DNA from: Promethearchaeota archaeon
GTDB lineage: Archaea > Asgardarchaeota > Lokiarchaeia > Sigyniarchaeales > SOKP01
Length of the DNA stretch: 64,000 nt
NCBI GenBank assembly: GCA_019058445.1
Contig: JAHPZA010000006.1
Location: 768,001 to 832,000, forward strand
Reading direction: 5' to 3'
In this document: piece by piece, positions 1 through 64,000 of the stretch
Layout: each line of letters starts with the position of its first letter
Position numbering within the stretch: position 1 is the stretch's first letter
Program-made: the position numbers and the translations under genes
The notes under the pieces: generated by a model
Told to the model about the DNA's origin: nothing
The model's input: only the letters and a program-made list of their open reading frames with translations
Database searches by the model: none

Positions 1-86
1 TTTCTTATAAAAACAGCTTTGAATATAAAATAAAAGAGAATTAATAATTACGCAAGAAAATTCTTTAGAGCCACTATTCAAATTTA

Positions 87-623
87 TTAAATTTTATCTT
101 TCCACACATTAGTAATTTTAGAATATTTTTCTAATGCTTTATTTAACTTGCGCTTTACATTATCAGCCCTAGGGCGTATTTCTAAAATAACTTCATATCG
201 TCTAATTGCTTCTGGATAATTTCCAAGTAATTCATAGATGACGGCTTTTTCAAAATGAGCCGATAAATGAGTTATATTAATTTTGGTAACTTCATCGAAA
301 GTTCTTATGGCATCTTCATAATTTTTGAGATCTTTAAGTGCTAATCCTTTATTGTAAAATGCCTTCGTTTGAGTAGCGTCGATTTTTATCGCTTGATCAT
401 ACGCTTCTATTGCGCTTTCATGGTCTTCGATTTTATCTAAAAGAACACCCTTTTGGTTATAATATTCATAATTGTCTGGATGAGCAATCAAGGCCTCATC
501 GATATATTCTATTGCTCCTTCATAATCACCAATGCGGTAAAGCTTCAAGCCAGATTTAAATAATTTTTTTCCTTTTTTCTTGTCCACTATTACTTCTGAG
601 CCTGTTACATTTTTTTTAGACAC
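87..623 (-). CDS. Tetratricopeptide-repeat (TPR) protein
   Basis: About 4 tandem 34-aa repeats with TPR consensus (YYNQKGVLL..EAIEAYDQAIKID; AFYNKGLALKDLKNYEDAIRTFD). GTG start. Confidence 0.9.
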   Translation of the reverse strand: MSKKNVTGSEVIVDKKKGKKLFKSGLKLYRIGDYEGAIEYIDEALIAHPDNYEYYNQKGVLLDKIEDHESAIEAYDQAIKIDATQTKAFYNKGLALKDLKNYEDAIRTFDEVTKINITHLSAHFEKAVIYELLGNYPEAIRRYEVILEIRPRADNVKRKLNKALEKYSKITNVWKDKI

Positions 624-704
624 AGTTCATACCTTTAAATTTTTTATCTATTATTGTGCTAATTAACCTATAATAATAAAATTATAGTTTACTAAATTAT
701 TATT

Positions 705-2198
705 ATGAAAGAAGATATTATAGTAATTGGGGCGGGAATCGGTGGTTTGAGCTGTGCTGCGTTATTGGCTCATGGGGGTCACAAAGTAAGGGTTCTTGAA
801 AAGAATTCTTATATTGGAGGTGCATGTAGTTCATATAAAAAACAAGGGTATACGCTCGATCGATCTGTGCATTTATTTAGCTTAGGATTAAATGGTCCAT
901 TTGGGAAAATCTTAAACAGGTTAGGTTTAAACAATTTACAATTCGTCAAAGGAGTAAATAAAAGGACGGCAATGAAATATTATCAAACAGAAGGTTATTA
1001 CCCATCGGATTTTAATGTGAACTCTATGATTAATGCTATGAAACCAAGTACATCTAACGGAGAAAGGAGCGAAAAAGCAACAGAAAATGCAATAATGACA
1101 CGATTAAAAAAGTTAGGAATATCCACTCAAACCTTTAAAGAATTGGGAAAAGTAATGGCAAGCATTTTAACAATGAGAAAGAAAAAACTGATGCAAATAT
1201 ATGAAGATGATTTGACGGTAACACAATATATTAGTCAATTTTCGGAAGATCCTTTCATTCATGGTTTATTTGCCTTTCTTTTAGCAGGAATGTTTGCAAT
1301 TTCACCAAAGCAAGCAAGTGCGGGTGAGTTTGTGCATTGTTTTAAAACAGAAATGACTACAAAAGAAGGGTATCAATATCCTTTAGGAGGTGGATCTCAA
1401 GCTGTTCCGAACGCATTAGCAGAGGGCATCAGAAAATATGGTGGTAATATTCAAACAGATTCTCGAGTTGATTCTATTGTAATTAAAAATGATAAAGTCC
1501 AAGGGGTAACAGTTAAAAATGAAATGATTGAAGCCCCTATAGTTGTTAGCAATTTATCAATTAGAATGACAGTATTAACTTTAGCGGGACGAGACTATTT
1601 TGAGAGAAATTATTTAACAAAAATAGAGAGCTTAAAACCCTCATTATCTTCCATGACATTTAAATTGGCCCTAAAAGAACCATTAATTAAAGACTGGGGG
1701 TGTGTTAACCTCTATCATCCGACATTGGACGATTGGAAAGGGAAATATGGTCCAGGGGCTCCTAAATCAAACGGATTTTTTGGGCCAATTCCTTCGAATA
1801 TTGATCCTTCTTTGGCTCCAAAAGGAGGTCAAGTCGCTATATTTGGAACAATAGTTCCCGCAAAAGTTTCTAATTGGGATAAATGGCAAGAGGTTTATTA
1901 TGCTGATTTAAATGAATTTTTTCCCGAATTAAAAAAGAAACTAAGCTTCATGGATGTATCATTTCCAAAAGATTTCGCGAGAGCGACTGGGAAACCTTTT
2001 GGTCCTGTTGAAGGGTTAGCTTTAACACCAGATCAAACGGGTAAAAATAAACCTTCCTCTGTGTTACCCATTGAAGGATTATATGTAGTGGGAGATACCG
2101 CAGGTACTGATGCTCATGGAATTGGAACACAATTGGCTGCTGATTCGGGGATTAAATGCGCGGATATGCTTTTAGGAAGGATAGAAAAAAACTCATAA
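705..2198 (+). CDS. FAD-dependent oxidoreductase, phytoene dehydrogenase/CrtI-like family
   Basis: N-terminal IVIGAGIGGL...VLEKN..IGG dinucleotide-binding motif, YPLGGG motif, DPSLAPKG, C-terminal PIEGLYVVGD...GIG. Confidence 0.85.
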   Translation: MKEDIIVIGAGIGGLSCAALLAHGGHKVRVLEKNSYIGGACSSYKKQGYTLDRSVHLFSLGLNGPFGKILNRLGLNNLQFVKGVNKRTAMKYYQTEGYYPSDFNVNSMINAMKPSTSNGERSEKATENAIMTRLKKLGISTQTFKELGKVMASILTMRKKKLMQIYEDDLTVTQYISQFSEDPFIHGLFAFLLAGMFAISPKQASAGEFVHCFKTEMTTKEGYQYPLGGGSQAVPNALAEGIRKYGGNIQTDSRVDSIVIKNDKVQGVTVKNEMIEAPIVVSNLSIRMTVLTLAGRDYFERNYLTKIESLKPSLSSMTFKLALKEPLIKDWGCVNLYHPTLDDWKGKYGPGAPKSNGFFGPIPSNIDPSLAPKGGQVAIFGTIVPAKVSNWDKWQEVYYADLNEFFPELKKKLSFMDVSFPKDFARATGKPFGPVEGLALTPDQTGKNKPSSVLPIEGLYVVGDTAGTDAHGIGTQLAADSGIKCADMLLGRIEKNS

Positions 2199-2227
2199 AA
2201 GATTAAACAGATTACTAATTTAAAATT

Positions 2228-4129
2228 GTGGTTTTTTTGATATTAACAGAGTCTAAACCGAAAAAATGGGATAAACAGTATAAAATAGTACTAAGTACGT
2301 TTATAATTGCTTCGTTCCTAGTTATTTTTTTAGAATTATTAACAACACAAACGCTTGTTTGGAGTTATTGGATAGTTTTAGCGGGAATATTTATTATTGC
2401 ACACTATACGACGCACAAGTTTATGTGGAATTTAAATTTTAAAAAAGTATTATTATTATTTTTGATTATCGATATTTCACTAATAACAATAGAAATCTTA
2501 ATAACAGGGAAGTTTATTCAGAGTTTGGGGTTCATACTTTTTTCACTTTTGTTTGTAGGGCATTATTTAGAGGAAGCAATTAATCATTTTTTCAAACAAC
2601 TACATATAAAAAAAATATATAGGGGTATCATTGTTCATTGGACTCTTATAGGTATTGTAATAGTCATTTATATCATATACTTTACTCAAGTTATAACTGA
2701 AAACTATTTCCTCTTGCGGTTTTTAAATTTTATACTCTTGCTAGGATTAATCATTATACTTATAATCACCATAGATCCTTTAATTAGAGTATTTGCCGTC
2801 GGATTTCACAGGAGAAAGTATAGCTTATTTCCAATCAACAGGGTTGAATTACCAGCAATACATTATTTATTAAAGCAGGAGCAAAAATCTATGGAATTTT
2901 CCGAATTAAAAAGAAAAATAAGAGGGATGTTTAATATTTTTATCCCAAAAGGGTACTTTAATGATCAAATGGCCGCATCCCGCATATATTCATTATGTGC
3001 TCTTGGCTTAGCAGATATTGAAAGCAATCTTGTTACCTTAAACGAATCTGGCCAAAAAGAAGTAAAAATTTGGAAAGATACATTAAATAAACAAATAGAA
3101 GCATTTAACAAGATATTAAATAATAACAGCATATTAATAAAGTCATTTCTGGGACTTTTAGCCTTAAGTCTCTTTAAAATTTATTTTGGCTTTCATAATT
3201 CGCAATCTTTGTTTGCAAAAGGTTTTGAGAATTTACTTGATTGTACTGCAGTTATATTAATTGGACTGGGTATAAAATATAAAAAGGAGAAGCTAGTAAA
3301 TATTATTTTAGTTTGTTTGATGATTTTTGCTGGATTTTCAATTTTATTTGGTGCAATTGAAGCTTTTATAAATCCGCACCCTATTTCAAATGTCTATATT
3401 ATAATTCTAATTGCATTAATTTCTATTTTTCTAAATACCTATTTAAGAGCATTAAAGAATTTTATAGGAAAAAAGAATAGAAATTCTTCATTGGTTGCAA
3501 GCGCAATAGATAGTAAAGTGAATGTCATTTTATCTATTGGGGTTATAATAGGAGCTTTATCATCTGAATTCGGGTCATCTATAGGTATGCCAATTTTCTA
3601 CTTAATAGACCCCATTGTTGCTATAATCATATGCATTCTAATTTTTAAAGAGGCGCTTGAGATAATTATTGAGTTTATTACCAGAGAAGTAGAAGAAATC
3701 GAATTTGAAAAGGTTCAAGTGTATTATGAATCATTCTTTAAAGAATATATGATAAAGTGGATTTTCTCAGTTTTGAATGATATTCCGAATTCAGAGTTCT
3801 CTCCCAATAGATTAGATGATTTTTTTTATGAATCTTTGAGAAAAGGTGATGAAATTTATACAGAATTCGCTCATTTTGGTCTTTATGTATATAAAGAGAA
3901 TGGTATTAAATCTATAATTAAAGAATTAATTGTCGATAACTTATTAGTTCAAACAAATAATAACATCATTAAAATAACGAATAAAGGAGAAAATTTTTAT
4001 GAACACTTCTATTCTAAACAATTATTAGAAGATGTCAGAGATCCCTTTGATTTCTTTTTTGAAGAAAAGTTTGGTTTTGATACCTTAAAATGGAGAAAAA
4101 AAGAACTTGAATTAATTTCTAACGTCTAA
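2228..4129 (+). CDS. Multi-domain membrane protein: N-terminal TM bundle + winged-helix-like segment + cation diffusion facilitator (CDF)-like TM domain + C-terminal winged-helix-like domain
   Basis: CDF-like segments (SQSLFAKGFENLLD; NSSLVASAIDSKVNV; IDPIVAIIICILIFKEA) and two wHTH-like ends (VTLNESG; IKITNKG). Confidence 0.6.
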   Translation: MVFLILTESKPKKWDKQYKIVLSTFIIASFLVIFLELLTTQTLVWSYWIVLAGIFIIAHYTTHKFMWNLNFKKVLLLFLIIDISLITIEILITGKFIQSLGFILFSLLFVGHYLEEAINHFFKQLHIKKIYRGIIVHWTLIGIVIVIYIIYFTQVITENYFLLRFLNFILLLGLIIILIITIDPLIRVFAVGFHRRKYSLFPINRVELPAIHYLLKQEQKSMEFSELKRKIRGMFNIFIPKGYFNDQMAASRIYSLCALGLADIESNLVTLNESGQKEVKIWKDTLNKQIEAFNKILNNNSILIKSFLGLLALSLFKIYFGFHNSQSLFAKGFENLLDCTAVILIGLGIKYKKEKLVNIILVCLMIFAGFSILFGAIEAFINPHPISNVYIIILIALISIFLNTYLRALKNFIGKKNRNSSLVASAIDSKVNVILSIGVIIGALSSEFGSSIGMPIFYLIDPIVAIIICILIFKEALEIIIEFITREVEEIEFEKVQVYYESFFKEYMIKWIFSVLNDIPNSEFSPNRLDDFFYESLRKGDEIYTEFAHFGLYVYKENGIKSIIKELIVDNLLVQTNNNIIKITNKGENFYEHFYSKQLLEDVRDPFDFFFEEKFGFDTLKWRKKELELISNV

Positions 4130-4304
4130 TTGTTTATTTTAATATAAATTGATATAATCTAAGGAAAACCGAGAAAAAATAGGAGTTTATTATATTTTGT
4201 AAAACTAATGTAAAATTAAATAAAAATAGAAATATAGTTATTTAAAAAGCGTTTAAACCAATTAATATACTATTCTAATAAACAATATTCAAAGTGAAAA
4301 TAGA

Positions 4305-5480
4305 TTGGTAAAAAAAGGAATAAAGGATAGAGTTGCGATCATAGGGTGCGATGCTACAAAATACGGGGAATTGTGGGATAAAAGTCAATTTGATTTACTA
4401 TCAGAAGCATGTCAAGGTGCTATTAAGGATGCTGGAATAACTAAAGATGAAATTGATGCTGCGTGGTTAGGAAATTATTATTTTTTTACCGGTCTTTCTG
4501 GAACTACATTAGAAGATTCTCTCAGGTTAGAGGGGAAACCCATTACGAGATGTGAGAATTATTGCGCAAGCGGAATGGATGCATTTCGCAATGCTTGCTT
4601 CGGAGTTGCTTCAGAAGTATATGATATAGCGCTCGCCTGTGGTGTAGAAAAAATAATGGATCAAGGAGGAAGAGGCTTACCCGGAACAACAATTTTTGGG
4701 CATCCTGTTTTACCTCGTCCATCAGCTCCTGCTATATTTTGTTTATTGGCAACGAGATGTTTCCATGAATATGGATGGGGGAGAGAGGATTTAGCACGAG
4801 TAGCTGTAAAAAACCATGAAAATGGGTATTATCATCCCAAGGCACATTTTCGCATGAAAATTACACTAGAACAGGCTTTAAACGCTCCAATGATTGCAGA
4901 TCCTTTGGGAAGATTTGATTGTTGTGCGGTATCTGACGGTTCCGCAGCTTTGATTATAACTCGCCCCGAGCTAGCAGAAAGCTATGCGCATGCTGATGAT
5001 TATGTTTTAGTGAAATCAAATTCTATTTCAGTTTATACAGGAACTCCTTGGTATTGGCCTGATTTTGATTTTACCCATGCCCCAGCCACTGCGAAAGCGG
5101 CTATAATGGCATATAAGGAGGCTGAAATTACTGATCCGAGAAAACAAATAGATTTAGCCGAAGTTCACGATTGTTTCACAATTACCGAACTGTTAAATTG
5201 TCAAGATTTACAATTTTGCGACCGTGGAAAAGCCGCTGAAGAAGTTAAAGAAGGAACTTTTAACTGGGATGGAGAAACTGCAGTAAATCCCTCAGGTGGG
5301 CTTAAATCATTTGGACATCCAATTGGATCTACGGGCTGTCGAATGGTCCAAGAAGTTACGAAACAGCTTCAAGGAAGAGCCGAGGGAAGACAAGTTCCTA
5401 ACGCTAAAATTGGATTGGCCCATAATCTGGGCGGAGCATATGCGGTTTGTTCTGTAACAATATTAGCTCAAAGAGATTAA
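4305..5480 (+). CDS. Acetyl-CoA acetyltransferase, SCP2/SCP-x-type thiolase
   Basis: ENYCASG catalytic Cys loop, AEVHDCF, NPSGGLKSFGHPIGSTG, HNLGG. Confidence 0.9.
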   Translation: MVKKGIKDRVAIIGCDATKYGELWDKSQFDLLSEACQGAIKDAGITKDEIDAAWLGNYYFFTGLSGTTLEDSLRLEGKPITRCENYCASGMDAFRNACFGVASEVYDIALACGVEKIMDQGGRGLPGTTIFGHPVLPRPSAPAIFCLLATRCFHEYGWGREDLARVAVKNHENGYYHPKAHFRMKITLEQALNAPMIADPLGRFDCCAVSDGSAALIITRPELAESYAHADDYVLVKSNSISVYTGTPWYWPDFDFTHAPATAKAAIMAYKEAEITDPRKQIDLAEVHDCFTITELLNCQDLQFCDRGKAAEEVKEGTFNWDGETAVNPSGGLKSFGHPIGSTGCRMVQEVTKQLQGRAEGRQVPNAKIGLAHNLGGAYAVCSVTILAQRD

Positions 5481-5545
5481 TTGCTTAAACCACTTCTAGT
5501 ATTTTAATACCTTAATTAAATCTACTAAAAAAAGGAAATTATTCT

Positions 5546-6220
5546 TTATTTTTTTTGTTCTAATGCCTTTTTCGCGAAGAGTCTTTGCTTTAATTTTACC
5601 AAACCAGTCTCCTCATCGTAATCCAAAATATCTACATTCGCTAATTCGTTCACTGCTCTTATTACAAATGCACCTGCTACACCAGTCGTATTCTTAATTT
5701 CATCTCTTGTCATTGCTTCTTTGTCACCGTGGAGAGTTAGAATAATGCGGTAATGAGCTTGACCTTGCCAGATTTTCTCAATTAAGACAGCGTAAATTGA
5801 TAAAAGCGCTTTTATTCTTTCAAAATTAAATTCGGCTTCTTGACTTTCTTCAGCGATTTTCGCGATTTTACTCAATTCCACCTTTAAACTTTCATATTCA
5901 TCTAACAGTTTCATTTGTTCTTCAGTCATAGCACCAATTTTTTCATCTCTTTCTTTTTTATCTTTCTCTAATTGGATTGTTCCCTCTTCTAATTTCTTTT
6001 TATCCTGTTCTAATTGATTTTTCTCAATTTCCAATTGCTTCTTATCGTTTTCTAATTCATTTGTAGCGTTTTCTAAAGTTGATTTATCGCTTTCAAGCTG
6101 TTCTTTTTCTTTTTCAAGTTTTACTAATTCTTCTTTGGCGGCATTTAAAACTTTAGTAATGTTTTGGACTGCTTCTATAGTCCCATCTATAACTTGTAAT
6201 GTATTTTTTTCTTCGGACAT
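5546..6220 (-). CDS. Coiled-coil protein with C-terminal winged helix-turn-helix
   Basis: About 8 heptads LExxKxx, then MTRDEIKNTTGVAGAFVIRAVNELANVDILDYD (HTH plus wing). ATG at 6220 preferred over TTG at 6229. Confidence 0.75.
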   Translation of the reverse strand: MSEEKNTLQVIDGTIEAVQNITKVLNAAKEELVKLEKEKEQLESDKSTLENATNELENDKKQLEIEKNQLEQDKKKLEEGTIQLEKDKKERDEKIGAMTEEQMKLLDEYESLKVELSKIAKIAEESQEAEFNFERIKALLSIYAVLIEKIWQGQAHYRIILTLHGDKEAMTRDEIKNTTGVAGAFVIRAVNELANVDILDYDEETGLVKLKQRLFAKKALEQKK

Positions 6221-6315
6221 TGAAATCAAATTATAATTAGCTATTAAAAAATATAAATTTATTTGAGTAGTTATTTAAAAAAAATTTTTATAAATAAATA
6301 CTTCTCTTATTTGGG

Positions 6316-7695
6316 ATGAAAAAAGAAAGTGATGATGAAAAACCTCCTAGTATGACTTTTATGGTTTTTTTCTTATTTTTAGCATTTTGTATTGGTATTT
6401 TATACATTAATAGAACCCAAAGCTATTATTATTATGAAAGAATTAGTTTTAAATCCGCTGGATCGACCTTGTACGCAAATTTATATTACCCTAGTAAGAA
6501 TATAGATTTCCAAGATAACCATCCATTATTAATCTATACTCCTGGTTTTGGAAGTCAAAGAGATATTGATTTAAGAATTACCATGGAATTAACAAAGAGA
6601 GGGTTCTTCGTTGCCGCATTAGATTATCACGGTCTCGGGGAAAGTGAAGGAAGCTTTACAGATATTGATCCCAATACTAATATTCCTGCTGTTGCTCAAG
6701 ATTGTTCTAAATTATTAGATATTTTAGAAAAGATGTCGGTTTATCAGGAGCATATAGATACAGATCAAATCGGGTTAATAGGACATTCTATGGGCGGGAT
6801 GGTTATTTTACAAAACCAAGCGCTTGATAATCGATTTAAAGTAACAGTAGCATGGGCTCCAGTAGTAAGTTTTGAAGGATTCCGAACCATGGGAGATGAA
6901 AGATTTGAAGAGTATCTTCCTAAAAATTTACTGAATGAAAATAATTCAGAGAATTTATTGATAATTCATCATGTTCATGATGAGGTTGTTGATTTCGAAG
7001 AGAATGCTGAATTGGCTCAAGAATTAACGGCATGTAAACTTATAAAAATAACTGAGAGTTTTGGATCTCCTCATCAGCTGATTTCTGAAAAAGTTATTAA
7101 GAAATCGATTAATTGGTTTGAAAAGTTTTTTTTTGATTCTGAAACAAAAAATGGACCAATCAATAGTTCCTACATAATTAACTACATTTTGTTAGTTATA
7201 AGCTTAATAGCATTGTTCTCAACAGTTTTCTATTTTCTGAGTTATATTTCAAGATATTTTGAGTTTAAAAAAGACACAAAAAAAGAACCACCATTCCAAA
7301 TTCTTAAAAAAAAGCCAAAAAAAAAGATAATTATACAAATTATTAAGATCGCTTTTTACTATTATGCATTTTTAATTTCATGGTTTTTTTTCAGGAGGCC
7401 GTTTGGACTGATTGGTCTTTTTTATGTTTCAATTATCGTAATATTTTCATATATATTAATTAAACTAGCAATTTACATGATTAAAGAAAGAGAGAAATTC
7501 AATCTGAATAATTTATTAAAAATTCAATATGATGAAGACGAATTAGTTTATATTATATTATGTACAGTTATTTTTTTAGGATTATACCTCGCGTTTTCAA
7601 TTGTATATCCATTTAATTTTGTGTATTCCCTTTGTTTTTGTTTCTCCTCTGCATTTTATATCCTAAGTTATATTATATCCGCGCTAAAAAATTAA
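6316..7695 (+). CDS. Membrane-anchored alpha/beta hydrolase; C-terminally truncated/frameshifted tandem paralogue of 7747..9453
   Basis: GHSMGG nucleophile elbow, Asp in HDEVV, His in SPHQ, N-terminal TM anchor, C-terminal TM helices. Closely similar to the next gene but ~110 aa shorter. Confidence 0.8.
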   Translation: MKKESDDEKPPSMTFMVFFLFLAFCIGILYINRTQSYYYYERISFKSAGSTLYANLYYPSKNIDFQDNHPLLIYTPGFGSQRDIDLRITMELTKRGFFVAALDYHGLGESEGSFTDIDPNTNIPAVAQDCSKLLDILEKMSVYQEHIDTDQIGLIGHSMGGMVILQNQALDNRFKVTVAWAPVVSFEGFRTMGDERFEEYLPKNLLNENNSENLLIIHHVHDEVVDFEENAELAQELTACKLIKITESFGSPHQLISEKVIKKSINWFEKFFFDSETKNGPINSSYIINYILLVISLIALFSTVFYFLSYISRYFEFKKDTKKEPPFQILKKKPKKKIIIQIIKIAFYYYAFLISWFFFRRPFGLIGLFYVSIIVIFSYILIKLAIYMIKEREKFNLNNLLKIQYDEDELVYIILCTVIFLGLYLAFSIVYPFNFVYSLCFCFSSAFYILSYIISALKN

Positions 7696-7746
7696 AAAAT
7701 GCATCATAAAAAGAAATTTTATTAATAAAAACTTCTCTTATGTGGG

Positions 7747-9453
7747 ATGAAAAAAAAAAAAGATGATGAAAAACCTCGTAGTATGACTTTAATGGTTTTT
7801 TTTTTATTTTTCGCATTTTGCATTAGTATTTTATATATTAATAGAGCCCAAAGTTATTACTATTATGAAAGAATTAGTTTTGAATCTGCGGGATCGACAT
7901 TATACGCAAATTTATATTATCCAAGTAAGAATATAGATTTCCAAGATAAGCATCCATTATTAATATATGCTCATGGGATTGGAAGTCAAAGAGATATTGA
8001 TTTAAGAGTTACTATTGAATTAACAAAGAGAGGTTTCTTCGTAGCCGCTTTAGATTATCACGGTCATGGAGAAAGTGAAGGAGAGCTGACGGATATAGAT
8101 TCCGATACAAATATTCCAGCTGTTGCCGAAGATTGTTCTAAATTATTGGATAAATTGGAAAAAATGAGAGTTTATAAGGAGAACATTGACAAAAAACAAA
8201 TCGGATTAATAGGCCATTCTTTAGGGGGAATGATTGTGTTACAAAATCAGGCGCTTGATGATCGATTTAAAGCTACAGTAGCATGGGCTCCATTAGTAAG
8301 TTTTGATCCTGAAGAGCTCGGGATCTCTAAAGGAGATAAATTTGAAGATTACATTCCTGAAAATTTACTAAATGAAAATAATTCCAAGAATTTATTAGTT
8401 ATCCATCATGTTGATGATGAGGTACTCGATTATGAAGATAATGCTGAACTTGTTCATGAATTAACGGGTTGTAAACTTATTAAAATAACAGAAAGTTTCG
8501 GCAGTCCACATCAACTGATTTCTGATAAAGTATTAATAGAATCGATTAATTGGTTTGAAGAGATTTTTTTTGATTCTGAAACAAAAAACGGACCCATTAC
8601 AATTTCATATGTCATTAACTATATTTTGCTTGTGATAAGCTTAATTGCATTGTTTTCAACAGTTTTTTATTTTATGGGGTATGTTTCACGTTATTTTGAT
8701 CTTAAACAGGATGCTGAACCGGAGATATCAGTAAAGAGTTCTAAAGAAAGTTCGAAAAATGAAAAAATTAAACAATGTGTCAAGATTGCATTCTACTTTT
8801 TCGTTTTTATAAGCATATGGTTTTTTTTCACGATGCAATATGGGCTTACTGGGCTTTTTTATGCTTCTCTTGTTATGCTTTCTCTTTATTTGTTTATAAA
8901 ATTAAGTGTATTTTTAGCTAAAGAAAAAAGAGAGAAAGAAAAAATAAATATACTTAATATAATAAAATCACAATATGATGAGGATGCTATAGTCTATACG
9001 ATTGTATGTACTGGAATTTTTTTAGGTTTATATTTAGCATTTTCGATCGTCTACCCATTTGTTTTCGTCTTTCCATCAAATATCCTAAGTATTGTATTGG
9101 CACTTTCAGTATATCCTTTATATTTATGCTTTGAGATATTTTACAGAAAGATTTTATATCCTAAATTATTCTTTATTCACTCTGAGAAATCAAAAACTAT
9201 GATAATAACAACATTAGCAATCATTAACCAGATTATCCTTATTAGTCTAAATCTTTCACTAGCATTTTTACCTGCTGTATTAGTTTTTTATGTGATATTC
9301 TTGCTTGTCATTATTAAAAACTCTATAATCTACGCAAAAACAAAAAATTTTTTGACACTTATCATATCCTCCTTTATCATAATTGAAATTTTCTTTAGCG
9401 CAGCGATCTCTCAAGCTTTAGGGATCTACTCAGTTCTCTATCTATTTCTTTAA
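7747..9453 (+). CDS. Membrane-anchored alpha/beta hydrolase (esterase/peptidase-like) with multi-TM C-terminus
   Basis: AHGIGS oxyanion motif, LDYHGHGES, GHSLGG, DDEV, SPHQ; about 7-8 C-terminal TM segments. Confidence 0.85.
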   Translation: MKKKKDDEKPRSMTLMVFFLFFAFCISILYINRAQSYYYYERISFESAGSTLYANLYYPSKNIDFQDKHPLLIYAHGIGSQRDIDLRVTIELTKRGFFVAALDYHGHGESEGELTDIDSDTNIPAVAEDCSKLLDKLEKMRVYKENIDKKQIGLIGHSLGGMIVLQNQALDDRFKATVAWAPLVSFDPEELGISKGDKFEDYIPENLLNENNSKNLLVIHHVDDEVLDYEDNAELVHELTGCKLIKITESFGSPHQLISDKVLIESINWFEEIFFDSETKNGPITISYVINYILLVISLIALFSTVFYFMGYVSRYFDLKQDAEPEISVKSSKESSKNEKIKQCVKIAFYFFVFISIWFFFTMQYGLTGLFYASLVMLSLYLFIKLSVFLAKEKREKEKINILNIIKSQYDEDAIVYTIVCTGIFLGLYLAFSIVYPFVFVFPSNILSIVLALSVYPLYLCFEIFYRKILYPKLFFIHSEKSKTMIITTLAIINQIILISLNLSLAFLPAVLVFYVIFLLVIIKNSIIYAKTKNFLTLIISSFIIIEIFFSAAISQALGIYSVLYLFL

Positions 9454-9743
9454 GCTTTAATTATATGGATTATTTTTTGAAGTATAGCAAAAGAAGAATA
9501 TTTTAAATATACTCATGTACTAACAATTGAGATTAAAGGATTATAAGACATCTTTTAAGGTAGAAAATAATCGAACTTTTTTTTATTAGCTATTCTATCT
9601 AAATTTTTTTTCTGGTAAGCAGCGAATAAACCTTTAGGATCTAAATGAGACATCTAATTTTTATAAAGAATTCCTATATTTAATATACTAAACTTTCTAT
9701 AATTATTAAAAAATAATAAAAATTTAAAATTAATGCTTAAAAT

Positions 9744-9863
9744 TTAATCCAGCGTACCATCCTTAGGAGGTGGAGCTTCCTTCTCTTTCAATTTTTCTGC
9801 TACTTCCGACGCGATTGGCATTCCTACTAATAATAAAACGGTTCCTAATATCGAAAAACTAAA
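9744..9863 (-). pseudogene. Possible gene remnant or small ORF (FSFSILGTVLLLVGMPIASEVAEKLKEKEAPPPKDGTLD*)
   Basis: Hand translation. Coding-like, GC-richer patch in an AT-rich spacer; hydrophobic helix plus charged tail; in-frame stop immediately upstream; internal ATG at 9821. Confidence 0.35.
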
Positions 9864-9880
9864 TTAAATTAAAAATTAAA

Positions 9881-10186
9881 TTATTGTTCCATATATTCTT
9901 TGTATAGTTCTTCAAGATATCTTTTAATTTTATGAAAATGATCTTCTCCAGCATCTGTTATTGAGTAATATTTTCGAATCTTCCCTTCAACATTTTTTTC
10001 TTCCATGGCCAGATATCCTGAATTCGTCAATCTTGCTAACCATGGATATAAAGTACCATCAGAAATTTTATAGTCATGCCTAGCTAATTCTTCCTTTAAC
10101 CAAACTCCATAAAATGGCTCTTTTCTTGCATAGTATATGATGTGAGCAATTATAGCTCCTTTTTTAAAACGGGATAATGGGTTCAT
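9881..10186 (-). CDS. PadR-family transcriptional regulator
   Basis: PFYGVWLKEEL...ISDGTLYPWLARL...GYL...RKYYSITDAG PadR signature. Confidence 0.92.
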   Translation of the reverse strand: MNPLSRFKKGAIIAHIIYYARKEPFYGVWLKEELARHDYKISDGTLYPWLARLTNSGYLAMEEKNVEGKIRKYYSITDAGEDHFHKIKRYLEELYKEYMEQ

Positions 10187-10381
10187 ATTAACTAATTTTA
10201 AAAAATATTAATTTGATATCGAAATTCAATAATATGAATTTAGAGATTTTTATTTATTTTATACTAAATTTTAAATCCTTATATAAAATAATAAGAACTA
10301 CTTAAAAATATTACTTATTTGTATTAATCAATAATTCATAATCTTTATATACATAGCTAAAACTAATATTATTTAAGATCG

Positions 10382-10398
10382 ATATCGATTATCGATAT
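10382..10398. promoter_or_regulatory. Perfect inverted repeat ATATCGAT-T-ATCGATAT, putative PadR operator
   Basis: 8-1-8 palindrome between divergent padR and MFS genes. A degenerate copy (ATATCGAAATTCAATAA) lies at ~10216-10232 just upstream of padR. Confidence 0.6.
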
Positions 10399-10448
10399 TA
10401 TAAAAAAAAGAAGAAAGAAAATAAATCATACTTCTGAGTTGTTTAATT

Positions 10449-11684
10449 ATGGAGAAAGAAGAAAATAAAACTCAACCCAATCAACGGCTTATCTTCGGAG
10501 TATCTATTCCCGTTTTTATTATGGGATTAGTTTCACTTTTTACCGACATTTCGAGCGAAATGATTCAAAGTATTTTACCTCTCTTTATTCTATCCATCGG
10601 TGGCACAATTTTAATTTTGGGTATTATTTCTGGGGTGACTACAGCATTATCTAACATTTTAAAAGGAGTTACGGGATGGATGAGCGATAAAATAAATAAA
10701 AGAAAACCATTTGTAGTTGCAGGTTATACTATATCAAATCTATCGAAACCATTTATTGGCTTCAGTCCTTCTTGGGAATTTGTATTAGGCCTAAAAGCGA
10801 CAGATCGTATTGGTAAGGGATTAAGAACCTCCTCAAGAGATACGCTTATTTCCTACTATGCTGTAGAGAGAGGTAAGGCTTTCGGTTTACATAGATCCAT
10901 GGATACTTTAGGGGCGGTTATCGGATCTCTGTTAGCATTTCTACTATTATACTTTGCTTGGACATATTCCCAGATAATTTTCTTATCATTAATCCCTGGT
11001 ATTTGTGCAATCATTTTGATTTTAACTGTAAAAGATGTAGATCCTACAAAACTAGATGATACAAAGCTAAGATTCTATGGACATCCTAAAGTAGATAAAA
11101 TCGATAAAAATTTTGTGAAACTGATTATCATCCTTGGAGTTATTGAATTTGCAAGTTTAGATATCGCTTTTCTTATTATTCGCTCAACGGACTATATACC
11201 AGCAGAATCAATATTCCTAATCCCACTATTTTATCTCCTTACAAATATCGTTTATGTTATATTCTCCCCAATAAACGGTTCAATATCTGATAAAATAGGG
11301 AGAAAACCTGTAATTGTTTTAGGTTTATCACTTTTACTGATTTCTTGTATTATATTAGCTTTTCCGATTGAAATTTCTCTTAATTCATTGATTTTGATAA
11401 TTTTAGTTTATTTTCTGTTCGGTTTCTATTTAGCGGCAGTGGATCCGATCTCGAGGGCTTACATAGCTGATTTAGCAGGTAAAAATAAAAGAGGTAGAGC
11501 TTACGGATATTATTATTTATCAGTTGGCCTTATTTCACTTGCTGAGTCTATAATTTTTGCCTTAATCTATGAAATCTATTCATATACGTGGGCATTTATT
11601 TATATTTCAATTATGTTATTCATATGTATAATTGTATTTGTTATGACTGATTTCTCTAAAATAATCGAGAAAAAGGATATTTAA
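10449..11684 (+). CDS. MFS transporter
   Basis: About 12 TM helices; GWMSDKINKRK and GSISDKIGRK motif A; DRIGKGLRT; RGKAFGLHRSMDTLGAVIG. Confidence 0.92.
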   Translation: MEKEENKTQPNQRLIFGVSIPVFIMGLVSLFTDISSEMIQSILPLFILSIGGTILILGIISGVTTALSNILKGVTGWMSDKINKRKPFVVAGYTISNLSKPFIGFSPSWEFVLGLKATDRIGKGLRTSSRDTLISYYAVERGKAFGLHRSMDTLGAVIGSLLAFLLLYFAWTYSQIIFLSLIPGICAIILILTVKDVDPTKLDDTKLRFYGHPKVDKIDKNFVKLIIILGVIEFASLDIAFLIIRSTDYIPAESIFLIPLFYLLTNIVYVIFSPINGSISDKIGRKPVIVLGLSLLLISCIILAFPIEISLNSLILIILVYFLFGFYLAAVDPISRAYIADLAGKNKRGRAYGYYYLSVGLISLAESIIFALIYEIYSYTWAFIYISIMLFICIIVFVMTDFSKIIEKKDI

Positions 11685-11742
11685 CTTTTCTTTCTAATCT
11701 AAATTGTTCTCATTTCAATTTCTTTTTAAAACAGTATGAATT

Positions 11743-13464
11743 TTAAAATTGATTACTTAAGCTAACATTTCTATAATTTTTATTTGAACTATAAGCCCAT
11801 AATGCAGTTTCTATGCTTTTACTGTGAATCCATGTTTTAAGAAATTTTAAATATAGGGTTCTTCTAGAATAAAGCTTTTTTGAACAATTATTTAGAGTTT
11901 TGAGAAATTCTTCATTTTCTAATTTCTTAATTGAATAAGTTAACGATCCCATATCATATAGATCCCAATCTTGAGGAAAATTAGCATATATTAATCTATT
12001 GTTTTTTTGATAGTCATTGAACAATCTCGTACCCGGTAAAGGGGTTAATATCGTAGTTTGAATGATATCAATCCGGTTCTTTAAAATATAATTAACCTTT
12101 CTGAACATACTTTCCATAGTTTCTGAATCCGAACCAAAAATAAATGCTCCTAAAACAGCGATTTTATATTTATTAATTTTCTTAAAAGCCTGTTCGTATT
12201 CAAGTTGAAGATTTAATTTTTTATCCATCACCTTTAGCTCTTCAGGATCGGCCGATTCTAATCCTAAAAATACCATCTTGCATCCCGCTTTTCCTGCCCA
12301 TTTCAATACTTCTTCATTGCTGCCAAAATTAAGTGAAGCTTGACAGAACCAGGTCTTATTTAACTTTCTCTCAACCATTCCCTTAAAAAGATTGATTGCT
12401 CTTTCTTCTGCATTTTTACCATACCCAAGGATGTTATCATCAACAAAAAAGATATATCTTTGAGGAATTTGCTCTAATTCATCTAAAACCTCTTCATATG
12501 ACCGTTGTCTATATTTCCTGCCATTAAAAGCACTCACGGAACAAAAATAACAATCCATAGGACAACCTCTTGAAGTTTGGATTGTTCCAAATAAATATTG
12601 ATTACTAAATATCTCCCGATTTGGAACAATAGAGCTTTTGAGGTCTAGATGAACACCTTCATATTTGTTCTTCAAATCATTGTTTAAAAAATCCTTAATA
12701 ACCATGGGCCAAATACTTTCTGCCTCTCCAATTACAACACAATCTACATGTTTTAAAGCCTCATCAGGCCTCATTGATGCATGTATTCCTCCCATAATAA
12801 CTGGAATATTATTATTTCTATAATAAGAAGCAATTTCATATGCTCTGTTTGCCACTGAAGTAAAAGCTGTAATTCCTACCAAATCAGCATCTTCATACTC
12901 AAATTTTTCCATATTTTCATCGATTAATTTAATTTGAAATTCTTGGGGAGTTAATGCTGCTATTATGCCTAAACCTAAAGGTGGAAACCTTGAAGAAGGA
13001 TTAATTGTTAATCCCGATTTATCTTCATTTACAGGATTAATTAATACTAACTTTTTTTTACCTTTTAACAGTTCAAATTTCTTAGATAATAGCTCAATTT
13101 CGAATTCTTTTTTCAAATCTCGAATTAAAATGATTATAGCTAAAAAATAAATTACTAGGCTAACCATGTAAATGAATAAAAATTGAAATAAGGCAATAAA
13201 GCTACCCAAAAGAAAAACTAAACTCATTATAATTGTAGGTATAGAAAAAAATAAAATCGGGATAATATATGGTGTTTTATTATTAATTTTTAAAACTACA
13301 TCTTTATTGTTTATAGTTTCTTTAATCCCAAAAAAATATGGCATCGGATAGAAAAATAGAAAAGAGGGAATAATGATCCAAATGGAATCCAGCATATAGA
13401 ACAAAGTAATTACTATTGTAAAAGCAAGAAAGATGAATAATGGGATAAAATATTTCATTCTCAT
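11743..13464 (-). CDS. B12-binding radical SAM protein with N-terminal transmembrane domain
   Basis: PPLGLGIIAA, GGIHAS and VVIGEAE cobalamin-binding domain; TSRGCPMDCYFC (CxxxCxxC); FVDDN; about 4 N-terminal TM helices. Confidence 0.88.
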   Translation of the reverse strand: MRMKYFIPLFIFLAFTIVITLFYMLDSIWIIIPSFLFFYPMPYFFGIKETINNKDVVLKINNKTPYIIPILFFSIPTIIMSLVFLLGSFIALFQFLFIYMVSLVIYFLAIIILIRDLKKEFEIELLSKKFELLKGKKKLVLINPVNEDKSGLTINPSSRFPPLGLGIIAALTPQEFQIKLIDENMEKFEYEDADLVGITAFTSVANRAYEIASYYRNNNIPVIMGGIHASMRPDEALKHVDCVVIGEAESIWPMVIKDFLNNDLKNKYEGVHLDLKSSIVPNREIFSNQYLFGTIQTSRGCPMDCYFCSVSAFNGRKYRQRSYEEVLDELEQIPQRYIFFVDDNILGYGKNAEERAINLFKGMVERKLNKTWFCQASLNFGSNEEVLKWAGKAGCKMVFLGLESADPEELKVMDKKLNLQLEYEQAFKKINKYKIAVLGAFIFGSDSETMESMFRKVNYILKNRIDIIQTTILTPLPGTRLFNDYQKNNRLIYANFPQDWDLYDMGSLTYSIKKLENEEFLKTLNNCSKKLYSRRTLYLKFLKTWIHSKSIETALWAYSSNKNYRNVSLSNQF

Positions 13465-13581
13465 TTTTTAAAACCTCTCATATAGTTAAAAGATATTTCG
13501 GAAGAATATATGAATATTTAATAGTCCATAATTTAATGAATGATTTATAGGGATATAAAGGTAAAATATATTATGTCAATT

Positions 13582-14841
13582 TTATTCATTTGTCCATTGT
13601 TCTGCCAAATAAATTATGACTTCTGCGGCCTTCTGTAAGGCTAATGTCGGAATATATTCTTTTCTTGAGTGAAATAGCAAGCCTCCAGCAAATATATTTG
13701 GTGTTGGTATTCCCTTCTCACTTAATTTAGTCCCATCTGTGCCCCCTCGTATTGAATGAATTTTGACTTCTAAACCTGCTAAATCAATAGCTTTTTTAGC
13801 TAATTTAATAGCCTTTTCCTCCTTTTCCAGAAAGGTTAACATGTTATGATATTGATGTAGAAAATTTAATTCGATTTTTAATCCAGGATAGCGAAGTTCG
13901 TATAGAGTTTTTAAAGTTTCCAAATATTTCATGCGGTTTTGATTATTTTTCAAATCAAAATCTCTAAGTATTAAAGTTGCAGTGGCCTTCTCCTCATTGC
14001 CCTCTAAATTCATCAAATGATAAAATCCTACCCTTTCTTCTGTATGTTCTGGTGATTCTGCTTCAGGTAATTCACTTAAAAATCGACTGGCTATATGGAT
14101 TGCATTTATCATCAAGTTTTTAGCATATCCCGGATGAACATTAAGCCCTTTAAATTTAATGGAAGCCCCCCACGCATCAAAACATTCAATTTCTAATTGC
14201 CCCATTTCAGAACCATCCAAAGTATAGCAATTCTTAGGCAAAAGATTCTTTTTAATTTTTCTTGTACCCCGCCCAATTTCCTCATCAGGCGTGAAGCAAA
14301 TTGTTATCGGCCCATGATTTAATTCGGGAAATTTTTTCCATGCAGCACTGGCAGCCATAATTTCGGCAATTCCAGCTTTATTATCTGCACCTAATAAAGT
14401 ATCTCCTTGGGATGTTATTATATCTAAACCAATATATTCACTTAATTGTGGTGAATCTGCAATATTTAAGCTAAGTTCTTCATTTTGGGAGAAAAGTATT
14501 TCACTCCCATCATAATTTTCATGAATGACAGGTTTCACATCTTTTCCACTTACCGCTTGAGAGGTATCTAAATGAGCAATTAATCCAATTGGTTTGACCT
14601 TTTCAAAACCCTCGCTTGGAGGTAAATTCGCATAAACATAACCAAATTTATCATGTAAAATATCTTCTAACTCTAAATCTTTTAATTCCTTGCTCAATAA
14701 TTTTCCTAATTCCAATTGATTTTCTGTGGATGGAAATGAAGCAGATTTTATATCGGAAGTTGTCCAAATTTTTACATATCTTAAAAAACGTTCCATCGCA
14801 TCTTGTAATAAAAATTTTTGAATTTCTTTAGATATCTTCAT
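13582..14841 (-). CDS. pepT: Peptidase T (tripeptide aminopeptidase, M20B)
   Basis: RFLRYVKI, AHLDT, LLGADNKAGIAEI, FTPDEEIGRG, VHPGYAK, IRGGTDG, PTPNIFAGG..FHS motifs. Confidence 0.95.
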   Translation of the reverse strand: MKISKEIQKFLLQDAMERFLRYVKIWTTSDIKSASFPSTENQLELGKLLSKELKDLELEDILHDKFGYVYANLPPSEGFEKVKPIGLIAHLDTSQAVSGKDVKPVIHENYDGSEILFSQNEELSLNIADSPQLSEYIGLDIITSQGDTLLGADNKAGIAEIMAASAAWKKFPELNHGPITICFTPDEEIGRGTRKIKKNLLPKNCYTLDGSEMGQLEIECFDAWGASIKFKGLNVHPGYAKNLMINAIHIASRFLSELPEAESPEHTEERVGFYHLMNLEGNEEKATATLILRDFDLKNNQNRMKYLETLKTLYELRYPGLKIELNFLHQYHNMLTFLEKEEKAIKLAKKAIDLAGLEVKIHSIRGGTDGTKLSEKGIPTPNIFAGGLLFHSRKEYIPTLALQKAAEVIIYLAEQWTNE

Positions 14842-15025
14842 TTTTAACTCTTAATTATTATGTATTTTAAACTAAAAACAACTATATTTAAGAATAACTT
14901 ATGAAAAAAGTATAAAATTTTTTGGGTATTTTCAATAATTAAGAACAAATTAGCTATTATTTATATATTCCAATTTAAATATTACATGTATAGAATTTCT
15001 CTTTAAAAAATTGTTGATTTTAATT

Positions 15026-15757
15026 ATGGTAGAATTAACACCTATAGAAATACTAAATGGCTCAATGTCTATCGTTATGGTCACTATCATTATAATCGTA
15101 GGTATAGCTTTGATCTCGAAATATTTTAAATACAAAAGTAGACCTCTTCTATTTATGGGCATTAGTCTGATATTACTCATATCAGTATGGTTTACGCATG
15201 GATTAGCACTTATTTTAATACTTACAACTGGAAATGGACTATCTCCAGAAATATTTTTCATATGTGAGTATACTCTGATTCCGTGGGCTACATTGGCTTG
15301 GATGGTTGTAATTACTGAACTTATGTACAAGGATAAGCAGAAATTGATTTTATCAATATATGCCATCTTTGGAGTTGTATATACCGTGATTTTTTATTAT
15401 CTCTTGTTTACGAATATTGCATTAATAGGGGAACTAGAAAGTCCAATTGATCCGCATAATGGACCTTTTATGACGGGTTATCTTCTCATTATATTAATTA
15501 ATGTATTTATAACCGGACTTTTATTTTTCCGCGATAGTCGTAAAAGTCAAGATTCGGAAATCCGATTAAAAGGACTTTTATTCTTCTTATCAAGTACATC
15601 ATTAGTGATAGCCTCGATTTTAGATACTTTCCCTTTGAACATCATACTTATAATCGTAGTAAGAGGACTTCTTGTTTTAGCTTCTATAGAAGTATATGGT
15701 GCCTTTTTACTTCCTAATTGGATGAAAAAACTCTTTTTGAAGCAAGAATCTTCTTGA
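15026..15757 (+). CDS. Multi-pass (about 7 TM) membrane protein of unknown function
   Basis: Seven hydrophobic segments; ends in LPNWMKKLF. ATG at 15026 preferred over TTG at 15011. Confidence 0.75.
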   Translation: MVELTPIEILNGSMSIVMVTIIIIVGIALISKYFKYKSRPLLFMGISLILLISVWFTHGLALILILTTGNGLSPEIFFICEYTLIPWATLAWMVVITELMYKDKQKLILSIYAIFGVVYTVIFYYLLFTNIALIGELESPIDPHNGPFMTGYLLIILINVFITGLLFFRDSRKSQDSEIRLKGLLFFLSSTSLVIASILDTFPLNIILIIVVRGLLVLASIEVYGAFLLPNWMKKLFLKQESS

Positions 15758-15765
15758 TTTTCAGG

Positions 15766-15784
15766 AGTTTTTCTTTTTTTTTTT
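15766..15784 (+). terminator. Oligo-T tract, putative archaeal intrinsic terminator
   Basis: Long T run just after the 15757 stop, between convergent genes. Confidence 0.4.
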
Positions 15785-15805
15785 AATTCCTATTATTTAA
15801 AATAA

Positions 15806-16654
15806 TTAATATCCAAGAAAATTGGATGTTTTAGAACTCATAGCAAGCTTTATATTAAAATAATTATGAATAACCTCAAATAAGAAATCTATATATTGTG
15901 GTTGAATTTTTATATCTTTAGTCTCATTAAAATAATCTATAATCTTCTTAGTTGTCAGCTCTTCATTCTTTTCTAAGTTTTCATTAAATAAAATAATTTC
16001 TTGGGTTAATGTAAATACTTTTTGAATTTCATTTCTTAATAAAATTAAACTAGATTTTGTATCTTGTTCAGCTAAAAACATTTGTACAATTGTCCTTTCT
16101 ATGTTTATCTTTTTAGGTTTCATGATATCATTCTTATCGTTAATAACTGCATTATCATCAATTATGACGCAATTTTTATACTTTTTCTTATCTTTTTTGT
16201 AGTTTTCTCTTGTTTCCAAAGCTATATTGAGTTCAAACGAGTTTTGAAAGATAAATTTGAAAAAATTACTTAAATGGCTATGTAGAGATTCCATGTTATT
16301 TAGAATCAAGATATCTTTTTTATAAAAAACACCACGGAGAATAAATGTTAGCCAGAGAGCATTAATATTGAGAGTGATCAAATACACATCAATAAGATCA
16401 AGACTGGGAATTTCTGCTTCTACTAAATTATGTTCTAACTCAATTTTAGGAGTTTCAATTTTAAAATCGGTAATAAAACTATCTCTTACTTTCAAATTTT
16501 TATCTATGTAAGCTACAAAAGAATGTGGGCAAATTAAATTTTCAGAGACATTGATTGCTGAAATGCCTCTATCACTCTTAAGGATGAGATTCTCTTCTAC
16601 CTCAATTGTTCCTTTTTTAGTACAAAGAGGACACAAAATTTCAATTTCTACCAT
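15806..16654 (-). CDS. Hypothetical protein with N-terminal Zn-binding motif (CPxC...CxH)
   Basis: CPLC...ICPHSFVAYIDKN motif; resembles, from recollection, an expanded Lokiarchaeia-type family. Confidence 0.7.
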   Translation of the reverse strand: MVEIEILCPLCTKKGTIEVEENLILKSDRGISAINVSENLICPHSFVAYIDKNLKVRDSFITDFKIETPKIELEHNLVEAEIPSLDLIDVYLITLNINALWLTFILRGVFYKKDILILNNMESLHSHLSNFFKFIFQNSFELNIALETRENYKKDKKKYKNCVIIDDNAVINDKNDIMKPKKINIERTIVQMFLAEQDTKSSLILLRNEIQKVFTLTQEIILFNENLEKNEELTTKKIIDYFNETKDIKIQPQYIDFLFEVIHNYFNIKLAMSSKTSNFLGY

Positions 16655-16817
16655 GATCTTTTCAAAATTTATGATATTTCTATATTATTTATATCCTTTA
16701 ACCCCGATATAAATGTATTGTGTTTATTTAACTTACTTTTGTGTACTAAAACATATTTTTTTTATTTAGATTTTACTGTTTTATAGGATAAAAGTGAAAA
16801 AATTAGCAAATTTTTAT

Positions 16818-18110
16818 TTATTTAATTTCCTTTAAATCTATACCCTTAGTTTCTACTAAGAATTTATAAATTAGTGGTATATTTACTAATAGAAGCAACG
16901 AAAATATTAGAAAAGCTACTTCTAATGAATAAAAATATGTAATTATACCTGTTATTATTAATCCCGTGGTACCTCCTATTGCGCCAATAACAATTTTAAA
17001 TCCTGTTCCTGTTCCTCTTGCATCAGTAGGGACTAATTCTATGGTAGTTATACTAGTCAGTACCCAGAGCCCCCAGAATGCAATATTCATCATGCTTGTC
17101 CCTATACAAGCCAAAAGTAATGCCGATCCAGGAATTTGGATCCCATTTATTAAGATCATAGCACCTATGAAAAATATTGAACAATAAATATATAATAGTG
17201 GTTTTCTTCCAATTTTATCTGCAAATATGCCAGTAAGAATATATCCAAGAATAACTGCTAAGCTCATTACGGTCACAACTATATTGACGTCGCCTTCATT
17301 CAAATTTGGGCTCTGTGATATAAAGAGTTCTCCTAATGTGATATAAATATAATTCATTGACCAAATAAATGCTAATATCATTAATGAGATATATGCCATT
17401 CGACGTTCAGATTTAAAAATAATATGAAGATTTTTTTTCAGTTGATTAGCCCTTTCTTTTGTGGAAGGTCTATTTGCTTTGGCTTCTTGAAATGTTGACG
17501 TTTCTTTAATTGTTAAAATCACTATTATCCCTAAGGGAATTCCTAATGCAATTGAAAAATATGTCATACCTCGCCAGGCACCCTTAGGGGCACCCTCATA
17601 TATATAAATCGAACGAAATACGGGCATTAATACAGCACCGATTATACCGCCAATTAAGACAATATTTGTCCAAAAAGCTTTTTTCTCAGGAGGTGATTCT
17701 TCGTTAATATATATCAACCAAATATCCGAAGCGGCAAAAATCCCAAGTAAAAATCGATAAATAGTATATTCGACAATATTCCTCGAAAACAGAATTCCTA
17801 CTGAAGAAAGAGCCAAACCAAAAATAGTCATAACTAATAAATGCTTTCTTCCAATTTTATCTGATGAATACCAAACAAGAAAAGCTACATAAGACCCTAA
17901 AGAAGCAATTGCCACTGAAAACGCAAAAATGGAGTTTGCAACATTTTGAGGATAGTCTGACAAGAATTCTTCAACGACTTTAGAAGGAATCACCGCATTA
18001 TAAAAGCCTGTATAAGTATCGAGAATTTGGACAAGAATCATAATGAATATCATATATTTGAAATAGCCTTCAGATCTTACAGTTGAGTTTTCATTATTTA
18101 AATCAGCCAT
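16818..18110 (-). CDS. MFS transporter (paralogue of 58983..60275)
   Basis: SDKIGRK and ADKIGRK motifs, EESPPEKKA, ELVPTDARGTGTG, 12 TM helices. Confidence 0.9.
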   Translation of the reverse strand: MADLNNENSTVRSEGYFKYMIFIMILVQILDTYTGFYNAVIPSKVVEEFLSDYPQNVANSIFAFSVAIASLGSYVAFLVWYSSDKIGRKHLLVMTIFGLALSSVGILFSRNIVEYTIYRFLLGIFAASDIWLIYINEESPPEKKAFWTNIVLIGGIIGAVLMPVFRSIYIYEGAPKGAWRGMTYFSIALGIPLGIIVILTIKETSTFQEAKANRPSTKERANQLKKNLHIIFKSERRMAYISLMILAFIWSMNYIYITLGELFISQSPNLNEGDVNIVVTVMSLAVILGYILTGIFADKIGRKPLLYIYCSIFFIGAMILINGIQIPGSALLLACIGTSMMNIAFWGLWVLTSITTIELVPTDARGTGTGFKIVIGAIGGTTGLIITGIITYFYSLEVAFLIFSLLLLVNIPLIYKFLVETKGIDLKEIK

Positions 18111-18210
18111 GATTACAACTTTGTCATAAAGCTATATATATCTTCAAGAAATTAGAGTAAAAATCGAGTATGTAAAAATGATATTGAATAATTAAGAGAG
18201 TTTAGATCGC

Positions 18211-19740
18211 TTAATTACCATCTTTTATTATATGTGTAGTGATATCATCTTCATAGCTATACATATGAAATTTATGGGGGCTTAATAGAAAATTCGGATC
18301 AACAGTTTTTTTTATATTTTTGAAAAATTGGCTAAATTCAGGAGTGTATGCGTCAGCTTCGACTATTGATTGTGAAATAGATTCTCCTAACCAATAGTGT
18401 ACCGCACCATATTTCACTTGGTACCTTAATTTTTTATGCCAAATATCCATGGCAATTTGGCGTTGATCCTCAACATTTTCAGCATTAAAACCACCCGCTG
18501 CTACACAGTTTCCATTTGGTAAAAGATGCAAAGATCGCGCGAACAATGAAAAGCTCTGATGTGGAAATTCGCTTTTATGTTCGTTATCAAATTGAATGCT
18601 GGATTGTTCTTTTTCTGATATGGCAGAAATTGGAATTTTATGACAGGTAACGCATGAAATTTTAGGAGGGGCTAAAGAAATGAATTTATTAAAGTAAGTG
18701 TACGAGAATTTTAGATTGTAATCCCAATCCTTAGATAATTCTTCATCTAAATCAATTTCTTGCCATTCAAAAGGTCTAGAGTCATTTTTTAATATCTCAT
18801 CTACTTTTTCAAGATACACATCCATAATTCTCTCGTCAAAAGCTTCAAGAAATATTGAAAAAACGGGTCCCCTCAATCTAGCTTTTTTCGGAGGACGATT
18901 TTTTGCTAACGTGGACAATAGTCGCACTACTGCGAGAGGCACTACATAAAGATCTTGTAGGCCATCACTCACTTCCTTTCGCAATTTATGCATTAATTTA
19001 AAAACGGTGTTATAGTCGTCTTTTTGGAGCATATAGTTCCTAAAGATTCTTATAGGCGCATTGGGAAATAATCTTAAGAACGCTTTAGTTTTAATTCCTA
19101 GTGTTCCTACATCTCCCATAAATAATCCCGTAAAATCAGGTGCAACGCCATATCGACAGAAAGGGGTAGCATATTTATTTGCCGCAGAACCTGTTCTAAT
19201 AATCGTACCCTGTGGATTGGGAAGCACAACCTCAACACCTAAGCATATGTCTGGGACCAAACCATACTTAGTTGACCCAAATCCTGCGGTGCTATTTGAA
19301 AGACCACCTCCTATGGTTGCCGAATATCCACTTCCCGGTCCTATAATTCCAGTAGTTAGACCTTTTGCCTGTAATTCAGAAAGCAATGTTCCCCAAGTAA
19401 CACCACATTCAATCTCGCAATAAAAGTCAGACTCATTAATCTCTATAATTTTATTCATTCTCGTAAGGTCAATGAGGATCCCTCCCTCCGAAACAGATCC
19501 TCCAACTAGATCTGCTCCTCCTCCACGAGGAACCATGTGTATTTTATATTTGTTCGCAATTTTTACAATCTCCGATACTTCTTGTGTTGTTTCAGGCAAA
19601 ATAATAACATCTGCCCATCTATCTGGAAATGCGGGATCCACATTTCGTGAATATGCTGCTTTCATAAAATCCTTATCAGTAATATATTTAGATCCTACAA
19701 TGCTTTCCATTTCTTTATAGGCATTCTTAACTTTTGACAT
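18211..19740 (-). CDS. FAD-binding oxidoreductase, VAO/PCMH (GlcD/D-2-hydroxyacid dehydrogenase-like) family, paralogue 1
   Basis: PRGGGADLVGG, IDLTRMNKI, ATIGGGLS, GLEV-like GVEVVLP, GTLGIKT, C-terminal VDPNFLLSP. Confidence 0.88.
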   Translation of the reverse strand: MSKVKNAYKEMESIVGSKYITDKDFMKAAYSRNVDPAFPDRWADVIILPETTQEVSEIVKIANKYKIHMVPRGGGADLVGGSVSEGGILIDLTRMNKIIEINESDFYCEIECGVTWGTLLSELQAKGLTTGIIGPGSGYSATIGGGLSNSTAGFGSTKYGLVPDICLGVEVVLPNPQGTIIRTGSAANKYATPFCRYGVAPDFTGLFMGDVGTLGIKTKAFLRLFPNAPIRIFRNYMLQKDDYNTVFKLMHKLRKEVSDGLQDLYVVPLAVVRLLSTLAKNRPPKKARLRGPVFSIFLEAFDERIMDVYLEKVDEILKNDSRPFEWQEIDLDEELSKDWDYNLKFSYTYFNKFISLAPPKISCVTCHKIPISAISEKEQSSIQFDNEHKSEFPHQSFSLFARSLHLLPNGNCVAAGGFNAENVEDQRQIAMDIWHKKLRYQVKYGAVHYWLGESISQSIVEADAYTPEFSQFFKNIKKTVDPNFLLSPHKFHMYSYEDDITTHIIKDGN

Positions 19741-19958
19741 GCATTCCCCTTGATTTTAAAGAATAATTATATTAAAATAGGTAATGAGAAATAATATAAA
19801 TTATTTTCACGTAAAATTTTAAACCTTTTTGAGGAGTATCAATAATAAAATCTTTATTAGTAACAAATTTAGATCCAATAATGTCCTCAATTTCTTATTA
19901 AGCCTTTTTTGTTTTTACCATAAATCTCATGTAAATTTTAATTTCAACGTTATTCTTT

Positions 19959-22529
19959 TTAATGTTCTGTTCTTGAGATAACCTCGTTTTGAATTTCAAG
20001 ACCTAATTCTGTAAAATAGGCGCTATAACCACCAACCTTTACAATCAAATCCGTATAATTATCTGGATTTATTTGAGCATCTCGGAGTAATTCTGTTGAT
20101 ATCACTGTTGGTTGTAATTGAGCGCCCCCCAACTTAAAATAAGTACGGAGTAAATAAATCCATTTTTTACGACTTTTTTGAGTTTTTCCTATCGCAGTAG
20201 GATGAAACTTTATATTAACTGCACATCCTAAAACATCACAATATTCTAATGATGCTACAGAGGTTAATACATTAGTTATACCATTTCTTTCTACATTATA
20301 TGGATTACAACTCGCCGCGTATGGGGTTGCAGCTTTTCTTCCATCAGGAGTAGCAATAGATATGCGCCCATCAATAGTATGGGTGGTCATACTTATGATA
20401 TAAGGCACAAAGGGGCCATTCCGAAAGTTTTTATATTTATAAGTCTCTTTGAATAAACAGGATGAGACATAATGTGCTAAATCATCTACTTCTTTAAAAC
20501 CATTCCCCCATTTACCTTCTAGATTTATTATTTTACGATATAGATCCTTATTTTCCATAAAATTATTATCAATCGCTTCTAACAATTCCTTAAATGAAAA
20601 TATTTTTTCATCAAAAATTAGCTTTTTAAGAACATATAATGAATCTGTTAGATTAGCAATACTATTAATGAATGAAATTCCAGAGAGATCATATTTCGCG
20701 CCCCCTTTTGTTACATCTTTTTTATTTTCCAAACATCCTTCAATAAACGCTGAAATATAGGGGGCGGGTAAATGTTCCGCAAATATTTGATCGCGAAGAT
20801 TTGAGATATTTACGATTAGTTGTATTTGCCTTTCTGCTTGAACTAGAAGTGCGCCTAAAAATTCTTCAAATGAAGTAAATGTATCGGGATCACCCGTACT
20901 TAACCCAAGATTTTTTATTGGTCCCATTAAAGTATTAGAATCGCCATTTCGCAATGTAATATCAAGTAATCGGCAAAGTAGCAAAGCGTTGGCACTCATA
21001 GCACCGGTTTTTCCTGGACATGTCATTTCTACACAGCCCATGATAGCATAATTATAGGAATCCTCTTCTGAAAAGCCCCTTCTTTTCATTGCTTCTATAT
21101 TTATATCGTCATTGAAGATTGAGATGTTTGAACTTCCATTATAAGTGATCTCTATTAATTTTAATAATAGATCATCAGGCGTATTTTCATGAATTCTTAC
21201 AGAGACATTTGTAACTGCTCTTGAATTTCCAGCAGCTTCAATAAATAAATAAGTTAAATCATTTGTACCATCGCTTCCATCAGGTTTTAATCCACCAATA
21301 GTGACTGGTGTGGATCCAAGATACCGATGATAAAAATTACTTAACAAATTCGTCTCAGGACGGATATTTTGAGACATTAATTTGAGTAATAACTCTTCCA
21401 ATAGTTCTCTTGCTTGATTTTGGGTAATTGTGCCTCTTTGAATATCCTTCTTATAATAGGGATAAAATATTTGGTCCATTCTGCCAAGGCAATGGAGATT
21501 AATTGGATGAGCGATTTCAACTGCTGTTTTTACAGTCCAAACTGATTGAACTGCTTGATAAAAACTATCTGCAGGATTGAGAGGAACTTTTCTACAGATT
21601 TCCATTAATAATTTTAACTTTTCTTTATTTGAGGGATCTTTTTCAGAATTATATTTTGCTTCAACAGCTTCAGCTAACCTTTTTGAGAAAATAATAATCC
21701 CATCAATAGCAATTCGTATAGATTCAAAAAAATATTTTGCTTCTTTGGAAAGATTTTCCATGTTGCCAAGTTGTAATTCAATTTCATCTTTTATTCCCAA
21801 CAATCCTTTTTTTAATATCTTTTCATAATCTAAAATTAAATGACCTTGAATACAAGCAATTGTAGAGCATATCGAGATCAGTATTGTCTGTCGTGAGGTA
21901 TTTGAGGGAAATGCTCGGGTAAAATCCAACATTTCTCCTGCAATAAAACCAGATTTAGGTATTGTATCTTCGAGGATATCCACGATGGTCCTACCTTTCC
22001 ATTTTGGAAATAATGTTTTTAATAATAGAGTTCTATCTTTTTTATTGATAATGAAAGGATTAATCTTTCTTTTACCCATAGTTTTTACCTTTAAATTCAA
22101 GGGTTTGGTTCCTGAAGATCTTAGAATCTTATTATTATGAAAAAAGTTACGTAATTGATGTTTCTTAATTAGAAATATAAATGATTTGAACATGGCCTTA
22201 ATTCGAAAATGGAACATTGTACTCCATTTTAATTCCGTTTGGAAAACTTTATTGAAAATTCCTTTTTCAATATCAATAGGGACGCCCAAAAAGAATTCTG
22301 TCCATTGTCCTACGATATTATCATCCGGATCAATATAAGGGACTATATTTTCATATACATGTTTCATAGAAAGAGCAACTCGAACATTCAGAGGAAAACC
22401 ACTTTTTTCAGTCTCAAACCATTTTTCTGTATAATATTTTGCCCTCTGAATTGAAATTTTGGGAACTTCTGTCTGGTATCTTTCCCTTATCCTTTGAATT
22501 CGTGCGTTATTTGAATTTATACCGACCAC
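19959..22529 (-). CDS. Glycyl radical enzyme (PFL superfamily; not canonical PFL)
   Basis: Gly loop LIVKVGGYSAYF, Cys loop IMGCVEM (single Cys), GRMDQIFYPYY, KWGNG, ATPDGRKA. Confidence 0.9.
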   Translation of the reverse strand: MVGINSNNARIQRIRERYQTEVPKISIQRAKYYTEKWFETEKSGFPLNVRVALSMKHVYENIVPYIDPDDNIVGQWTEFFLGVPIDIEKGIFNKVFQTELKWSTMFHFRIKAMFKSFIFLIKKHQLRNFFHNNKILRSSGTKPLNLKVKTMGKRKINPFIINKKDRTLLLKTLFPKWKGRTIVDILEDTIPKSGFIAGEMLDFTRAFPSNTSRQTILISICSTIACIQGHLILDYEKILKKGLLGIKDEIELQLGNMENLSKEAKYFFESIRIAIDGIIIFSKRLAEAVEAKYNSEKDPSNKEKLKLLMEICRKVPLNPADSFYQAVQSVWTVKTAVEIAHPINLHCLGRMDQIFYPYYKKDIQRGTITQNQARELLEELLLKLMSQNIRPETNLLSNFYHRYLGSTPVTIGGLKPDGSDGTNDLTYLFIEAAGNSRAVTNVSVRIHENTPDDLLLKLIEITYNGSSNISIFNDDINIEAMKRRGFSEEDSYNYAIMGCVEMTCPGKTGAMSANALLLCRLLDITLRNGDSNTLMGPIKNLGLSTGDPDTFTSFEEFLGALLVQAERQIQLIVNISNLRDQIFAEHLPAPYISAFIEGCLENKKDVTKGGAKYDLSGISFINSIANLTDSLYVLKKLIFDEKIFSFKELLEAIDNNFMENKDLYRKIINLEGKWGNGFKEVDDLAHYVSSCLFKETYKYKNFRNGPFVPYIISMTTHTIDGRISIATPDGRKAATPYAASCNPYNVERNGITNVLTSVASLEYCDVLGCAVNIKFHPTAIGKTQKSRKKWIYLLRTYFKLGGAQLQPTVISTELLRDAQINPDNYTDLIVKVGGYSAYFTELGLEIQNEVISRTEH

Positions 22530-22747
22530 TTATTTAATTAATTAATATTAAATTTAAATATTTGTTAAACGGGCCCTACGAATTTTATCATCTTGAATTT
22601 CCTTAGAGTTGAGTTTTAAAGAAATTTACATAATTGGTTTTAAAAGGTATCAGCAAATAAGCCCCTTAGTTTTTTTCTTTGTTTTTCTTCATCTCCTCCT
22701 TTTATTAAAAAAATATAATAAAAATATAGTACTTTTATTCTATAACA

Positions 22748-24340
22748 ATGGCTCTTGGATATCTTGGTTTAGTATTACATGGACACATGCCCTATGTTAA
22801 AAAATCTGGTGTTTGGCCATTTGGGGAGGAAATCCTATTTGAAGCCATGAACGAGACATATATTCCATTTCTTAATATATTGAGAACACTCAAGGATAAT
22901 GGAGTCAAAACAGCTATAACAATTAATATAACACCAATATTAGCTGAACAATTAGCAGATGACTATATGAAACAACGATTTACAGAGTATATGGATGATT
23001 TAATTTCGCGAGCCAAAAATGACATCAAACGATTTGCAGATCATACCCAAAGAAAATTAATTGCAGAATATTATCTAGAGAATTTTGAACATGTATTAGA
23101 CATCTTTTATCATAATTACTATCGAGACATTTTAGGAACTTTTAAATGGCTCCAAGATGAAGGTATGATTGAACTAATAACATGTGGCGCTACACATGGA
23201 TTCTTACCTTTACTAGAGAGTGATTCAGGAATATTTGCTCAGATCCAGACTGCGGTGGATACTCATAAAAAATATTTTCATCGTGAACCTAAAGGAATCT
23301 GGCTTCCTGAATGTGCTTATCGACCAGAAGAACATAAAAATGGAGAATTTAGGGAGAGCATCGACTATTGGCTCCATAATTCGGGTATTGAATATTTTTT
23401 TGTAGATTCACACGGAATTTTGGATGCGGAAATCATAGAACAAAAAAACGACATTGGTTTAAATACCAATTACGGATTTAAATTGAAGACAGGAGTTAAT
23501 GTGTTTGGAAGAAACAATAATACTAGTAGACAGGTATGGGACGCAAAAATAGGATATCCCGGGGATGCTAATTATAGAGAATTTCATAAGAAAGATCATG
23601 ATTCAGGTCTGCATTACTGGAAGATAACAGATAAATCTATTGGACAAAAGGAAAAACAACTTTATGATATCGACAATGCTTTAGAAAAAGTGGAATCCCA
23701 TGCTAATCATTTTATTTCAGTTTTATATGATGAATTAAAATTCTTTAATGCCAAATATAATTTGAATGGAATTATTGTATCTCCCTATGATTTTGAATTG
23801 TACGGTCATTGGTGGATGGAAGGGATAAGCTGGTTGAAGAGAATATTTGAGTTGATTTATTATCACGAAGAAATAGAAATGATTACGATTTCTGAGTATA
23901 TTTCTAAATATAATGGTAATTTTTCAATGATAAACATGAAAGAGAGTAGTTGGGGTGAAGGTGGCCATTTTCAAGTGTGGAAAAATCCCGAACATGGGTG
24001 GGTATGGCCTTATATTAATAATTCAATTAAGCAATTTGAAGATATATTAGCTCAAATTCCAAACCCAAATGAATGGGAAGAAAGAATATTAAAGCAGCTT
24101 GCCAGAGAGCTTTTATTGATGGAAGGAAGTGATTGGCCCTTCTTATTATACACAAAACAAGCTAAGGAATATGCTAACCAAAGATTTCACCATCATCATC
24201 AAAGATTTAATAAACTTTTATGGGCTGCTAAAGATATGAAAGAAAAGAGAAGAATTTCTTTAGGGGATTTAGAGGAAATGGAATTAATAGATTCATGCTT
24301 TCCAAATATTAATATCAATTATTTTAGAAGAAAAAAATAA
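22748..24340 (+). CDS. GH57 1,4-alpha-glucan branching enzyme
   Basis: LHGHMPYV, ETYIP, ATHGFLP, GIWLPECAY, PYDFELYGHWWMEG, SSWGEGG, LARELLLMEGSDWPF. Confidence 0.92.
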   Translation: MALGYLGLVLHGHMPYVKKSGVWPFGEEILFEAMNETYIPFLNILRTLKDNGVKTAITINITPILAEQLADDYMKQRFTEYMDDLISRAKNDIKRFADHTQRKLIAEYYLENFEHVLDIFYHNYYRDILGTFKWLQDEGMIELITCGATHGFLPLLESDSGIFAQIQTAVDTHKKYFHREPKGIWLPECAYRPEEHKNGEFRESIDYWLHNSGIEYFFVDSHGILDAEIIEQKNDIGLNTNYGFKLKTGVNVFGRNNNTSRQVWDAKIGYPGDANYREFHKKDHDSGLHYWKITDKSIGQKEKQLYDIDNALEKVESHANHFISVLYDELKFFNAKYNLNGIIVSPYDFELYGHWWMEGISWLKRIFELIYYHEEIEMITISEYISKYNGNFSMINMKESSWGEGGHFQVWKNPEHGWVWPYINNSIKQFEDILAQIPNPNEWEERILKQLARELLLMEGSDWPFLLYTKQAKEYANQRFHHHHQRFNKLLWAAKDMKEKRRISLGDLEEMELIDSCFPNININYFRRKK

Positions 24341-24473
24341 AATTAATAAAATTGTTAAAACGTTCCAATATAACGATAATTTTTCCATATAAATATTTTA
24401 AAATATAGTTATAACCATTTATTAAATAAGTTAATTTTTACTTATTTTTGTCTTAAATACAAGAGGGATTAAC

Positions 24474-26351
24474 TTGGAAAATCTTCGAGAATATATACGT
24501 GAAAAATTTAAAGATCTCTTTGAAAATACGGTAAATTATATTATTATTTATAATACAAAAGGAGTGCTCTTGGATGCTAATGATATCACTTTAAACACAT
24601 TTGGGTATACTAGAGAAGAAATAATCAATAAACCAATTAAGGAATTTATATATATCGAAGATCTAACACAAGCCGTAAAGGCTTTCAAGGAACTTAGAAA
24701 AAAAGGAAAGGTTTCAAAAGCTAACACATATAGAATTAAAAATAAACAAGGTGGATTTCGATATGTTGAAATTCATGGAACACCGATAAGAAAAGATGGT
24801 AAGATTGTTGCTATTTTAGGTTTGGGACATGATCTTACAGAAAAAATAGAAGCTCAACTTAAACTAATAGAATCAGAGGAGAAATTCAGAAGTTTATTTA
24901 AAGGAGGTCCACGTTTCACTTTAGCATGGCAGAAAAAGGAGAATGATTTTATACTAGTTGATTATAATGATACTGCCGAGAGAATTTCAAATGGACAAGT
25001 AAGAAAAGATATAGGAAAATCGGCCTCTGATATGTATTTAATAGAACTAGGTCGACCAGATATTATTGAAGGTCTAAATCGGTGTTTTGAAGAAAAATCA
25101 AATTTTACTACGGAAAAAAAAGTATATGTAGATTTTATGAATGCAGAAAGGGACATTCGAGTAGGATGTAATTTTGTCCCTCCAGATTTAGTGGTAACCC
25201 ATATCGAAGATATTACTGAAAGAAAAAGTGCTGAACTTAAATTAAAAGAATCGGAAGAAAAATATCGTCATTTATATAACAATTCACCTTTTTCCATTGT
25301 ATTATTTGACTTGAAGGGAATAATTATTGATTATAACTCTACTTTAGGAAATTTTCTTGGTTACGAACGGAAAGATATAATCGGTAAAAATTTTCTAGAA
25401 GTTGGTTTATTTAAACCCGAAATGGTGCCAATTCTGAAGAAAAGGCTGATTCGTTATGCCAATGGTGAAAATTTAGATCCTATTGAGCTCCAAATTTATA
25501 AAAAGGACGGTACTCTAGCGTGGGTAAACCCGACTGTTTCTCTTATCCATATCGGTGAAGAGACAGTTATCCACATTATGTTCCAAGATATTACAAAGAG
25601 AAAAGATACAGAAGAAAAACTAAAAGAAACTGAAGAAAACTATCGAATAGCATATGAGAGAGAAAATTTCTATAAGGATCTGTTTATGCATGATACTAGT
25701 AATATTCTTCAATCTATGTTAATGTCATTAGAAATGTGTGAGTATAAAATTAAAGCTATTGACGTTTTTGATGAATTAAAAGATGACATAAATAATTTCA
25801 GAGATCAAATTAATAGAGGGGCAAATTTAGTAAATAATGTAAGAAAATTCTCTGAATTTTATGAGTCAAATAAGCTGTTAAAATTTATGAAAATTAAACC
25901 AGTTTTAGTGGATGCTGAAAAAATAATTAAAAATCTATCGAATCATAAGCAAGTAGATATTAAACATGAGAATCTAAAAGAAGATTTTGTTATAAAAGCT
26001 GATGATTTTTTAATTAATGTTTTTGAAAATGTGTTAATTAATGCCGTGAGACATAATGATAATCAAATCACAGAAATTAACGTAAAATTCTCTGAAATTC
26101 AAGAAAACGGGCATAAATTATTAAGAATGGAATTTATTGATAATGCGAGAGGTATTCCTGACTTTAAAAAAGATACTATTTTTAAAAGAGGGGATATAAG
26201 TGATCGGAGTGTATCTGGTCTTGGTTTAGGTTTATCGCTGGTCAAATCTATTTTAGAGAGATATAATGCAAAAATATGGGTTGAAAATAGAGTTAAAGAT
26301 GACTATACCCAAGGATCCAAATTTGTCTTGCTCTTTCCTTTAAGTAAATAG
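24474..26351 (+). CDS. PAS-domain sensor histidine kinase
   Basis: Three PAS/PAC repeats (DITERK..ELKLKESEEKYR linkers); H-box FMHDTSNILQ; NVLINAVRH, DNARGI, GLGLGL. Confidence 0.9.
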   Translation: MENLREYIREKFKDLFENTVNYIIIYNTKGVLLDANDITLNTFGYTREEIINKPIKEFIYIEDLTQAVKAFKELRKKGKVSKANTYRIKNKQGGFRYVEIHGTPIRKDGKIVAILGLGHDLTEKIEAQLKLIESEEKFRSLFKGGPRFTLAWQKKENDFILVDYNDTAERISNGQVRKDIGKSASDMYLIELGRPDIIEGLNRCFEEKSNFTTEKKVYVDFMNAERDIRVGCNFVPPDLVVTHIEDITERKSAELKLKESEEKYRHLYNNSPFSIVLFDLKGIIIDYNSTLGNFLGYERKDIIGKNFLEVGLFKPEMVPILKKRLIRYANGENLDPIELQIYKKDGTLAWVNPTVSLIHIGEETVIHIMFQDITKRKDTEEKLKETEENYRIAYERENFYKDLFMHDTSNILQSMLMSLEMCEYKIKAIDVFDELKDDINNFRDQINRGANLVNNVRKFSEFYESNKLLKFMKIKPVLVDAEKIIKNLSNHKQVDIKHENLKEDFVIKADDFLINVFENVLINAVRHNDNQITEINVKFSEIQENGHKLLRMEFIDNARGIPDFKKDTIFKRGDISDRSVSGLGLGLSLVKSILERYNAKIWVENRVKDDYTQGSKFVLLFPLSK

Positions 26352-26355
26352 GCTT

Positions 26356-27156
26356 TTAATACCAATCCCATTTATTATATGAATAAGGTAAAAACTCATC
26401 TGGATTAACTTCTGCTATCTTTTCCCCAGGTAACATTATATTATCTGTTTTGAGATATAATGCTCCCAAAACCTTTACAATCTCTATTTCTGCCCATGGG
26501 TCGTGAACTGTGGAGTTAAGCTTAACTTCAGCTTCTCCCATTTCCATAGATTGTGGACTCACAGAAGTTTCTTGTTTAACTAACCACGGATTATAATCAA
26601 AGCCTTCTTTATTAGGAGCTGGAAAATACTTAAAGTTATAATTTACAGTATTTTTTCTTCTCCCTGGAAGTAGGCTAAGTTCTTTAATTATTTTAGCTGT
26701 ATCCGGATCGTTAAATTTACCTGTTAATTTTGCTTTTATTTCAATATTTTTCGTTCCTAACCGCTTAGAAAATGCATATACTTCCTTACCTGTACGTGTG
26801 AGTTTGACATTAGCAATTTTTTTAGGAAAACCAAAAATTTCACGGCCCCCTATCATTGATCTATCATCAGTTACCGGCATAGCTAAATAATAATTACCTT
26901 GTTCACCATTATATTCACAGCGTAAGATAAGAGCTCCTTCATAATAAGGAACACCTTGATTCGTAGATGAATAATTCGCGATAAATGCAAATGCTACAGG
27001 TCTACTTGCTGGCTTAAGCGGCTTAGGGAGTAATCTTTCTACAATCTCAGCTTTAGTTTCCCATAAAACAGTAAGCATTTCTGCATTTTTAAATATAGTA
27101 GTTCTTAATTCCTTCTTTTTTTGTTTAATCTCTTCTAAGGATCTTTTAAAACTCAT
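26356..27156 (-). CDS. Acetoacetate decarboxylase (ADC)-like family protein
   Basis: PYYEGAL and GGREIFGFPKK with the Schiff-base Lys. Confidence 0.88.
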   Translation of the reverse strand: MSFKRSLEEIKQKKKELRTTIFKNAEMLTVLWETKAEIVERLLPKPLKPASRPVAFAFIANYSSTNQGVPYYEGALILRCEYNGEQGNYYLAMPVTDDRSMIGGREIFGFPKKIANVKLTRTGKEVYAFSKRLGTKNIEIKAKLTGKFNDPDTAKIIKELSLLPGRRKNTVNYNFKYFPAPNKEGFDYNPWLVKQETSVSPQSMEMGEAEVKLNSTVHDPWAEIEIVKVLGALYLKTDNIMLPGEKIAEVNPDEFLPYSYNKWDWY

Positions 27157-27292
27157 ACAAAATCACCATTAACAAAATTTACTCCTTATGTAATATTCAA
27201 TTTAATTGCAAATAAACTATTCAATGGATTTGTACAAATAAATGAAAAAATATTTGTTGATTATTTATTTCTTAGCTTATCTAAAATATAAC

Positions 27293-28330
27293 TCAACTTA
27301 AAAAATAGATTCGTCCATTCTTCTCTAATCTTTTTACCTTACCTTGAAATTCTAAGTAGATTAGATGGCTGATAACTTCACTTATCGCTAGAAATGTGTT
27401 TATTTCACTTAATTCTTCTCCAAAATGGAGTTGAGAAATTCTAAAGGGTGTGAGCGGATTATTTTTGATAATACTTGAGATTTCATGCAATCTGATATCA
27501 TGATGCTTCTTAATCTCCAATATTCTTTCATGCGGATTATAAATCACCTCTTGATGTGCGGGAAAAATGATTTTCGGATTTAAATTATCAATTATATCTA
27601 ATGAGTTTAAATAATAATCTAATATATTGGTTAAATCGTACTCACTTTTAAAAGCTGGATTCATCATGAAACTTCCGATATGGGGTGTTATTCTTGAAAG
27701 GATATGATCTCCCGAAAATAAATACCTATTATTGATATCAAAAATGCAGACATGACCTGCAGCATGACCTGGCGTCCAAATAATTTTTAATTTATTCGAA
27801 TTGAATAAAATTTCGTCATTATCATGCAATAACCGGTCGGGTTTACAATAATTTATTAATCTATAGAAATTTGTAAAAAATTGAATAATTCTGTCTCCTT
27901 TTTCTACACCAATGCCAAATCTTATCATTCGTTCGGCAAGTTCCGTAGCAGACTTTTCGACTTCAAAATTGTTTTTAACATCTGTGCTCCATTCAATAAG
28001 ATCATGGGCGATTTTGTGCATTAAAATCTGCATGTCAGGATTTTTGCGTTTCAAAGTTTTAATGAGGCCTATATGGTCAATGTGCGAATGTGTAACTATG
28101 CAATAATCTAAATCTTTGACAGAAATATCAAATTCCTTGAGACCTGTAAAGAATTTCTTCCTCCAATCAGAAAAATGCAATCCCGCATCGATTAATACAT
28201 TTGAGCCATTGATTTTTAATAGATACATGCATACAAAACTAAGCCCTTCAAATGGGGGAAAATCAATTTTAAATCTAATTACATTATTATCTATTTCGCT
28301 GATTTCAGATTTTAAGTCAAATTTAAACAA
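27293..28330 (-). CDS. Metallo-beta-lactamase-fold hydrolase with C-terminal winged helix
   Basis: LIDAG, THSHIDHIG, TPGHAAGH, FSGDHIL, PAH; SHLIYLEFQGKV tail. Confidence 0.9.
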   Translation of the reverse strand: MFKFDLKSEISEIDNNVIRFKIDFPPFEGLSFVCMYLLKINGSNVLIDAGLHFSDWRKKFFTGLKEFDISVKDLDYCIVTHSHIDHIGLIKTLKRKNPDMQILMHKIAHDLIEWSTDVKNNFEVEKSATELAERMIRFGIGVEKGDRIIQFFTNFYRLINYCKPDRLLHDNDEILFNSNKLKIIWTPGHAAGHVCIFDINNRYLFSGDHILSRITPHIGSFMMNPAFKSEYDLTNILDYYLNSLDIIDNLNPKIIFPAHQEVIYNPHERILEIKKHHDIRLHEISSIIKNNPLTPFRISQLHFGEELSEINTFLAISEVISHLIYLEFQGKVKRLEKNGRIYFLS

Positions 28331-28740
28331 ATTTCAAGCCAAAAAATTGAATTGATATATATTCAAATTAAACATCTAAAATAACTTTTATTTTGTCCTT
28401 TGCATCTGATTTTTTCCCTAAACATACAAAAATAAACAATAAAAGAAGAAAAATATAAAAACTACTGAAAATATTAAGTAATTCAACTAATACTTTTAAA
28501 ATTAAGGGTGTATTTTATTTTCAGTAAAAAATAGTAAATAGTAAAAGGAGTTTTTATAACACTTGCTAAAGAGGATTGACGCCAAATTAAAAAATCTCTT
28601 AAGTTTTGGAAAAGGTGGAATTTTAAAAGTAAAAATTAGCCGAATTTTTCAACATTTATATAATTTTCGCGAAGATTTCTTTTGCTTGTTGATAAGATTT
28701 GTTTTCAATAGGGAGATCTAATAAATTTTCGCCTAATAAG

Positions 28741-29427
28741 TTAATCGTTTGGAACAAAACACACAGCACGTATCCATGAACCATCCCCCTCTTTAATATT
28801 AATAGGTAATGCGATGAGATAGACTTCTTTATCAACGATTTTGTCGAGATTAGTCAATAATTCTATAACAATCGGAAAATCTTCCCTATTCTTGAATATT
28901 TTTGGATGGTCTATTAGAGAAGGGTCCGTACTGGGGGTATCCATACCAAGGATTCCAATTTTATTATCTAAAATCCAATTTATTGCGTCCTCTGAAAAAT
29001 GTGGATGATCCATATTAAAATATTTCTCATCAAAAGGATCAAAAAATTTATCCCATCCTGTATGAATTAGAATATTATCACCTTTCTGGACATTTTTTTT
29101 AATAAAATCATCAGGATTATAGTGATCTCCTAGTTTTTTATCCGTGAAATCTAGAACCTTGCACCAACCCATAAATCTATTTAAAGGGATCTCATCAAGC
29201 TTAACTCCTTCATTATTGAGGTGATAAGGAGCATCTATGTGAGTTCCTTGGTGACCAGACATGCAAAAATACTTCATATTTATTCTTTCTTCTTGTCCTC
29301 TATTTCGACCTATAATAAACCAGTTATGAACGATACACCGGGGTTCGGCACTCCAAATTGGAGCACCATTATAGATTGGAACAGATAAATCTATTAGGGT
29401 CATATTCTTAAACATATCTTCTTTCAT
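28741..29427 (-). CDS. Cyclase family metal-dependent hydrolase (kynurenine formamidase-like)
   Basis: HQGTHIDAPYH, GMDTPS, ELLTNL, GDGSWIRAV. Confidence 0.9.
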   Translation of the reverse strand: MKEDMFKNMTLIDLSVPIYNGAPIWSAEPRCIVHNWFIIGRNRGQEERINMKYFCMSGHQGTHIDAPYHLNNEGVKLDEIPLNRFMGWCKVLDFTDKKLGDHYNPDDFIKKNVQKGDNILIHTGWDKFFDPFDEKYFNMDHPHFSEDAINWILDNKIGILGMDTPSTDPSLIDHPKIFKNREDFPIVIELLTNLDKIVDKEVYLIALPINIKEGDGSWIRAVCFVPND

Positions 29428-29538
29428 ATCAATCTCTTATGAATAGTTTGTTTTATTATGAATTCTAAAGATCTTTATTATCTTAGATTAAGTATCTAAA
29501 TAAAGTTTTTTTATTTTCTTGCTTTGAAGAAATTAATC

Positions 29539-30660
29539 ATGTCGAAGAAAAAATTAAGAGTTGGTGTAATAGGATGCGGGAATGCTGCAAAAATCGGGCA
29601 TTTACCAACTTATCAAAAATCCCCCCTCTCAGAAATTATAGCTATTGCTGATCCCTCAGAGGCTCATCTTAAAAAAGTTCAAGATATGTATAATGTTCCT
29701 AAGGCATATAATAATCCTGATGAATTACTAGATGATCCCGATGTAGATGCTGTTAGTATTTGTTCTCCTCACTGGGCTCATCTTAATCAAGTTCTCAGAG
29801 CAGCTAAAAATGGAAAACATATTTTATGTGAAAAACCTCTTGGTTTAAATCTAGAAGAAGTTGATAAAATGATTAAGGCTGTAGAGAAAAATAAAATTTT
29901 ATTTCAAACTGCTACTCAAAAAAGATTTGATTATGGTTTTCAATATCTTAAAGAACAGATTATGAAAAAAACAATTGGAGATATCTTTCACGTTTCAATT
30001 TTTTGGTATCATTCTATGACTGATCTCGGACCAAATCCAAGGAAAGAATTAATTGAAGAAATAGGCATGTGGAGGTTAACAGATGAGCGTTGTGGTGGTG
30101 GAGATTTACTTGATCACGGACCTCATTATTTTGATTTGCTTAGATGGTGGTTTGGTGATATAAAAAGTGTTTACGCTCAAGTTCGGCGGATTAATCAAAG
30201 TAGGGTTAACGAAGATCATATAAATATAATTTTAACATTTAAAAATAAGGACATAACTGCATCTTTTGAACGTTCGCAAGCCATATTTGGAGATCGGTTC
30301 GGAGAAGAAATAGGAAAGATACATGGAATAAAAGGGAATTATTTTTTTGAGGTTCCTCACGCCTATTTCTTAAAACCAATGAAGATTCAACAACAAACTA
30401 GGAGAAAAAGCTTGGAAAATATAGGAAAAGAACTACCTAAGGACGAATGGAATCTTTCTTTCGCACGCGAGGTTCGATCATTTATAAACCAAGCATTAGA
30501 TGTTTCAAACGATGATGTTGGATTTCCAGAAAAATGGATTCCAACGATATATGATGGTAGGGCAGCTTTGGAACTGGTTTTAGCGTCATATGAATCTTCT
30601 CGAACTCAAAAAATAATTAATTTACCCTTAAAAAAATATACACCACCAGTTTGGTGTTAA
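29539..30660 (+). CDS. Gfo/Idh/MocA family NAD(P)-dependent oxidoreductase
   Basis: VGVIGCG, HILCEKP, GGGDLLDHGPHYFD. ATG at 29539 preferred over TTG at 29524. Confidence 0.9.
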   Translation: MSKKKLRVGVIGCGNAAKIGHLPTYQKSPLSEIIAIADPSEAHLKKVQDMYNVPKAYNNPDELLDDPDVDAVSICSPHWAHLNQVLRAAKNGKHILCEKPLGLNLEEVDKMIKAVEKNKILFQTATQKRFDYGFQYLKEQIMKKTIGDIFHVSIFWYHSMTDLGPNPRKELIEEIGMWRLTDERCGGGDLLDHGPHYFDLLRWWFGDIKSVYAQVRRINQSRVNEDHINIILTFKNKDITASFERSQAIFGDRFGEEIGKIHGIKGNYFFEVPHAYFLKPMKIQQQTRRKSLENIGKELPKDEWNLSFAREVRSFINQALDVSNDDVGFPEKWIPTIYDGRAALELVLASYESSRTQKIINLPLKKYTPPVWC

Positions 30661-30847
30661 TAAAAAAGTCTCAAAAAAATTCTTAAGTACTGAATTAATT
30701 AATTTGAGGACATGATTTTTACTTTAATTTATACCAAGAGACAATATTTAATAAAATATCTTATACATAGTGTAAGATAATTTTTATTTTGCCTTTTTCA
30801 TTCAATTGAGTAATAATAATTTAATTGAAAAATTACGGAGATTTGAA

Positions 30848-31657
30848 ATGTCATACGAAAAGTATAAACTTCTTAAAATTCGCGTTCATAGGGGTGTTGC
30901 ATTTACCACAATTAATAATCCACCTATCAATCTTATAACCACAGAACTTGTCGCAGAGCTTTCAATGTTTTCTCAAGAAGTCGTAGCGGACGAGAAAGTT
31001 CGGGTTATAGTTTTCGATAGTGCCGATCCCGACTTTTTTCTCGCACATTATGATGTTGGGGAATTGAATGAACTCCCAGATGAAGCACCCCCTAAATCCA
31101 CTGAGCTTCATGAATATAATAAGGTTATTGAAGCTTTTCGTACTATGCCTAAAATATCGATTGGCAAGATCGAAGGGATTGCCCGTGGTGGAGGAAGTGA
31201 ATTCATATTAGGGCTTGATATGAGATTTGGGGCGATTGGTAAGACAATCGTAGGGCAACCAGAAGTTTTAGTGGGTATTATTCCCGGAGGGGGTGGTACT
31301 CAGCGACTCCCCCGCTTGATGGGGCGCTCCCGAGCAATGGAAGTCATTCTTAGCGGAAGCGATCTTTCCGCAGAATTAGCTGAACGTTATGGGTATATCA
31401 ATCGTGCTTTTCCCCCAGAAGAACTGAATTCATTTGTTAAAGTTCTTGCCTATCGGATTGCATCTCTCCCACCAGAGACAATTGCATTAGCAAAAAAAGC
31501 AGTATTAGCTGCTGAAGAATTGCCCATCGTTGAAGGTTTGCTCGAAGAGACATACTTATTCAATCAAGCTGTAGCCTTACCGGCAGCAAAAAAAAGAATG
31601 TCCCTTCTTCTTAAAATGGATGGTCAATCACGCGAAATGGAACGTGGAAGTAGATAA
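30848..31657 (+). CDS. Enoyl-CoA hydratase/isomerase (crotonase) family protein
   Basis: NNPPINL, SADPDFFLAHYD, GIARGGGSEF, GQPEV..GIIPGGGGTQRLPRL. ATG at 30848 preferred. Confidence 0.9.
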   Translation: MSYEKYKLLKIRVHRGVAFTTINNPPINLITTELVAELSMFSQEVVADEKVRVIVFDSADPDFFLAHYDVGELNELPDEAPPKSTELHEYNKVIEAFRTMPKISIGKIEGIARGGGSEFILGLDMRFGAIGKTIVGQPEVLVGIIPGGGGTQRLPRLMGRSRAMEVILSGSDLSAELAERYGYINRAFPPEELNSFVKVLAYRIASLPPETIALAKKAVLAAEELPIVEGLLEETYLFNQAVALPAAKKRMSLLLKMDGQSREMERGSR

Positions 31658-31840
31658 AATTTCATGAAAAATACAAGTTCTTCTCTAATTTCTTATTTTT
31701 TTATTCAATTTAAGGGAAAGCAGTCATTTTTTTATAAAATCCAATTCAATGAATGTAGTTGATTTGATTAATTAATTATATTTATATTTCCAGCAAATCA
31801 AATATAACTTAATTTTAAAATTTAAATGAGGGTATATTAT

Positions 31841-32689
31841 ATGAAATACGGACGTTTTAAATTTCTTAAAATTCGCATTGATCAAGGAGTTGCATTTGTA
31901 ACAATTGATAATCCCCCTATGAACCTTTTGAATATGCAACTAATAGGCGAATTTAATCGTCTGCAGAGAAAAATTGCTAGAGACGATGAAGTACGGGTAA
32001 TTGTATTTGATAGTGCCGATCCTGATTTTTTTATCGCACATTTTGATGTTTCTACTCTCGTGGTATATCCAGATCAGCCCCCTCCAAAATCCGATGTTTT
32101 AATTGGTATGCATCCGGTTTGTGAAGCATTCCGTACTATGCCAAAAGTATCAATCGCTAAATTAGAAGGAATAGCACGCGGAGGTGGAAGTGAATTCGTT
32201 CTTGCACTTGATATGAGATTTGGAGCAATCGGTAAAGCAATCTTAGGTCAACCAGAAATAGTGGTAGGTATAATTCCTGGAGGTGGTGGTACCCAGAGAC
32301 TCCCTCGCTTGATGGGGCGATCGCGTGCGATGGAAGCAATACTTGGAGGTATAGATTTTCCAGCTGAATTAGCTGAAAAATATGGATATATTAATCGTGC
32401 GTTTCCTCCAGATGAGTTAACATCTTACGTGGAGGATCTTGCGTATCGAATTGCTTCATTTCCCGCTGAATCAATTGCTATTGCTAAAAAGGCTGTTTTA
32501 ACCGCTTTAGAACAACCAATAGTTCAAGGCTTGCTTGAAGAAATGCATTTATTTAATCAAGCTTGTGCCTTACCAGCTGCTAAAGAGAGAATGAATTGGT
32601 ACCTTCAAAGAGATGGTCAAACCCGAGAAGCAGAACTCGATGAAGCTGGTCTGCTTAGTGAATTTAAAAAATGGAAGAGTGAACAATAA
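31841..32689 (+). CDS. Enoyl-CoA hydratase/isomerase family protein (tandem paralogue of the upstream gene)
   Basis: Same motifs with high identity to 30848..31657. ATG at 31841 follows GAGGG. Confidence 0.9.
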   Translation: MKYGRFKFLKIRIDQGVAFVTIDNPPMNLLNMQLIGEFNRLQRKIARDDEVRVIVFDSADPDFFIAHFDVSTLVVYPDQPPPKSDVLIGMHPVCEAFRTMPKVSIAKLEGIARGGGSEFVLALDMRFGAIGKAILGQPEIVVGIIPGGGGTQRLPRLMGRSRAMEAILGGIDFPAELAEKYGYINRAFPPDELTSYVEDLAYRIASFPAESIAIAKKAVLTALEQPIVQGLLEEMHLFNQACALPAAKERMNWYLQRDGQTREAELDEAGLLSEFKKWKSEQ

Positions 32690-32791
32690 AAGACATAGAA
32701 AACTTAAATAAGAACAAGATTAAATTGATACTAAACCAAGTGGTTATATGAAAGAATTATATATCAAAATGATTATAAAAAGGAGATTTAA

Positions 32792-33805
32792 ATGACCATA
32801 AAACTCTCACCTTTAGTTCATATTGAAATTACGGTTCCCAATGCAGAAGAGGCTTATCAAGTTCTTCATAAGGTATTTGGGGCTAAGAGAGTCCAAGAAC
32901 CATTCGAAAAATTTTTAGATGGTGAAATTGTGAAAGTGATTCATGTGGGACTTGGAGATGTGGTGTTACAATTTATTGAACCTGTACAAGAGGGGACTTC
33001 ATGGTATGAACAACTGAAAACCAAAGGTCCTGGAGTTCATAATTTGACGTTTACTGTAGAAAACATTAAAGAGACCGTGAAAGAACTGGAGAAAGAAGGT
33101 GGAATAGTACCCCTTTTTTCGTTTGATCTTGAATGGGAAAAAATGATACCTTCACAATACTTAAATCCGAATGCAAAGACCATATATATGATGGATTCTA
33201 TGGAAAAATTTGGATTTCATCTCGAGCTCGCTGAAGTTCCTTACACTAAAGATTTAAAACTGCCTGAAACCCGTTATGTGACAGGATTCAATGAATTAAT
33301 TGGGAATGTATCACCTATGCTCCACATAGAATTAGTCACGAATGATGCTGAGAAGACCTATGAGCTACTACATAAGCTTTTTGGTTCAGAAAAAGTAGAA
33401 ATCGAGTTTGCTGATTTCTTAGACACTCCTTTCATGCACATTATTCATGTAAATCTGAGTAATGTGGTTTTACAATACTGCCAACCTTTAGTTAAGAAAG
33501 GTGTTCCAAGTTGGTCTGAACTTCTGGATAAAAATGGGTCCTATGTTCACAATATCACATTTATAGTGGACAATATTCCAGAAACAGCTGAAAAATTTAA
33601 GAAAGAGGGAATAACTCCCGTTTTCACGTTTCCACTTCAATGGAATAAAGTAATCGAGAATGCTAAAACCGACCTACCACCAATCCATATGATGAATACT
33701 TTCGAGAAACTCGGCTTCCATTTAGAGCTTGGAGAAATGGTAACAGAGGATCCTAGCTCTACTAAAGAATTTTTATTTGTTGATTTGACAGATTTTAAAA
33801 AATAA
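32792..33805 (+). CDS. Double-domain VOC (glyoxalase/methylmalonyl-CoA epimerase-like) protein
   Basis: Two internal repeats, each with SP..HIE...LQ(F/Y)..P...GxxVHN.TF...GFHLEL metal-ligand pattern (H,Q,H,E). Confidence 0.82.
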   Translation: MTIKLSPLVHIEITVPNAEEAYQVLHKVFGAKRVQEPFEKFLDGEIVKVIHVGLGDVVLQFIEPVQEGTSWYEQLKTKGPGVHNLTFTVENIKETVKELEKEGGIVPLFSFDLEWEKMIPSQYLNPNAKTIYMMDSMEKFGFHLELAEVPYTKDLKLPETRYVTGFNELIGNVSPMLHIELVTNDAEKTYELLHKLFGSEKVEIEFADFLDTPFMHIIHVNLSNVVLQYCQPLVKKGVPSWSELLDKNGSYVHNITFIVDNIPETAEKFKKEGITPVFTFPLQWNKVIENAKTDLPPIHMMNTFEKLGFHLELGEMVTEDPSSTKEFLFVDLTDFKK

Positions 33806-33854
33806 AAAAAATACAACTTTTTAAAATCTTTTTTTTAATTATGACTACCTATAT

Positions 33855-34196
33855 TTATTCAGGAATTAGGAATTCAGATAATTCTTTGCCTATTAATGTT
33901 TTTCCTTCTCTACTTGTTAATGATGCCGCTATTTCAAATGTGTATCCTTCGATATCTTGTGCGTAACTACTCAAGCGTCTAACAAAAAAATTTATTGCTT
34001 CTTTAAATTTCCCTTTTACTACTTTAAATATACCGGTTCCCTTTATACCAGTTTTAGTTGCCCAAGACTCCCATGGAGTTAGAGGTTTTATGAATGGAGA
34101 ATTTATAGGATATATTTTTTCAACCTCAATAAATTTTTTCGCAACTTCATTACTTTTCTCAATAGGGTACCATACATTAATTAAAATATTTACCAC
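33855..34196 (-). CDS. Small hypothetical protein
   Basis: Intact ~113-aa ORF with SD-like AGGAAGTGG upstream of GTG; VWYP...KSNEVAKKFIEV pattern. Confidence 0.65.
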   Translation of the reverse strand: MVNILINVWYPIEKSNEVAKKFIEVEKIYPINSPFIKPLTPWESWATKTGIKGTGIFKVVKGKFKEAINFFVRRLSSYAQDIEGYTFEIAASLTSREGKTLIGKELSEFLIPE

Positions 34197-34246
34197 TTTA
34201 TCCACTTCCTTTTGATTTTATAAGTCAAATTTAAAATAAAAATAAG

Positions 34247-34522
34247 CTAAATAATCTTTTCTTTTTAAAATTTTTGAATATCCTCATCAGTATAATTTAG
34301 CCATTCTAAAATTTCTTTTGTGTTCTGTCCTATTTTGAGGGCAGGACTTCGTATTGTAGGAGGTGTCCTTGACATTTTAATCGGTGAAGCTAAATTTTTA
34401 ATTTTTCCCAATACTAGATGGTCCATTTCAACAACTATATTACGTGCAATAATTTGAGGGTCTTCACACGCCTCGGCAAAATTTTTAATAGGTGCGATAT
34501 AAGTATCATAATTTTTAAAAAT
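34247..34522 (-). pseudogene. C-terminal remnant of a family III (CaiB/BaiF) CoA-transferase
   Basis: Hand translation: IFKNYDTYIAPIKNFAEACEDPQIIARNIVVEMDHLVLGKIKNLASPIKMSRTPPTIRSPALKIGQNTKEILEWLNYTDEDIQKF*KEKII*. Matches the CaiB/BaiF C-terminal consensus; no N-terminal part; premature stop. Confidence 0.85.
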
Positions 34523-34654
34523 TTACTCTAGGACAGCCAGGCTTAGGTTTTACTAATGTAATGCATGTTTTTTTTAGAGATCTTTAATATCTTTTTTTCT
34601 AATTTTTATTGAAGAATGTTTTACTTCAAAAACTTAAGTAAAAAATAAATAAAA

Positions 34655-35359
34655 TTAGTGTAATTCTTTATGTAATTTTTTTCTTTTTAATTCTTTGATG
34701 CATCTAGGTATATCTCCATATCCTTCCACAGCACCAGCAATAAGTAAATAAGAATATATAATTGTAAATGGAAGCCATAATATCCAATAATTGATATTTA
34801 AGCAAGTAGTGATAATAAGATGTGCTAAAAATTGAATCAAGTTTACTGGCGTTCCAATCAAATGCAATAATGCCCGTCTATTGAAATTTGACCTTAAATA
34901 TGATGAATATTCTATATCTAATGTTGGTTGAAATCTATATATTCCCCACCCATTAAACCTTATTTTAAATAGCTTCGCAATAAGAAGATGCGATAATTCA
35001 TGAGGTCCTAACATTATTAAAAAGATAAATAATATCCATAAGAAGAATCCAATCCAAAATAATTGTTTAGATCTATTTAAAGGAATTGACTGACTCAGAA
35101 TAAAGAAATCAAACCACCACATCCATGCTATAATACCAATCAATAGTGTGCCCACCGATAATAAAGTATTACTCCACATCTTATACAATCTCCATGGAGT
35201 ATTCTGTGCTTTTATATTTCCAAACTTTTCTGCTACTCTTTCTGGTACGGAATTATATTTTACTTTCGCTTCATGGACTAATTTCCAGAATTCCTTCTTT
35301 TCATTTGGAGATAATTTTCCTTTATTGAGAAACCCATCTAATTTATCTTCTAATTCCAT
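34655..35359 (-). CDS. Membrane protein with HExxH motif (M50/site-2 protease-like)
   Basis: GPHELSH within a TM helix; downstream LIGTPVN and GYGD motifs. ATG at 35359 avoids overlap with the upstream gene. Confidence 0.6.
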   Translation of the reverse strand: MELEDKLDGFLNKGKLSPNEKKEFWKLVHEAKVKYNSVPERVAEKFGNIKAQNTPWRLYKMWSNTLLSVGTLLIGIIAWMWWFDFFILSQSIPLNRSKQLFWIGFFLWILFIFLIMLGPHELSHLLIAKLFKIRFNGWGIYRFQPTLDIEYSSYLRSNFNRRALLHLIGTPVNLIQFLAHLIITTCLNINYWILWLPFTIIYSYLLIAGAVEGYGDIPRCIKELKRKKLHKELH

Positions 35360-35375
35360 TATAGATCTCTTGAGG

Positions 35376-35825
35376 TTATAATAATTCCTTAGTATATTTA
35401 AGACCAAATAAAGGCGCTTCAATCATTAATAAAAGAATAGTATTTAATATGGCATTTGACCAATTTAAAAAATAAATAGAGACCATTGTATCTGGGATAT
35501 ACCATAATAAAATTGTAATAACCATTGCTGTCCAAGCCCAATTCTCTTTTTTCCTAAGGGGATACCATACTATAAAGATCATTACACTACTCCATCCAAT
35601 TATGGTTGCTCCCATTACTGCGGTAAGAAAATTAATGAACGAATATGCTTGTGGATTATAGCTATTATAATCCTGACCAACACTACTTAATAAAGCTTGT
35701 GAATTGGACATTAGTCCCATTACATACATCAATATTCCAAAAATAGAAATGATAATACAGTCGATTAAAAGGAGACTCCACCATATTTTATAATTTTTTG
35801 AAGTTTGAATATCTGTATTTGACAT
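35376..35825 (-). CDS. Small 4-TM membrane protein of unknown function
   Basis: GATIIGW...PLRKKENWAW...WYIPDT..S pattern; GAGGG SD upstream. Confidence 0.75.
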   Translation of the reverse strand: MSNTDIQTSKNYKIWWSLLLIDCIIISIFGILMYVMGLMSNSQALLSSVGQDYNSYNPQAYSFINFLTAVMGATIIGWSSVMIFIVWYPLRKKENWAWTAMVITILLWYIPDTMVSIYFLNWSNAILNTILLLMIEAPLFGLKYTKELL

Positions 35826-36187
35826 TTTCCCTCATTTTAATTTTTATTTTAAAAAATATTCGAGTTTTTTGTGAGAAAATTAATATTTGCTTTTAAATAT
35901 TATGGAAAATTCTGTTAAATCAACGCTATCCTAATATATCGAAACAAATTTCGATTTAAACGGAAATTCCGTATTTTTAATGAATTACGGAATTCTCGTA
36001 AAAATATAGTCACAAAAATGAAATTTGACTTTTTTTTATATTTCTCCTTTTTTTGAAAATTTTATGGAATAAAATCTTAATTCAAACTTCAATATATTCG
36101 AGAATTGTTCTCAACTTTTTATAATCGAAATAGAAAAAAATGGAAATAAAAAAATATATGCATTAAATTCTTTGAGTAGTTTACTGC

Positions 36188-37720
36188 TTAATCCTCTTCT
36201 TTGACGATGTATTTTGCCATGTCATCATCGTAACTATACATGTGGAACTTATTAGGGCTAAGTAAGAAATTTGGATCTACAGTTTTTTTCATATCCTTAA
36301 AGAATTGCCTAAATTCGGGGGTATAGGCATCAGCTTCAACAACTGATTGTGAAATCGACTCTCCAAGCCAATAATGCGCTGCTCCATATCGAACCTGAGA
36401 TCTTATCTTCTTATGCCAAATATTCATATTCTTTTCGCGCTGCCCATCCACATTATCACCGCCGACACCTCCTAATACCACATAATTTCCGTTTGGTAAG
36501 AAGTATAGCATAGAGGCAAATATGCCAGGAAAACTTCCAGGGGGATATTCATCTTTATGTTTTAAACTAAAATCTTTAATCTTTTTATACACCTCCCCCA
36601 TAGTTGAAATTGGAATCTTGTGACAAGTAGCCATTGAAATTCTAGAAGGCACAGGGGAAATAGATGCTTGAAAAAATTGGAATGTTGTCTTTAAGTTATA
36701 ACCCCATTCTGGAGCCGCTTCTAATTCGGGATTAAAAATTTTATACGATAAAGGTTGAGTATCGTTTTCCATAATCCTCTCAAGTTTTTCCAGATGTGTA
36801 TCGAGAATACTTTTTTCAGTTGCTTCCAATAGTATATTCATGAGCGGACCTCTTATTTTTAGCTTTTTAAATTCCCTAATGGGTGATTGAGCGGCGACCA
36901 TTTGAACTAAAATTGTAGGCAGTACAGAGAGGTCATGTAATCCTTCTGCTAACTCAAATCTTATCTTATGCGATAGTTCAAATACTTTATTGTAATCCTC
37001 TTTATTAAGGAAATACATTCGTGCGGCTTTATAGGGAGGATCGCGGTGTAACCTCAGAAAAGCCTTAGTTTTAATCCCCATGGTTCCTACATCGCCCATA
37101 AACAGGCCTGTGAAGTCAGGAGCAACACCGTACCTGCAAAAGGGTTGCGCATACTTGTTTGCTGCAGATCCAGTTCTAATTATAGTTCCCTGGGGATTAG
37201 GCAGTACAACCTCAACTCCAAGGCAAATATCCGGTACTAAACCATATTTAGTGGAACCTCCTCCAGCAGTACTGTTTGAAAGACCCCCTCCAATTGTTGC
37301 AGAAAATCCACTTCCTGGACCAATAATACCTGTAGTATATCCTGTAGGGTGCAGTGCTGATATGAGAGCACCCCATGTAACTCCACACTCCACAACGATA
37401 TAGTAATCTTTTTTATTAATCTCCAATATTTTATTCATTCTTGTAAGGTCTATAAGAATTCCTCCTTGAGTTACGGAACCACCCACTAAGTCGGCTCCTC
37501 CGCCTCTTGGAACCATTTTAATTTTATATTTGTTAGCAATCTTTACAATTTCGGAAATTTCTTCAACGGTTTCGGGTCGCACAATCATATCCGCCCATCT
37601 ATCCGGAAAAGCAGGATCAACATTCCTACTATATGCAGCTTTCATGAAATCTTTATCTGTAATAAAATCTTGTCCAACAATACCTTCGATTGCTTTATAG
37701 GCATCTTTTACTTTCGACAT
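36188..37720 (-). CDS. FAD-binding oxidoreductase (VAO/GlcD-like), paralogue 2
   Basis: Same FAD-binding motifs as 18211..19740. Confidence 0.88.
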   Translation of the reverse strand: MSKVKDAYKAIEGIVGQDFITDKDFMKAAYSRNVDPAFPDRWADMIVRPETVEEISEIVKIANKYKIKMVPRGGGADLVGGSVTQGGILIDLTRMNKILEINKKDYYIVVECGVTWGALISALHPTGYTTGIIGPGSGFSATIGGGLSNSTAGGGSTKYGLVPDICLGVEVVLPNPQGTIIRTGSAANKYAQPFCRYGVAPDFTGLFMGDVGTMGIKTKAFLRLHRDPPYKAARMYFLNKEDYNKVFELSHKIRFELAEGLHDLSVLPTILVQMVAAQSPIREFKKLKIRGPLMNILLEATEKSILDTHLEKLERIMENDTQPLSYKIFNPELEAAPEWGYNLKTTFQFFQASISPVPSRISMATCHKIPISTMGEVYKKIKDFSLKHKDEYPPGSFPGIFASMLYFLPNGNYVVLGGVGGDNVDGQREKNMNIWHKKIRSQVRYGAAHYWLGESISQSVVEADAYTPEFRQFFKDMKKTVDPNFLLSPNKFHMYSYDDDMAKYIVKEED

Positions 37721-37831
37721 TTCACCACCTTTATTTTAATTTTTTTTATTAGAGCTATTTTTTTTGGTTTATTTAATATTTTTGACTAAATTGTATTTAA
37801 AAGAGTGATTTCTTAAATTATTAAAATTTAT

Positions 37832-39505
37832 TTAATCTCGTTTGATTTCATATCCCGTCTTTTCTCTGTCATAAGTACTTTCTGTTATTCCGCGTTCTTT
37901 GAGATAGCGTTTCATAACTCGATGAACTTCACTTTTAGGGAGCTTTTCAACAAAATCAATATATCGAGGAATCATAAAATAGGCCATTTTCCCTTGGCAG
38001 AAATCTAAAAGTTCTTCTGGGGTCATTCTCTCACCCGGTTTTAATACTACCGAAACCATTACTTCATCCTCACCTAATTCAGATTTAACACCATAAGCAG
38101 CTGATTCTAAAACCTTATCGTGTAAATTTATTACTCTTTCAACACTATAGGGTGCAATATTTTCTCCACGGCGTCTAATAGATTCTTTTTTCCTATCTAC
38201 GAAATAAAACCAGCCCTCATTATCCTTATATGCTAAATCCCCCGTATGAAACCATTTTTGGCCGTCATTGCCTTCAAATATTAGACTTTTCGAAGATTCC
38301 TCGTCTTTGTAGTATTTAACGGTTCTTTGCTTGACTTCACTCTCTCTGACTAAAAAAACTAATTCTCCGACCTTTTCTGATTCTTTGAAAATTGTGCCAT
38401 CTTCATCCATTATTTCAGCAACTACTCCTGGTAATGGTTTTCCCATTGTACCGGGAGGAACTTCTTCTGCGCCACCTGTTGTGAGCATGAATCCTCCTCC
38501 GTCAGTAGCGCCATAACCTTCAGATAGTTTCACACCAAATCTTTCCTGAAATGCCACCCATAATTCTTTCGGGCATGCTGCAGAATTAATTTGCCTTACA
38601 CTATGATCCTTGTCATTTGGTCTTTCTGGTTGTTTCATTAGGATTGGAATCATAGCTCCTAATGCGTTATGTGCAGTCACTCCATATTTACGACAAATAT
38701 CCCAATGTCTGCTGGCGCTAAATCTTTTTGCTAAAATTAATGGTCTTTCTGAAAAGTAAGCTGGTAAACTGGTTAGAAATAATGCATTTGAATGGAATAA
38801 GGGTAAACATGTAAATAATATATCATCTGAGGCAGCCAGCATAGAAATCATTCCCATTAGTGTTTGGATACTTAGTCCACCAATCAATTTACCTTGCCAA
38901 AACATAACTGCTTTAGGAAGTCCCGTTGTGCCCGCAGTATACATGAGCATTACTATATCTTTAGTGCTTATCTCCAGTTCGATATCATCATTAGATGCCT
39001 TCATAACTTCTTGAAGAGATATAACGCTCTCTGGTAATTTAAACTCCTCAGGAGCTTCATTGGTATCAACAATTATACATCTAATTTCGGGTAATCTTTC
39101 CTTAACTTCCATAACAGCGTCTAAAAATGACCAATGAACAATAACAGCCGACGCATCAGAGTGATCTATTATAAACTGTAAGCCATCTCCTCTTAAGGCT
39201 ATATTTACCATCACAGAATACATTCCGGTCTTAAATGTGGCAAAAACAGTTAAAAGGAATTCAGGGGAATTAATCTCCATGAGAGCAACACCTTCACCCT
39301 TTTTCAAACCTAATTTAAGAAGTCCGTTTCCTAAACGATTTGATAATAAATGTATATCCTTATAAGTGTATTTCTCATCAATTCCTTTATCAAAGTCCCT
39401 AATATACGTCATATACACTTTATCCGGGACAGTCTCTGCTTTATGTTTAATAATATCTCTTAATAAGGTTCTTCTTGAAACTCTGAATTTTTTGGTTTTT
39501 GACAT
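37832..39505 (-). CDS. AMP-forming acyl-CoA ligase (CaiC-like)
   Basis: YTAGTTGLPKA, LPLFHSNA, RFSASRHW, EGYGATD, FHTGDL, FVDRKKESIRRRGENI. Confidence 0.92.
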   Translation of the reverse strand: MSKTKKFRVSRRTLLRDIIKHKAETVPDKVYMTYIRDFDKGIDEKYTYKDIHLLSNRLGNGLLKLGLKKGEGVALMEINSPEFLLTVFATFKTGMYSVMVNIALRGDGLQFIIDHSDASAVIVHWSFLDAVMEVKERLPEIRCIIVDTNEAPEEFKLPESVISLQEVMKASNDDIELEISTKDIVMLMYTAGTTGLPKAVMFWQGKLIGGLSIQTLMGMISMLAASDDILFTCLPLFHSNALFLTSLPAYFSERPLILAKRFSASRHWDICRKYGVTAHNALGAMIPILMKQPERPNDKDHSVRQINSAACPKELWVAFQERFGVKLSEGYGATDGGGFMLTTGGAEEVPPGTMGKPLPGVVAEIMDEDGTIFKESEKVGELVFLVRESEVKQRTVKYYKDEESSKSLIFEGNDGQKWFHTGDLAYKDNEGWFYFVDRKKESIRRRGENIAPYSVERVINLHDKVLESAAYGVKSELGEDEVMVSVVLKPGERMTPEELLDFCQGKMAYFMIPRYIDFVEKLPKSEVHRVMKRYLKERGITESTYDREKTGYEIKRD

Positions 39506-39604
39506 TTTACCTCATTTTTAATTTTTTTTTCATAATGATGTGTTTTACTTAAAAATAAATAAAATAATTATTTCCAATATTGAATATTATTAAAATTAAT
39601 CTAC

Positions 39605-41323
39605 TTATGCCCCCTTAAAATATCCTCCTTTTTCTCGGTCATAAGTATCTTTTGTTACTCCGCGTTCTTTAAGAAATCGCTTCATTATCCGATGGACTTC
39701 GCTCTTGGGAAGTTCTTCCACGAATTCGATAAATCGAGGAATTTGAAATGTAGCAAGTTTATCTTTACAATAGTCAAGTAATTCTTCAGGAGTCAAGGTT
39801 TCACTAGGTTTTAAAATCACAGCTACCATCACCTCATCTTCAGCATAATCTTCTCCCACCTGAGACGATTTTATACCGTAAGCTGCTGATTCCAAAACTT
39901 TATCATGTCTATTAATTATTTTTTCAATACTCCATGCTGCAATGTTTTCTCCACGTCTCCTAATTGAATCTTTTTTCCGATCCACGAAGAAGACCCATCC
40001 CTCTTTATCTTTTGTTGCTAAATCCCCGGTATGAAACCATAATTGCCCATCTGCTCCTTTTTGAATTAATCTTTTAGACGCAGCTTCATCTTTATAATAT
40101 TTAACCTGTCTCTGTTCTTTTTCCTCTTCTCTTACTAAAAAGACTAGTTCTCCTACTTCATCGGATCCTAAAATATTACCATCCTCATCCATAATTTCTG
40201 CAACAACATTACCCGCGGGTTTTCCCATAGTACCCACTGGAGGTTTTTCTTTTTCTCTGCCATAAGTTCCCAAGAAAAAACCCCCTCCATCCACTGCACC
40301 ATAAGCCTCATAGACTTTCACATTAAATCTCTCTTCAAATTCCTCAATTAGTTCTTTAGGGCATGCAGCTGAATTCACACGCCACACTTTATTCTCTCCA
40401 TCGTTCGGTCGTGGAGGTTGTTTTAACAAATATTGTGGCATTGAGCCCAATAGGTTAAAATTTGTCACTTTATATTTTCGAATCATATCCCAAAATCTTG
40501 AAGCAGAAAACCTCTTTGCGAGGATAACGGGCCACTCCGCCATATATCCAGGCATTGTGGTTAATTGAAGAGCATTTCCATGGAATAATGGTAAACAAGT
40601 GAACAACACATCACCTGGACGACCTACCATAAACGCGATTAAATTGATATACCCCAGCGCATCGCCCATCAAAGATTTTCCATAAAAGAAAGTCGTGGCT
40701 TTAGGGAGCCCGGTGGTTCCTGATGTATATATTAGGATGGCCATATCGTTTGGATCGATGTCTACTTCGATATCATCCTCAGGGGCATCCATTACACTTT
40801 GTAGAGATAATGTATCCTCAGGTAATTTAAAATCATTTGGGGCTTCATTTTTATCTATAATAACATATTTGATTTTTGGCAATTGATCCTTTATTTTTAA
40901 ATACGCGTCTACTAAAGTCCAATGAAGGATAAAGGCTTTAGAATCACTATGATTAATAATATATTGTAATCCATCCCCTCTTAACCCCGTATTAACTAAC
41001 ACTACATAACAGCCCATTTTAAAACTAGCAAACAATACAAAGAGATATTCAGGACTATTTATTTCAAATATGGAAATTCCATCCCCCTTTTTTAATCCCA
41101 ATTTCATTAAACCATTGGCTAATCGGTTGGATTGTATATGCATATCTTTATATGTATATTTCTCCTCAATATTATTATCAAAATCTCGAATGTAAGTTAA
41201 GAGTACTTTATCTCCTACTCTTTCTGCTTTCCGTTTTACAATATCACCAAAAGTAGTGGTTTGGGTAATTCCTTCTTTTTTCTTAACCATATTTAAATAC
41301 ATTTCAATTTGTTCTTGCGACAT
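39605..41323 (-). CDS. AMP-forming acyl-CoA ligase (CaiC-like)
   Basis: YTSGTTGLPKA, EAYGAVD, FHTGDL, FVDRKKDSIRRRGENI. Confidence 0.92.
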   Translation of the reverse strand: MSQEQIEMYLNMVKKKEGITQTTTFGDIVKRKAERVGDKVLLTYIRDFDNNIEEKYTYKDMHIQSNRLANGLMKLGLKKGDGISIFEINSPEYLFVLFASFKMGCYVVLVNTGLRGDGLQYIINHSDSKAFILHWTLVDAYLKIKDQLPKIKYVIIDKNEAPNDFKLPEDTLSLQSVMDAPEDDIEVDIDPNDMAILIYTSGTTGLPKATTFFYGKSLMGDALGYINLIAFMVGRPGDVLFTCLPLFHGNALQLTTMPGYMAEWPVILAKRFSASRFWDMIRKYKVTNFNLLGSMPQYLLKQPPRPNDGENKVWRVNSAACPKELIEEFEERFNVKVYEAYGAVDGGGFFLGTYGREKEKPPVGTMGKPAGNVVAEIMDEDGNILGSDEVGELVFLVREEEKEQRQVKYYKDEAASKRLIQKGADGQLWFHTGDLATKDKEGWVFFVDRKKDSIRRRGENIAAWSIEKIINRHDKVLESAAYGIKSSQVGEDYAEDEVMVAVILKPSETLTPEELLDYCKDKLATFQIPRFIEFVEELPKSEVHRIMKRFLKERGVTKDTYDREKGGYFKGA

Positions 41324-41395
41324 CTTTAATCAATTTGTATCTTATATTTCTGAAAGTATGTTCTATAACTTGTTTAAAATATATTAAAAAAAAGA

Positions 41396-43381
41396 TTATT
41401 TTAATTTTCTCGCAAACGTCTGAGCATCCTTCATTGCTTCTCCGATATCTCGAGGTCTTTTACAATCACCTATAAGTTGAATTTTCGGTGCTGCCCCTTC
41501 AAATTGTTTTTTTAATTTTTTGCCTTGGGTAATTCGGGAACCACAATACACTAGAGTATCAGCTTCAAGAAATTGTTCATTTTTATTTTCATCAAGGAAC
41601 TTGACCCCTCTATCTGTAACATCCAATAATTTCGCTTTAAAATATATTGATATGTTGTTATCTCTTAGATATTCAAGTATCCATAATCGTCTTCCTGTTG
41701 CAATTAACATTTCGGTTGCTACTGTGGTGTTTGATCCCATCAATGCTTTAACATTATATCCTTGCTCTGCTAAAGTTATTGCAGTTTCCGGTCCTCCTCT
41801 CCAATATGCTCCTAGCCCCCATACGACGACATTTTTACCTATTGATTTACTTTTTAATATCGCCTCATCCTGAGTTAACACATTTGATTTGCCTTCTAAA
41901 CTCTTTGGAATCGTTGCCTCAGTACCGGTCGCTAAGACTAATATGTCTGGTTTTAAATCGGAAATTTCTTGTTTTGTTAGCTCTTTATTGAGTTGTATGG
42001 GTACTTCTAATTTCTTTAATTGAGTTGCTAAAAAATTCACAATGTTCATGAATTCTTCTTTTTTATATTCCATTGCTAAAAGAGGGATTAATCCGCCCAC
42101 TTTATCGGACTTCTCAAATATCTCTACATCATGACCGCGTAGTTTGGCTACCCTTGCTGCTTCCATTCCAGCAATTCCTGCTCCTAATATTACAATTTTC
42201 TTTAAATCAGATGACGGGCTAATAGTTGTATAATTTTGACCACTATAAGCATCATAGACGCATGTACTTCCACAGCTTTGTAAACATCCCATACAATATT
42301 TAATGTCATCCAGTTGTCCGTTGAAGTATTTATTAGGTGTCTCCGCGTCGCAAATCAATTGTCGACCCATATAAATGATATCAACTTTACCTCGCTGAAT
42401 AAATTCATCGGCCATTTTTGGATCGACAATCCTACCTACACCAATAACTGGAACATTCACTATCTTTTTTATCTCTTCTGCTAAATGAATATAACCACCA
42501 TGCTCTACATATGTGGGTATTTGGATCCCTTTAGGATTACGAATCATGTTTCCTTGGCTCACATCAATACAATCTACACCAGCATTTTCTATTATTTTTG
42601 CAATTTTTTTTGATTCTTCCAGTTTCAGGCCATCGGGTAATAACTCGTCTACTGATAATCGAACAAAAAGTGGTGGTTCCTCTCCTATACTATTTCTAAT
42701 TTTTTCCATGGTCTCTAATAAAAATGTACATCTTTTTTCTGTTGAGCCTCCGTATTTATCAGTCCTCACATTAGAGTATGGCGCTAAAAAGGCAGAGTGT
42801 AAAGTTGCATGAGCGGAATGGATTTCGATATAATCAAATCCCGCTTGAATTGCTCTTTTTGCGGCTGCCGCAAATAAATCTTCCACTCTAGCTATTTCTT
42901 CAACAGACATTTCTTTACATACCGCTCCTGTTTGTTTTAAAGTATCTGGCCATGATGAAACCATTGTTTCATAAGCTGAGGTTAGATGTAACAAATCTAC
43001 GGTTGACGGACCTCTCGGTTCAATTTTAAAACCGAAAATTGAAGCAAGAACAAAACCTATTAACCCACCATCAGCTAATTGCATCCCAATTTTTGCATCA
43101 TATTTATGTACTGCATCTGTTACCCTTTTATATGCCGGAATATTTGCATTTTTTCCAATATTCGCACTAGTATTTTGCGGACCAAAAGTCTCAGGTTCTA
43201 CGGAAACTGCTTCATATGTAATTAATCCTACTCCTCCACGAGCCTTTGTTTCATGAATATTAAACGTTTTTTCTGTAGGACAACCATTAGCATCTGACGA
43301 CATTGAGAGCATGGGAGGAAAGCCTAATCTGTTTTTAACTTCCATCCCTCTTATAGTAACAGGATCACTTAATTTTGGCAT
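41396..43381 (-). CDS. NADH:flavin oxidoreductase, multi-domain OYE family (FadH/BaiCD/enoate reductase-like), atypical active site
   Basis: KARGGVGLI, GFDYIEIHSAH, NVRTDKYGGS, Cys cluster CMGCLQSCGSTC, second Rossmann domain ILGAGIAGMEAA. Confidence 0.88.
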   Translation of the reverse strand: MPKLSDPVTIRGMEVKNRLGFPPMLSMSSDANGCPTEKTFNIHETKARGGVGLITYEAVSVEPETFGPQNTSANIGKNANIPAYKRVTDAVHKYDAKIGMQLADGGLIGFVLASIFGFKIEPRGPSTVDLLHLTSAYETMVSSWPDTLKQTGAVCKEMSVEEIARVEDLFAAAAKRAIQAGFDYIEIHSAHATLHSAFLAPYSNVRTDKYGGSTEKRCTFLLETMEKIRNSIGEEPPLFVRLSVDELLPDGLKLEESKKIAKIIENAGVDCIDVSQGNMIRNPKGIQIPTYVEHGGYIHLAEEIKKIVNVPVIGVGRIVDPKMADEFIQRGKVDIIYMGRQLICDAETPNKYFNGQLDDIKYCMGCLQSCGSTCVYDAYSGQNYTTISPSSDLKKIVILGAGIAGMEAARVAKLRGHDVEIFEKSDKVGGLIPLLAMEYKKEEFMNIVNFLATQLKKLEVPIQLNKELTKQEISDLKPDILVLATGTEATIPKSLEGKSNVLTQDEAILKSKSIGKNVVVWGLGAYWRGGPETAITLAEQGYNVKALMGSNTTVATEMLIATGRRLWILEYLRDNNISIYFKAKLLDVTDRGVKFLDENKNEQFLEADTLVYCGSRITQGKKLKKQFEGAAPKIQLIGDCKRPRDIGEAMKDAQTFARKLK

Positions 43382-43445
43382 TTTTCCTTTTCACCTCTGG
43401 TTTTTATTTCTCTAATAATAGAAAAAAATAGAAAAAAAGAATTTA

Positions 43446-44672
43446 TTAGGGTAATGCTTGATCTAATAATTCCGTCAGATCAACCATTTTAAGATTTGAG
43501 TTTGAATCCTTAATTGCATCAGATAAGTTCCGATAACAGAAAGGACAGATACTAACTATTATTTCCGCACCTGTTTCCTCAGCCTCCTCAATCCGAGCGT
43601 TTGAGATGGCCAACGCTAATTCAGGAAAACCCTTTTTTACGCCTCCTCCAGCTCCACAGCATTTTGCATTTTGCTTAATAGTTTTCATTTCTACAATATC
43701 TGCCATCTTACTTAGAAGTTCTCTTGGCTCCTCATATAGGGGATTAACTCCCTCTTTCATTCCTGAATTTCTTCCCGTATGGCAAGGATCGTGGTATGTC
43801 GCTTTAAGTCCTAAGTGTTTTAGTTGTATGTTTTTCTCATTTATTATATCTCGGACTAATTCAACTGTATGAAGTACTTCTATACCTAAATCTTCAAGAT
43901 AATCAGTATAGTCAGTTTTAAGGGTTCTATAACAGCCAGCACAACTTGTTAGGATCTTCTTAACACCGCTCTTTTTGAATAATTCATAATTTTTTGTCGC
44001 AACTGCATTAAAACCTGTAATATCTCCAGTTCTCTTCCCAACACTTCCACAACATACTTCTTTGTCTCCAAATACAGAAAAATCAACCCCTAATTTTTTA
44101 AGGACTTTAGCGGTATTTATGGCTACAGTCTGAATCTCCGGAGTTAACGCAGCAGTACACCCTACAAAATAAAGATACTCTGCTGTCTCAGAACTCGCAT
44201 CTTTCACCTTAAAATCGAGTTTATCTATCCATGTCCCTTTTTCTTTATTATCTCGCTGGTAAGGATTTAATAATTCAACCATTGCTTTATTCATTGGTAC
44301 ATGCGCTTCCAAACCACATCCCGCATCTACTAATTCAGCCCTCAAAGCTTCATAAATAGCGGCGTTATCCATATCATAGGCGCAAGTTTGAGCACATGCA
44401 TTACATGTTGGACATTGATAAATCACTTCAGCCATGTCCTTACTCAGTTCTAACTTTCCCTGCCAAAGAGAACGAATAATTTGCATTTTTCCTCTTCCGA
44501 AGAAAGGTTCAAAACCAGGAGTATTTTCTCTTGCTACACATACTCCCCACTTCGGAGGATCATCTGTGTAATCTGTGGCTTCTCTACAATCTCCGCAACC
44601 GATACATTGCAGGATTATGTCTCCCATTTTGGCAAAATGCTTAAATTTTTCTTTTGGTTCAAATTCGGTTAT
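43446..44672 (-). CDS. Fe-S oxidoreductase with ferredoxin and CCG domains (GlcF/HdrD-like)
   Basis: CIGCGDC, CPTCNACAQTC, YFVGC, VCCG, YHDPCH, KCCGAGGG, CPFC. Start uncertain: ATA at 44672 behind SD AGGTGAT, or ATG at 44627. Confidence 0.88.
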   Translation of the reverse strand: MTEFEPKEKFKHFAKMGDIILQCIGCGDCREATDYTDDPPKWGVCVARENTPGFEPFFGRGKMQIIRSLWQGKLELSKDMAEVIYQCPTCNACAQTCAYDMDNAAIYEALRAELVDAGCGLEAHVPMNKAMVELLNPYQRDNKEKGTWIDKLDFKVKDASSETAEYLYFVGCTAALTPEIQTVAINTAKVLKKLGVDFSVFGDKEVCCGSVGKRTGDITGFNAVATKNYELFKKSGVKKILTSCAGCYRTLKTDYTDYLEDLGIEVLHTVELVRDIINEKNIQLKHLGLKATYHDPCHTGRNSGMKEGVNPLYEEPRELLSKMADIVEMKTIKQNAKCCGAGGGVKKGFPELALAISNARIEEAEETGAEIIVSICPFCYRNLSDAIKDSNSNLKMVDLTELLDQALP

Positions 44673-44754
44673 TTTTTATCACCTATATTTCTTCTTCGTT
44701 ATTATAATTTAAAATATCCTCTTCATTATTTTAATTTTTAAAAAAAACTAATTC

Positions 44755-46290
44755 TTATTCCTCGTCTTTTACTAAATGTTTTGTATAATCATAATCATAG
44801 CTATACAAATGAAATTTATTGGGACTAAGCAAGAAATCAGGATCTACAGTTTTTTTAATATCCTTAAAGAACTGCACAAATTCAGGAGTATAGGCATCAG
44901 CTTCTAAAATTGATTGTGAAATTGCTTCTCCCAACCAATAATGAATCCCTCCATATCTTACTTGCGCCCTTAATTTTTTATGCCATAATTTCATTGAAAT
45001 ATCCCGTACATCATCTACATTATCCGCGTTAAAGCCCCCTACAAGTACACAATTTCCATTAGGTAAAAAATATATAATCGTAGACCAAAATGACATAGCT
45101 CCAGGTGGAAATTCATCGCGGTGTTTGCTATCAAATTCTTGCGCTTTTTTCGATATTGTTGGCAACTTAGAGATTGGAATTTTATGACACGTTGTACAGC
45201 TTACTTTTGGAGGGGCGACAGAGATATACTTTTGAAAGTAATTAAACGTTTGCTTTAAATCCCAGCTCCATTCTTTTTTAGTTTCCATGCTGGGATCGAC
45301 TTCACTCCATTCAAAAGGTCGTGCAAGTTCCTCCTTTAACATAATATCATTAACTATTTCTGTGTATACATCAAGAATTCTTAGATCAGATGCTTCTAAT
45401 AATACTTGCATGGCTGGGCCTCTTAATCTCGGGCGCTTAGCAGGTTTCACTTCAACGTTACCTGCTAATAGCTGAATTACCATAAGCGGTAATCCGGATA
45501 AATCGCGTAAACCATCGCCAACTTTATTACGTATTTTATGTGCATATTCAAATACTTTTTGATAATTATTTTTCTTAAAGATATAACTTAGTTGCCTTTT
45601 ATGGGGAGGATCTGGAAATAATCTAAGATAGGCTTTGGTTTTAATACCTAAGGTTCCTACATCTCCCATGAACAAACCGGTAAAATCCGGCGCAACACCA
45701 TATCTGCAAAAAGGAGCTGCGTATTTATTTGCCGCTGCCCCAGTTCTAATTATAGTACCTTGCGGATTAGGGAGGACGACCTCAACGCCTAAACATATAT
45801 CAGGCACTAGTCCATATTTAGTAGAGCCCCCGCCTGCGGTACTATTGGATAAACCTCCTCCGATCGTGGCAGCATATCCACTCCCTGGACCGATAACACC
45901 AGTAGTGTATCCGCTTGGATGTAATTCTGAAAGTAATTTTCCCCATGTTACTCCACATTCCACAACACAATAATAGTCATCATAGTTAATTTCTATAATT
46001 TTATCCATTCTCGTAAGGTCTAATAAAATTCCTCCTTCTGTCACTGAACCACCAACTAAATCCGCACCGCCCCCTCGGGGCACCATGTGGATTTTATACT
46101 TATTTGCAAGCTTCACAATTTCAGACACCTCTTCCGGGGTTTCAGGACGGACAATTATATCTGCCCATCGGTCTGGAAATGAGGGATCAACGTTTCGAGA
46201 ATAGGCGGCTTTCATGAAATCCTTATCAGTAATATAGTCCGCTCCTACTACTTTTTCAATTTCATGATATATATCTTTTATTTTTGACAG
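44755..46290 (-). CDS. FAD-binding oxidoreductase (VAO/GlcD-like), paralogue 3
   Basis: Same motifs as the paralogues; directly upstream of the CCG Fe-S gene. Proposed start CTG at 46290 (ORF track uses GTG at 46299). Confidence 0.88.
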   Translation of the reverse strand: MSKIKDIYHEIEKVVGADYITDKDFMKAAYSRNVDPSFPDRWADIIVRPETPEEVSEIVKLANKYKIHMVPRGGGADLVGGSVTEGGILLDLTRMDKIIEINYDDYYCVVECGVTWGKLLSELHPSGYTTGVIGPGSGYAATIGGGLSNSTAGGGSTKYGLVPDICLGVEVVLPNPQGTIIRTGAAANKYAAPFCRYGVAPDFTGLFMGDVGTLGIKTKAYLRLFPDPPHKRQLSYIFKKNNYQKVFEYAHKIRNKVGDGLRDLSGLPLMVIQLLAGNVEVKPAKRPRLRGPAMQVLLEASDLRILDVYTEIVNDIMLKEELARPFEWSEVDPSMETKKEWSWDLKQTFNYFQKYISVAPPKVSCTTCHKIPISKLPTISKKAQEFDSKHRDEFPPGAMSFWSTIIYFLPNGNCVLVGGFNADNVDDVRDISMKLWHKKLRAQVRYGGIHYWLGEAISQSILEADAYTPEFVQFFKDIKKTVDPDFLLSPNKFHLYSYDYDYTKHLVKDEE

Positions 46291-46359
46291 TCTATTCACC
46301 TTTTTTTTAATTTTGCTCTTATATTATTTAAATTTTATTGAGTATAATCTTAAATTTTA

Positions 46360-48204
46360 TTATTCAAATACCTCTAATTTATTACTTCCTTTTTTTAATT
46401 TAATTAAATTTTTTATCTGAGCATCCCACGTATTATTTTTTACTTTATCCCATTCCTGTTTTAACCTAAATTTTTGAATCATGCAATTATTCGATCGAGG
46501 TAATTCTGTTTTAAATTCAATATATCTGGGAACTATATGAGATGCCATATTTCGGATTAAATAATTATATAAATCCTCATAAGAGAGTTTGCTTCCTTTC
46601 TTTAATACAACACAAAGTTTGATTTCTTCATCAAATCTTTCTTCACTTGGTACTCCGATAACTGCGGATTCGACTATATCTGGATAAGCATTTACAATAT
46701 TCTCAATCCGATTTGCAAATACAATTTCTCCATGTTTATTGATAAGATTATTTTTATTTCCAACAAAATAAACAAAGCCTTCAGTATCTCTGTAGGCATA
46801 ATCGCCCGTATGAATCCACCTATTTCTCCCCTCTTTCGTTAAAGTTTCTACCGATAATTTATAATAATCCCAAGAAATTGGCAATCTACATCTTGATATT
46901 ATTTCTCCTACATTATTTGGTCCGGGTGGTAATGTATTCCCATGTGGGTCGACAATTTTTAGCTCATATCCACTTAATGATTTTCCTATTGAACCAAGCT
47001 TTCCCCCTTTAGATCCTAATTTATTAATAGTTATTCCAATAGCCTCTACAAGTGTCCATAATTCATAGATTGGAATGTTAAATCTCCCCTCGAATTTCTC
47101 CCATATATCTTTAGTTGCTCCGGAACCAAAAGCCCATTTGATTGAATGAGTTCTATAATCATCTCTAGGTGGTTGGTTTAATAAATCAGAAAGATACATT
47201 CCGAAATATAACAAACCAGTGGGATGATATTTTGCAATATCATCCCAGAAGGTTGAAGGTTTAAATTTCTCAGTAATTAAGACTGATGCATTATAAAAGA
47301 TTGCGGGTAAAATACCCCAATACTGTGCAGAACCTAGATATAAAGGGAAGGGGCAATAAATTAAATGAGCTTGATTAAGTCCTGCTATATCTACCAATTC
47401 TTTTCCAATATTAATCCCCGTAAGAACGAAATTGTTTCTATATGTTACTCCTTTCGGTTTTCCAGTATTTCCAGAGGTGTAGTTTATTTGCATAGTATGC
47501 CAGTGTTTCACAATCACTTTTGGATTTTTCTCATTCGAAGTATAGATATCTTTATAATCAACAAAATTTTCATTAAACTCAAACCCTTCAGGAGCATTTC
47601 TAATGATAATAGCTTTAACTTCCGGTAAATTTCCGCTGATTTCTCTAAATTTTACATAATATTCGTAGTCCAATATTAAAATTTCAGTATCACTATTTGA
47701 CAAGATATATTCCAACATCTCACCCCTGTAAGATGTGTTCACTCCAACGAAGACACTGCCAGTTTTAATGATTCCGAACCAGCAAAATATATAATCGGGG
47801 CAATTTGGAAGCATAACAGAAATATTTGGCCGCCTTAATTTTTTCTTTTTAATTATATTCTGAAGACCATTTGCGATTTTATTTGAATTTATATGAATAT
47901 CTTGATATGAATAAATCTCGTCTTTAAAAAAGAGAAATGGTTTATTTTTATTTTCAGCCGCCTTGCTCTGGAGAAGCTTCGGAATAGTAGCGTTTTCTAC
48001 TCCATATCGGTCAATAACATCGTATAATTCATCACGTCTACTTATTACTAATGTATCATCGATAATTTCAATATTAACATCTTCTTTATTTGAAAACGGA
48101 AAAGAACTATCTTTAGCTATTTTGCTTGGAATATAAACCCAGATGCTTTCATAGCCGCCGCCCCCAGATTTTTTCCTAGTAATTTTTCCCTTTGCTCTTC
48201 TCAT
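46360..48204 (-). CDS. Fusion: N-terminal AbrB/SpoVT/MazE-like swapped-hairpin domain + CaiC-like AMP-binding domain with degenerate motifs
   Basis: N-terminus GKITRKKSGGGGYESIWVYIPSKIAKDSSFPFSNKEDVNIEIIDDTLVISR; ligase core YTSGNTGKPKG and HTGDY. Confidence 0.75.
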   Translation of the reverse strand: MRRAKGKITRKKSGGGGYESIWVYIPSKIAKDSSFPFSNKEDVNIEIIDDTLVISRRDELYDVIDRYGVENATIPKLLQSKAAENKNKPFLFFKDEIYSYQDIHINSNKIANGLQNIIKKKKLRRPNISVMLPNCPDYIFCWFGIIKTGSVFVGVNTSYRGEMLEYILSNSDTEILILDYEYYVKFREISGNLPEVKAIIIRNAPEGFEFNENFVDYKDIYTSNEKNPKVIVKHWHTMQINYTSGNTGKPKGVTYRNNFVLTGINIGKELVDIAGLNQAHLIYCPFPLYLGSAQYWGILPAIFYNASVLITEKFKPSTFWDDIAKYHPTGLLYFGMYLSDLLNQPPRDDYRTHSIKWAFGSGATKDIWEKFEGRFNIPIYELWTLVEAIGITINKLGSKGGKLGSIGKSLSGYELKIVDPHGNTLPPGPNNVGEIISRCRLPISWDYYKLSVETLTKEGRNRWIHTGDYAYRDTEGFVYFVGNKNNLINKHGEIVFANRIENIVNAYPDIVESAVIGVPSEERFDEEIKLCVVLKKGSKLSYEDLYNYLIRNMASHIVPRYIEFKTELPRSNNCMIQKFRLKQEWDKVKNNTWDAQIKNLIKLKKGSNKLEVFE

Positions 48205-48222
48205 TTTCTATCGAAACTCCAT

Positions 48223-48309
48223 TTTACGACCGTAAATTTGGGTAGTAAAATCAAAACATTTTTGTTAGTGCTTTTGTGTTTTTTTTCATTTATAAAGCTT
48301 TTTGTGTTT
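48223..48309 (-). promoter_or_regulatory. Putative promoter/operator region of the AbrB-ligase gene
   Basis: TTTATAAA box at 48289-48296 with a purine-rich BRE-like side on the minus strand. Flanked by direct repeats GCTTTT(T)GTGTTT (48270, 48297). Palindrome TTTACG-AC-CGTAAA at 48223-48236. Confidence 0.5.
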
Positions 48310-48447
48310 GATGAGGTAAAAATATTTGAATGGTGTTATAAATAGCAAATTGTCGAGATTAAGGGGAGGAATATTATTTTTTGTTATTCACATAAACCAT
48401 TTAAATAATTTAGTAAATTAAAAAGAATTATATTTTGGAGATGTAAA

Positions 48448-49698
48448 TTAAACTTTTTCTAGAATATGGACGCAAAGTGCAGCTTCTCCAAAACCAATAT
48501 TTCCGCCTCCATTCTCAGCAAGAGCTAATCTTGGATTTTTAACTTGTCTTTCACCTGCTTCACCTCGCAATTGAACTACTAATTCATATAATTGTGCCAG
48601 TCCTGAAGCGCCTATTGGATGGCCTCTGGAGAGTAAACCTCCACTTGGGTTGACTGGGATATTTCCATCAAGCGCAGTAGCTCCACTCTCCGTAAATGGA
48701 CCACCTTGCCCTATAGGACAAAATCCCATCTGTTCTATTTGGTGAATCTCCCCAAAGGCAGTTGCATCATGTACTTCAGCAACATCTATATCTTGAGGAC
48801 TAAGTCCAGCCATTTCATAAACGGCCTTAGAAGCTCGATGAGGAACATCATCCGTTCTCCATGAGCCTGATCTTAAAACAGATGCTCGAATTAAAACAGC
48901 TCTATCTGTCGGATGTTCCTTTAAAAACTTTTCAGAGCATAAAATTGCAGCAGCAGCACCATCCCCAACAGGTGCACACATCGATCTTGTGAGAGGGTAA
49001 GCGACTTCATAATCCTCCATAGCCTCCTCTACAGTTAATGGAAAAGTGTACTGAGCTAATGGATTTAAGGTTGAATTATTATGATTTTTTGCAGCCACGA
49101 AAGCAAGATGCCGTTTAGTGGTTCCGTATTTCTTCATGTGATTTCGAGCTGCCATAGCATAGAGATCCATGAACGCCGAATGTCCCCCCTTTTTACCCTT
49201 GGTTTGTTCAGAACTTCCTTCCTTAGCTTTCTGTGCTTTCTGCTTCTCAGCCATTTTTTTCAGTTGTTCTATTAGACTTCGTGTTCTTTCCACATCGGTG
49301 TAGGTGATAAAGCCGCTCATCATTTTTTTCCTATCCTCTTGGTAAATTTTTTCTGCACCAATCGCTAATACACAATCATAAAGCCCTGATTTGATTTGCA
49401 TCCATGCTCCATGAAAAGCAGTACTTCCGCTGGCGCAAGCATTCTCTACATTAATTATGGGTATCTTATCAATCTTATTGGCAGAAAGAGCCACTTGTCC
49501 TCGAATGCTATGTTGAAATTCATACATACCCCAAGCAGAATTGGAAAACCACGCTGCTTCTAACTCATCAAAACCTACCTCACCATTATCATTTTTGAGG
49601 GACTTAAGAGCTTCCCCCGTTAACTTTTTTATACTTTTATCAAGAAATTTACCGAATTTGGTCATTCCAACGCTATATACATATACTTTGTCACTCAT
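48448..49698 (-). CDS. SCP2-type thiolase family protein
   Basis: NVENACASGSTA, AEVHDAT, NPSGGLLSRGHPIGASG, ENGGG. Confidence 0.9.
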   Translation of the reverse strand: MSDKVYVYSVGMTKFGKFLDKSIKKLTGEALKSLKNDNGEVGFDELEAAWFSNSAWGMYEFQHSIRGQVALSANKIDKIPIINVENACASGSTAFHGAWMQIKSGLYDCVLAIGAEKIYQEDRKKMMSGFITYTDVERTRSLIEQLKKMAEKQKAQKAKEGSSEQTKGKKGGHSAFMDLYAMAARNHMKKYGTTKRHLAFVAAKNHNNSTLNPLAQYTFPLTVEEAMEDYEVAYPLTRSMCAPVGDGAAAAILCSEKFLKEHPTDRAVLIRASVLRSGSWRTDDVPHRASKAVYEMAGLSPQDIDVAEVHDATAFGEIHQIEQMGFCPIGQGGPFTESGATALDGNIPVNPSGGLLSRGHPIGASGLAQLYELVVQLRGEAGERQVKNPRLALAENGGGNIGFGEAALCVHILEKV

Positions 49699-49792
49699 GT
49701 TTTTCCTCTTTTTCGATTTACCAATAAAAAGTAATTAGTATAAAATAAATTTATAATTTTAGGTTTTAAAAATTAAAAGAATATTACACAAG

Positions 49793-51469
49793 TTAATCTC
49801 TTTTCACAACGTAGCCTGCTTTCTCCCTGTCAAATGTTGTTTCTGTCACACCGCGTTCTTTAAGAATTTGTTTCAATGTTCTATGAACCTCGCTCTTAGG
49901 GAGTTCATCAACAAAATCAATATACTTTGGTATCATAAAGTAGGCCATTTTACCTTGACAATAATCAAGCAGTTTTTCTGGTGTCAAGTTTTCACCAGGT
50001 TTTAATGCCACTGAAACCATTACTTCATCTTCAGCGTATTCGGAGGACTTAACGGCAAAAGCGGCTGATTCTAAAACTTTTTCATGCTGATTAATGACCC
50101 GTTCAATGCTCCAAGGTGATATATTCTCACCCCTCCTTCTAATAGCATCCTTTTTCCGATCAATAAAATAGAACCAACCTTCTTTATCTTTTGAGGCTAA
50201 ATCGTCAGTATGAAACCATAGTTGTCCGTCTTTTCCTTCTCGGATCTTTTTATTAGTGGATTCTTTGTCCTTATAGTAAGTAACTTTTCTCTGATCAAGT
50301 TCTTTTTTATCAACTAGAAACACTAATTCTCCAACCTCATCCGGTTCTAAAAGATTACCCGCCTCATCCATAATATCCGCAAAGGTACCGGGAAGAGGTT
50401 TTCCCATAGTTCCGGCGGGAACAGGTCCTTTCTCAAAGAAAGGTCCAAGTAAATATCCTCCTCCATCAACTGCACCGTAAAATTCTTTAACCGACACATT
50501 ATACCTTTTTTCAAACGGTTCTATCATCTCTTTGGGGCAAGCAGCAGAAATGACTATGCGAACATTATTATCTCCATCATTGGGACATTCAGGCTGCTTT
50601 AATAGAAATTGTGGCATTGCTCCAAGGGTATTAAATAATGTAATGTTAAATTTTCTACAAATATCCCAATGACGACTTGCGCTGAATCTCTTTGAAAGTA
50701 CCACACGGTATTCCGATACAAACCCCGGAAGGGTTGTTATTTGAAGTGCATTCCCGTGAAATAAGGGCAAACAAGTAAAATACACGTCTTTTTTAGTGAC
50801 TCCTACAACCATAGGGAGAGCGGTAAAGATTTGAAGAGCTTGTCCGGCTATAAATTTCCGATAGAAAAATGTGGTTGCTTTAGGAGGTCCTGTTGTACCT
50901 GATGTATACATAAGCATCGCCTTTTCTTCAAAATCAATCTCCTCTTCAATATCGTTATCCGGTGCTTGTAGTAATTCCTTGAATGGTTTCATTCCCTCAG
51001 GAATCTTGAAATCTCCAGGTGCCTCATTATCATCAACTATGACATGCCTGATTTTCGGCAATTGATCTTTGATGCTCAGATAGCTTTCTAACATACTCCA
51101 GTGTAGTATTAAGACCTCACTGTCACTGTGATCAATAATATATTGTAAAGTTGCACCTTTAAGGGCTGTATTTATTAGTACAACATATGCTCCAAGTTTG
51201 AATGTTGCAAACACGGTGTATAAAAATTCAGGACAATTAATTTCCATTAAAGAAATCCCGACACCCTTGCCCACTCCTAACTCAGCTAATCCATTTGCAA
51301 CGCGATTAGATTGTAAGTGCACATCAAGATAAGTGTAGTCTTCATCGATGCCCTTGTCAAAATCTCTTATATACGTTAAAAATACCCTATCGCCTATAGT
51401 TTCTGCTTTATTTTTCATGACATCGTTAAATGTGGTTGTAGCGGTAATTCTAAATCTTTTTGCTGGCAT
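49793..51469 (-). CDS. AMP-forming acyl-CoA ligase (CaiC-like)
   Basis: YTSGTTGPPKA, EFYGAVD, FHTDDL (variant), FIDRKKDAIRRRGENI. Confidence 0.9.
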   Translation of the reverse strand: MPAKRFRITATTTFNDVMKNKAETIGDRVFLTYIRDFDKGIDEDYTYLDVHLQSNRVANGLAELGVGKGVGISLMEINCPEFLYTVFATFKLGAYVVLINTALKGATLQYIIDHSDSEVLILHWSMLESYLSIKDQLPKIRHVIVDDNEAPGDFKIPEGMKPFKELLQAPDNDIEEEIDFEEKAMLMYTSGTTGPPKATTFFYRKFIAGQALQIFTALPMVVGVTKKDVYFTCLPLFHGNALQITTLPGFVSEYRVVLSKRFSASRHWDICRKFNITLFNTLGAMPQFLLKQPECPNDGDNNVRIVISAACPKEMIEPFEKRYNVSVKEFYGAVDGGGYLLGPFFEKGPVPAGTMGKPLPGTFADIMDEAGNLLEPDEVGELVFLVDKKELDQRKVTYYKDKESTNKKIREGKDGQLWFHTDDLASKDKEGWFYFIDRKKDAIRRRGENISPWSIERVINQHEKVLESAAFAVKSSEYAEDEVMVSVALKPGENLTPEKLLDYCQGKMAYFMIPKYIDFVDELPKSEVHRTLKQILKERGVTETTFDREKAGYVVKRD

Positions 51470-51592
51470 TCTATATCCCTTTTTTATAATTTTTTTATTA
51501 GCTTTTTTTTCAAAAATTTTTTAATTTAATATATTATTTTGAATTTCTTTTAAAAAAAAGAAAGTTTTGTTGTAAAATTTGATTTAAGAAAG

Positions 51593-52612
51593 TCATTTGT
51601 GTATTTCAGGACCGTCTGCTCCTTCTCTAAACCATGTTACTGGTCGATATTCACGGGGAACGATACCTTCTTGTTTAAATTCAGGATACCCTAGGCAGAA
51701 AGAAACAACGACTGTCCAAGGTGCTTTAATTCCGAGTTTTTTCTTCAAAGGAGGCAACGTATTGAGAACATTTGCTACAAATCCATTCCAACACGCTTTA
51801 ATTCCTAATGAATTAGCTACTAGATTCATATTCTGTCCACATATACCAATATTCAACGCAGGACCGGAAATAGATCTCTCGTCACCTAGGACAAGTATTA
51901 GCACAGGAGCATTAAACGCAACACCCATTATTTCCTTATTTTTAACTACAGATCCTACTCCTCCTAAGATAACTCGTGGATCTACAGAACCAGGCGCAAA
52001 AGGAGGTCCCTCAATTAAAGGTACCAGATTTTGTACCATTTTATCACTTTTATAAGCAGCATAAAAGAATTCTAAAATACCTGTCACTCCCTTTTCGATT
52101 TCTTTAATTAAAGCTTTATCGGTAATCACTATAAATTTCCAGGGCTGACAATTCCCCGCACTAGGTGCAAATCTTCCCGCTTCTAGAACTCTCTGAATTA
52201 AACTTTCAGGCACTGGTTTATCCTTGAGATTTCTTACACTACGGCGATTATAAATAATTTTTTCGACAGCATTCCATTCTGTAACATTCCCATTCTCATC
52301 TTTTGGCTCAAGAGGCATTTTCGCGGGTAAAGGATACGGATCAGTTTTCCAGTATCCCTCATCTACATGGTATGGATCCACGATAATGAGCGCATCATTT
52401 GGACAGGCTACTTTACAATTATAACAACTAAAGCATTCATATTCTTCTTTCAATGCTGGATATCCCCCTTCATCGAGTTCCCATGCTTGGAATGGACAAT
52501 TCCGCATACACAACCCGCACTTCGTACATTTATCATGATCAACTTTCATCACTCCCATATGGACATGTTCCATATTAGGCCGTAAAATATCTTGATATTT
52601 TTCTAATGGCAT
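51593..52612 (-). CDS. 2[4Fe-4S] ferredoxin-nitroreductase fusion
   Basis: CTKCGLCMRNCP and CFSCYNCKVACP; RRSVR; APSAGNCQPW; LGYP. Confidence 0.9.
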   Translation of the reverse strand: MPLEKYQDILRPNMEHVHMGVMKVDHDKCTKCGLCMRNCPFQAWELDEGGYPALKEEYECFSCYNCKVACPNDALIIVDPYHVDEGYWKTDPYPLPAKMPLEPKDENGNVTEWNAVEKIIYNRRSVRNLKDKPVPESLIQRVLEAGRFAPSAGNCQPWKFIVITDKALIKEIEKGVTGILEFFYAAYKSDKMVQNLVPLIEGPPFAPGSVDPRVILGGVGSVVKNKEIMGVAFNAPVLILVLGDERSISGPALNIGICGQNMNLVANSLGIKACWNGFVANVLNTLPPLKKKLGIKAPWTVVVSFCLGYPEFKQEGIVPREYRPVTWFREGADGPEIHK

Positions 52613-52627
52613 AATTGATACACTCCC

Positions 52628-54166
52628 TTATTCATCCTTCTTAACGTGCTGTAAAGTATCATATTCATATGAGTAAAGATGGAACTTATTTGGACTTAAC
52701 AGATAATTTGGATCAACAGTTTTCTTTATATCTTTAAAGAATTGTAAGAATTCTGGAGTATATGCACCAGCTTCCACAATAGATTGAGATATTGATTCAC
52801 CCAACCAATAATGGACCCCTCCGTAATGGACTTGATGTCGTAATTTTTTGTGCCACATATTCATAGCTTTATCACGTTCCTCATCAATATTATCAGCATG
52901 AATACCTCCGACTACCACTAAATTTCCATTAGGTAAAAACATTAAAATCATAGCTAATAAATCTACATTTCCTACGGGAAAGTCTTTCACATTATTCTTG
53001 TAAAATTCAGTACTTTTTCTTGCAACTTCGGATAAACTTGAGATAGGGATTTTATGACAAGTTGTGCAGCTGACTTTTGGTGGAGCAGGAGAAATAGCCA
53101 TATGAAAAAAGTTAAATGCATATTTTAACGTAAACTTCCAATCTTTCGATAATTCGGCATCTAGATTTACTTCTTGCCATTCAAAAGGTCGGGCAACCTC
53201 ATCTTTTGTCATAATTTCATCGATCTGCTCCAAATAAATATCTAAGATTCTTTCATCAAATGCCTCTAATCGAATTGACATAAGCGGCCCTCTTAAGCGT
53301 GGTTTTTTTGGGGGCTTAAATTTATCTTCAACGTTTCCTGCTACAAGTTGTACAACTACTGCAGGATATGCAACTAAGTCTAAAATTGCGTCTCCAACTT
53401 TCTTACGTAATTCATGTCCTAATTCGAATACTTTATCATAATCATTTTTTTTAAATAAATAGAAGCGATGTGCTTGATATGGTCCCAATGGAGCCAATCT
53501 CAGAAATGCTTTAGTTTTTATACCCATAGTTCCAACATCGCCCATAAATAACCCTGTGAAGTCAGGAGCAACCCCATATCTACAGAATGGAATAGCATAT
53601 TTGTTCGCTGCGGCTCCAGTTCTTAGAATGGTTCCCTGTGGGTTTGGAAGAACTACTTCAACGCCTAGGCATATATCAGGCACCAAACCAAATTTTGTAG
53701 AACCAAATCCTGCAGTTGCGTTTGAAAGGCCTCCTCCGATCGTTGCTGCATATCCACTTCCTGGACCAAGAACACCCGTTGTATATCCTCTAGAATGCAA
53801 CTGTGAAACTAAATCACCCCAAGTGATTCCGCATTCTACCTCAACGAAGAAATCATCTTCATTAATTTCTATAATATGATTCATGCGTGTAAGATCAATT
53901 AGTATGCCCCCTTCGGTAACTGACCCACCAACTAAATCGGCTCCTCCACCACGAGGCACCATTTTAATTTTATATTTATTAGCAATTTTTACGATTTCTG
54001 AAACTTCTTCTGTGGTCTCAGGCCTCACGATCATATCAGCCCATCGGTCGGGAAAGGCGGGATCGACATTTCGAGAGTATGCAGCTTTCATGAAGTCTTT
54101 ATCGGTGACATAATCGGTGCCAACTGCCCCTTCTATTTCTTTATAAGCATCTTTCACTTTCGATAT
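52628..54166 (-). CDS. FAD-binding oxidoreductase (VAO/GlcD-like), paralogue 4
   Basis: Same motifs as the paralogues. Proposed start ATA at 54166 (ORF track uses GTG at 54175). Confidence 0.88.
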   Translation of the reverse strand: MSKVKDAYKEIEGAVGTDYVTDKDFMKAAYSRNVDPAFPDRWADMIVRPETTEEVSEIVKIANKYKIKMVPRGGGADLVGGSVTEGGILIDLTRMNHIIEINEDDFFVEVECGITWGDLVSQLHSRGYTTGVLGPGSGYAATIGGGLSNATAGFGSTKFGLVPDICLGVEVVLPNPQGTILRTGAAANKYAIPFCRYGVAPDFTGLFMGDVGTMGIKTKAFLRLAPLGPYQAHRFYLFKKNDYDKVFELGHELRKKVGDAILDLVAYPAVVVQLVAGNVEDKFKPPKKPRLRGPLMSIRLEAFDERILDIYLEQIDEIMTKDEVARPFEWQEVNLDAELSKDWKFTLKYAFNFFHMAISPAPPKVSCTTCHKIPISSLSEVARKSTEFYKNNVKDFPVGNVDLLAMILMFLPNGNLVVVGGIHADNIDEERDKAMNMWHKKLRHQVHYGGVHYWLGESISQSIVEAGAYTPEFLQFFKDIKKTVDPNYLLSPNKFHLYSYEYDTLQHVKKDE

Positions 54167-54325
54167 TTTTATCACCCATATTATAACTTATAATTAAATT
54201 ATTATATTCCTAAGAGCTTTATAAAAGTTTACATATACAAGTTAGTTATAAATTGAGCTTATAAAAGAAGCAATAGTATAACAGAAACTTAAGAAGGTAA
54301 TGTTTAGGCTAGAAATTTCGCTATC

Positions 54326-55264
54326 TTATATTCGATTTCCTAACGTGTTTTTAAGATGTTCTTTTGTTGACAATCCTGATTTTATGAGACATGTTTCTAT
54401 CGCAGCATAATCTTCCTTCCGTTGTTTTCTTATAATTGCTTTCCACCCTCGTTTAAACGCGATTCCTTTTATAAGAAGTGCCAATCTAAGGATCCTTTTA
54501 TCAAAAATATACAGTCTATTTTTCTTAATCCCTTTTATGTATTTCTTAGCCGCGAAGGCGGGTTCTACTCCTGCTTTAAAATACTCTACAGCAAAACATT
54601 CTTTGAAATTCTCGAATTTTTTTTTTATCTCTTCCTGATCAGTGACTGTGAAGAGTTGCGGGTCGAAATCTATAGGGCTGGATCTTCCTATATTAGTCCT
54701 TACTCGTATTGGACAAATTACAGAAAATATTATTCCCGTATTATATAATTCGCTATATAGTGCTTCTGTGAGACCTACCACAGCGAATTTTGAGGCTACA
54801 TAGTGCGGATGATATGCTAAGCCTATTATCCCTGCTCCAGAACCGGTATTAACAATATGACCAGAACCTCTTTCAAGCATTTTGGGCAGAAAAACCTTGA
54901 TTGAATAGATTATCGACCATAAATTAACATCTAAAACTCGTTTCCACTCATCAAGTTCAATGGCATCAACAAAACCGCCACCAGCGGTTCCCGCATTATT
55001 AATTAGAAGATCGAGTTCCCCAAATTTTTGGTAGAAATCGTTTGCCATTTCATTTATTTCCTCGAATTTAGAAACATCGCACTTTCGAATGTATACTTTT
55101 ACTCCCATATCTAAAATCTCTTCTTTTACTTTTTCTAAATTTTTAATATCGATATCCGCTAGAAAAAGATTCATTCCTTCTTTTGCCAATCCTATTGCTA
55201 GTGAGCGTCCTATTCCGCTGCCAGCACCAGTTAGTAGGCAATTTTTATCTTTTAAAATCTTCAT
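54326..55264 (-). CDS. Short-chain dehydrogenase/reductase
   Basis: TGAGSGIG, NNAG, catalytic YVASK. Confidence 0.93.
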   Translation of the reverse strand: MKILKDKNCLLTGAGSGIGRSLAIGLAKEGMNLFLADIDIKNLEKVKEEILDMGVKVYIRKCDVSKFEEINEMANDFYQKFGELDLLINNAGTAGGGFVDAIELDEWKRVLDVNLWSIIYSIKVFLPKMLERGSGHIVNTGSGAGIIGLAYHPHYVASKFAVVGLTEALYSELYNTGIIFSVICPIRVRTNIGRSSPIDFDPQLFTVTDQEEIKKKFENFKECFAVEYFKAGVEPAFAAKKYIKGIKKNRLYIFDKRILRLALLIKGIAFKRGWKAIIRKQRKEDYAAIETCLIKSGLSTKEHLKNTLGNRI

Positions 55265-55395
55265 TTTATTTCCCTGAAATTGATAGTAATAAATTGTTTG
55301 ATATTTAATATAAGATTATAACTTTTACCAATAAAAAGAGAATGAATACTAGATATTAAAGTAAAAAGAAAAAGTTAGAGAATTACGTTCATATT

Positions 55396-55983
55396 TCATT
55401 TTGGAAAACTTGGTAGTCCCCTTTCTCTTTGAACGCCAAAAGTGTTAAGTGCCCAGCTTACTAGATTGTATTGTCCAATCGTGAAAACAACATCCATCAA
55501 TTGTTTTGTATTATACCGTTCACTGAGGGCATTCCAAGTCGCATCGCTAATAAAGGCATCGGAGAAAAGTTCATCCACCGCTCGAATTAATGTAGCTTCG
55601 AAAGGATCCCATCCAGTAGCGTCTGCTCCTTCTGTGATGCGCTTAATATCTTCATCATTAAGTCCGGCACGCTTTCCAATAATCACATGTTGACCCCATT
55701 CATATTCTGAGCCACAAAGCCAACCAATGCGCAGAATAAGAATTTCCTTCTCCCGTATAGGAAGAGCTGATTTAAATAGAACATGATTTCCAAAGACTCG
55801 CCATCTTTTATATAATTTCGAATAATTAGCCAAGGTTTTCACAATATTGATAACTGGATTACCTGTTTTTTGTAAACCCTCTATAAGGATTCGAGCATCT
55901 TCATCCCATTCACTTTCTTCTAAAGGTTTTATTCGAGGTTCAGCAAGGTGTTTTGGGGTTTTTCTTTCAATTTTTTTTTCCAT
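55396..55983 (-). CDS. Carboxymuconolactone decarboxylase/AhpD-like family protein
   Basis: REKEILILRIGWLCGSEYEWGQH, SDATWNAL, FTIGQY. Confidence 0.85.
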   Translation of the reverse strand: MEKKIERKTPKHLAEPRIKPLEESEWDEDARILIEGLQKTGNPVINIVKTLANYSKLYKRWRVFGNHVLFKSALPIREKEILILRIGWLCGSEYEWGQHVIIGKRAGLNDEDIKRITEGADATGWDPFEATLIRAVDELFSDAFISDATWNALSERYNTKQLMDVVFTIGQYNLVSWALNTFGVQRERGLPSFPK

Positions 55984-56107
55984 TTTTTATTAACCCTTTC
56001 AATTATTTTGCCAATTTTTTAAGAATTTATTTGCTTTTTATTAATTAAAAAATTTATAAAAACGTGATCAATTTATTTAATTCTAAGATAGAATATCGTG
56101 ATTAATA

Positions 56108-58729
56108 GTGAAAATCCTTAAAAGTTCTTATTTAAATTGTGTTGCCTTTCCTTTAGGTGGTATTGGAACAGGAAACATCTCATTGGCAGGTGATGGCAGC
56201 TTAAGGCAATGGCAAATCGTTAATAATGTATATCATTTAGGTTATGTTCCCTCATCATTTTTTTTCATTCAAACTCGCACAGAAGATTCAGATAATTGGA
56301 TTTTTAAACTCCTTGAAAAGAAGATTAAACTTCCCAAAGACTATAAACCTGCCGAAAGTGTAAATGATTTCATAATTCCAAACGATGTCTTAACAAGACA
56401 TGAGAATTATGAGTGCTTTCATGATTTAGAATTTAATGGTGAATATCCTATTGCATTAATTAAATTCTCTGAAGATGAAGTACCTGTTGATATCAAACTT
56501 GAAGCTTGGAATCCAATGATTCCTTTAGATATCAAAAATTCAAGTATACCGGTAATTGTATTTAGTTTTAAGATTAAGAACCCAAATGAAACTAAGTCAG
56601 TGAAAATGAGAATTGGAGGACAAATATTAAATTTTATTGGTTGGGACGGGGCCTCTGAAATGGATTTGAATTTCTATCCTAATTTTTATCGAAATTTAAA
56701 CCAATCTACTGCCCAGGATAATTATAAAGGTATTTATATGCACTCAGAGAATCCCGTGCTTGATGATTCACTCCAAGGAGAGATAATATTTGCATCCTTA
56801 GAAAGAGATTGTTTGATTTTTTCTAATGTGTCCAATTTAAATGAATTATTAAATGACTCAAATATGAAAACTAAACAAATTGAAAGAACTGAGCCCTCTT
56901 CTCATGGAAAAACATGGTGTGGGGCATTAATTAACGAATTTTCCCTAGCTCCAATGGAAGAAAAAAATATAATTTTCCTTTTAGGTTGGTCATTTCCCAA
57001 TAGATATCAAAATTGGGATAAAGAATTATATCGCAAAGTTAAAGTTGATCAAAAAAGTAAGTTTTGGCTAGGGAACGGATATAATCGATGGTTCAGAAAT
57101 ACTGAGGAGGTGATCGAGTATACAATTGCCAATTTTAACTTTCTTAAAGAAAGTACTAAAAATTTTCATAATTTGCTCTTTAATACAACACTACCTAAAG
57201 AGATCATAAGCTCTGTTTCCGCGACAATGTCAACTATACGAAGTCCTTCATGTTTTTTAACAAATAAAGGAGAGTTCATGGGTTTTGAAGGCTGCTGTGG
57301 AGCTAGCACAGCATTTCATACTGAGGAAACTGGAGGATGCTGTCCAATGAATTGTACGCATGTTTGGAATTATGCTGTCACCCAATCAAGGCTCTATCCC
57401 TCATTAGAAATCTCTATGCTAGAAAATGAATTTAAACGTATAACTCGAAGGGGAATGTTACCTCATAGATTGGTTGTCCCTACCTATTTGCCACAACTAG
57501 AGGACAAACGAATTGGGGGACCCGATCATCCCGCTATGGATGGTTTGTTTGGATGTATTTTAAAAACATACCGGATGTTAATAACTACCAATGATTTCGA
57601 ATGGTTCAAGAAAGCGTATCCTAAAATTAGAGACTTAATGAATTATATTTTCCGAGAATGTGATCCCGATGAGCAGGGAATTATTGAGAGCGAACAACCA
57701 AATACTTATGATATTTCTTTCTATGGAAAAAATTTATTTATAGGAGCTCTATACCTTGCAGCGTTAAAAGCCTTTGGAAGAATGGCAGAAATGGTATATG
57801 ATAGTGAATTTAAAGAGAAATGTGACAAACGATTTACTAATGGAAAAAAGAATTATGACGATTCTTTATGGAATGGAGAATACTGGATTCAAAAATATAA
57901 TGAAAAGAAACATAAAAGCTCTCAATATGGTACTGGCTGTCTTTCGGATCAACTTTTTGGTCAGTTCTGGGCGTATATGCTCGAACTTGGTTCCCTCTTA
58001 CCTGATGATAAGATTAAAGTTACTTTAGACAATATAATGAAATACAATTTTAAGGAGAATTTTTACGGGATTGTTCAGAAACCGAGAGTTTTTGCTTCTG
58101 AACATGACAAGGGATTATTGGTTTGTTCTTGGCCTAAAGGTGGAGAGCCTCAATTTCCATTCTTATACGCACATGAAGTGTGGACAGGAATAGAATATGA
58201 GATTGCTGCGCTCTTGCTCGAACACGGAAGAATTGATAATGCTTTAAAAATTATGAAAGCTGTTCGTGAACGCTATAATGGAGAGTATAGAAATCCATGG
58301 AATGAAGTAGAATGTGGAGATCATTATATTAGAGCAATGTCTTCTTGGAGAGTTTATGAGGGAGCTCTAGGGTATTATTGGAATGCACTTGAGAATCGTA
58401 TCAATTTTTTGCCTCTATTTACCAATAATCCAATGCAAGCATTATTTATTACAAATTCTTCTTGGGGGTTGATTAGGAGAAAAGATGATTCACTCAACCT
58501 GACAATTACTATTAAACCTTTTTTTGGAGAATTAAAATTGAAAATCTTAAGAACATGGAAACCGAAAGAAGACTTTGATCATGTAATTGAAGCGATCCTA
58601 AACGATCTAAGTTTAAATGATGTGATGGATATCGAAATTTCAAATGAAATTCTTGAAATTAAATTCAAGGAAATTTTACAAGTTGGTCCCAACAAAGAAT
58701 TAGAGATAAAAATTAAATCAAAAAAATAG
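56108..58729 (+). CDS. GH116 beta-glucosidase (non-lysosomal glucosylceramidase/GBA2-like)
   Basis: PLGGIGTG, GEYP, GFEGC, NCTHVWNY, QPNTYD, WNGEY, DQLFGQ, EVWTGIEY, NPWNEVECGDHYIRAMSSW. Confidence 0.9.
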   Translation: MKILKSSYLNCVAFPLGGIGTGNISLAGDGSLRQWQIVNNVYHLGYVPSSFFFIQTRTEDSDNWIFKLLEKKIKLPKDYKPAESVNDFIIPNDVLTRHENYECFHDLEFNGEYPIALIKFSEDEVPVDIKLEAWNPMIPLDIKNSSIPVIVFSFKIKNPNETKSVKMRIGGQILNFIGWDGASEMDLNFYPNFYRNLNQSTAQDNYKGIYMHSENPVLDDSLQGEIIFASLERDCLIFSNVSNLNELLNDSNMKTKQIERTEPSSHGKTWCGALINEFSLAPMEEKNIIFLLGWSFPNRYQNWDKELYRKVKVDQKSKFWLGNGYNRWFRNTEEVIEYTIANFNFLKESTKNFHNLLFNTTLPKEIISSVSATMSTIRSPSCFLTNKGEFMGFEGCCGASTAFHTEETGGCCPMNCTHVWNYAVTQSRLYPSLEISMLENEFKRITRRGMLPHRLVVPTYLPQLEDKRIGGPDHPAMDGLFGCILKTYRMLITTNDFEWFKKAYPKIRDLMNYIFRECDPDEQGIIESEQPNTYDISFYGKNLFIGALYLAALKAFGRMAEMVYDSEFKEKCDKRFTNGKKNYDDSLWNGEYWIQKYNEKKHKSSQYGTGCLSDQLFGQFWAYMLELGSLLPDDKIKVTLDNIMKYNFKENFYGIVQKPRVFASEHDKGLLVCSWPKGGEPQFPFLYAHEVWTGIEYEIAALLLEHGRIDNALKIMKAVRERYNGEYRNPWNEVECGDHYIRAMSSWRVYEGALGYYWNALENRINFLPLFTNNPMQALFITNSSWGLIRRKDDSLNLTITIKPFFGELKLKILRTWKPKEDFDHVIEAILNDLSLNDVMDIEISNEILEIKFKEILQVGPNKELEIKIKSKK

Positions 58730-58982
58730 TATTTCTATAGATGGTCCTACCAGTATTGATAGTTTGATTACCCGAATTGAATCTTATGTTGATGTTAGTT
58801 GATTTCCAGTTAGCCTAAATTTCAATCAAGTAATACACTTATTTTGCTTATTAAAAAATTATTAGTTAATAAAAACGTGAAAAATTTTTTTCATTAATGG
58901 AAAAAATTGTAATGAATTATATAGATCTTTTACTCTAATATTAAACAAAAAAAAATAATACTATGTTTTTAAGGTCAATATT

Positions 58983-60275
58983 ATGACCCAAATAAATGAA
59001 GATTCACCTGTAAGATCGCCGGGTTATTTCAAATATATGATGATCATCTTAATGCTTGTCTTAATCTTAGATAACTATACTCAATTTTATAGTGCTATAA
59101 TACCTTCAAAAGTAGTTGAAGAATTTTTAGGACATTATCCACAAAATGTTGCCAATTCAATCTTTGCTTTCTCATTAGCAATAGCTTCAATAGGTAGCTA
59201 TATTGTTTTTCTTGTATGGTATTCATCAGACAGAGTTGGAAGGAAATTTTTATTAGTCATATCCGTATTTGGAATGGCATTTGCTTCATTAGGTATTTTA
59301 TTGTCGAGAAATATTGTTGAATATACCATATTCCGCCTTCTTCTTGCTATTTTTGTTGGTTCGGATATTTGGTTGATTTATATTAATGAGGAATCTCCCC
59401 CTGAAAAAAAAGCATTTTATGTAAATATAGCTTTAATAGGGGGTATGATTGGTATATTGCTAATGGCAGTTTTTCGTTCAATTTATATCACCGACACATC
59501 TCCAGTGGGAGCTTGGAGGGGTATGACATATTTTTCGATCCTACTTGGAATTCCATTAGGAATTCTAGTAGCATTAACAATCAAAGAAACATCTAAATAT
59601 GAAGAAATCAAACAAAAAAGGCTCACAAGAGAAGATAGAGCAAAACTATTAAAGAAAAACATTAAAACCATTTTTAAGTCTGACAATCGAAAAGCCTATA
59701 TCACTACTTTAACTGTTCATTTCATATGGAATTTAAATGGGATATATATTAATTTAGCCGAATTATACATGGCACAAAGCCCTAATCTAAAAGAGGGAGA
59801 TATTAACATAGTAGTATTAATCTTAGTTCCGTCAATAGCGGGAGGTTTTCTTACTACGGGATTATTAGCAGATAAAATTGGGAGGAAACCATTACTGTAT
59901 GTTTATATTGCTTTATTCTTCGTGGGAGCTATAATTTTTCTTGTGGGAGCTGCAACACCAGGTATCGCATTAGTTTTAGTTTGTACAGGGCAGGCTATGA
60001 TTAATGTAGCCTATTGGGGAACATGGGTTCTTATTAGTATAATTACTATAGAATTAATTCCAACAGATGCGAGAGGGACTGGAACGGGCTTTAAATCTTT
60101 AATAGGAACATTAGCGGGAACTACTGCTTTAATAGTTACTGGTATAATCACCTACTTTTTCTCTTTATTTGTCGTATTTGTTGTTTTCGTAATAATTCTC
60201 TTATTTAATTTACCGTTAATCTATAAATTTATGATAGAAACTCTAGGCACGGATTTAAGCCAGATTAAATCATAA
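58983..60275 (+). CDS. MFS transporter (paralogue of 16818..18110)
   Basis: SDRVGRK, ADKIGRK, ELIPTDARGTGTG; 12 TM helices. Confidence 0.9.
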   Translation: MTQINEDSPVRSPGYFKYMMIILMLVLILDNYTQFYSAIIPSKVVEEFLGHYPQNVANSIFAFSLAIASIGSYIVFLVWYSSDRVGRKFLLVISVFGMAFASLGILLSRNIVEYTIFRLLLAIFVGSDIWLIYINEESPPEKKAFYVNIALIGGMIGILLMAVFRSIYITDTSPVGAWRGMTYFSILLGIPLGILVALTIKETSKYEEIKQKRLTREDRAKLLKKNIKTIFKSDNRKAYITTLTVHFIWNLNGIYINLAELYMAQSPNLKEGDINIVVLILVPSIAGGFLTTGLLADKIGRKPLLYVYIALFFVGAIIFLVGAATPGIALVLVCTGQAMINVAYWGTWVLISIITIELIPTDARGTGTGFKSLIGTLAGTTALIVTGIITYFFSLFVVFVVFVIILLFNLPLIYKFMIETLGTDLSQIKS

Positions 60276-60309
60276 AATTTTTTATATTTATTTTTTCCCT
60301 ATTATTTTA

Positions 60310-61605
60310 TTAGGTAAATTCTGGGAAAACAAGTATAAAATTGGTACCTTTTGTATGATCTCCCTTAATCCTATCTGCAATATAAAGACTTCCATTAAAG
60401 GATTTCGTCAATGTATGAATTAATGTGAGGCCTATCCCCATCCCTTTAGAGCCTGATCGTTTTTCGTAATCTCCTTGGAGTATATTCTCTTTCATATTAT
60501 TTGGAATACCTATACCATTATCAATGAATTCGATTTTAATTAATGAGCCTTCCTTATCTTTTAACTTAGAAACTCTAACTTGAATCTCAATTTGGTCATT
60601 TTCATTGTGGTCAATAGCATTGATTAATATATTTTCGAAAATATCTAATAACAGGTCATTCGCCGCGATGAAGAAATTCTCCAGCTTATTTTCAAACTTT
60701 ATATTGACCTTTTTATCAGTAGACTTTTCTGATACAAATTCAATGGCAGAGTGGAGGATAGAGATTACTTCAATTTTCTCGAGTTCCTCGGAACATTCTA
60801 GATCTGATAAAGTACAAACGTTTTTTATTAATTCTGCCCCTCTAAATACATGAGTTTGAATCTTCTTTACCATCTCATTGAATTTTTCTGCGTCTTCTAT
60901 ATTTTTAAAGATATAAGGAAGTATTCCAACGGAACCTTGAATCGCCTGAAGTATATTTCGCATGTCATGAGCGAATATCCTTCTATAGAACTCTGCTCTA
61001 TTATAAGCTTCTCTATACTTTATTTCAGATTCCTTTAATAACTGATCAGCTCGATTTTGCTTGATAATTCTCCACATCTTATCCATAAAAAGAGTAAGTT
61101 GGCGTGTGTCAGAATCATCGTAAGGATCATCCTTATTACCTACTCCTACAATAGAAACTACTTTATTATCATCATCAAATATTGGAACGCTCATATGACG
61201 ATATACGGGAAAATGGCCTTCAGGATAACCTTTCTTATGTGGGTTATTAGAATAGTCGTTATGTATTACTGGCTTTTTTTCACGAAAACAATCTGCCCAA
61301 ATTCCAGCTTCGGTAATAGGATAATGAGGTACTTTTTCAGCAGTGCAGTTCCTTAAAACGTCCTTTGACCATGTAAATAATGATAATGTATTTTGATCCT
61401 CATTTACAAAATGGAGATAACCAACCTTACTTCTTGTTAATCTTACACATTCCTCTAAAGTATAATCAATATAATCTTTTTCTGAAAGCCCTTTTAGTTG
61501 AGTCATTTTTAAAAGAGCAGTTAATCTCTCTTCATCGAATTTAAGTTTTTCCAATAGACCTTCATAATTCTTATTCTTATCCTTTACTTTTCCATCATTT
61601 ATCAT
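60310..61605 (-). CDS. GAF-domain sensor histidine kinase
   Basis: GAF domain (LTRSKVGYLHF...PVIHNDY..GYPEGH..MSVP..GVGNK); H-box FAHDMRNILQ; DNGIGI; GMGIGL. ATG at 61605 follows AAGGTG. Confidence 0.9.
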   Translation of the reverse strand: MINDGKVKDKNKNYEGLLEKLKFDEERLTALLKMTQLKGLSEKDYIDYTLEECVRLTRSKVGYLHFVNEDQNTLSLFTWSKDVLRNCTAEKVPHYPITEAGIWADCFREKKPVIHNDYSNNPHKKGYPEGHFPVYRHMSVPIFDDDNKVVSIVGVGNKDDPYDDSDTRQLTLFMDKMWRIIKQNRADQLLKESEIKYREAYNRAEFYRRIFAHDMRNILQAIQGSVGILPYIFKNIEDAEKFNEMVKKIQTHVFRGAELIKNVCTLSDLECSEELEKIEVISILHSAIEFVSEKSTDKKVNIKFENKLENFFIAANDLLLDIFENILINAIDHNENDQIEIQVRVSKLKDKEGSLIKIEFIDNGIGIPNNMKENILQGDYEKRSGSKGMGIGLTLIHTLTKSFNGSLYIADRIKGDHTKGTNFILVFPEFT

Positions 61606-61785
61606 CGCGGCACCTTTATTTAATACTGTATACCTCAAAAATATTATCAATTGGTGATTTTTATTTCTTTTCATTTAAAAAATAAAGTTAACAGCTCTTA
61701 TAGGATTCAGTTTGAGCATTTTATTTAATGCTACGATAATAGAAATTATTAAAAAAAAATTAATATTTTATTTGAGAGCCGTTGT

Positions 61786-62910
61786 CTATATTCGATTTAT
61801 AATTTCATCAAAGAACTGATTAAGTAAATTTGCATCTAATGCCTCAGGGGCAAAAGCTCCTTTTCGTTTCACTCTATCCAGGACAATTGCTTCAGATACT
61901 ACTGCGATTGGAACTGCGGTTGATCTTGTCATATCTGCTTGCTCAGAGACTGCATCAGAGCGCAAATTTTCAATCTCAGTTTCTTGCTTTCCATTTCGAA
62001 TACCAATTACTTTAACCTGTATTCCACCTGGGAATTTTAAGCTCTCCAAATCATAAAAAGAAAAGGCTTTGGGAGATTCAAGGTATGCAGTAAGGAAAGT
62101 TAGCGGAGAAACTTTTTGACCCGCAATTTTAATCCGCTTGTCTGAATCAAGTCCTATATCCACAGCCTTTTGAATCAGTTGCACTAGCCCGAAAGGGACG
62201 ACATTTCCTTTACAAGATACAGTGCGGATGCCTGGAATATATCGTGGGATCGTAATTGGTTCACTGTGTCCAGAGTGAAAAACTGTGATAGTCCAATCTC
62301 CAAAGTGAATTTCTTCTGCCCCATCCAAAAATCCTATGACATTAACATAGCGACCGTCAATATAAGTTGGAATCTCTCCAAATTCTTCTCTGATAAAATC
62401 TAGCAAGGTTCCTGTTGACTCCTCTTCACGGTTAACTTCCGCACCTCCAGTAGCCCATACAACATGTGCTTCAAGAACTTCATCGAATCGAGATGCCAAA
62501 ATTTTGACCAACATATTTGTAAGTCCTGGAGATGTTCCTAAACCTGTTAATAATGTACGACTTGAATTTTTCCATTTCTCATCTTGTTCAAGTAAGGCTT
62601 TGGTAATTGCAATATCTGCACATGCATCAGTATAATGAATTCCCGCTTCGAGAGCCGCATCTGCTACTGCAGTGCCATGACGGTAATATGGAGCCACAAT
62701 ATTGACTATAAGATCAAGATCTTTAAGTTCATTAACTAAAGCAGGTTTATCATGAACATCTACAATTACTTCTTCAACATTTTTAATTTTTCCCGAAGTC
62801 TTTAAATCAAGCGCCACAACTCGTTCGACTTTGCCACCTTCAATGAGAGCTTTGCAAACACCTTTACCAATGAGTCCTTGAGCTCCAGCAACACCAATGG
62901 AAACTGTCAT
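61786..62910 (-). CDS. Saccharopine dehydrogenase-like NAD(P)-dependent oxidoreductase
   Basis: GAQGLIG, APYYRHG, AGIHYTD, GLGTSPGLTN, HSEPITIP, GAFAPE. Confidence 0.85.
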   Translation of the reverse strand: MTVSIGVAGAQGLIGKGVCKALIEGGKVERVVALDLKTSGKIKNVEEVIVDVHDKPALVNELKDLDLIVNIVAPYYRHGTAVADAALEAGIHYTDACADIAITKALLEQDEKWKNSSRTLLTGLGTSPGLTNMLVKILASRFDEVLEAHVVWATGGAEVNREEESTGTLLDFIREEFGEIPTYIDGRYVNVIGFLDGAEEIHFGDWTITVFHSGHSEPITIPRYIPGIRTVSCKGNVVPFGLVQLIQKAVDIGLDSDKRIKIAGQKVSPLTFLTAYLESPKAFSFYDLESLKFPGGIQVKVIGIRNGKQETEIENLRSDAVSEQADMTRSTAVPIAVVSEAIVLDRVKRKGAFAPEALDANLLNQFFDEIINRI

Positions 62911-63093
62911 TAAATGAACTCCTCATATTTAATTTTTTAACTATAGTTTGTTTAAAAAAATTAGAATGTTTGAAAATATAAATATTATGAGAAATTAGAA
63001 TGGTTTGTAATAATTTCAACTATTTGTCGAGAAGGTTTTATATCTCCTTTAAGGTAATTAAGATAAGTAAAAGTAATAGTTTTCAATAAATCA

Positions 63094-63894
63094 TTATCTT
63101 CCTGTAAATCTAGGTTCTCGTTTTTTCATGAAAGACTTCATCCCCTCTCCAAAATCCTTTGTACGTATGTTTTTACAATATAATTTGAATTCATGGTGTA
63201 AGGAAGGGATCATTTCATTAAACTGTGAGAAATTTAACATAGCTTTATTGTATCCAAGACATCTCGTAGGTAATTCAGCAATTTTTTCAAGATACTCTCT
63301 CGATTTCGCTTTAAATTCTGGCGCTGGATATACCTTAGTAATTAATCCAATATCCAAAGCTTCCTCTGCATCAAGATGTCTTCCCGTCATTATTATTTCT
63401 GTTGCTCTCCCAAACCCCACTATTCGAGGTAATAACCAACTTGCTCCGCATAATATGCATATAGCTCGTGATGCGCGATGATCTCCTATTCTTAAATCAT
63501 CGGCAGCTAAGCGAAAATCACAAGCTAAAGCTAATTCAAATCCTGCACCGAGGCAAAAACCATGGAGCAATGCGACCACTGGTTTTTGAATTTCTCGAAT
63601 AAGATAAAGCATTCTTTGATGGGGCATTTCTGAACCATCCTCTAGTGGTTTAAATTTTACGCCTTCTGGCCCCATACTCTTTAAATCATCTCCCGAGCAG
63701 AATGATTTACCATTACCTTCAATCGCTAGCACTCTTAAAGCTTTATTTCTCATATTTGCCTCAAGAACATCAACAACTTCCATGATTAAAGGGTATTGCA
63801 ACGCATTAAGATGATTTGGTCGGTTAAGAGTTATAGTACCAATCCCATTCTCAAATCTATATATAATATATTTATAATTTTTTTCTAAAGTAAT
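63094..63894 (-). CDS. Enoyl-CoA hydratase/isomerase (crotonase) family protein
   Basis: FCSGDDL, GAGFELALACDFR, LPRIVG, DFGEG..SF..KREPRFTGR. The conserved N-terminus (YKYIIYRFENGIGTITLNRPNHLNAL) lies upstream of the ORF-track start, implying an ATT start at 63894. Confidence 0.88.
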   Translation of the reverse strand: MTLEKNYKYIIYRFENGIGTITLNRPNHLNALQYPLIMEVVDVLEANMRNKALRVLAIEGNGKSFCSGDDLKSMGPEGVKFKPLEDGSEMPHQRMLYLIREIQKPVVALLHGFCLGAGFELALACDFRLAADDLRIGDHRASRAICILCGASWLLPRIVGFGRATEIIMTGRHLDAEEALDIGLITKVYPAPEFKAKSREYLEKIAELPTRCLGYNKAMLNFSQFNEMIPSLHHEFKLYCKNIRTKDFGEGMKSFMKKREPRFTGR

Positions 63895-64000
63895 ATAAAT
63901 CCCCTTTTGTTGAATAATTCTTATGATATATGGCTAATTGGGTATTATGTATGAATTACTAATAAATCTTCACAAACAAATGCTTTTTTTCGGGTATATA

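Follow-up and report, generated by a model that had tools for sequence, protein, structure and literature searches.

NCBI translation table 11 formally allows ATT, ATC, ATA and CTG as start codons, and in Escherichia coli the genes infC (encoding IF3) and pcnB carry AUU or AUA starts led by Shine-Dalgarno (SD) motifs. Initiation at AUA, AUU and AUC is also a feature of mitochondria (NCBI tables 2 and 5), in which AUN starts go together with f5C, a modified C34 of the tRNA. In Staphylococcus aureus, SD-led AUU or AUA starts have been described for infC (AUA), cvfC1 (AUU), ccpN (AUA) and citZ (AUA); these AUH starts give about 10% of the output of AUG and depend on extended SDs (PMC13009471). 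Autoregulation of IF3 through AUU is established according to the literature cited in the same article. The eukaryotic factor eIF1 is autoregulated through a poor-context AUG (Ivanov et al. 2010, as cited in PMC6237735), start-codon stringency and near-cognate initiation are set by eIF1 and eIF5 (PMC3326321), and aIF1 of S. solfataricus reportedly selects against non-canonical starts (PMC6237735). For Asgard archaea, one anecdotal case of an ATT start was found in the literature, the Kariarchaeaceae tubulin AtubA, for which a "rare ATT start codon" behind a ribosome-binding site was proposed, repairing an N-terminally truncated public call (PMC13394414), and whose start was also re-chosen by a second group (PMC13371889). 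AtubA is a single gene of the Heimdall group that was treated as a rarity, with no genome-wide or aIF1 observation in those reports.

In this study, a window of 64,000 nucleotides from a Promethearchaeota (Loki-class Asgard) metagenome-assembled genome (MAG; 4.6 Mb, 31% GC, 10 contigs, 92.6% complete; hereafter G000) was analysed, in which four genes had been predicted to start at ATT, ATA or CTG directly behind SD motifs. Comparative and statistical evidence, which makes up all the support, indicated that a few in every hundred ordinary genes, aIF1 included, very probably start at ATA, ATT or ATC (ATH) about 6 bases behind the ribosome-binding site in G000 and its relatives, and that three or four of the flagged genes very likely belong to this set. 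We have considerable confidence that the flagged sites are genuine near-cognate translation starts, for the most part AUA and AUU, in some cases AUC and possibly, on rare occasions, CUG or ACG. As in the bacterial infC-type starts, the AUH codon stands behind a strong SD at the correct spacing and the gene of the discriminating factor itself uses one. Differently, those bacteria contain two to four such genes per genome, whereas roughly 1.4-5% of genes would be concerned in G000, and the factor is IF3 in bacteria but aIF1 (SUI1 fold) here, in the domain Archaea. The eukaryotic case is similar in that the homologous factor (eIF1 = aIF1) is encoded behind a weak start site; however, eukaryotes use scanning and Kozak context, whereas in the family of G000 it is the codon that is weak, positioning is by the SD and autoregulation is presumed. 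Mitochondria likewise use third-position variants of AUG as starts in AT-rich genomes, but with a modified tRNA-Met and mostly leaderless mRNAs, whereas the starts of G000 are SD-led.

Results

All four sequences singled out by the original prediction were found on the minus strand at their coordinates, exactly as described (Table 1). The 5' region of the crotonase gene reads TAG(63936-63934) ... AAGGGGA(63906-63900) TTTAT ATT(63894-63892) ACT TTA GAA, and the frame was indeed closed upstream by TAG with no canonical start before the conserved N-terminus. When translated from ATT, the protein matched Pfam ECH_1 from residue 14 as a full-length domain (E=5.7e-51, model positions 2-250 of 251); TTG 63801 is residue 32, so a start at this codon would cut into the domain. 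The ATT column was occupied by ATG, or by ATT/ATC, in about 40 other Promethearchaeota loci. For instance, "GAG AGA TTT ATC ATT TCA" in L047 corresponds to "GAG AGA TTA ATG ATT TCA" in L051, L052 reads "tga ATC ATT TCA", and a stop lies 0-1 codon upstream of the column in L009 and L014. The SD of the crotonase (GGGGA, spacing 5) is imperfect compared with the GGTGA-type motif. Based on these alignments and the domain match, the crotonase probably starts at ATT 63894.

The CCG gene reads AGGTGAT AAAAA ATA(44672), with the next in-frame ATG at 44627, and an in-frame TAA (44678-44676), two codons upstream of ATA, begins with the last T of the SD. The 15 extra N-terminal residues were conserved in all orthologues, whose codons at the ATA column were ATG (8), ATT (3), ATC (1), ATA (1) and GTT (1); with G000 included, 6 genomes have ATA, ATT or ATC at the column and 8 have ATG. 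The GTT, in L090 of genome G002, fits no known start rule. The downstream ATG 44627 was not conserved and is CTA, TTA or ATA in orthologues. This gene had been ranked as the weakest of the four cases; it turned out to be the best supported, probably starting at ATA 44672, and the weakest is paralogue 3 of the FAD-linked oxidases.

Paralogues 1 and 2 of these oxidases open with ATG-S-K-V-K, as had been stated. The corresponding regions read GGGTGAT AAAA ATA(54166) TCG AAA GTG AAA in paralogue 4 and AGGTGA ATAGA CTG(46290) TCA AAA ATA AAA in paralogue 3, in which GGTGA lies 5 nt before CTG, and the GTGs of the ORF track (54175, 46299) do fall within the SD itself. For paralogue 4, the column was ATA in G000 and G003 and ATG in G002, with an identical SD. 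In L085, a paralogue in G002, an in-frame TGA sits inside the SD, which leaves ATA as the sole start option. The nearest orthologue of paralogue 3 (L074 in G005, 81% identity) has ATG at the CTG column with the same SD ahead. Orthologues with ATG at the S-K-V-K column carry the same in-frame GTG, which is therefore seen as arising incidentally from an SD placed 5 nt ahead of the start, and the three residues between GTG and this column vary (VIK, VLN, VIN, VNR, VTN and others). Paralogue 4 thus probably starts at ATA 54166, though the in-frame GTG three codons upstream could serve, while for paralogue 3 the start is ambiguous, CTG 46290 and the GTG within the SD being inseparable.

Table 1. 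Positions in the window of the predicted coding sequences (CDS), start codons and SD motifs
Feature	Positions	Strand	Basis or remark
Enoyl-CoA hydratase (crotonase), predicted CDS from ATT 63894	63094..63894	-	266 aa; Pfam ECH_1; N-terminus conserved in orthologues
Crotonase putative ATT start codon	63892..63894	-	only ATT conserved in L003 and L004, orthologues of the same genus
SD-like AAGGGGA, 5 nt before crotonase ATT	63900..63906	-	AAGGGG kept in L003 and L004
In-frame TAG closing crotonase frame upstream	63934..63936	-	no ATG/GTG/TTG from TAG down to TTG 63801
CCG-domain/4Fe-4S protein, predicted CDS from ATA 44672	43446..44672	-	408 aa; Pfam CCG; 15 extra residues conserved
SD AGGTGAT of CCG gene	44678..44684	-	GGTGA 6 nt before ATA, the genome-wide optimum
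FAD-linked oxidase paralogue 4, predicted CDS from ATA 54166	52628..54166	-	Pfam FAD_binding_4; orthologue codons
SD GGGTGAT of paralogue 4, containing in-frame GTG 54173-54175	54171..54177	-	GGTGA 5 nt before ATA
FAD-linked oxidase paralogue 3, predicted CDS from CTG 46290	44755..46290	-	start ambiguous: CTG 46290 or GTG 46299
SD AGGTGA of paralogue 3, containing in-frame GTG 46297-46299	46296..46301	-	sequence
FAD paralogue 1, ATG start behind AAGGGGA	18211..19740	-	comparison gene
FAD paralogue 2, ATG start behind AGGTGGTGA	36188..37720	-	comparison gene

The codons behind SD motifs were then tallied over the whole genome, a check that the original prediction had proposed, and a peak of ATT and ATA was obtained at 6 nt. 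The anti-SD was an assumption taken from archaeal knowledge and the enriched motifs, no rRNA genes, 16S included, being present in the G000 assembly. At aligned spacing 6 behind GGTGA-type SD 5-mers, the unambiguous ORF starts were ATG 47, ATT 22, ATA 21, TTG 17 and GTG 6, and every other codon was found at most 3 times. The background per spacing was 2.3 for ATT (Poisson P = 1e-14) and 1.75 for ATA (P = 5e-16), and the 51 sites listed are different genes without repeats. The position of the replacement codon was sharply defined, 6 nt after the A of GGUGA. ATA and ATT made up about 17% of the unambiguous starts behind a strict SD 5-mer, and such 5-mers stood ahead of only about 10% of unambiguous ATG starts. 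These results suggest that ATH starts affect at least roughly 1.4% and up to about 5% of genes, and the orthologue comparison points to roughly 4-5%. The residue after ATT or ATA was mostly Ser, as at ATG starts, with Thr and Ala also found after ATA. CTG starts were found at 3 sites genome-wide and in 2 orthologue cases.

Compensation of a weak codon by a longer SD was not seen, as SD length was 5.6 nt at ATH and 5.55 nt at ATG starts; S. aureus AUH starts need extended SDs, whereas those of G000 are no longer than at ATG and spacing alone is sharper. Translational coupling does not explain the habit, an upstream same-strand ORF within 40 nt being present for about 21% of ATH versus 44% of SD-led ATG starts. 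Two other counts were set aside. Paralogue projection, by all-vs-all BLAST among 3842 stop-to-stop ORFs, pointed to 440 with conservation upstream of the first canonical codon, a set that served only as a source of examples, since multidomain proteins and variable N-termini made it too noisy for counting, and raw GGTGA-N6-ATW counts without ORF context were swamped by coding periodicity.

In a control genome of the same order but another family (G032; 31% GC, same SD; 800 kb), ATH codons at spacings 5-7 numbered 3 against an expected 3, with 31 ATG behind SD at the same spacings (Fisher P = 3.7e-4 versus G000). Since this genome has the same GC content and no ATH peak, base composition is not the cause, and AT pressure by itself does not account for the habit. 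The ATH peak recurred in the same genus (G009 and G005 taken together), in another genus of the same family (G016) and in G030, and it was not seen in the one genome of family f4 that was sampled (G033). Among the orthologues of G000 and G009, 128 confident ATG starts in one genome corresponded to ATA, ATT or ATC in the partner in 5 cases and to CTG in 2. The aligned starts indicate that in the genus and family of G000, ATA, ATT and ATC have repeatedly replaced ATG start codons while the genes were retained. Consequently, the proposal of SD-driven initiation at near-cognate codons was upheld for ATT and ATA by orthologues, spacing-specific enrichment and the same-GC control, and was weakly indicated for CTG. 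The further proposal that such starts tune subunit levels within the cluster found no support, the habit being genome-wide and family-wide and extending to unrelated genes such as aIF1.

The start codon of aIF1 is ATT or ATC in 20 of the 22 genomes of the family of G000 (f1), with an in-frame TGA three codons upstream, and the conserved N-terminus lies upstream of any in-frame ATG, GTG or TTG. Elsewhere, the start is ATA in G030 and G034, TTG or GTG in most of family f2 (UUG in G032), and ATG in f4 (members G027 and G029) and in G035. In this small sample, genome-wide ATH use tracked an ATH start on aIF1. Absence of aIF1 was rejected as the cause, as a search of 41 genomes recovered the gene in 35, every one of the 17 high-quality genomes among them, and so was loss of KsgA/Dim1, which is present in 41 of the 41 genomes searched. 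For the initiator tRNA, one canonical initiator-like gene was detected (C7, about 14171-14380); its anticodon is CAU, it has A1:U72, and its anticodon stem contains three G:C pairs. No second or variant initiator tRNA was found by crude pattern and BLAST searches, in a genome where introns make tRNA detection very incomplete (19-23 genes by Rfam and ARAGORN).

Discussion

Our work suggests the following course of initiation. Pairing of the SD with the 3' end of 16S rRNA would put the AUH codon in the P site, where the ordinary initiator tRNA (anticodon CAU) would pair with A1 and U2 and tolerate a mismatch at the third position; the proteins would begin with Met and be made at a level below that of AUG. 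In lineages whose aIF1 gene itself has an AUU, AUC or AUA start (family f1 and, within f2, genus g17), several per cent of all proteins would initiate at AUH with an SD at exactly 6 nt. The ATT/ATC start of aIF1 suggests an infC-like feedback that may set how much AUH initiation the cell allows, and low output of aIF1 could either bring about or buffer a relaxation of initiation fidelity that is heritable and tunable. It is put forward tentatively that certain lineages of Promethearchaeia have undergone a reset of start-codon stringency, coupled to the start codon of aIF1 and with aIF1 in negative feedback of the infC type.

Translation might instead begin at the nearest canonical codon, namely TTG 63801, ATG 44627 and the GTGs 54175 and 46299, with the upstream conservation incidental. 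These are the starts of the ORF track, in the two oxidases a GTG start adds only three residues, and a TATA-like AT-rich stretch about 27 nt upstream of GTG 54175 makes a leaderless start conceivable. This reading is improbable, because TTG 63801 removes the first 20 or so positions of ECH_1 and the 30 residues upstream of it are conserved in about 40 loci, the 15 upstream residues of the CCG protein are conserved while its ATG is replaced in orthologues, and the residues added by the GTGs are unconserved, the same GTG occurring in ATG-started orthologues and a stop taking its place in L085. Start-loss pseudogenes or untranslated genes, an outcome that the original prediction had allowed for, would also combine a conserved N-terminus with the lack of a canonical start codon. 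Yet the frames are intact, the proteins are conserved over many genera while their genes show synonymous differences, aIF1 has the same kind of start fixed in most of the family, and the enrichment is restricted to one spacing and to ATA and ATT, so that decay is very improbable.

Sequencing, assembly or binning artefacts that turned ATG into ATA, ATT or CTG come to mind since the genome is a MAG in 10 contigs, and an error could underlie the single CTG at 46290 or the GTT of L090; as a general explanation this is extremely improbable, given that independent MAGs from different studies show the same codons at the same columns and that errors should also turn up elsewhere than 6 nt behind an SD. 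It is unlikely, though less so than any of the foregoing, that the AUH starts are real and read by a dedicated device, such as a modified C34, a second initiator-like tRNA or editing of the mRNA start codon. ATA and ATT behind SDs far outnumber GTG, the third-position bias recalls mitochondrial AUN starts, and the detected tRNA set is very incomplete; however, the sole initiator-like gene has a CAU anticodon with no variant in the pattern and BLAST searches, and no editing system is known in archaea. Near-cognate initiation with the ordinary initiator tRNA is the preferred reading.

Standard gene finders would cut such proteins short because the starts lie at ATA, ATT or ATC. With those limited to ATG, GTG and TTG, a few per cent of proteins would be truncated or missed in these Asgard genomes, with effects on domain calls, structure work and the phylogenies of eukaryote-signature proteins, and one published tubulin has already been repaired by hand. 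The aIF1/aIF1A/aIF2 core is common to archaeal and eukaryotic initiation, and a natural lineage in which well-spaced SDs are followed by AUA and AUU about as often as by AUG makes it possible to study by comparison how stringency is set, to which a close relative of the same composition without AUH use and the non-AUG start on aIF1 add further contrasts. If true, the feedback would suggest three independent origins of proofreader autoregulation by way of a weak start on the proofreader's own gene (infC in bacteria, eIF1 in eukaryotes and aIF1 in archaea); initiation fidelity would then be tunable in close relatives of eukaryotes, as a convergent solution in all three domains.

The original prediction had also pointed to fidelity residues of aIF1 and its partners. 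The pointer to aIF1 was useful in that its own start codon is notable, but no obvious change of fidelity residues accompanied it, none in aIF1 clearly setting apart the lineages that use ATH from those that do not. Asn as against Ile or Val ahead of the D(K/R)RKWG loop of aIF1 is a lead only and is phylogenetically confounded. The CASGGTV loop of aIF1 is likewise different in G000, G002 and G003.

SD-anchored candidate start codons in the genome

Candidate start codons placed behind Shine-Dalgarno-type (SD) motifs were counted in the Promethearchaeota genome G000 (4.61 Mb, 10 contigs, GC ~31%), in which the window corresponds to G000:C6:768001-832000. The SD 5-mers GGAGG, GAGGT, AGGTG, GGTGA and GTGAT were aligned to one register as anchors, and candidates were taken as unambiguous when at least 100 open codons followed downstream, an in-frame stop was located within 30 codons upstream, and no in-frame ATG, GTG or TTG occurred from this stop to 10 codons downstream. 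At a spacing of 6 nt after the A of GGTGA, 47 ATG, 22 ATT, 21 ATA, 17 TTG and 6 GTG were detected, and every remaining codon was found 3 times at most, including the equally AT-rich AAA, AAT, TAT and TTA. Compared with the background per spacing (2.3 for ATT and 1.75 for ATA), the P values were 1e-14 and 5e-16, respectively. Such a tally had been proposed in the original prediction, which read SD-driven initiation at near-cognate codons from four genes of one cluster, and the ATT and ATA peak at 6 nt agrees with it. After subtraction of the background, ~52 ATA and ATT starts were left; the two codons accounted for ~17% of the strict-SD-led unambiguous starts and for at least ~1.4% of all 3842 ORFs.

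The spacing was sharper at ATH (ATA, ATT or ATC) than at ATG sites, with 43 of 79 and 47 of 190 sites, respectively, at exactly 6 nt (chi-square P = 1e-4), and no difference in SD length was found between them. Ser was the commonest residue after ATA and ATT, as at ATG starts, and Thr and Ala were also common after ATA. No clear enrichment of ATC was found in the strict G000 set. ACG was enriched behind SD motifs, with 5 unambiguous sites at spacings 5-7 vs 0.25 expected. An example was GGTGC ATTTAA ACG GCT AAG in ORF o2404, which had 20 paralogue matches. A strict SD 5-mer at 4-9 nt preceded only ~10% of the unambiguous ATG starts; judged from the sequence, most genes of G000 must initiate otherwise, in a leaderless manner or with weak SD. 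In several ORFs, ATT was also observed immediately after an in-frame stop, without SD.

Comparison with related genomes

The same pipeline was applied to related genomes, and counts at spacings 5-7 were collected.

ATH and ATG counts at spacings 5-7 behind SD motifs in related genomes
Genome	Relation to G000	Sequence	GC	ATH	ATH background	ATG
G032	same order, family f2	800 kb	31%	3	3	31
G033	family f4	400 kb	53%	3	6	7
G009+G005	same genus	400 kb	31%	8	3.2	11
G016	another genus, family f1	400 kb	28%	9	1.5	7
G030	family f2, genus g17	400 kb	36%	5	0.8	11

The ATH peak was absent from the 800 kb of G032, in which the SD is the same as in G000 (Fisher P = 3.7e-4 vs G000), which indicated that the G000 peak is neither a compositional nor a pipeline artefact. 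It was also absent from the 400 kb of G033. The peak was present in G009+G005, G016 and G030. All counts from genomes other than G000 are small, and related genomes are non-independent samples. The 51 listed SD-led sites of G000 belong to unrelated genes, so a repeat family as their source was rejected; translational coupling was likewise rejected, since it does not account for the ATH starts. Orthologous starts were also compared between G000 and a 200-kb portion of the same-genus genome G009. Of 128 ATG starts called with confidence in either of the two, 5 corresponded to ATA, ATT or ATC in the partner and 2 to CTG, which gave an independent estimate of about 4-5%.

Orthologues of the four flagged genes

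Four putative starts had been singled out in the window, ATA 44672 of the CCG-domain gene, ATT 63894 of the crotonase, ATA 54166 of FAD-linked oxidase paralogue 4 and CTG 46290 of paralogue 3, and all sequences quoted in the original prediction were found at the coordinates given there. The CCG gene had been ranked as the weakest case; the comparison of orthologues makes it the strongest. The 15 residues from ATA 44672 to ATG 44627 were conserved in 16/16 orthologues, with ATG (8), ATT (3), ATC (1), ATA (1, in addition to that of G000) and GTT (1) in the start column, and the downstream ATG 44627 was CTA, TTA or ATA in other genomes. In G000, GGTGA is located exactly 6 nt before ATA 44672, and an in-frame TAA two codons 5' of it. 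The GTT belongs to the orthologue L090 (G002:C238), where it follows AGGTGG-TAAAAA and an in-frame TAA precedes it by two codons; it may reflect a sequencing error, a displaced start or a still more relaxed codon.

The crotonase frame is closed upstream by TAG at 63936, and its first ATG, GTG or TTG is TTG 63801. ECH_1 was matched over model positions 2-250 of 251 from residue 14 of the ATT-started protein, thus the N-terminal segment of the domain is encoded 5' of TTG 63801, the first canonical codon. The relatives found with the crotonase protein were MAGs named Promethearchaeota or Promethearchaeia (Loki-class Asgard archaea). Conservation of the N-terminal peptide extended over 16 orthologous loci, drawn from 41 related genomes, and 34 named MAG loci. 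Some genomes carried ATG in the start column and many carried ATT or ATC instead, as illustrated by the loci L051 (GAG AGA TTA ATG ATT TCA) and L047 (GAG AGA TTT ATC ATT TCA). A TGA immediately 5' of ATC was found in L052, and a stop 0-1 codon 5' of ATT in L009 and L014. Both same-genus orthologues kept AAGGGG-N6-ATT, and ATT 63894 was the sole ATT common to them and G000.

For FAD paralogue 4, ATA was also found in the G003 orthologue (94% identity), and the G002 orthologue (85%) carried ATG in the same column with the same GGGTGAT upstream. The in-frame GTG of paralogue 4 appears to be a geometric by-product of the SD at 5-nt spacing; it was found also in ATG-starting orthologues, and the three residues that it would add were not conserved. 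In L085, a further FAD paralogue of G002, a stop is located within the SD (GG TGA AAT ACA ATA TCA AAA), so that ATA is the only possible start there. In the closest orthologue of paralogue 3 (G005, 81% identity), the same SD is followed by ATG. Genome-wide, SD-led CTG was found at 3 unambiguous sites in G000 vs 0 at control spacings, and in one more orthologue pair ATG of G009 corresponded to GGAGGTGA-N6-CTG of G000, a slight hint that CTG may be usable as a start. For paralogue 3 itself, CTG and the in-frame GTG are about equally probable. Based on the orthologues and the genome-wide peak, near-cognate initiation as originally predicted is supported at the sequence level for ATA and ATT, and is uncertain for CTG.

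aIF1, initiator tRNA and a possible mechanism

Of the 41 genomes, 35 yielded an aIF1 (SUI1) gene, among them all 17 of high quality. The start region in G000 reads AAGGTTGTGA AAC TAC AAA ATT AAA GAT ... with TGA in frame, and the ORF contains no ATG, GTG or TTG at the N-terminus and no Met codon at all. In family f1, to which G000 belongs, AAGGTTGTGA-N9-ATT/ATC with the in-frame TGA was conserved in 20 of 22 genomes. The aIF1 start was ATA in G030 and G034, TTG or GTG in most other genomes of f2, and ATG in G035 and family f4. Across the small set of 6 lineage samples, genome-wide ATH use went together with an aIF1 gene that itself starts at ATH. The weak start of aIF1 resembles bacterial infC-type autoregulation and eukaryotic eIF1, and by analogy feedback through this start may occur. 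Inspection of aIF1 fidelity residues, an earlier suggestion, revealed no residue that cleanly splits ATH users from non-users. In the G000/G002/G003 subclade, aIF1 had diverged in an otherwise conserved loop (KKLGSGGVVR vs KKCASGGTVR, and RGDHR vs QGDHR) and scored 47-49 bits with Pfam SUI1 vs 63-66 in the same genus. KsgA/Dim1 was present in all genomes searched.

Locations of the FAD-linked oxidase paralogues, initiator-tRNA-like gene and aIF1 gene
Feature	Location	Strand	Remarks
FAD-linked oxidase paralogue 1	18211-19740	-	
FAD-linked oxidase paralogue 2	36188-37720	-	
FAD-linked oxidase paralogue 3	44755-46299	-	counted from in-frame GTG
FAD-linked oxidase paralogue 4	52628-54175	-	counted from in-frame GTG
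Initiator-tRNA-like gene	G000:C7:~14171-14380	+	outside window; A1:U72, three anticodon-stem G:C pairs
aIF1 gene	G000:C10:8794-9123	+	outside window; relatives L137-L168

One initiator-like tRNA gene was found in G000, canonical and with a CAU anticodon, in which two apparent introns were located after the anticodon loop and in the T arm. Only ~19-23 tRNA genes were detected in the 4.6 Mb (ARAGORN, Rfam), presumably due to introns. rRNA genes were sought in the assembly and were absent; ribosomal protein S28e is encoded, which identifies the genome as archaeal. Most likely, the start codon would be held in the P site by the SD:anti-SD duplex and read at positions 1 and 2 by Met-tRNAi(CAU), and aIF1 would determine how far the third-position mismatch is tolerated. 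The exact 6-nt spacing would fit a weak codon-anticodon interaction without room for positional slack. The first residue would be Met, and the efficiency would probably be lower.

Known near-cognate starts and the gene cluster

Near-cognate starts are known in E. coli infC and pcnB, and table 11 includes alternative initiators. The predicted starts in G000 are of the same kind as these and as four S. aureus genes of the infC/pcnB type, which reach ~10% of AUG efficiency (PMC13009471). A "rare ATT start codon" has been proposed for a single Asgard gene (PMC13394414; start re-chosen also in PMC13371889), and no genome-wide report of such Asgard starts was found in our literature search. Compared with the known cases, four aspects are new: the scale, the domain (Archaea), a lineage specificity that holds at equal GC, and the fact that aIF1 is involved.

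The suggestion that these starts tune subunit levels specifically in the flagged cluster was not supported. This minus-strand cluster contains acyl-CoA synthetases, thiolase, short-chain dehydrogenase, a nitroreductase/ferredoxin protein, FAD-linked oxidase paralogues, the CCG-domain protein and the crotonase. The four FAD-linked oxidase paralogues of the window lie within 36 kb, with 66-69% identity to paralogue 1, and paralogues 1 and 2 are located outside the flagged stretch. The expanded FAD-oxidase cluster looks like one of predicted acyl-CoA or hydroxyacid metabolism. Interleaved with the paralogues, five acyl-CoA synthetase genes, the CCG/4Fe-4S protein, thiolase, crotonase and an Old-Yellow-Enzyme/pyridine-nucleotide oxidoreductase fusion were observed.

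Follow-up and report, generated by a model that had tools for sequence, protein, structure and literature searches.

An AbrB-like module joined to an eroded acyl-CoA-ligase fold suggests a metabolite-sensing gene regulator of an undescribed build in an Asgard archaeon

We found that an Asgard archaeon carries a gene in which a small AbrB-like domain is joined in frame to an ANL (AMP-binding) fold lacking its canonical catalytic lysine, and that a palindrome, TTAC-N4-GTAA, occurs almost only next to this gene family and its partner operons. The gene lies at 46360-48204 (-) of the window, a 64,000-nucleotide stretch of Promethearchaeota archaeon (GCA_019058445.1, contig JAHPZA010000006.1, positions 768,001 to 832,000), and encodes a protein of 614 aa (P0001), starting at an ATG. 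Most likely, the protein is a one-component transcription regulator that binds this palindrome as its operator and uses the ligase fold as a ligand sensor. We assign this reading a probability of about 0.55; the DNA binding, the ligand and its effect on binding, and the sign of regulation are inferred rather than shown.

Pfam detects AMP-binding (PF00501) at residues 79-438 (E 1.6e-50; 172.5 bits against a gathering score of 29.9) and AMP-binding_C (PF13193) at residues 500-572 (41.2 bits against 24.5). The preliminary description had proposed an AbrB-like domain fused to a degenerate acyl-CoA ligase acting as a regulator, and our analysis confirms its sequence observations and supports its interpretation, with three corrections given below. 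The four motif differences from the neighbouring ligases are present in the alignment: YTSGNTGKPKG against YTSGTTGxPKA in the paralogues, YELWTLVEA against YEAYGAxDG, VGNKNNLINKHGEIV against VDRKKxxIRRRGENI, and LPRSNNCMIQK against LPKSEVHRxxK. The N-domain pattern (K-I-x..IPSKIAKD..FPF..EDVNIEI..TLVIS) is also present, and is absent from the three neighbouring ligases.

The fusion is a family, and not a one-off. More than 100 protein clusters carry it, at 44-86% identity, and the homologues cover 97-100% of the length. It occurs in about 50 Asgard species genomes and in 44 of 121 genomes of the window's own GTDB family, nearly always within ~600-aa frames, with a few shorter ones. In contrast, the nearest bacterial ANLs (29-36% identity) lack the N-domain.

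Next, we investigated the N-terminal domain (residues 1-57; 48034-48204 (-)). Its N-terminal half is basic (residues 1-31, net +8), and the FPF motif is invariant. The AF2 model (pLDDT 73.6) has strands 7-13 and 18-24, helix 27-30, and strands 43-48 and 51-56, which corresponds to the AbrB-like beta-beta-alpha-beta-beta topology; in the full-length model, the pLDDT of the domain is 51-68. AbrB-fold DNA binders rank first in two independent fold searches, with MazE, C56, VapB, Sso7c4, SpoVT and AbrB-N as the top matches, although all of the scores are weak (Foldseek E 0.1-5; VIA Z 3.2, with 51 of 56 residues aligned to C56). A profile of the domain finds 467 mostly stand-alone small proteins, at E 1e-13 to 1e-6. 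Of the 60 sampled, 19 hit PF04014 at E<=0.05, and one of them (P0163) exceeds the gathering score, at 25.3 bits against 24.7. On the other hand, PF04014 does not detect the domain directly (no Pfam hit at E<=10 for residues 1-70 or 1-80), sequence-profile searches of the PDB and a search of the ESM Atlas gave nothing, and hhalign against two single AbrB-type proteins of the window's own genome gave probabilities below 1%, although the register was as expected. This domain is the most constrained part of the protein, with a dN/dS of 0.034 and a column conservation of 0.68. It is followed by a short linker (residues 58-72; 47989-48033 (-)), which contains a helix at residues 59-67 in both AF2 models and is the least conserved segment (column conservation 0.55).

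The ligase part is half-eroded, rather than decaying. The large domain (residues 73-480; 46765-47988 (-)) is modeled with pLDDT above 90 over most of its length, and its A3, A5 and A7 motifs are conserved: among 104 members, G245, P250, E387 and D468 are 100%, W383 is 98%, and K251 is 96%, and the A3, A5 and A7 residues are all present in P0001. Accordingly, the first correction is that A3 and A5, which the preliminary description regarded as eroded, are conserved family variants. The Asn in the A3 P-loop (residues 242-252; 47449-47481 (-)) sits at a position that varies across the family (T51 V20 I10 A9 S8 N3). In contrast, the catalytic motifs of the small C-domain (residues 481-600; 46405-46764 (-)) are eroded. 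The A8 motif, GNKNNLINKHGEIV (46720-46761 (-)), aligns to GRIKELINRGGEKI of oxalate-CoA ligase, and both its Arg position and its hinge Asp/Glu position are Asn. The family counts are R47 K39 N9 at position 483 and D57 E37 N9 at position 486, and the second correction is therefore that the loss of the A8 Arg is specific to the subclade of this protein. The A8 Gly (G492) is kept in P0001, but in only 39 of 104 members. A phmmer alignment places K500 of 5ie0 (S-G-K), the A10 catalytic lysine, on Met575 (codon at 46480-46482 (-)), and this position is K in 4, R in 11 and non-basic in 89 of 104 members.

Interestingly, six clusters end at the hinge, with no C-domain. A split gene was considered as the explanation for this clade, but in the one such locus examined (1.1 kb) the next gene, 10 nt after the stop, is a thiolase. 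The dN/dS values are 0.14-0.17 for the ligase part, including 0.174 for the C-domain, indicating purifying selection.

The main new evidence is the palindrome. In the window, it takes the form TTTAC-GGTC-GTAAA (48223-48236), 18 nt upstream of the ATG, and this exact form occurs once in the genome. It lies within the 243-nt intergenic gap 48205-48447, the longest inside the co-oriented cluster. The same gap contains an upstream half-site, TTTTAC (48245-48250 (-)), 13 nt from the palindrome, with an inferred role and a TTTAC core conserved at three further loci (L001, L002 and L080), and a TATA-like box, CTTTATAAAT (48288-48297 (-)), about 88 nt upstream of the ATG and conserved as CTTTATATA in three relatives. 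Among all 2304 gapped 4-mer palindromes, TTAC-N4-GTAA ranks first, lying upstream of 24 of 41 family genes against 2 of 397 other genes in the same loci. It also lies upstream of DUF2284, in the adjacent DUF2284-corrinoid protein-RACo operon, in 19 of 20 loci, and upstream of a 171-aa unknown gene in 7 of 9. In an independent set, it precedes DUF2284 in 24 of 27 loci, and it lies upstream of the ligase in 4 of 5 metagenome loci. The arms are fixed in sequence while the spacer is free, and the sites often come in pairs about 21 bp apart. An RNA hairpin was rejected, because the arms show no covariation and the stem would consist of 5 A/U-rich pairs, and a generic promoter element was rejected on the basis of the 2/397 count. 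However, the 12-nt motif is not over-represented genome-wide in this genome (91 copies against 60-102 for control spacings), and it is absent upstream of six of six stand-alone N-domain relatives in other Asgard families, although their specificity may differ.

The third correction concerns the targets. In this window, the operator lies only at the gene's own promoter, which probably also drives the six co-oriented downstream genes (36188-46299 (-); FAD oxidase, CCG Fe-S protein, OYE-type reductase, two ligases and FAD oxidase); their gaps are 60-127 nt, and their co-transcription is inferred from spacing only. Synteny with this cluster holds only in the three closest relatives. In about half of the sampled relatives (20 of 44 loci), the conserved partner is instead a corrinoid/RACo operon. 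The DUF2284 orthologue is found almost only in genomes that carry the fusion (25 of 29), and no other DNA-binding-like domain is found in the conserved module.

How might such a protein work? We propose that the N-terminal AbrB-like swapped-hairpin domain dimerises and binds TTAC-N4-GTAA operators. The ANL-derived part keeps the nucleotide and acyl binding pocket of the large domain, but has lost the canonical catalytic lysine of the small domain. Therefore, it most likely acts as a sensor, which binds ATP/AMP together with a carboxylic acid, an acyl-adenylate or an acyl-CoA, and passes the occupancy to the DNA-binding domain. In a broader reading, which is about as likely as not, the members form a whole family of archaeal transcription factors with an ANL fold as the sensor, controlling corrinoid-dependent methyl-transfer operons and acid-activation operons in Loki-type Asgard archaea. 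As the family spans near-canonical ligases through to forms without the C-domain, it would show the steps from enzyme to regulator.

A less likely alternative is a trigger enzyme, in which the protein is still an adenylate-forming ligase, perhaps slow, that also binds the operator, with the tightly held acyl-adenylate as the effector. The conservation of A3, A5, A7 and many C-domain residues would also fit residual catalysis, the C-domain is under purifying selection, eight members keep R/K483, G492 and R575, and the gene is tightly linked to metabolic operons. Moreover, the active-looking paralogues in the window and the bacterial relatives use Arg or Lys at A10, so this clade may tolerate variation at that position. 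However, the A10 position is Met here and mostly non-basic in the family, the A8 Arg and hinge residue are both Asn here, and one clade has no C-domain at all. The loss of the A10 Lys would be expected to remove most of the adenylation activity.

It is somewhat more doubtful that the protein is not a regulator, and that the AbrB-like domain is only a dimerisation or protein-docking module of an enzyme or pseudo-enzyme working with the corrinoid/RACo proteins, while a separate transcription factor binds the palindrome. The weak fold evidence, the tight metabolic module, the absence of the motif upstream of the stand-alone relatives, and an HTH gene lying near 9 loci are consistent with this possibility. 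The HTH family, however, is present in 111 of 121 genomes, including those without the module, and hence does not track the motif, although binding by the HTH protein is not excluded. Furthermore, the palindrome follows the fusion gene into three different gene contexts, and the basic N-terminal half and the extreme constraint on the domain fit a DNA-binding face. Finally, a decaying paralogue with a chance N-terminal extension is very unlikely: despite the lineage-specific substitutions in A8 and A10 and a somewhat faster evolution than its neighbours (79% identity against about 87%, window versus L001), the gene has no stops or frameshifts, and the hypothesis is contradicted by the selection and conservation data.

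Our five full-text literature searches found no description of this fusion, and no paper describing an ANL fold as the sensor of a transcription factor. Regulation in Asgard archaea is almost unexplored experimentally, and this case provides a protein, a predicted 12-14-bp operator and predicted target operons. In addition, the link to the corrinoid protein, RACo and DUF2284 genes may help to assign a substrate to that uncharacterised module.

Among the known systems, the ligase part is closest to ANL acyl-CoA ligases of the PRK06155/CaiC/FATP type. The best NCBIfam matches are NF004808 (279 bits) and NF005947 (259 bits), far below the equivalog cut-offs of 722 and 651, and the best PDB matches are FATP2, anthranilate-CoA ligase and oxalate-CoA ligase, at about 1e-39. 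The C-terminal TWD motif is shared with the bacterial relatives, whereas the A10 Lys/Arg is lost, A8 is degenerate, and an N-domain is added. The predicted topology and the best, though weak, fold matches of the N-domain point to the AbrB/MazE/VapB family (PF04014) and the archaeal members Sso7c4, C56 and C68, to which it is connected through the stand-alone relatives, but it is a distinct subfamily marked by D[ST]xFPF. In SpoVT of Bacillus subtilis (PDB 2w1t), which appears among the fold matches, an AbrB-type swapped-hairpin N-domain is followed in one chain by a ligand-type sensor domain, as is proposed here. This sensor is a GAF domain and not an ANL fold, the protein is bacterial, and no sequence similarity was detected. 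In BirA, the biotin protein ligase and repressor, the acyl-adenylate (biotinyl-AMP) probably serves as the corepressor, but the folds of both halves differ, and BirA appears to be fully catalytic, whereas the A10 Lys is largely lost in this family. BzdR of Azoarcus sp. CIB (PMC3602430) follows the same evolutionary logic, as a regulator built by joining a DNA-binding domain to an enzyme fold that lost its activity and now binds an acyl-CoA effector; the near-canonical, eroded and C-domain-less forms of the present family offer a natural series alongside the engineered BzdR series. The bacterial BzdR joins its own N-terminal DNA-binding domain to a shikimate-kinase fold, while here the parts are an AbrB-like domain and an ANL fold, in archaea.

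First, we examined the integrity of the gene. The Promethearchaeota (Loki-type Asgard archaea) window is AT-rich, with about 33% GC, and the ORF at 46360-48204 (-) is intact and encodes 614 aa. Pfam places AMP-binding at residues 79-438 and AMP-binding_C at residues 500-572, while residues 1-70 match no Pfam model, even at E<=10. The alignment with the three neighboring ligases (39605-41323, 37832-39505, and 49793-51469, all on the - strand) confirmed every motif difference listed in the preliminary description, which had claimed that the key ligase motifs are eroded in this protein, and also showed that the neighbors lack the N-terminal ~60 residues. The gene follows a 243-nt intergenic gap, which contains CTTTATAAAT at 48288-48297, and six co-oriented genes lie downstream, separated by gaps of 60-127 nt.

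In order to determine whether the fusion is a family, we performed a word-indexed search, which found more than 120 clusters of about 600 aa, at 44-86% identity and 97-100% coverage. A scan of the species-representative genomes returned about 50 Asgard loci, and all of those that are not cut off at the 5′ end by a contig end encode the N-domain. In contrast, the nearest bacterial ANLs (29-36% identity) start only at residues 51-90 of the query. In the GTDB family of the window, the N-domain profile hits 44 of 121 genomes, nearly always within ~600-aa frames. Across 301 genomes of the phylum, the fused form occurs in this family and two sister families of the same class, while two other families hold only stand-alone 59-142-aa forms. 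The genome of the window has a single copy of the domain.

Next, we investigated the N-domain. An AF2 model built from 32 sequences (pLDDT 73.6) has strands 7-13 and 18-24, helix 27-30, and strands 43-48 and 51-56, which is the beta-beta-alpha-beta-beta order of AbrB-N. The fold searches gave weak scores but a consistent ranking. The best rows from Foldseek are MazE, C56 of pSSVi, VapB, C68, AbrB-N, and SpoVT, with E values of 0.12-5. An aligner that does not depend on Foldseek, with which the model was compared with 48,161 chains, ranks C56 (Z 3.2, 51 of 56 residues, rmsd 2.8), Sso7c4, and VapB first, with SpoVT and AbrB-N lower in the list. Moreover, a profile of the domain finds 467 proteins in 1.84 billion representatives, most of which are 55-90-aa stand-alone proteins sharing a D[ST]xFPF signature and mostly not recognized by Pfam. 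Of the 60 sampled, 19 hit PF04014 at E<=0.05, and one of them (the protein P0163) scores above the gathering score. Residues 1-31 carry a net charge of +8, and the domain is the most constrained part of the protein, with a dN/dS of 0.034 against L001, the locus of a close relative. We read it as probably a divergent AbrB/MazE-superfamily domain.

How much of the ligase is retained? Among 104 full-length members, G245 and P250 of the A3 P-loop are conserved in 100% and K251 in 96%, W383 and E387 of A5 in 98% and 100%, respectively, and D468 of A7 in 100%. In contrast, the A8 Arg position (483) is R in 47, K in 39, and N in 9 members, the A8 hinge position (486) is D in 57, E in 37, and N in 9, and the A8 Gly (492) is kept in 39; both positions 483 and 486 are Asn in this protein. 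In the alignments of the last 146 residues to oxalate-CoA ligases, the S-G-K of 5ie0 (K500) falls on N-C-M, so that the A10 catalytic position is Met575. In the family, this position is K in 4 members, R in 11, and non-basic in 89. The three canonical paralogues in the window and the bacterial relatives carry Arg or Lys at that position, and the loss is therefore specific to the fused family; interestingly, the paralogues and many of the nearest bacterial relatives (loci L053-L079) have Arg instead of Lys there (PKSEVHR, PKTPTQR). Eight members keep R/K483, G492, and R575, and thus look close to canonical. On the other hand, a clade of six clusters of 482-490 aa (P0062, P0074, P0090, P0093, P0102, and P0106) keeps the AbrB-like domain and the ANL large domain, but ends directly after the hinge (GRK...) and lacks the C-domain. 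In the single such locus examined (L098:1-390), a thiolase gene starts 10 nt after the stop. The dN/dS is 0.144 for the large domain and 0.174 for the small domain, while five neighboring genes give 0.05-0.09, and a sixth pairing, which may not be orthologous, gives 0.13. Selection is therefore relaxed but clearly purifying. The pattern is a conserved binding pocket with lost small-domain chemistry, which fits a sensor better than an ordinary ligase.

We then analyzed the upstream region, and found a specific palindrome. The upstream gap is 83% identical among four close relatives and contains an invariant TTTACGGTCGTAAA, which lies at 48223-48236 in the window, 18 nt from the ATG. This exact form occurs once in the 4.6-Mb genome. 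In relatives at only 44-50% protein identity, the same type of site recurs 29-58 nt upstream of the start codon. In an unbiased count of all 256 x 9 gapped 4-mer palindromes, TTAC-N4-GTAA ranks first, with 24 of 41 non-redundant ligase upstream regions against 2 of 397 other upstream regions in the same loci. When one mismatch is allowed, the counts are 31/41 against 38/397. The site density is 4.9 per kb upstream of the ligase against 0.067 per kb elsewhere. A second exact TTAC-N4-GTAA in the window (TTACTAATGTAA, 34550-34561) lies in a non-coding stretch between two gene ends, not in a promoter position. The only other genes that carry the site are the DUF2284 gene that opens the adjacent operon, in 19/20 loci, and the gene for a 171-aa protein with no Pfam match, which lies directly downstream of the fusion gene in the OYE-type loci (L030:7224-7739, L032:11941-12456, and relatives), in 7/9 loci. 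Two independent sets agree. Of 27 further DUF2284 loci, 24 have the site about 80 nt upstream; nine of those have a second copy about 85 nt further up, and one has a third copy about 110 nt beyond that. Four of five metagenome loci have it upstream of the ligase. Upstream of DUF2284, the site lies 10-14 nt before a conserved TTTAATAAATAAA box, and a degenerate copy lies about 21 nt further upstream. The arms are fixed in sequence and the spacer is free, which points to a protein-binding site rather than an RNA stem.

The genomic context differs among the relatives. The three closest ones (loci L001-L003), as far as their contigs reach, share parts of the cluster in the window: FAD oxidases, CCG protein, OYE-type reductase, thiolase, nitroreductase, and three ligases. 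In 20 of 44 loci, the gene instead ends a co-oriented set of DUF2284, a B12-binding protein, and RACo (a conserved module found among loci L004-L054, for example L016:6318-11803, and L178-L204), preceded in about half of these 20 loci by one or two CoA-transferase genes, and in about 7 loci it follows an OYE-type reductase. DUF2284 orthologues occur in 29/121 family genomes, of which 25 carry the fusion, in the cases checked about 3.5 kb away on the same contig; the other four are explained by contig ends, incomplete genomes, or a weak hit. The genome of the window lacks that module. Its best second site, the perfect 7-4-7 palindrome TTTTTACGGTAGTAAAAA on another contig (G000:C3:364264; L174:6264-6275), lies 64 nt upstream of a corrinoid-protein plus URO-D-type methyltransferase operon, and is kept in the same-genus genome that has both genes (L216:2224). 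An HTH gene lies near 9 loci, but its family is present in 111/121 genomes regardless of the module. In about ten genomes of the family, the matches to this double-HTH protein are read through one in-frame stop (TAG, TAA, or TGA; for example, G195:C58:77153-77872 and G132:C64:80503-81186).

The AbrB-like domain is the only DNA-binding candidate that travels with the palindrome through three different gene contexts. Therefore, we favor a one-component regulator with an ANL-derived sensor, with a probability of roughly 0.55, in which the DNA binding, the ligand, and the sign of regulation are inferred. A still-catalytic trigger enzyme is possible but unlikely, and an enzyme or pseudo-enzyme whose N-domain only mediates protein contacts appears slightly more doubtful. 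A decaying gene is very improbable.

Full-text literature searches found no paper on an AbrB-ANL fusion. The architecture is new, although regulators of the proposed kind are already known. The closest analogues are SpoVT, which consists of an AbrB domain plus a GAF sensor; BzdR, which consists of a DNA-binding domain plus an inactivated shikimate-kinase fold that binds benzoyl-CoA (PMC3602430); and probably also BirA, the biotin protein ligase and repressor.
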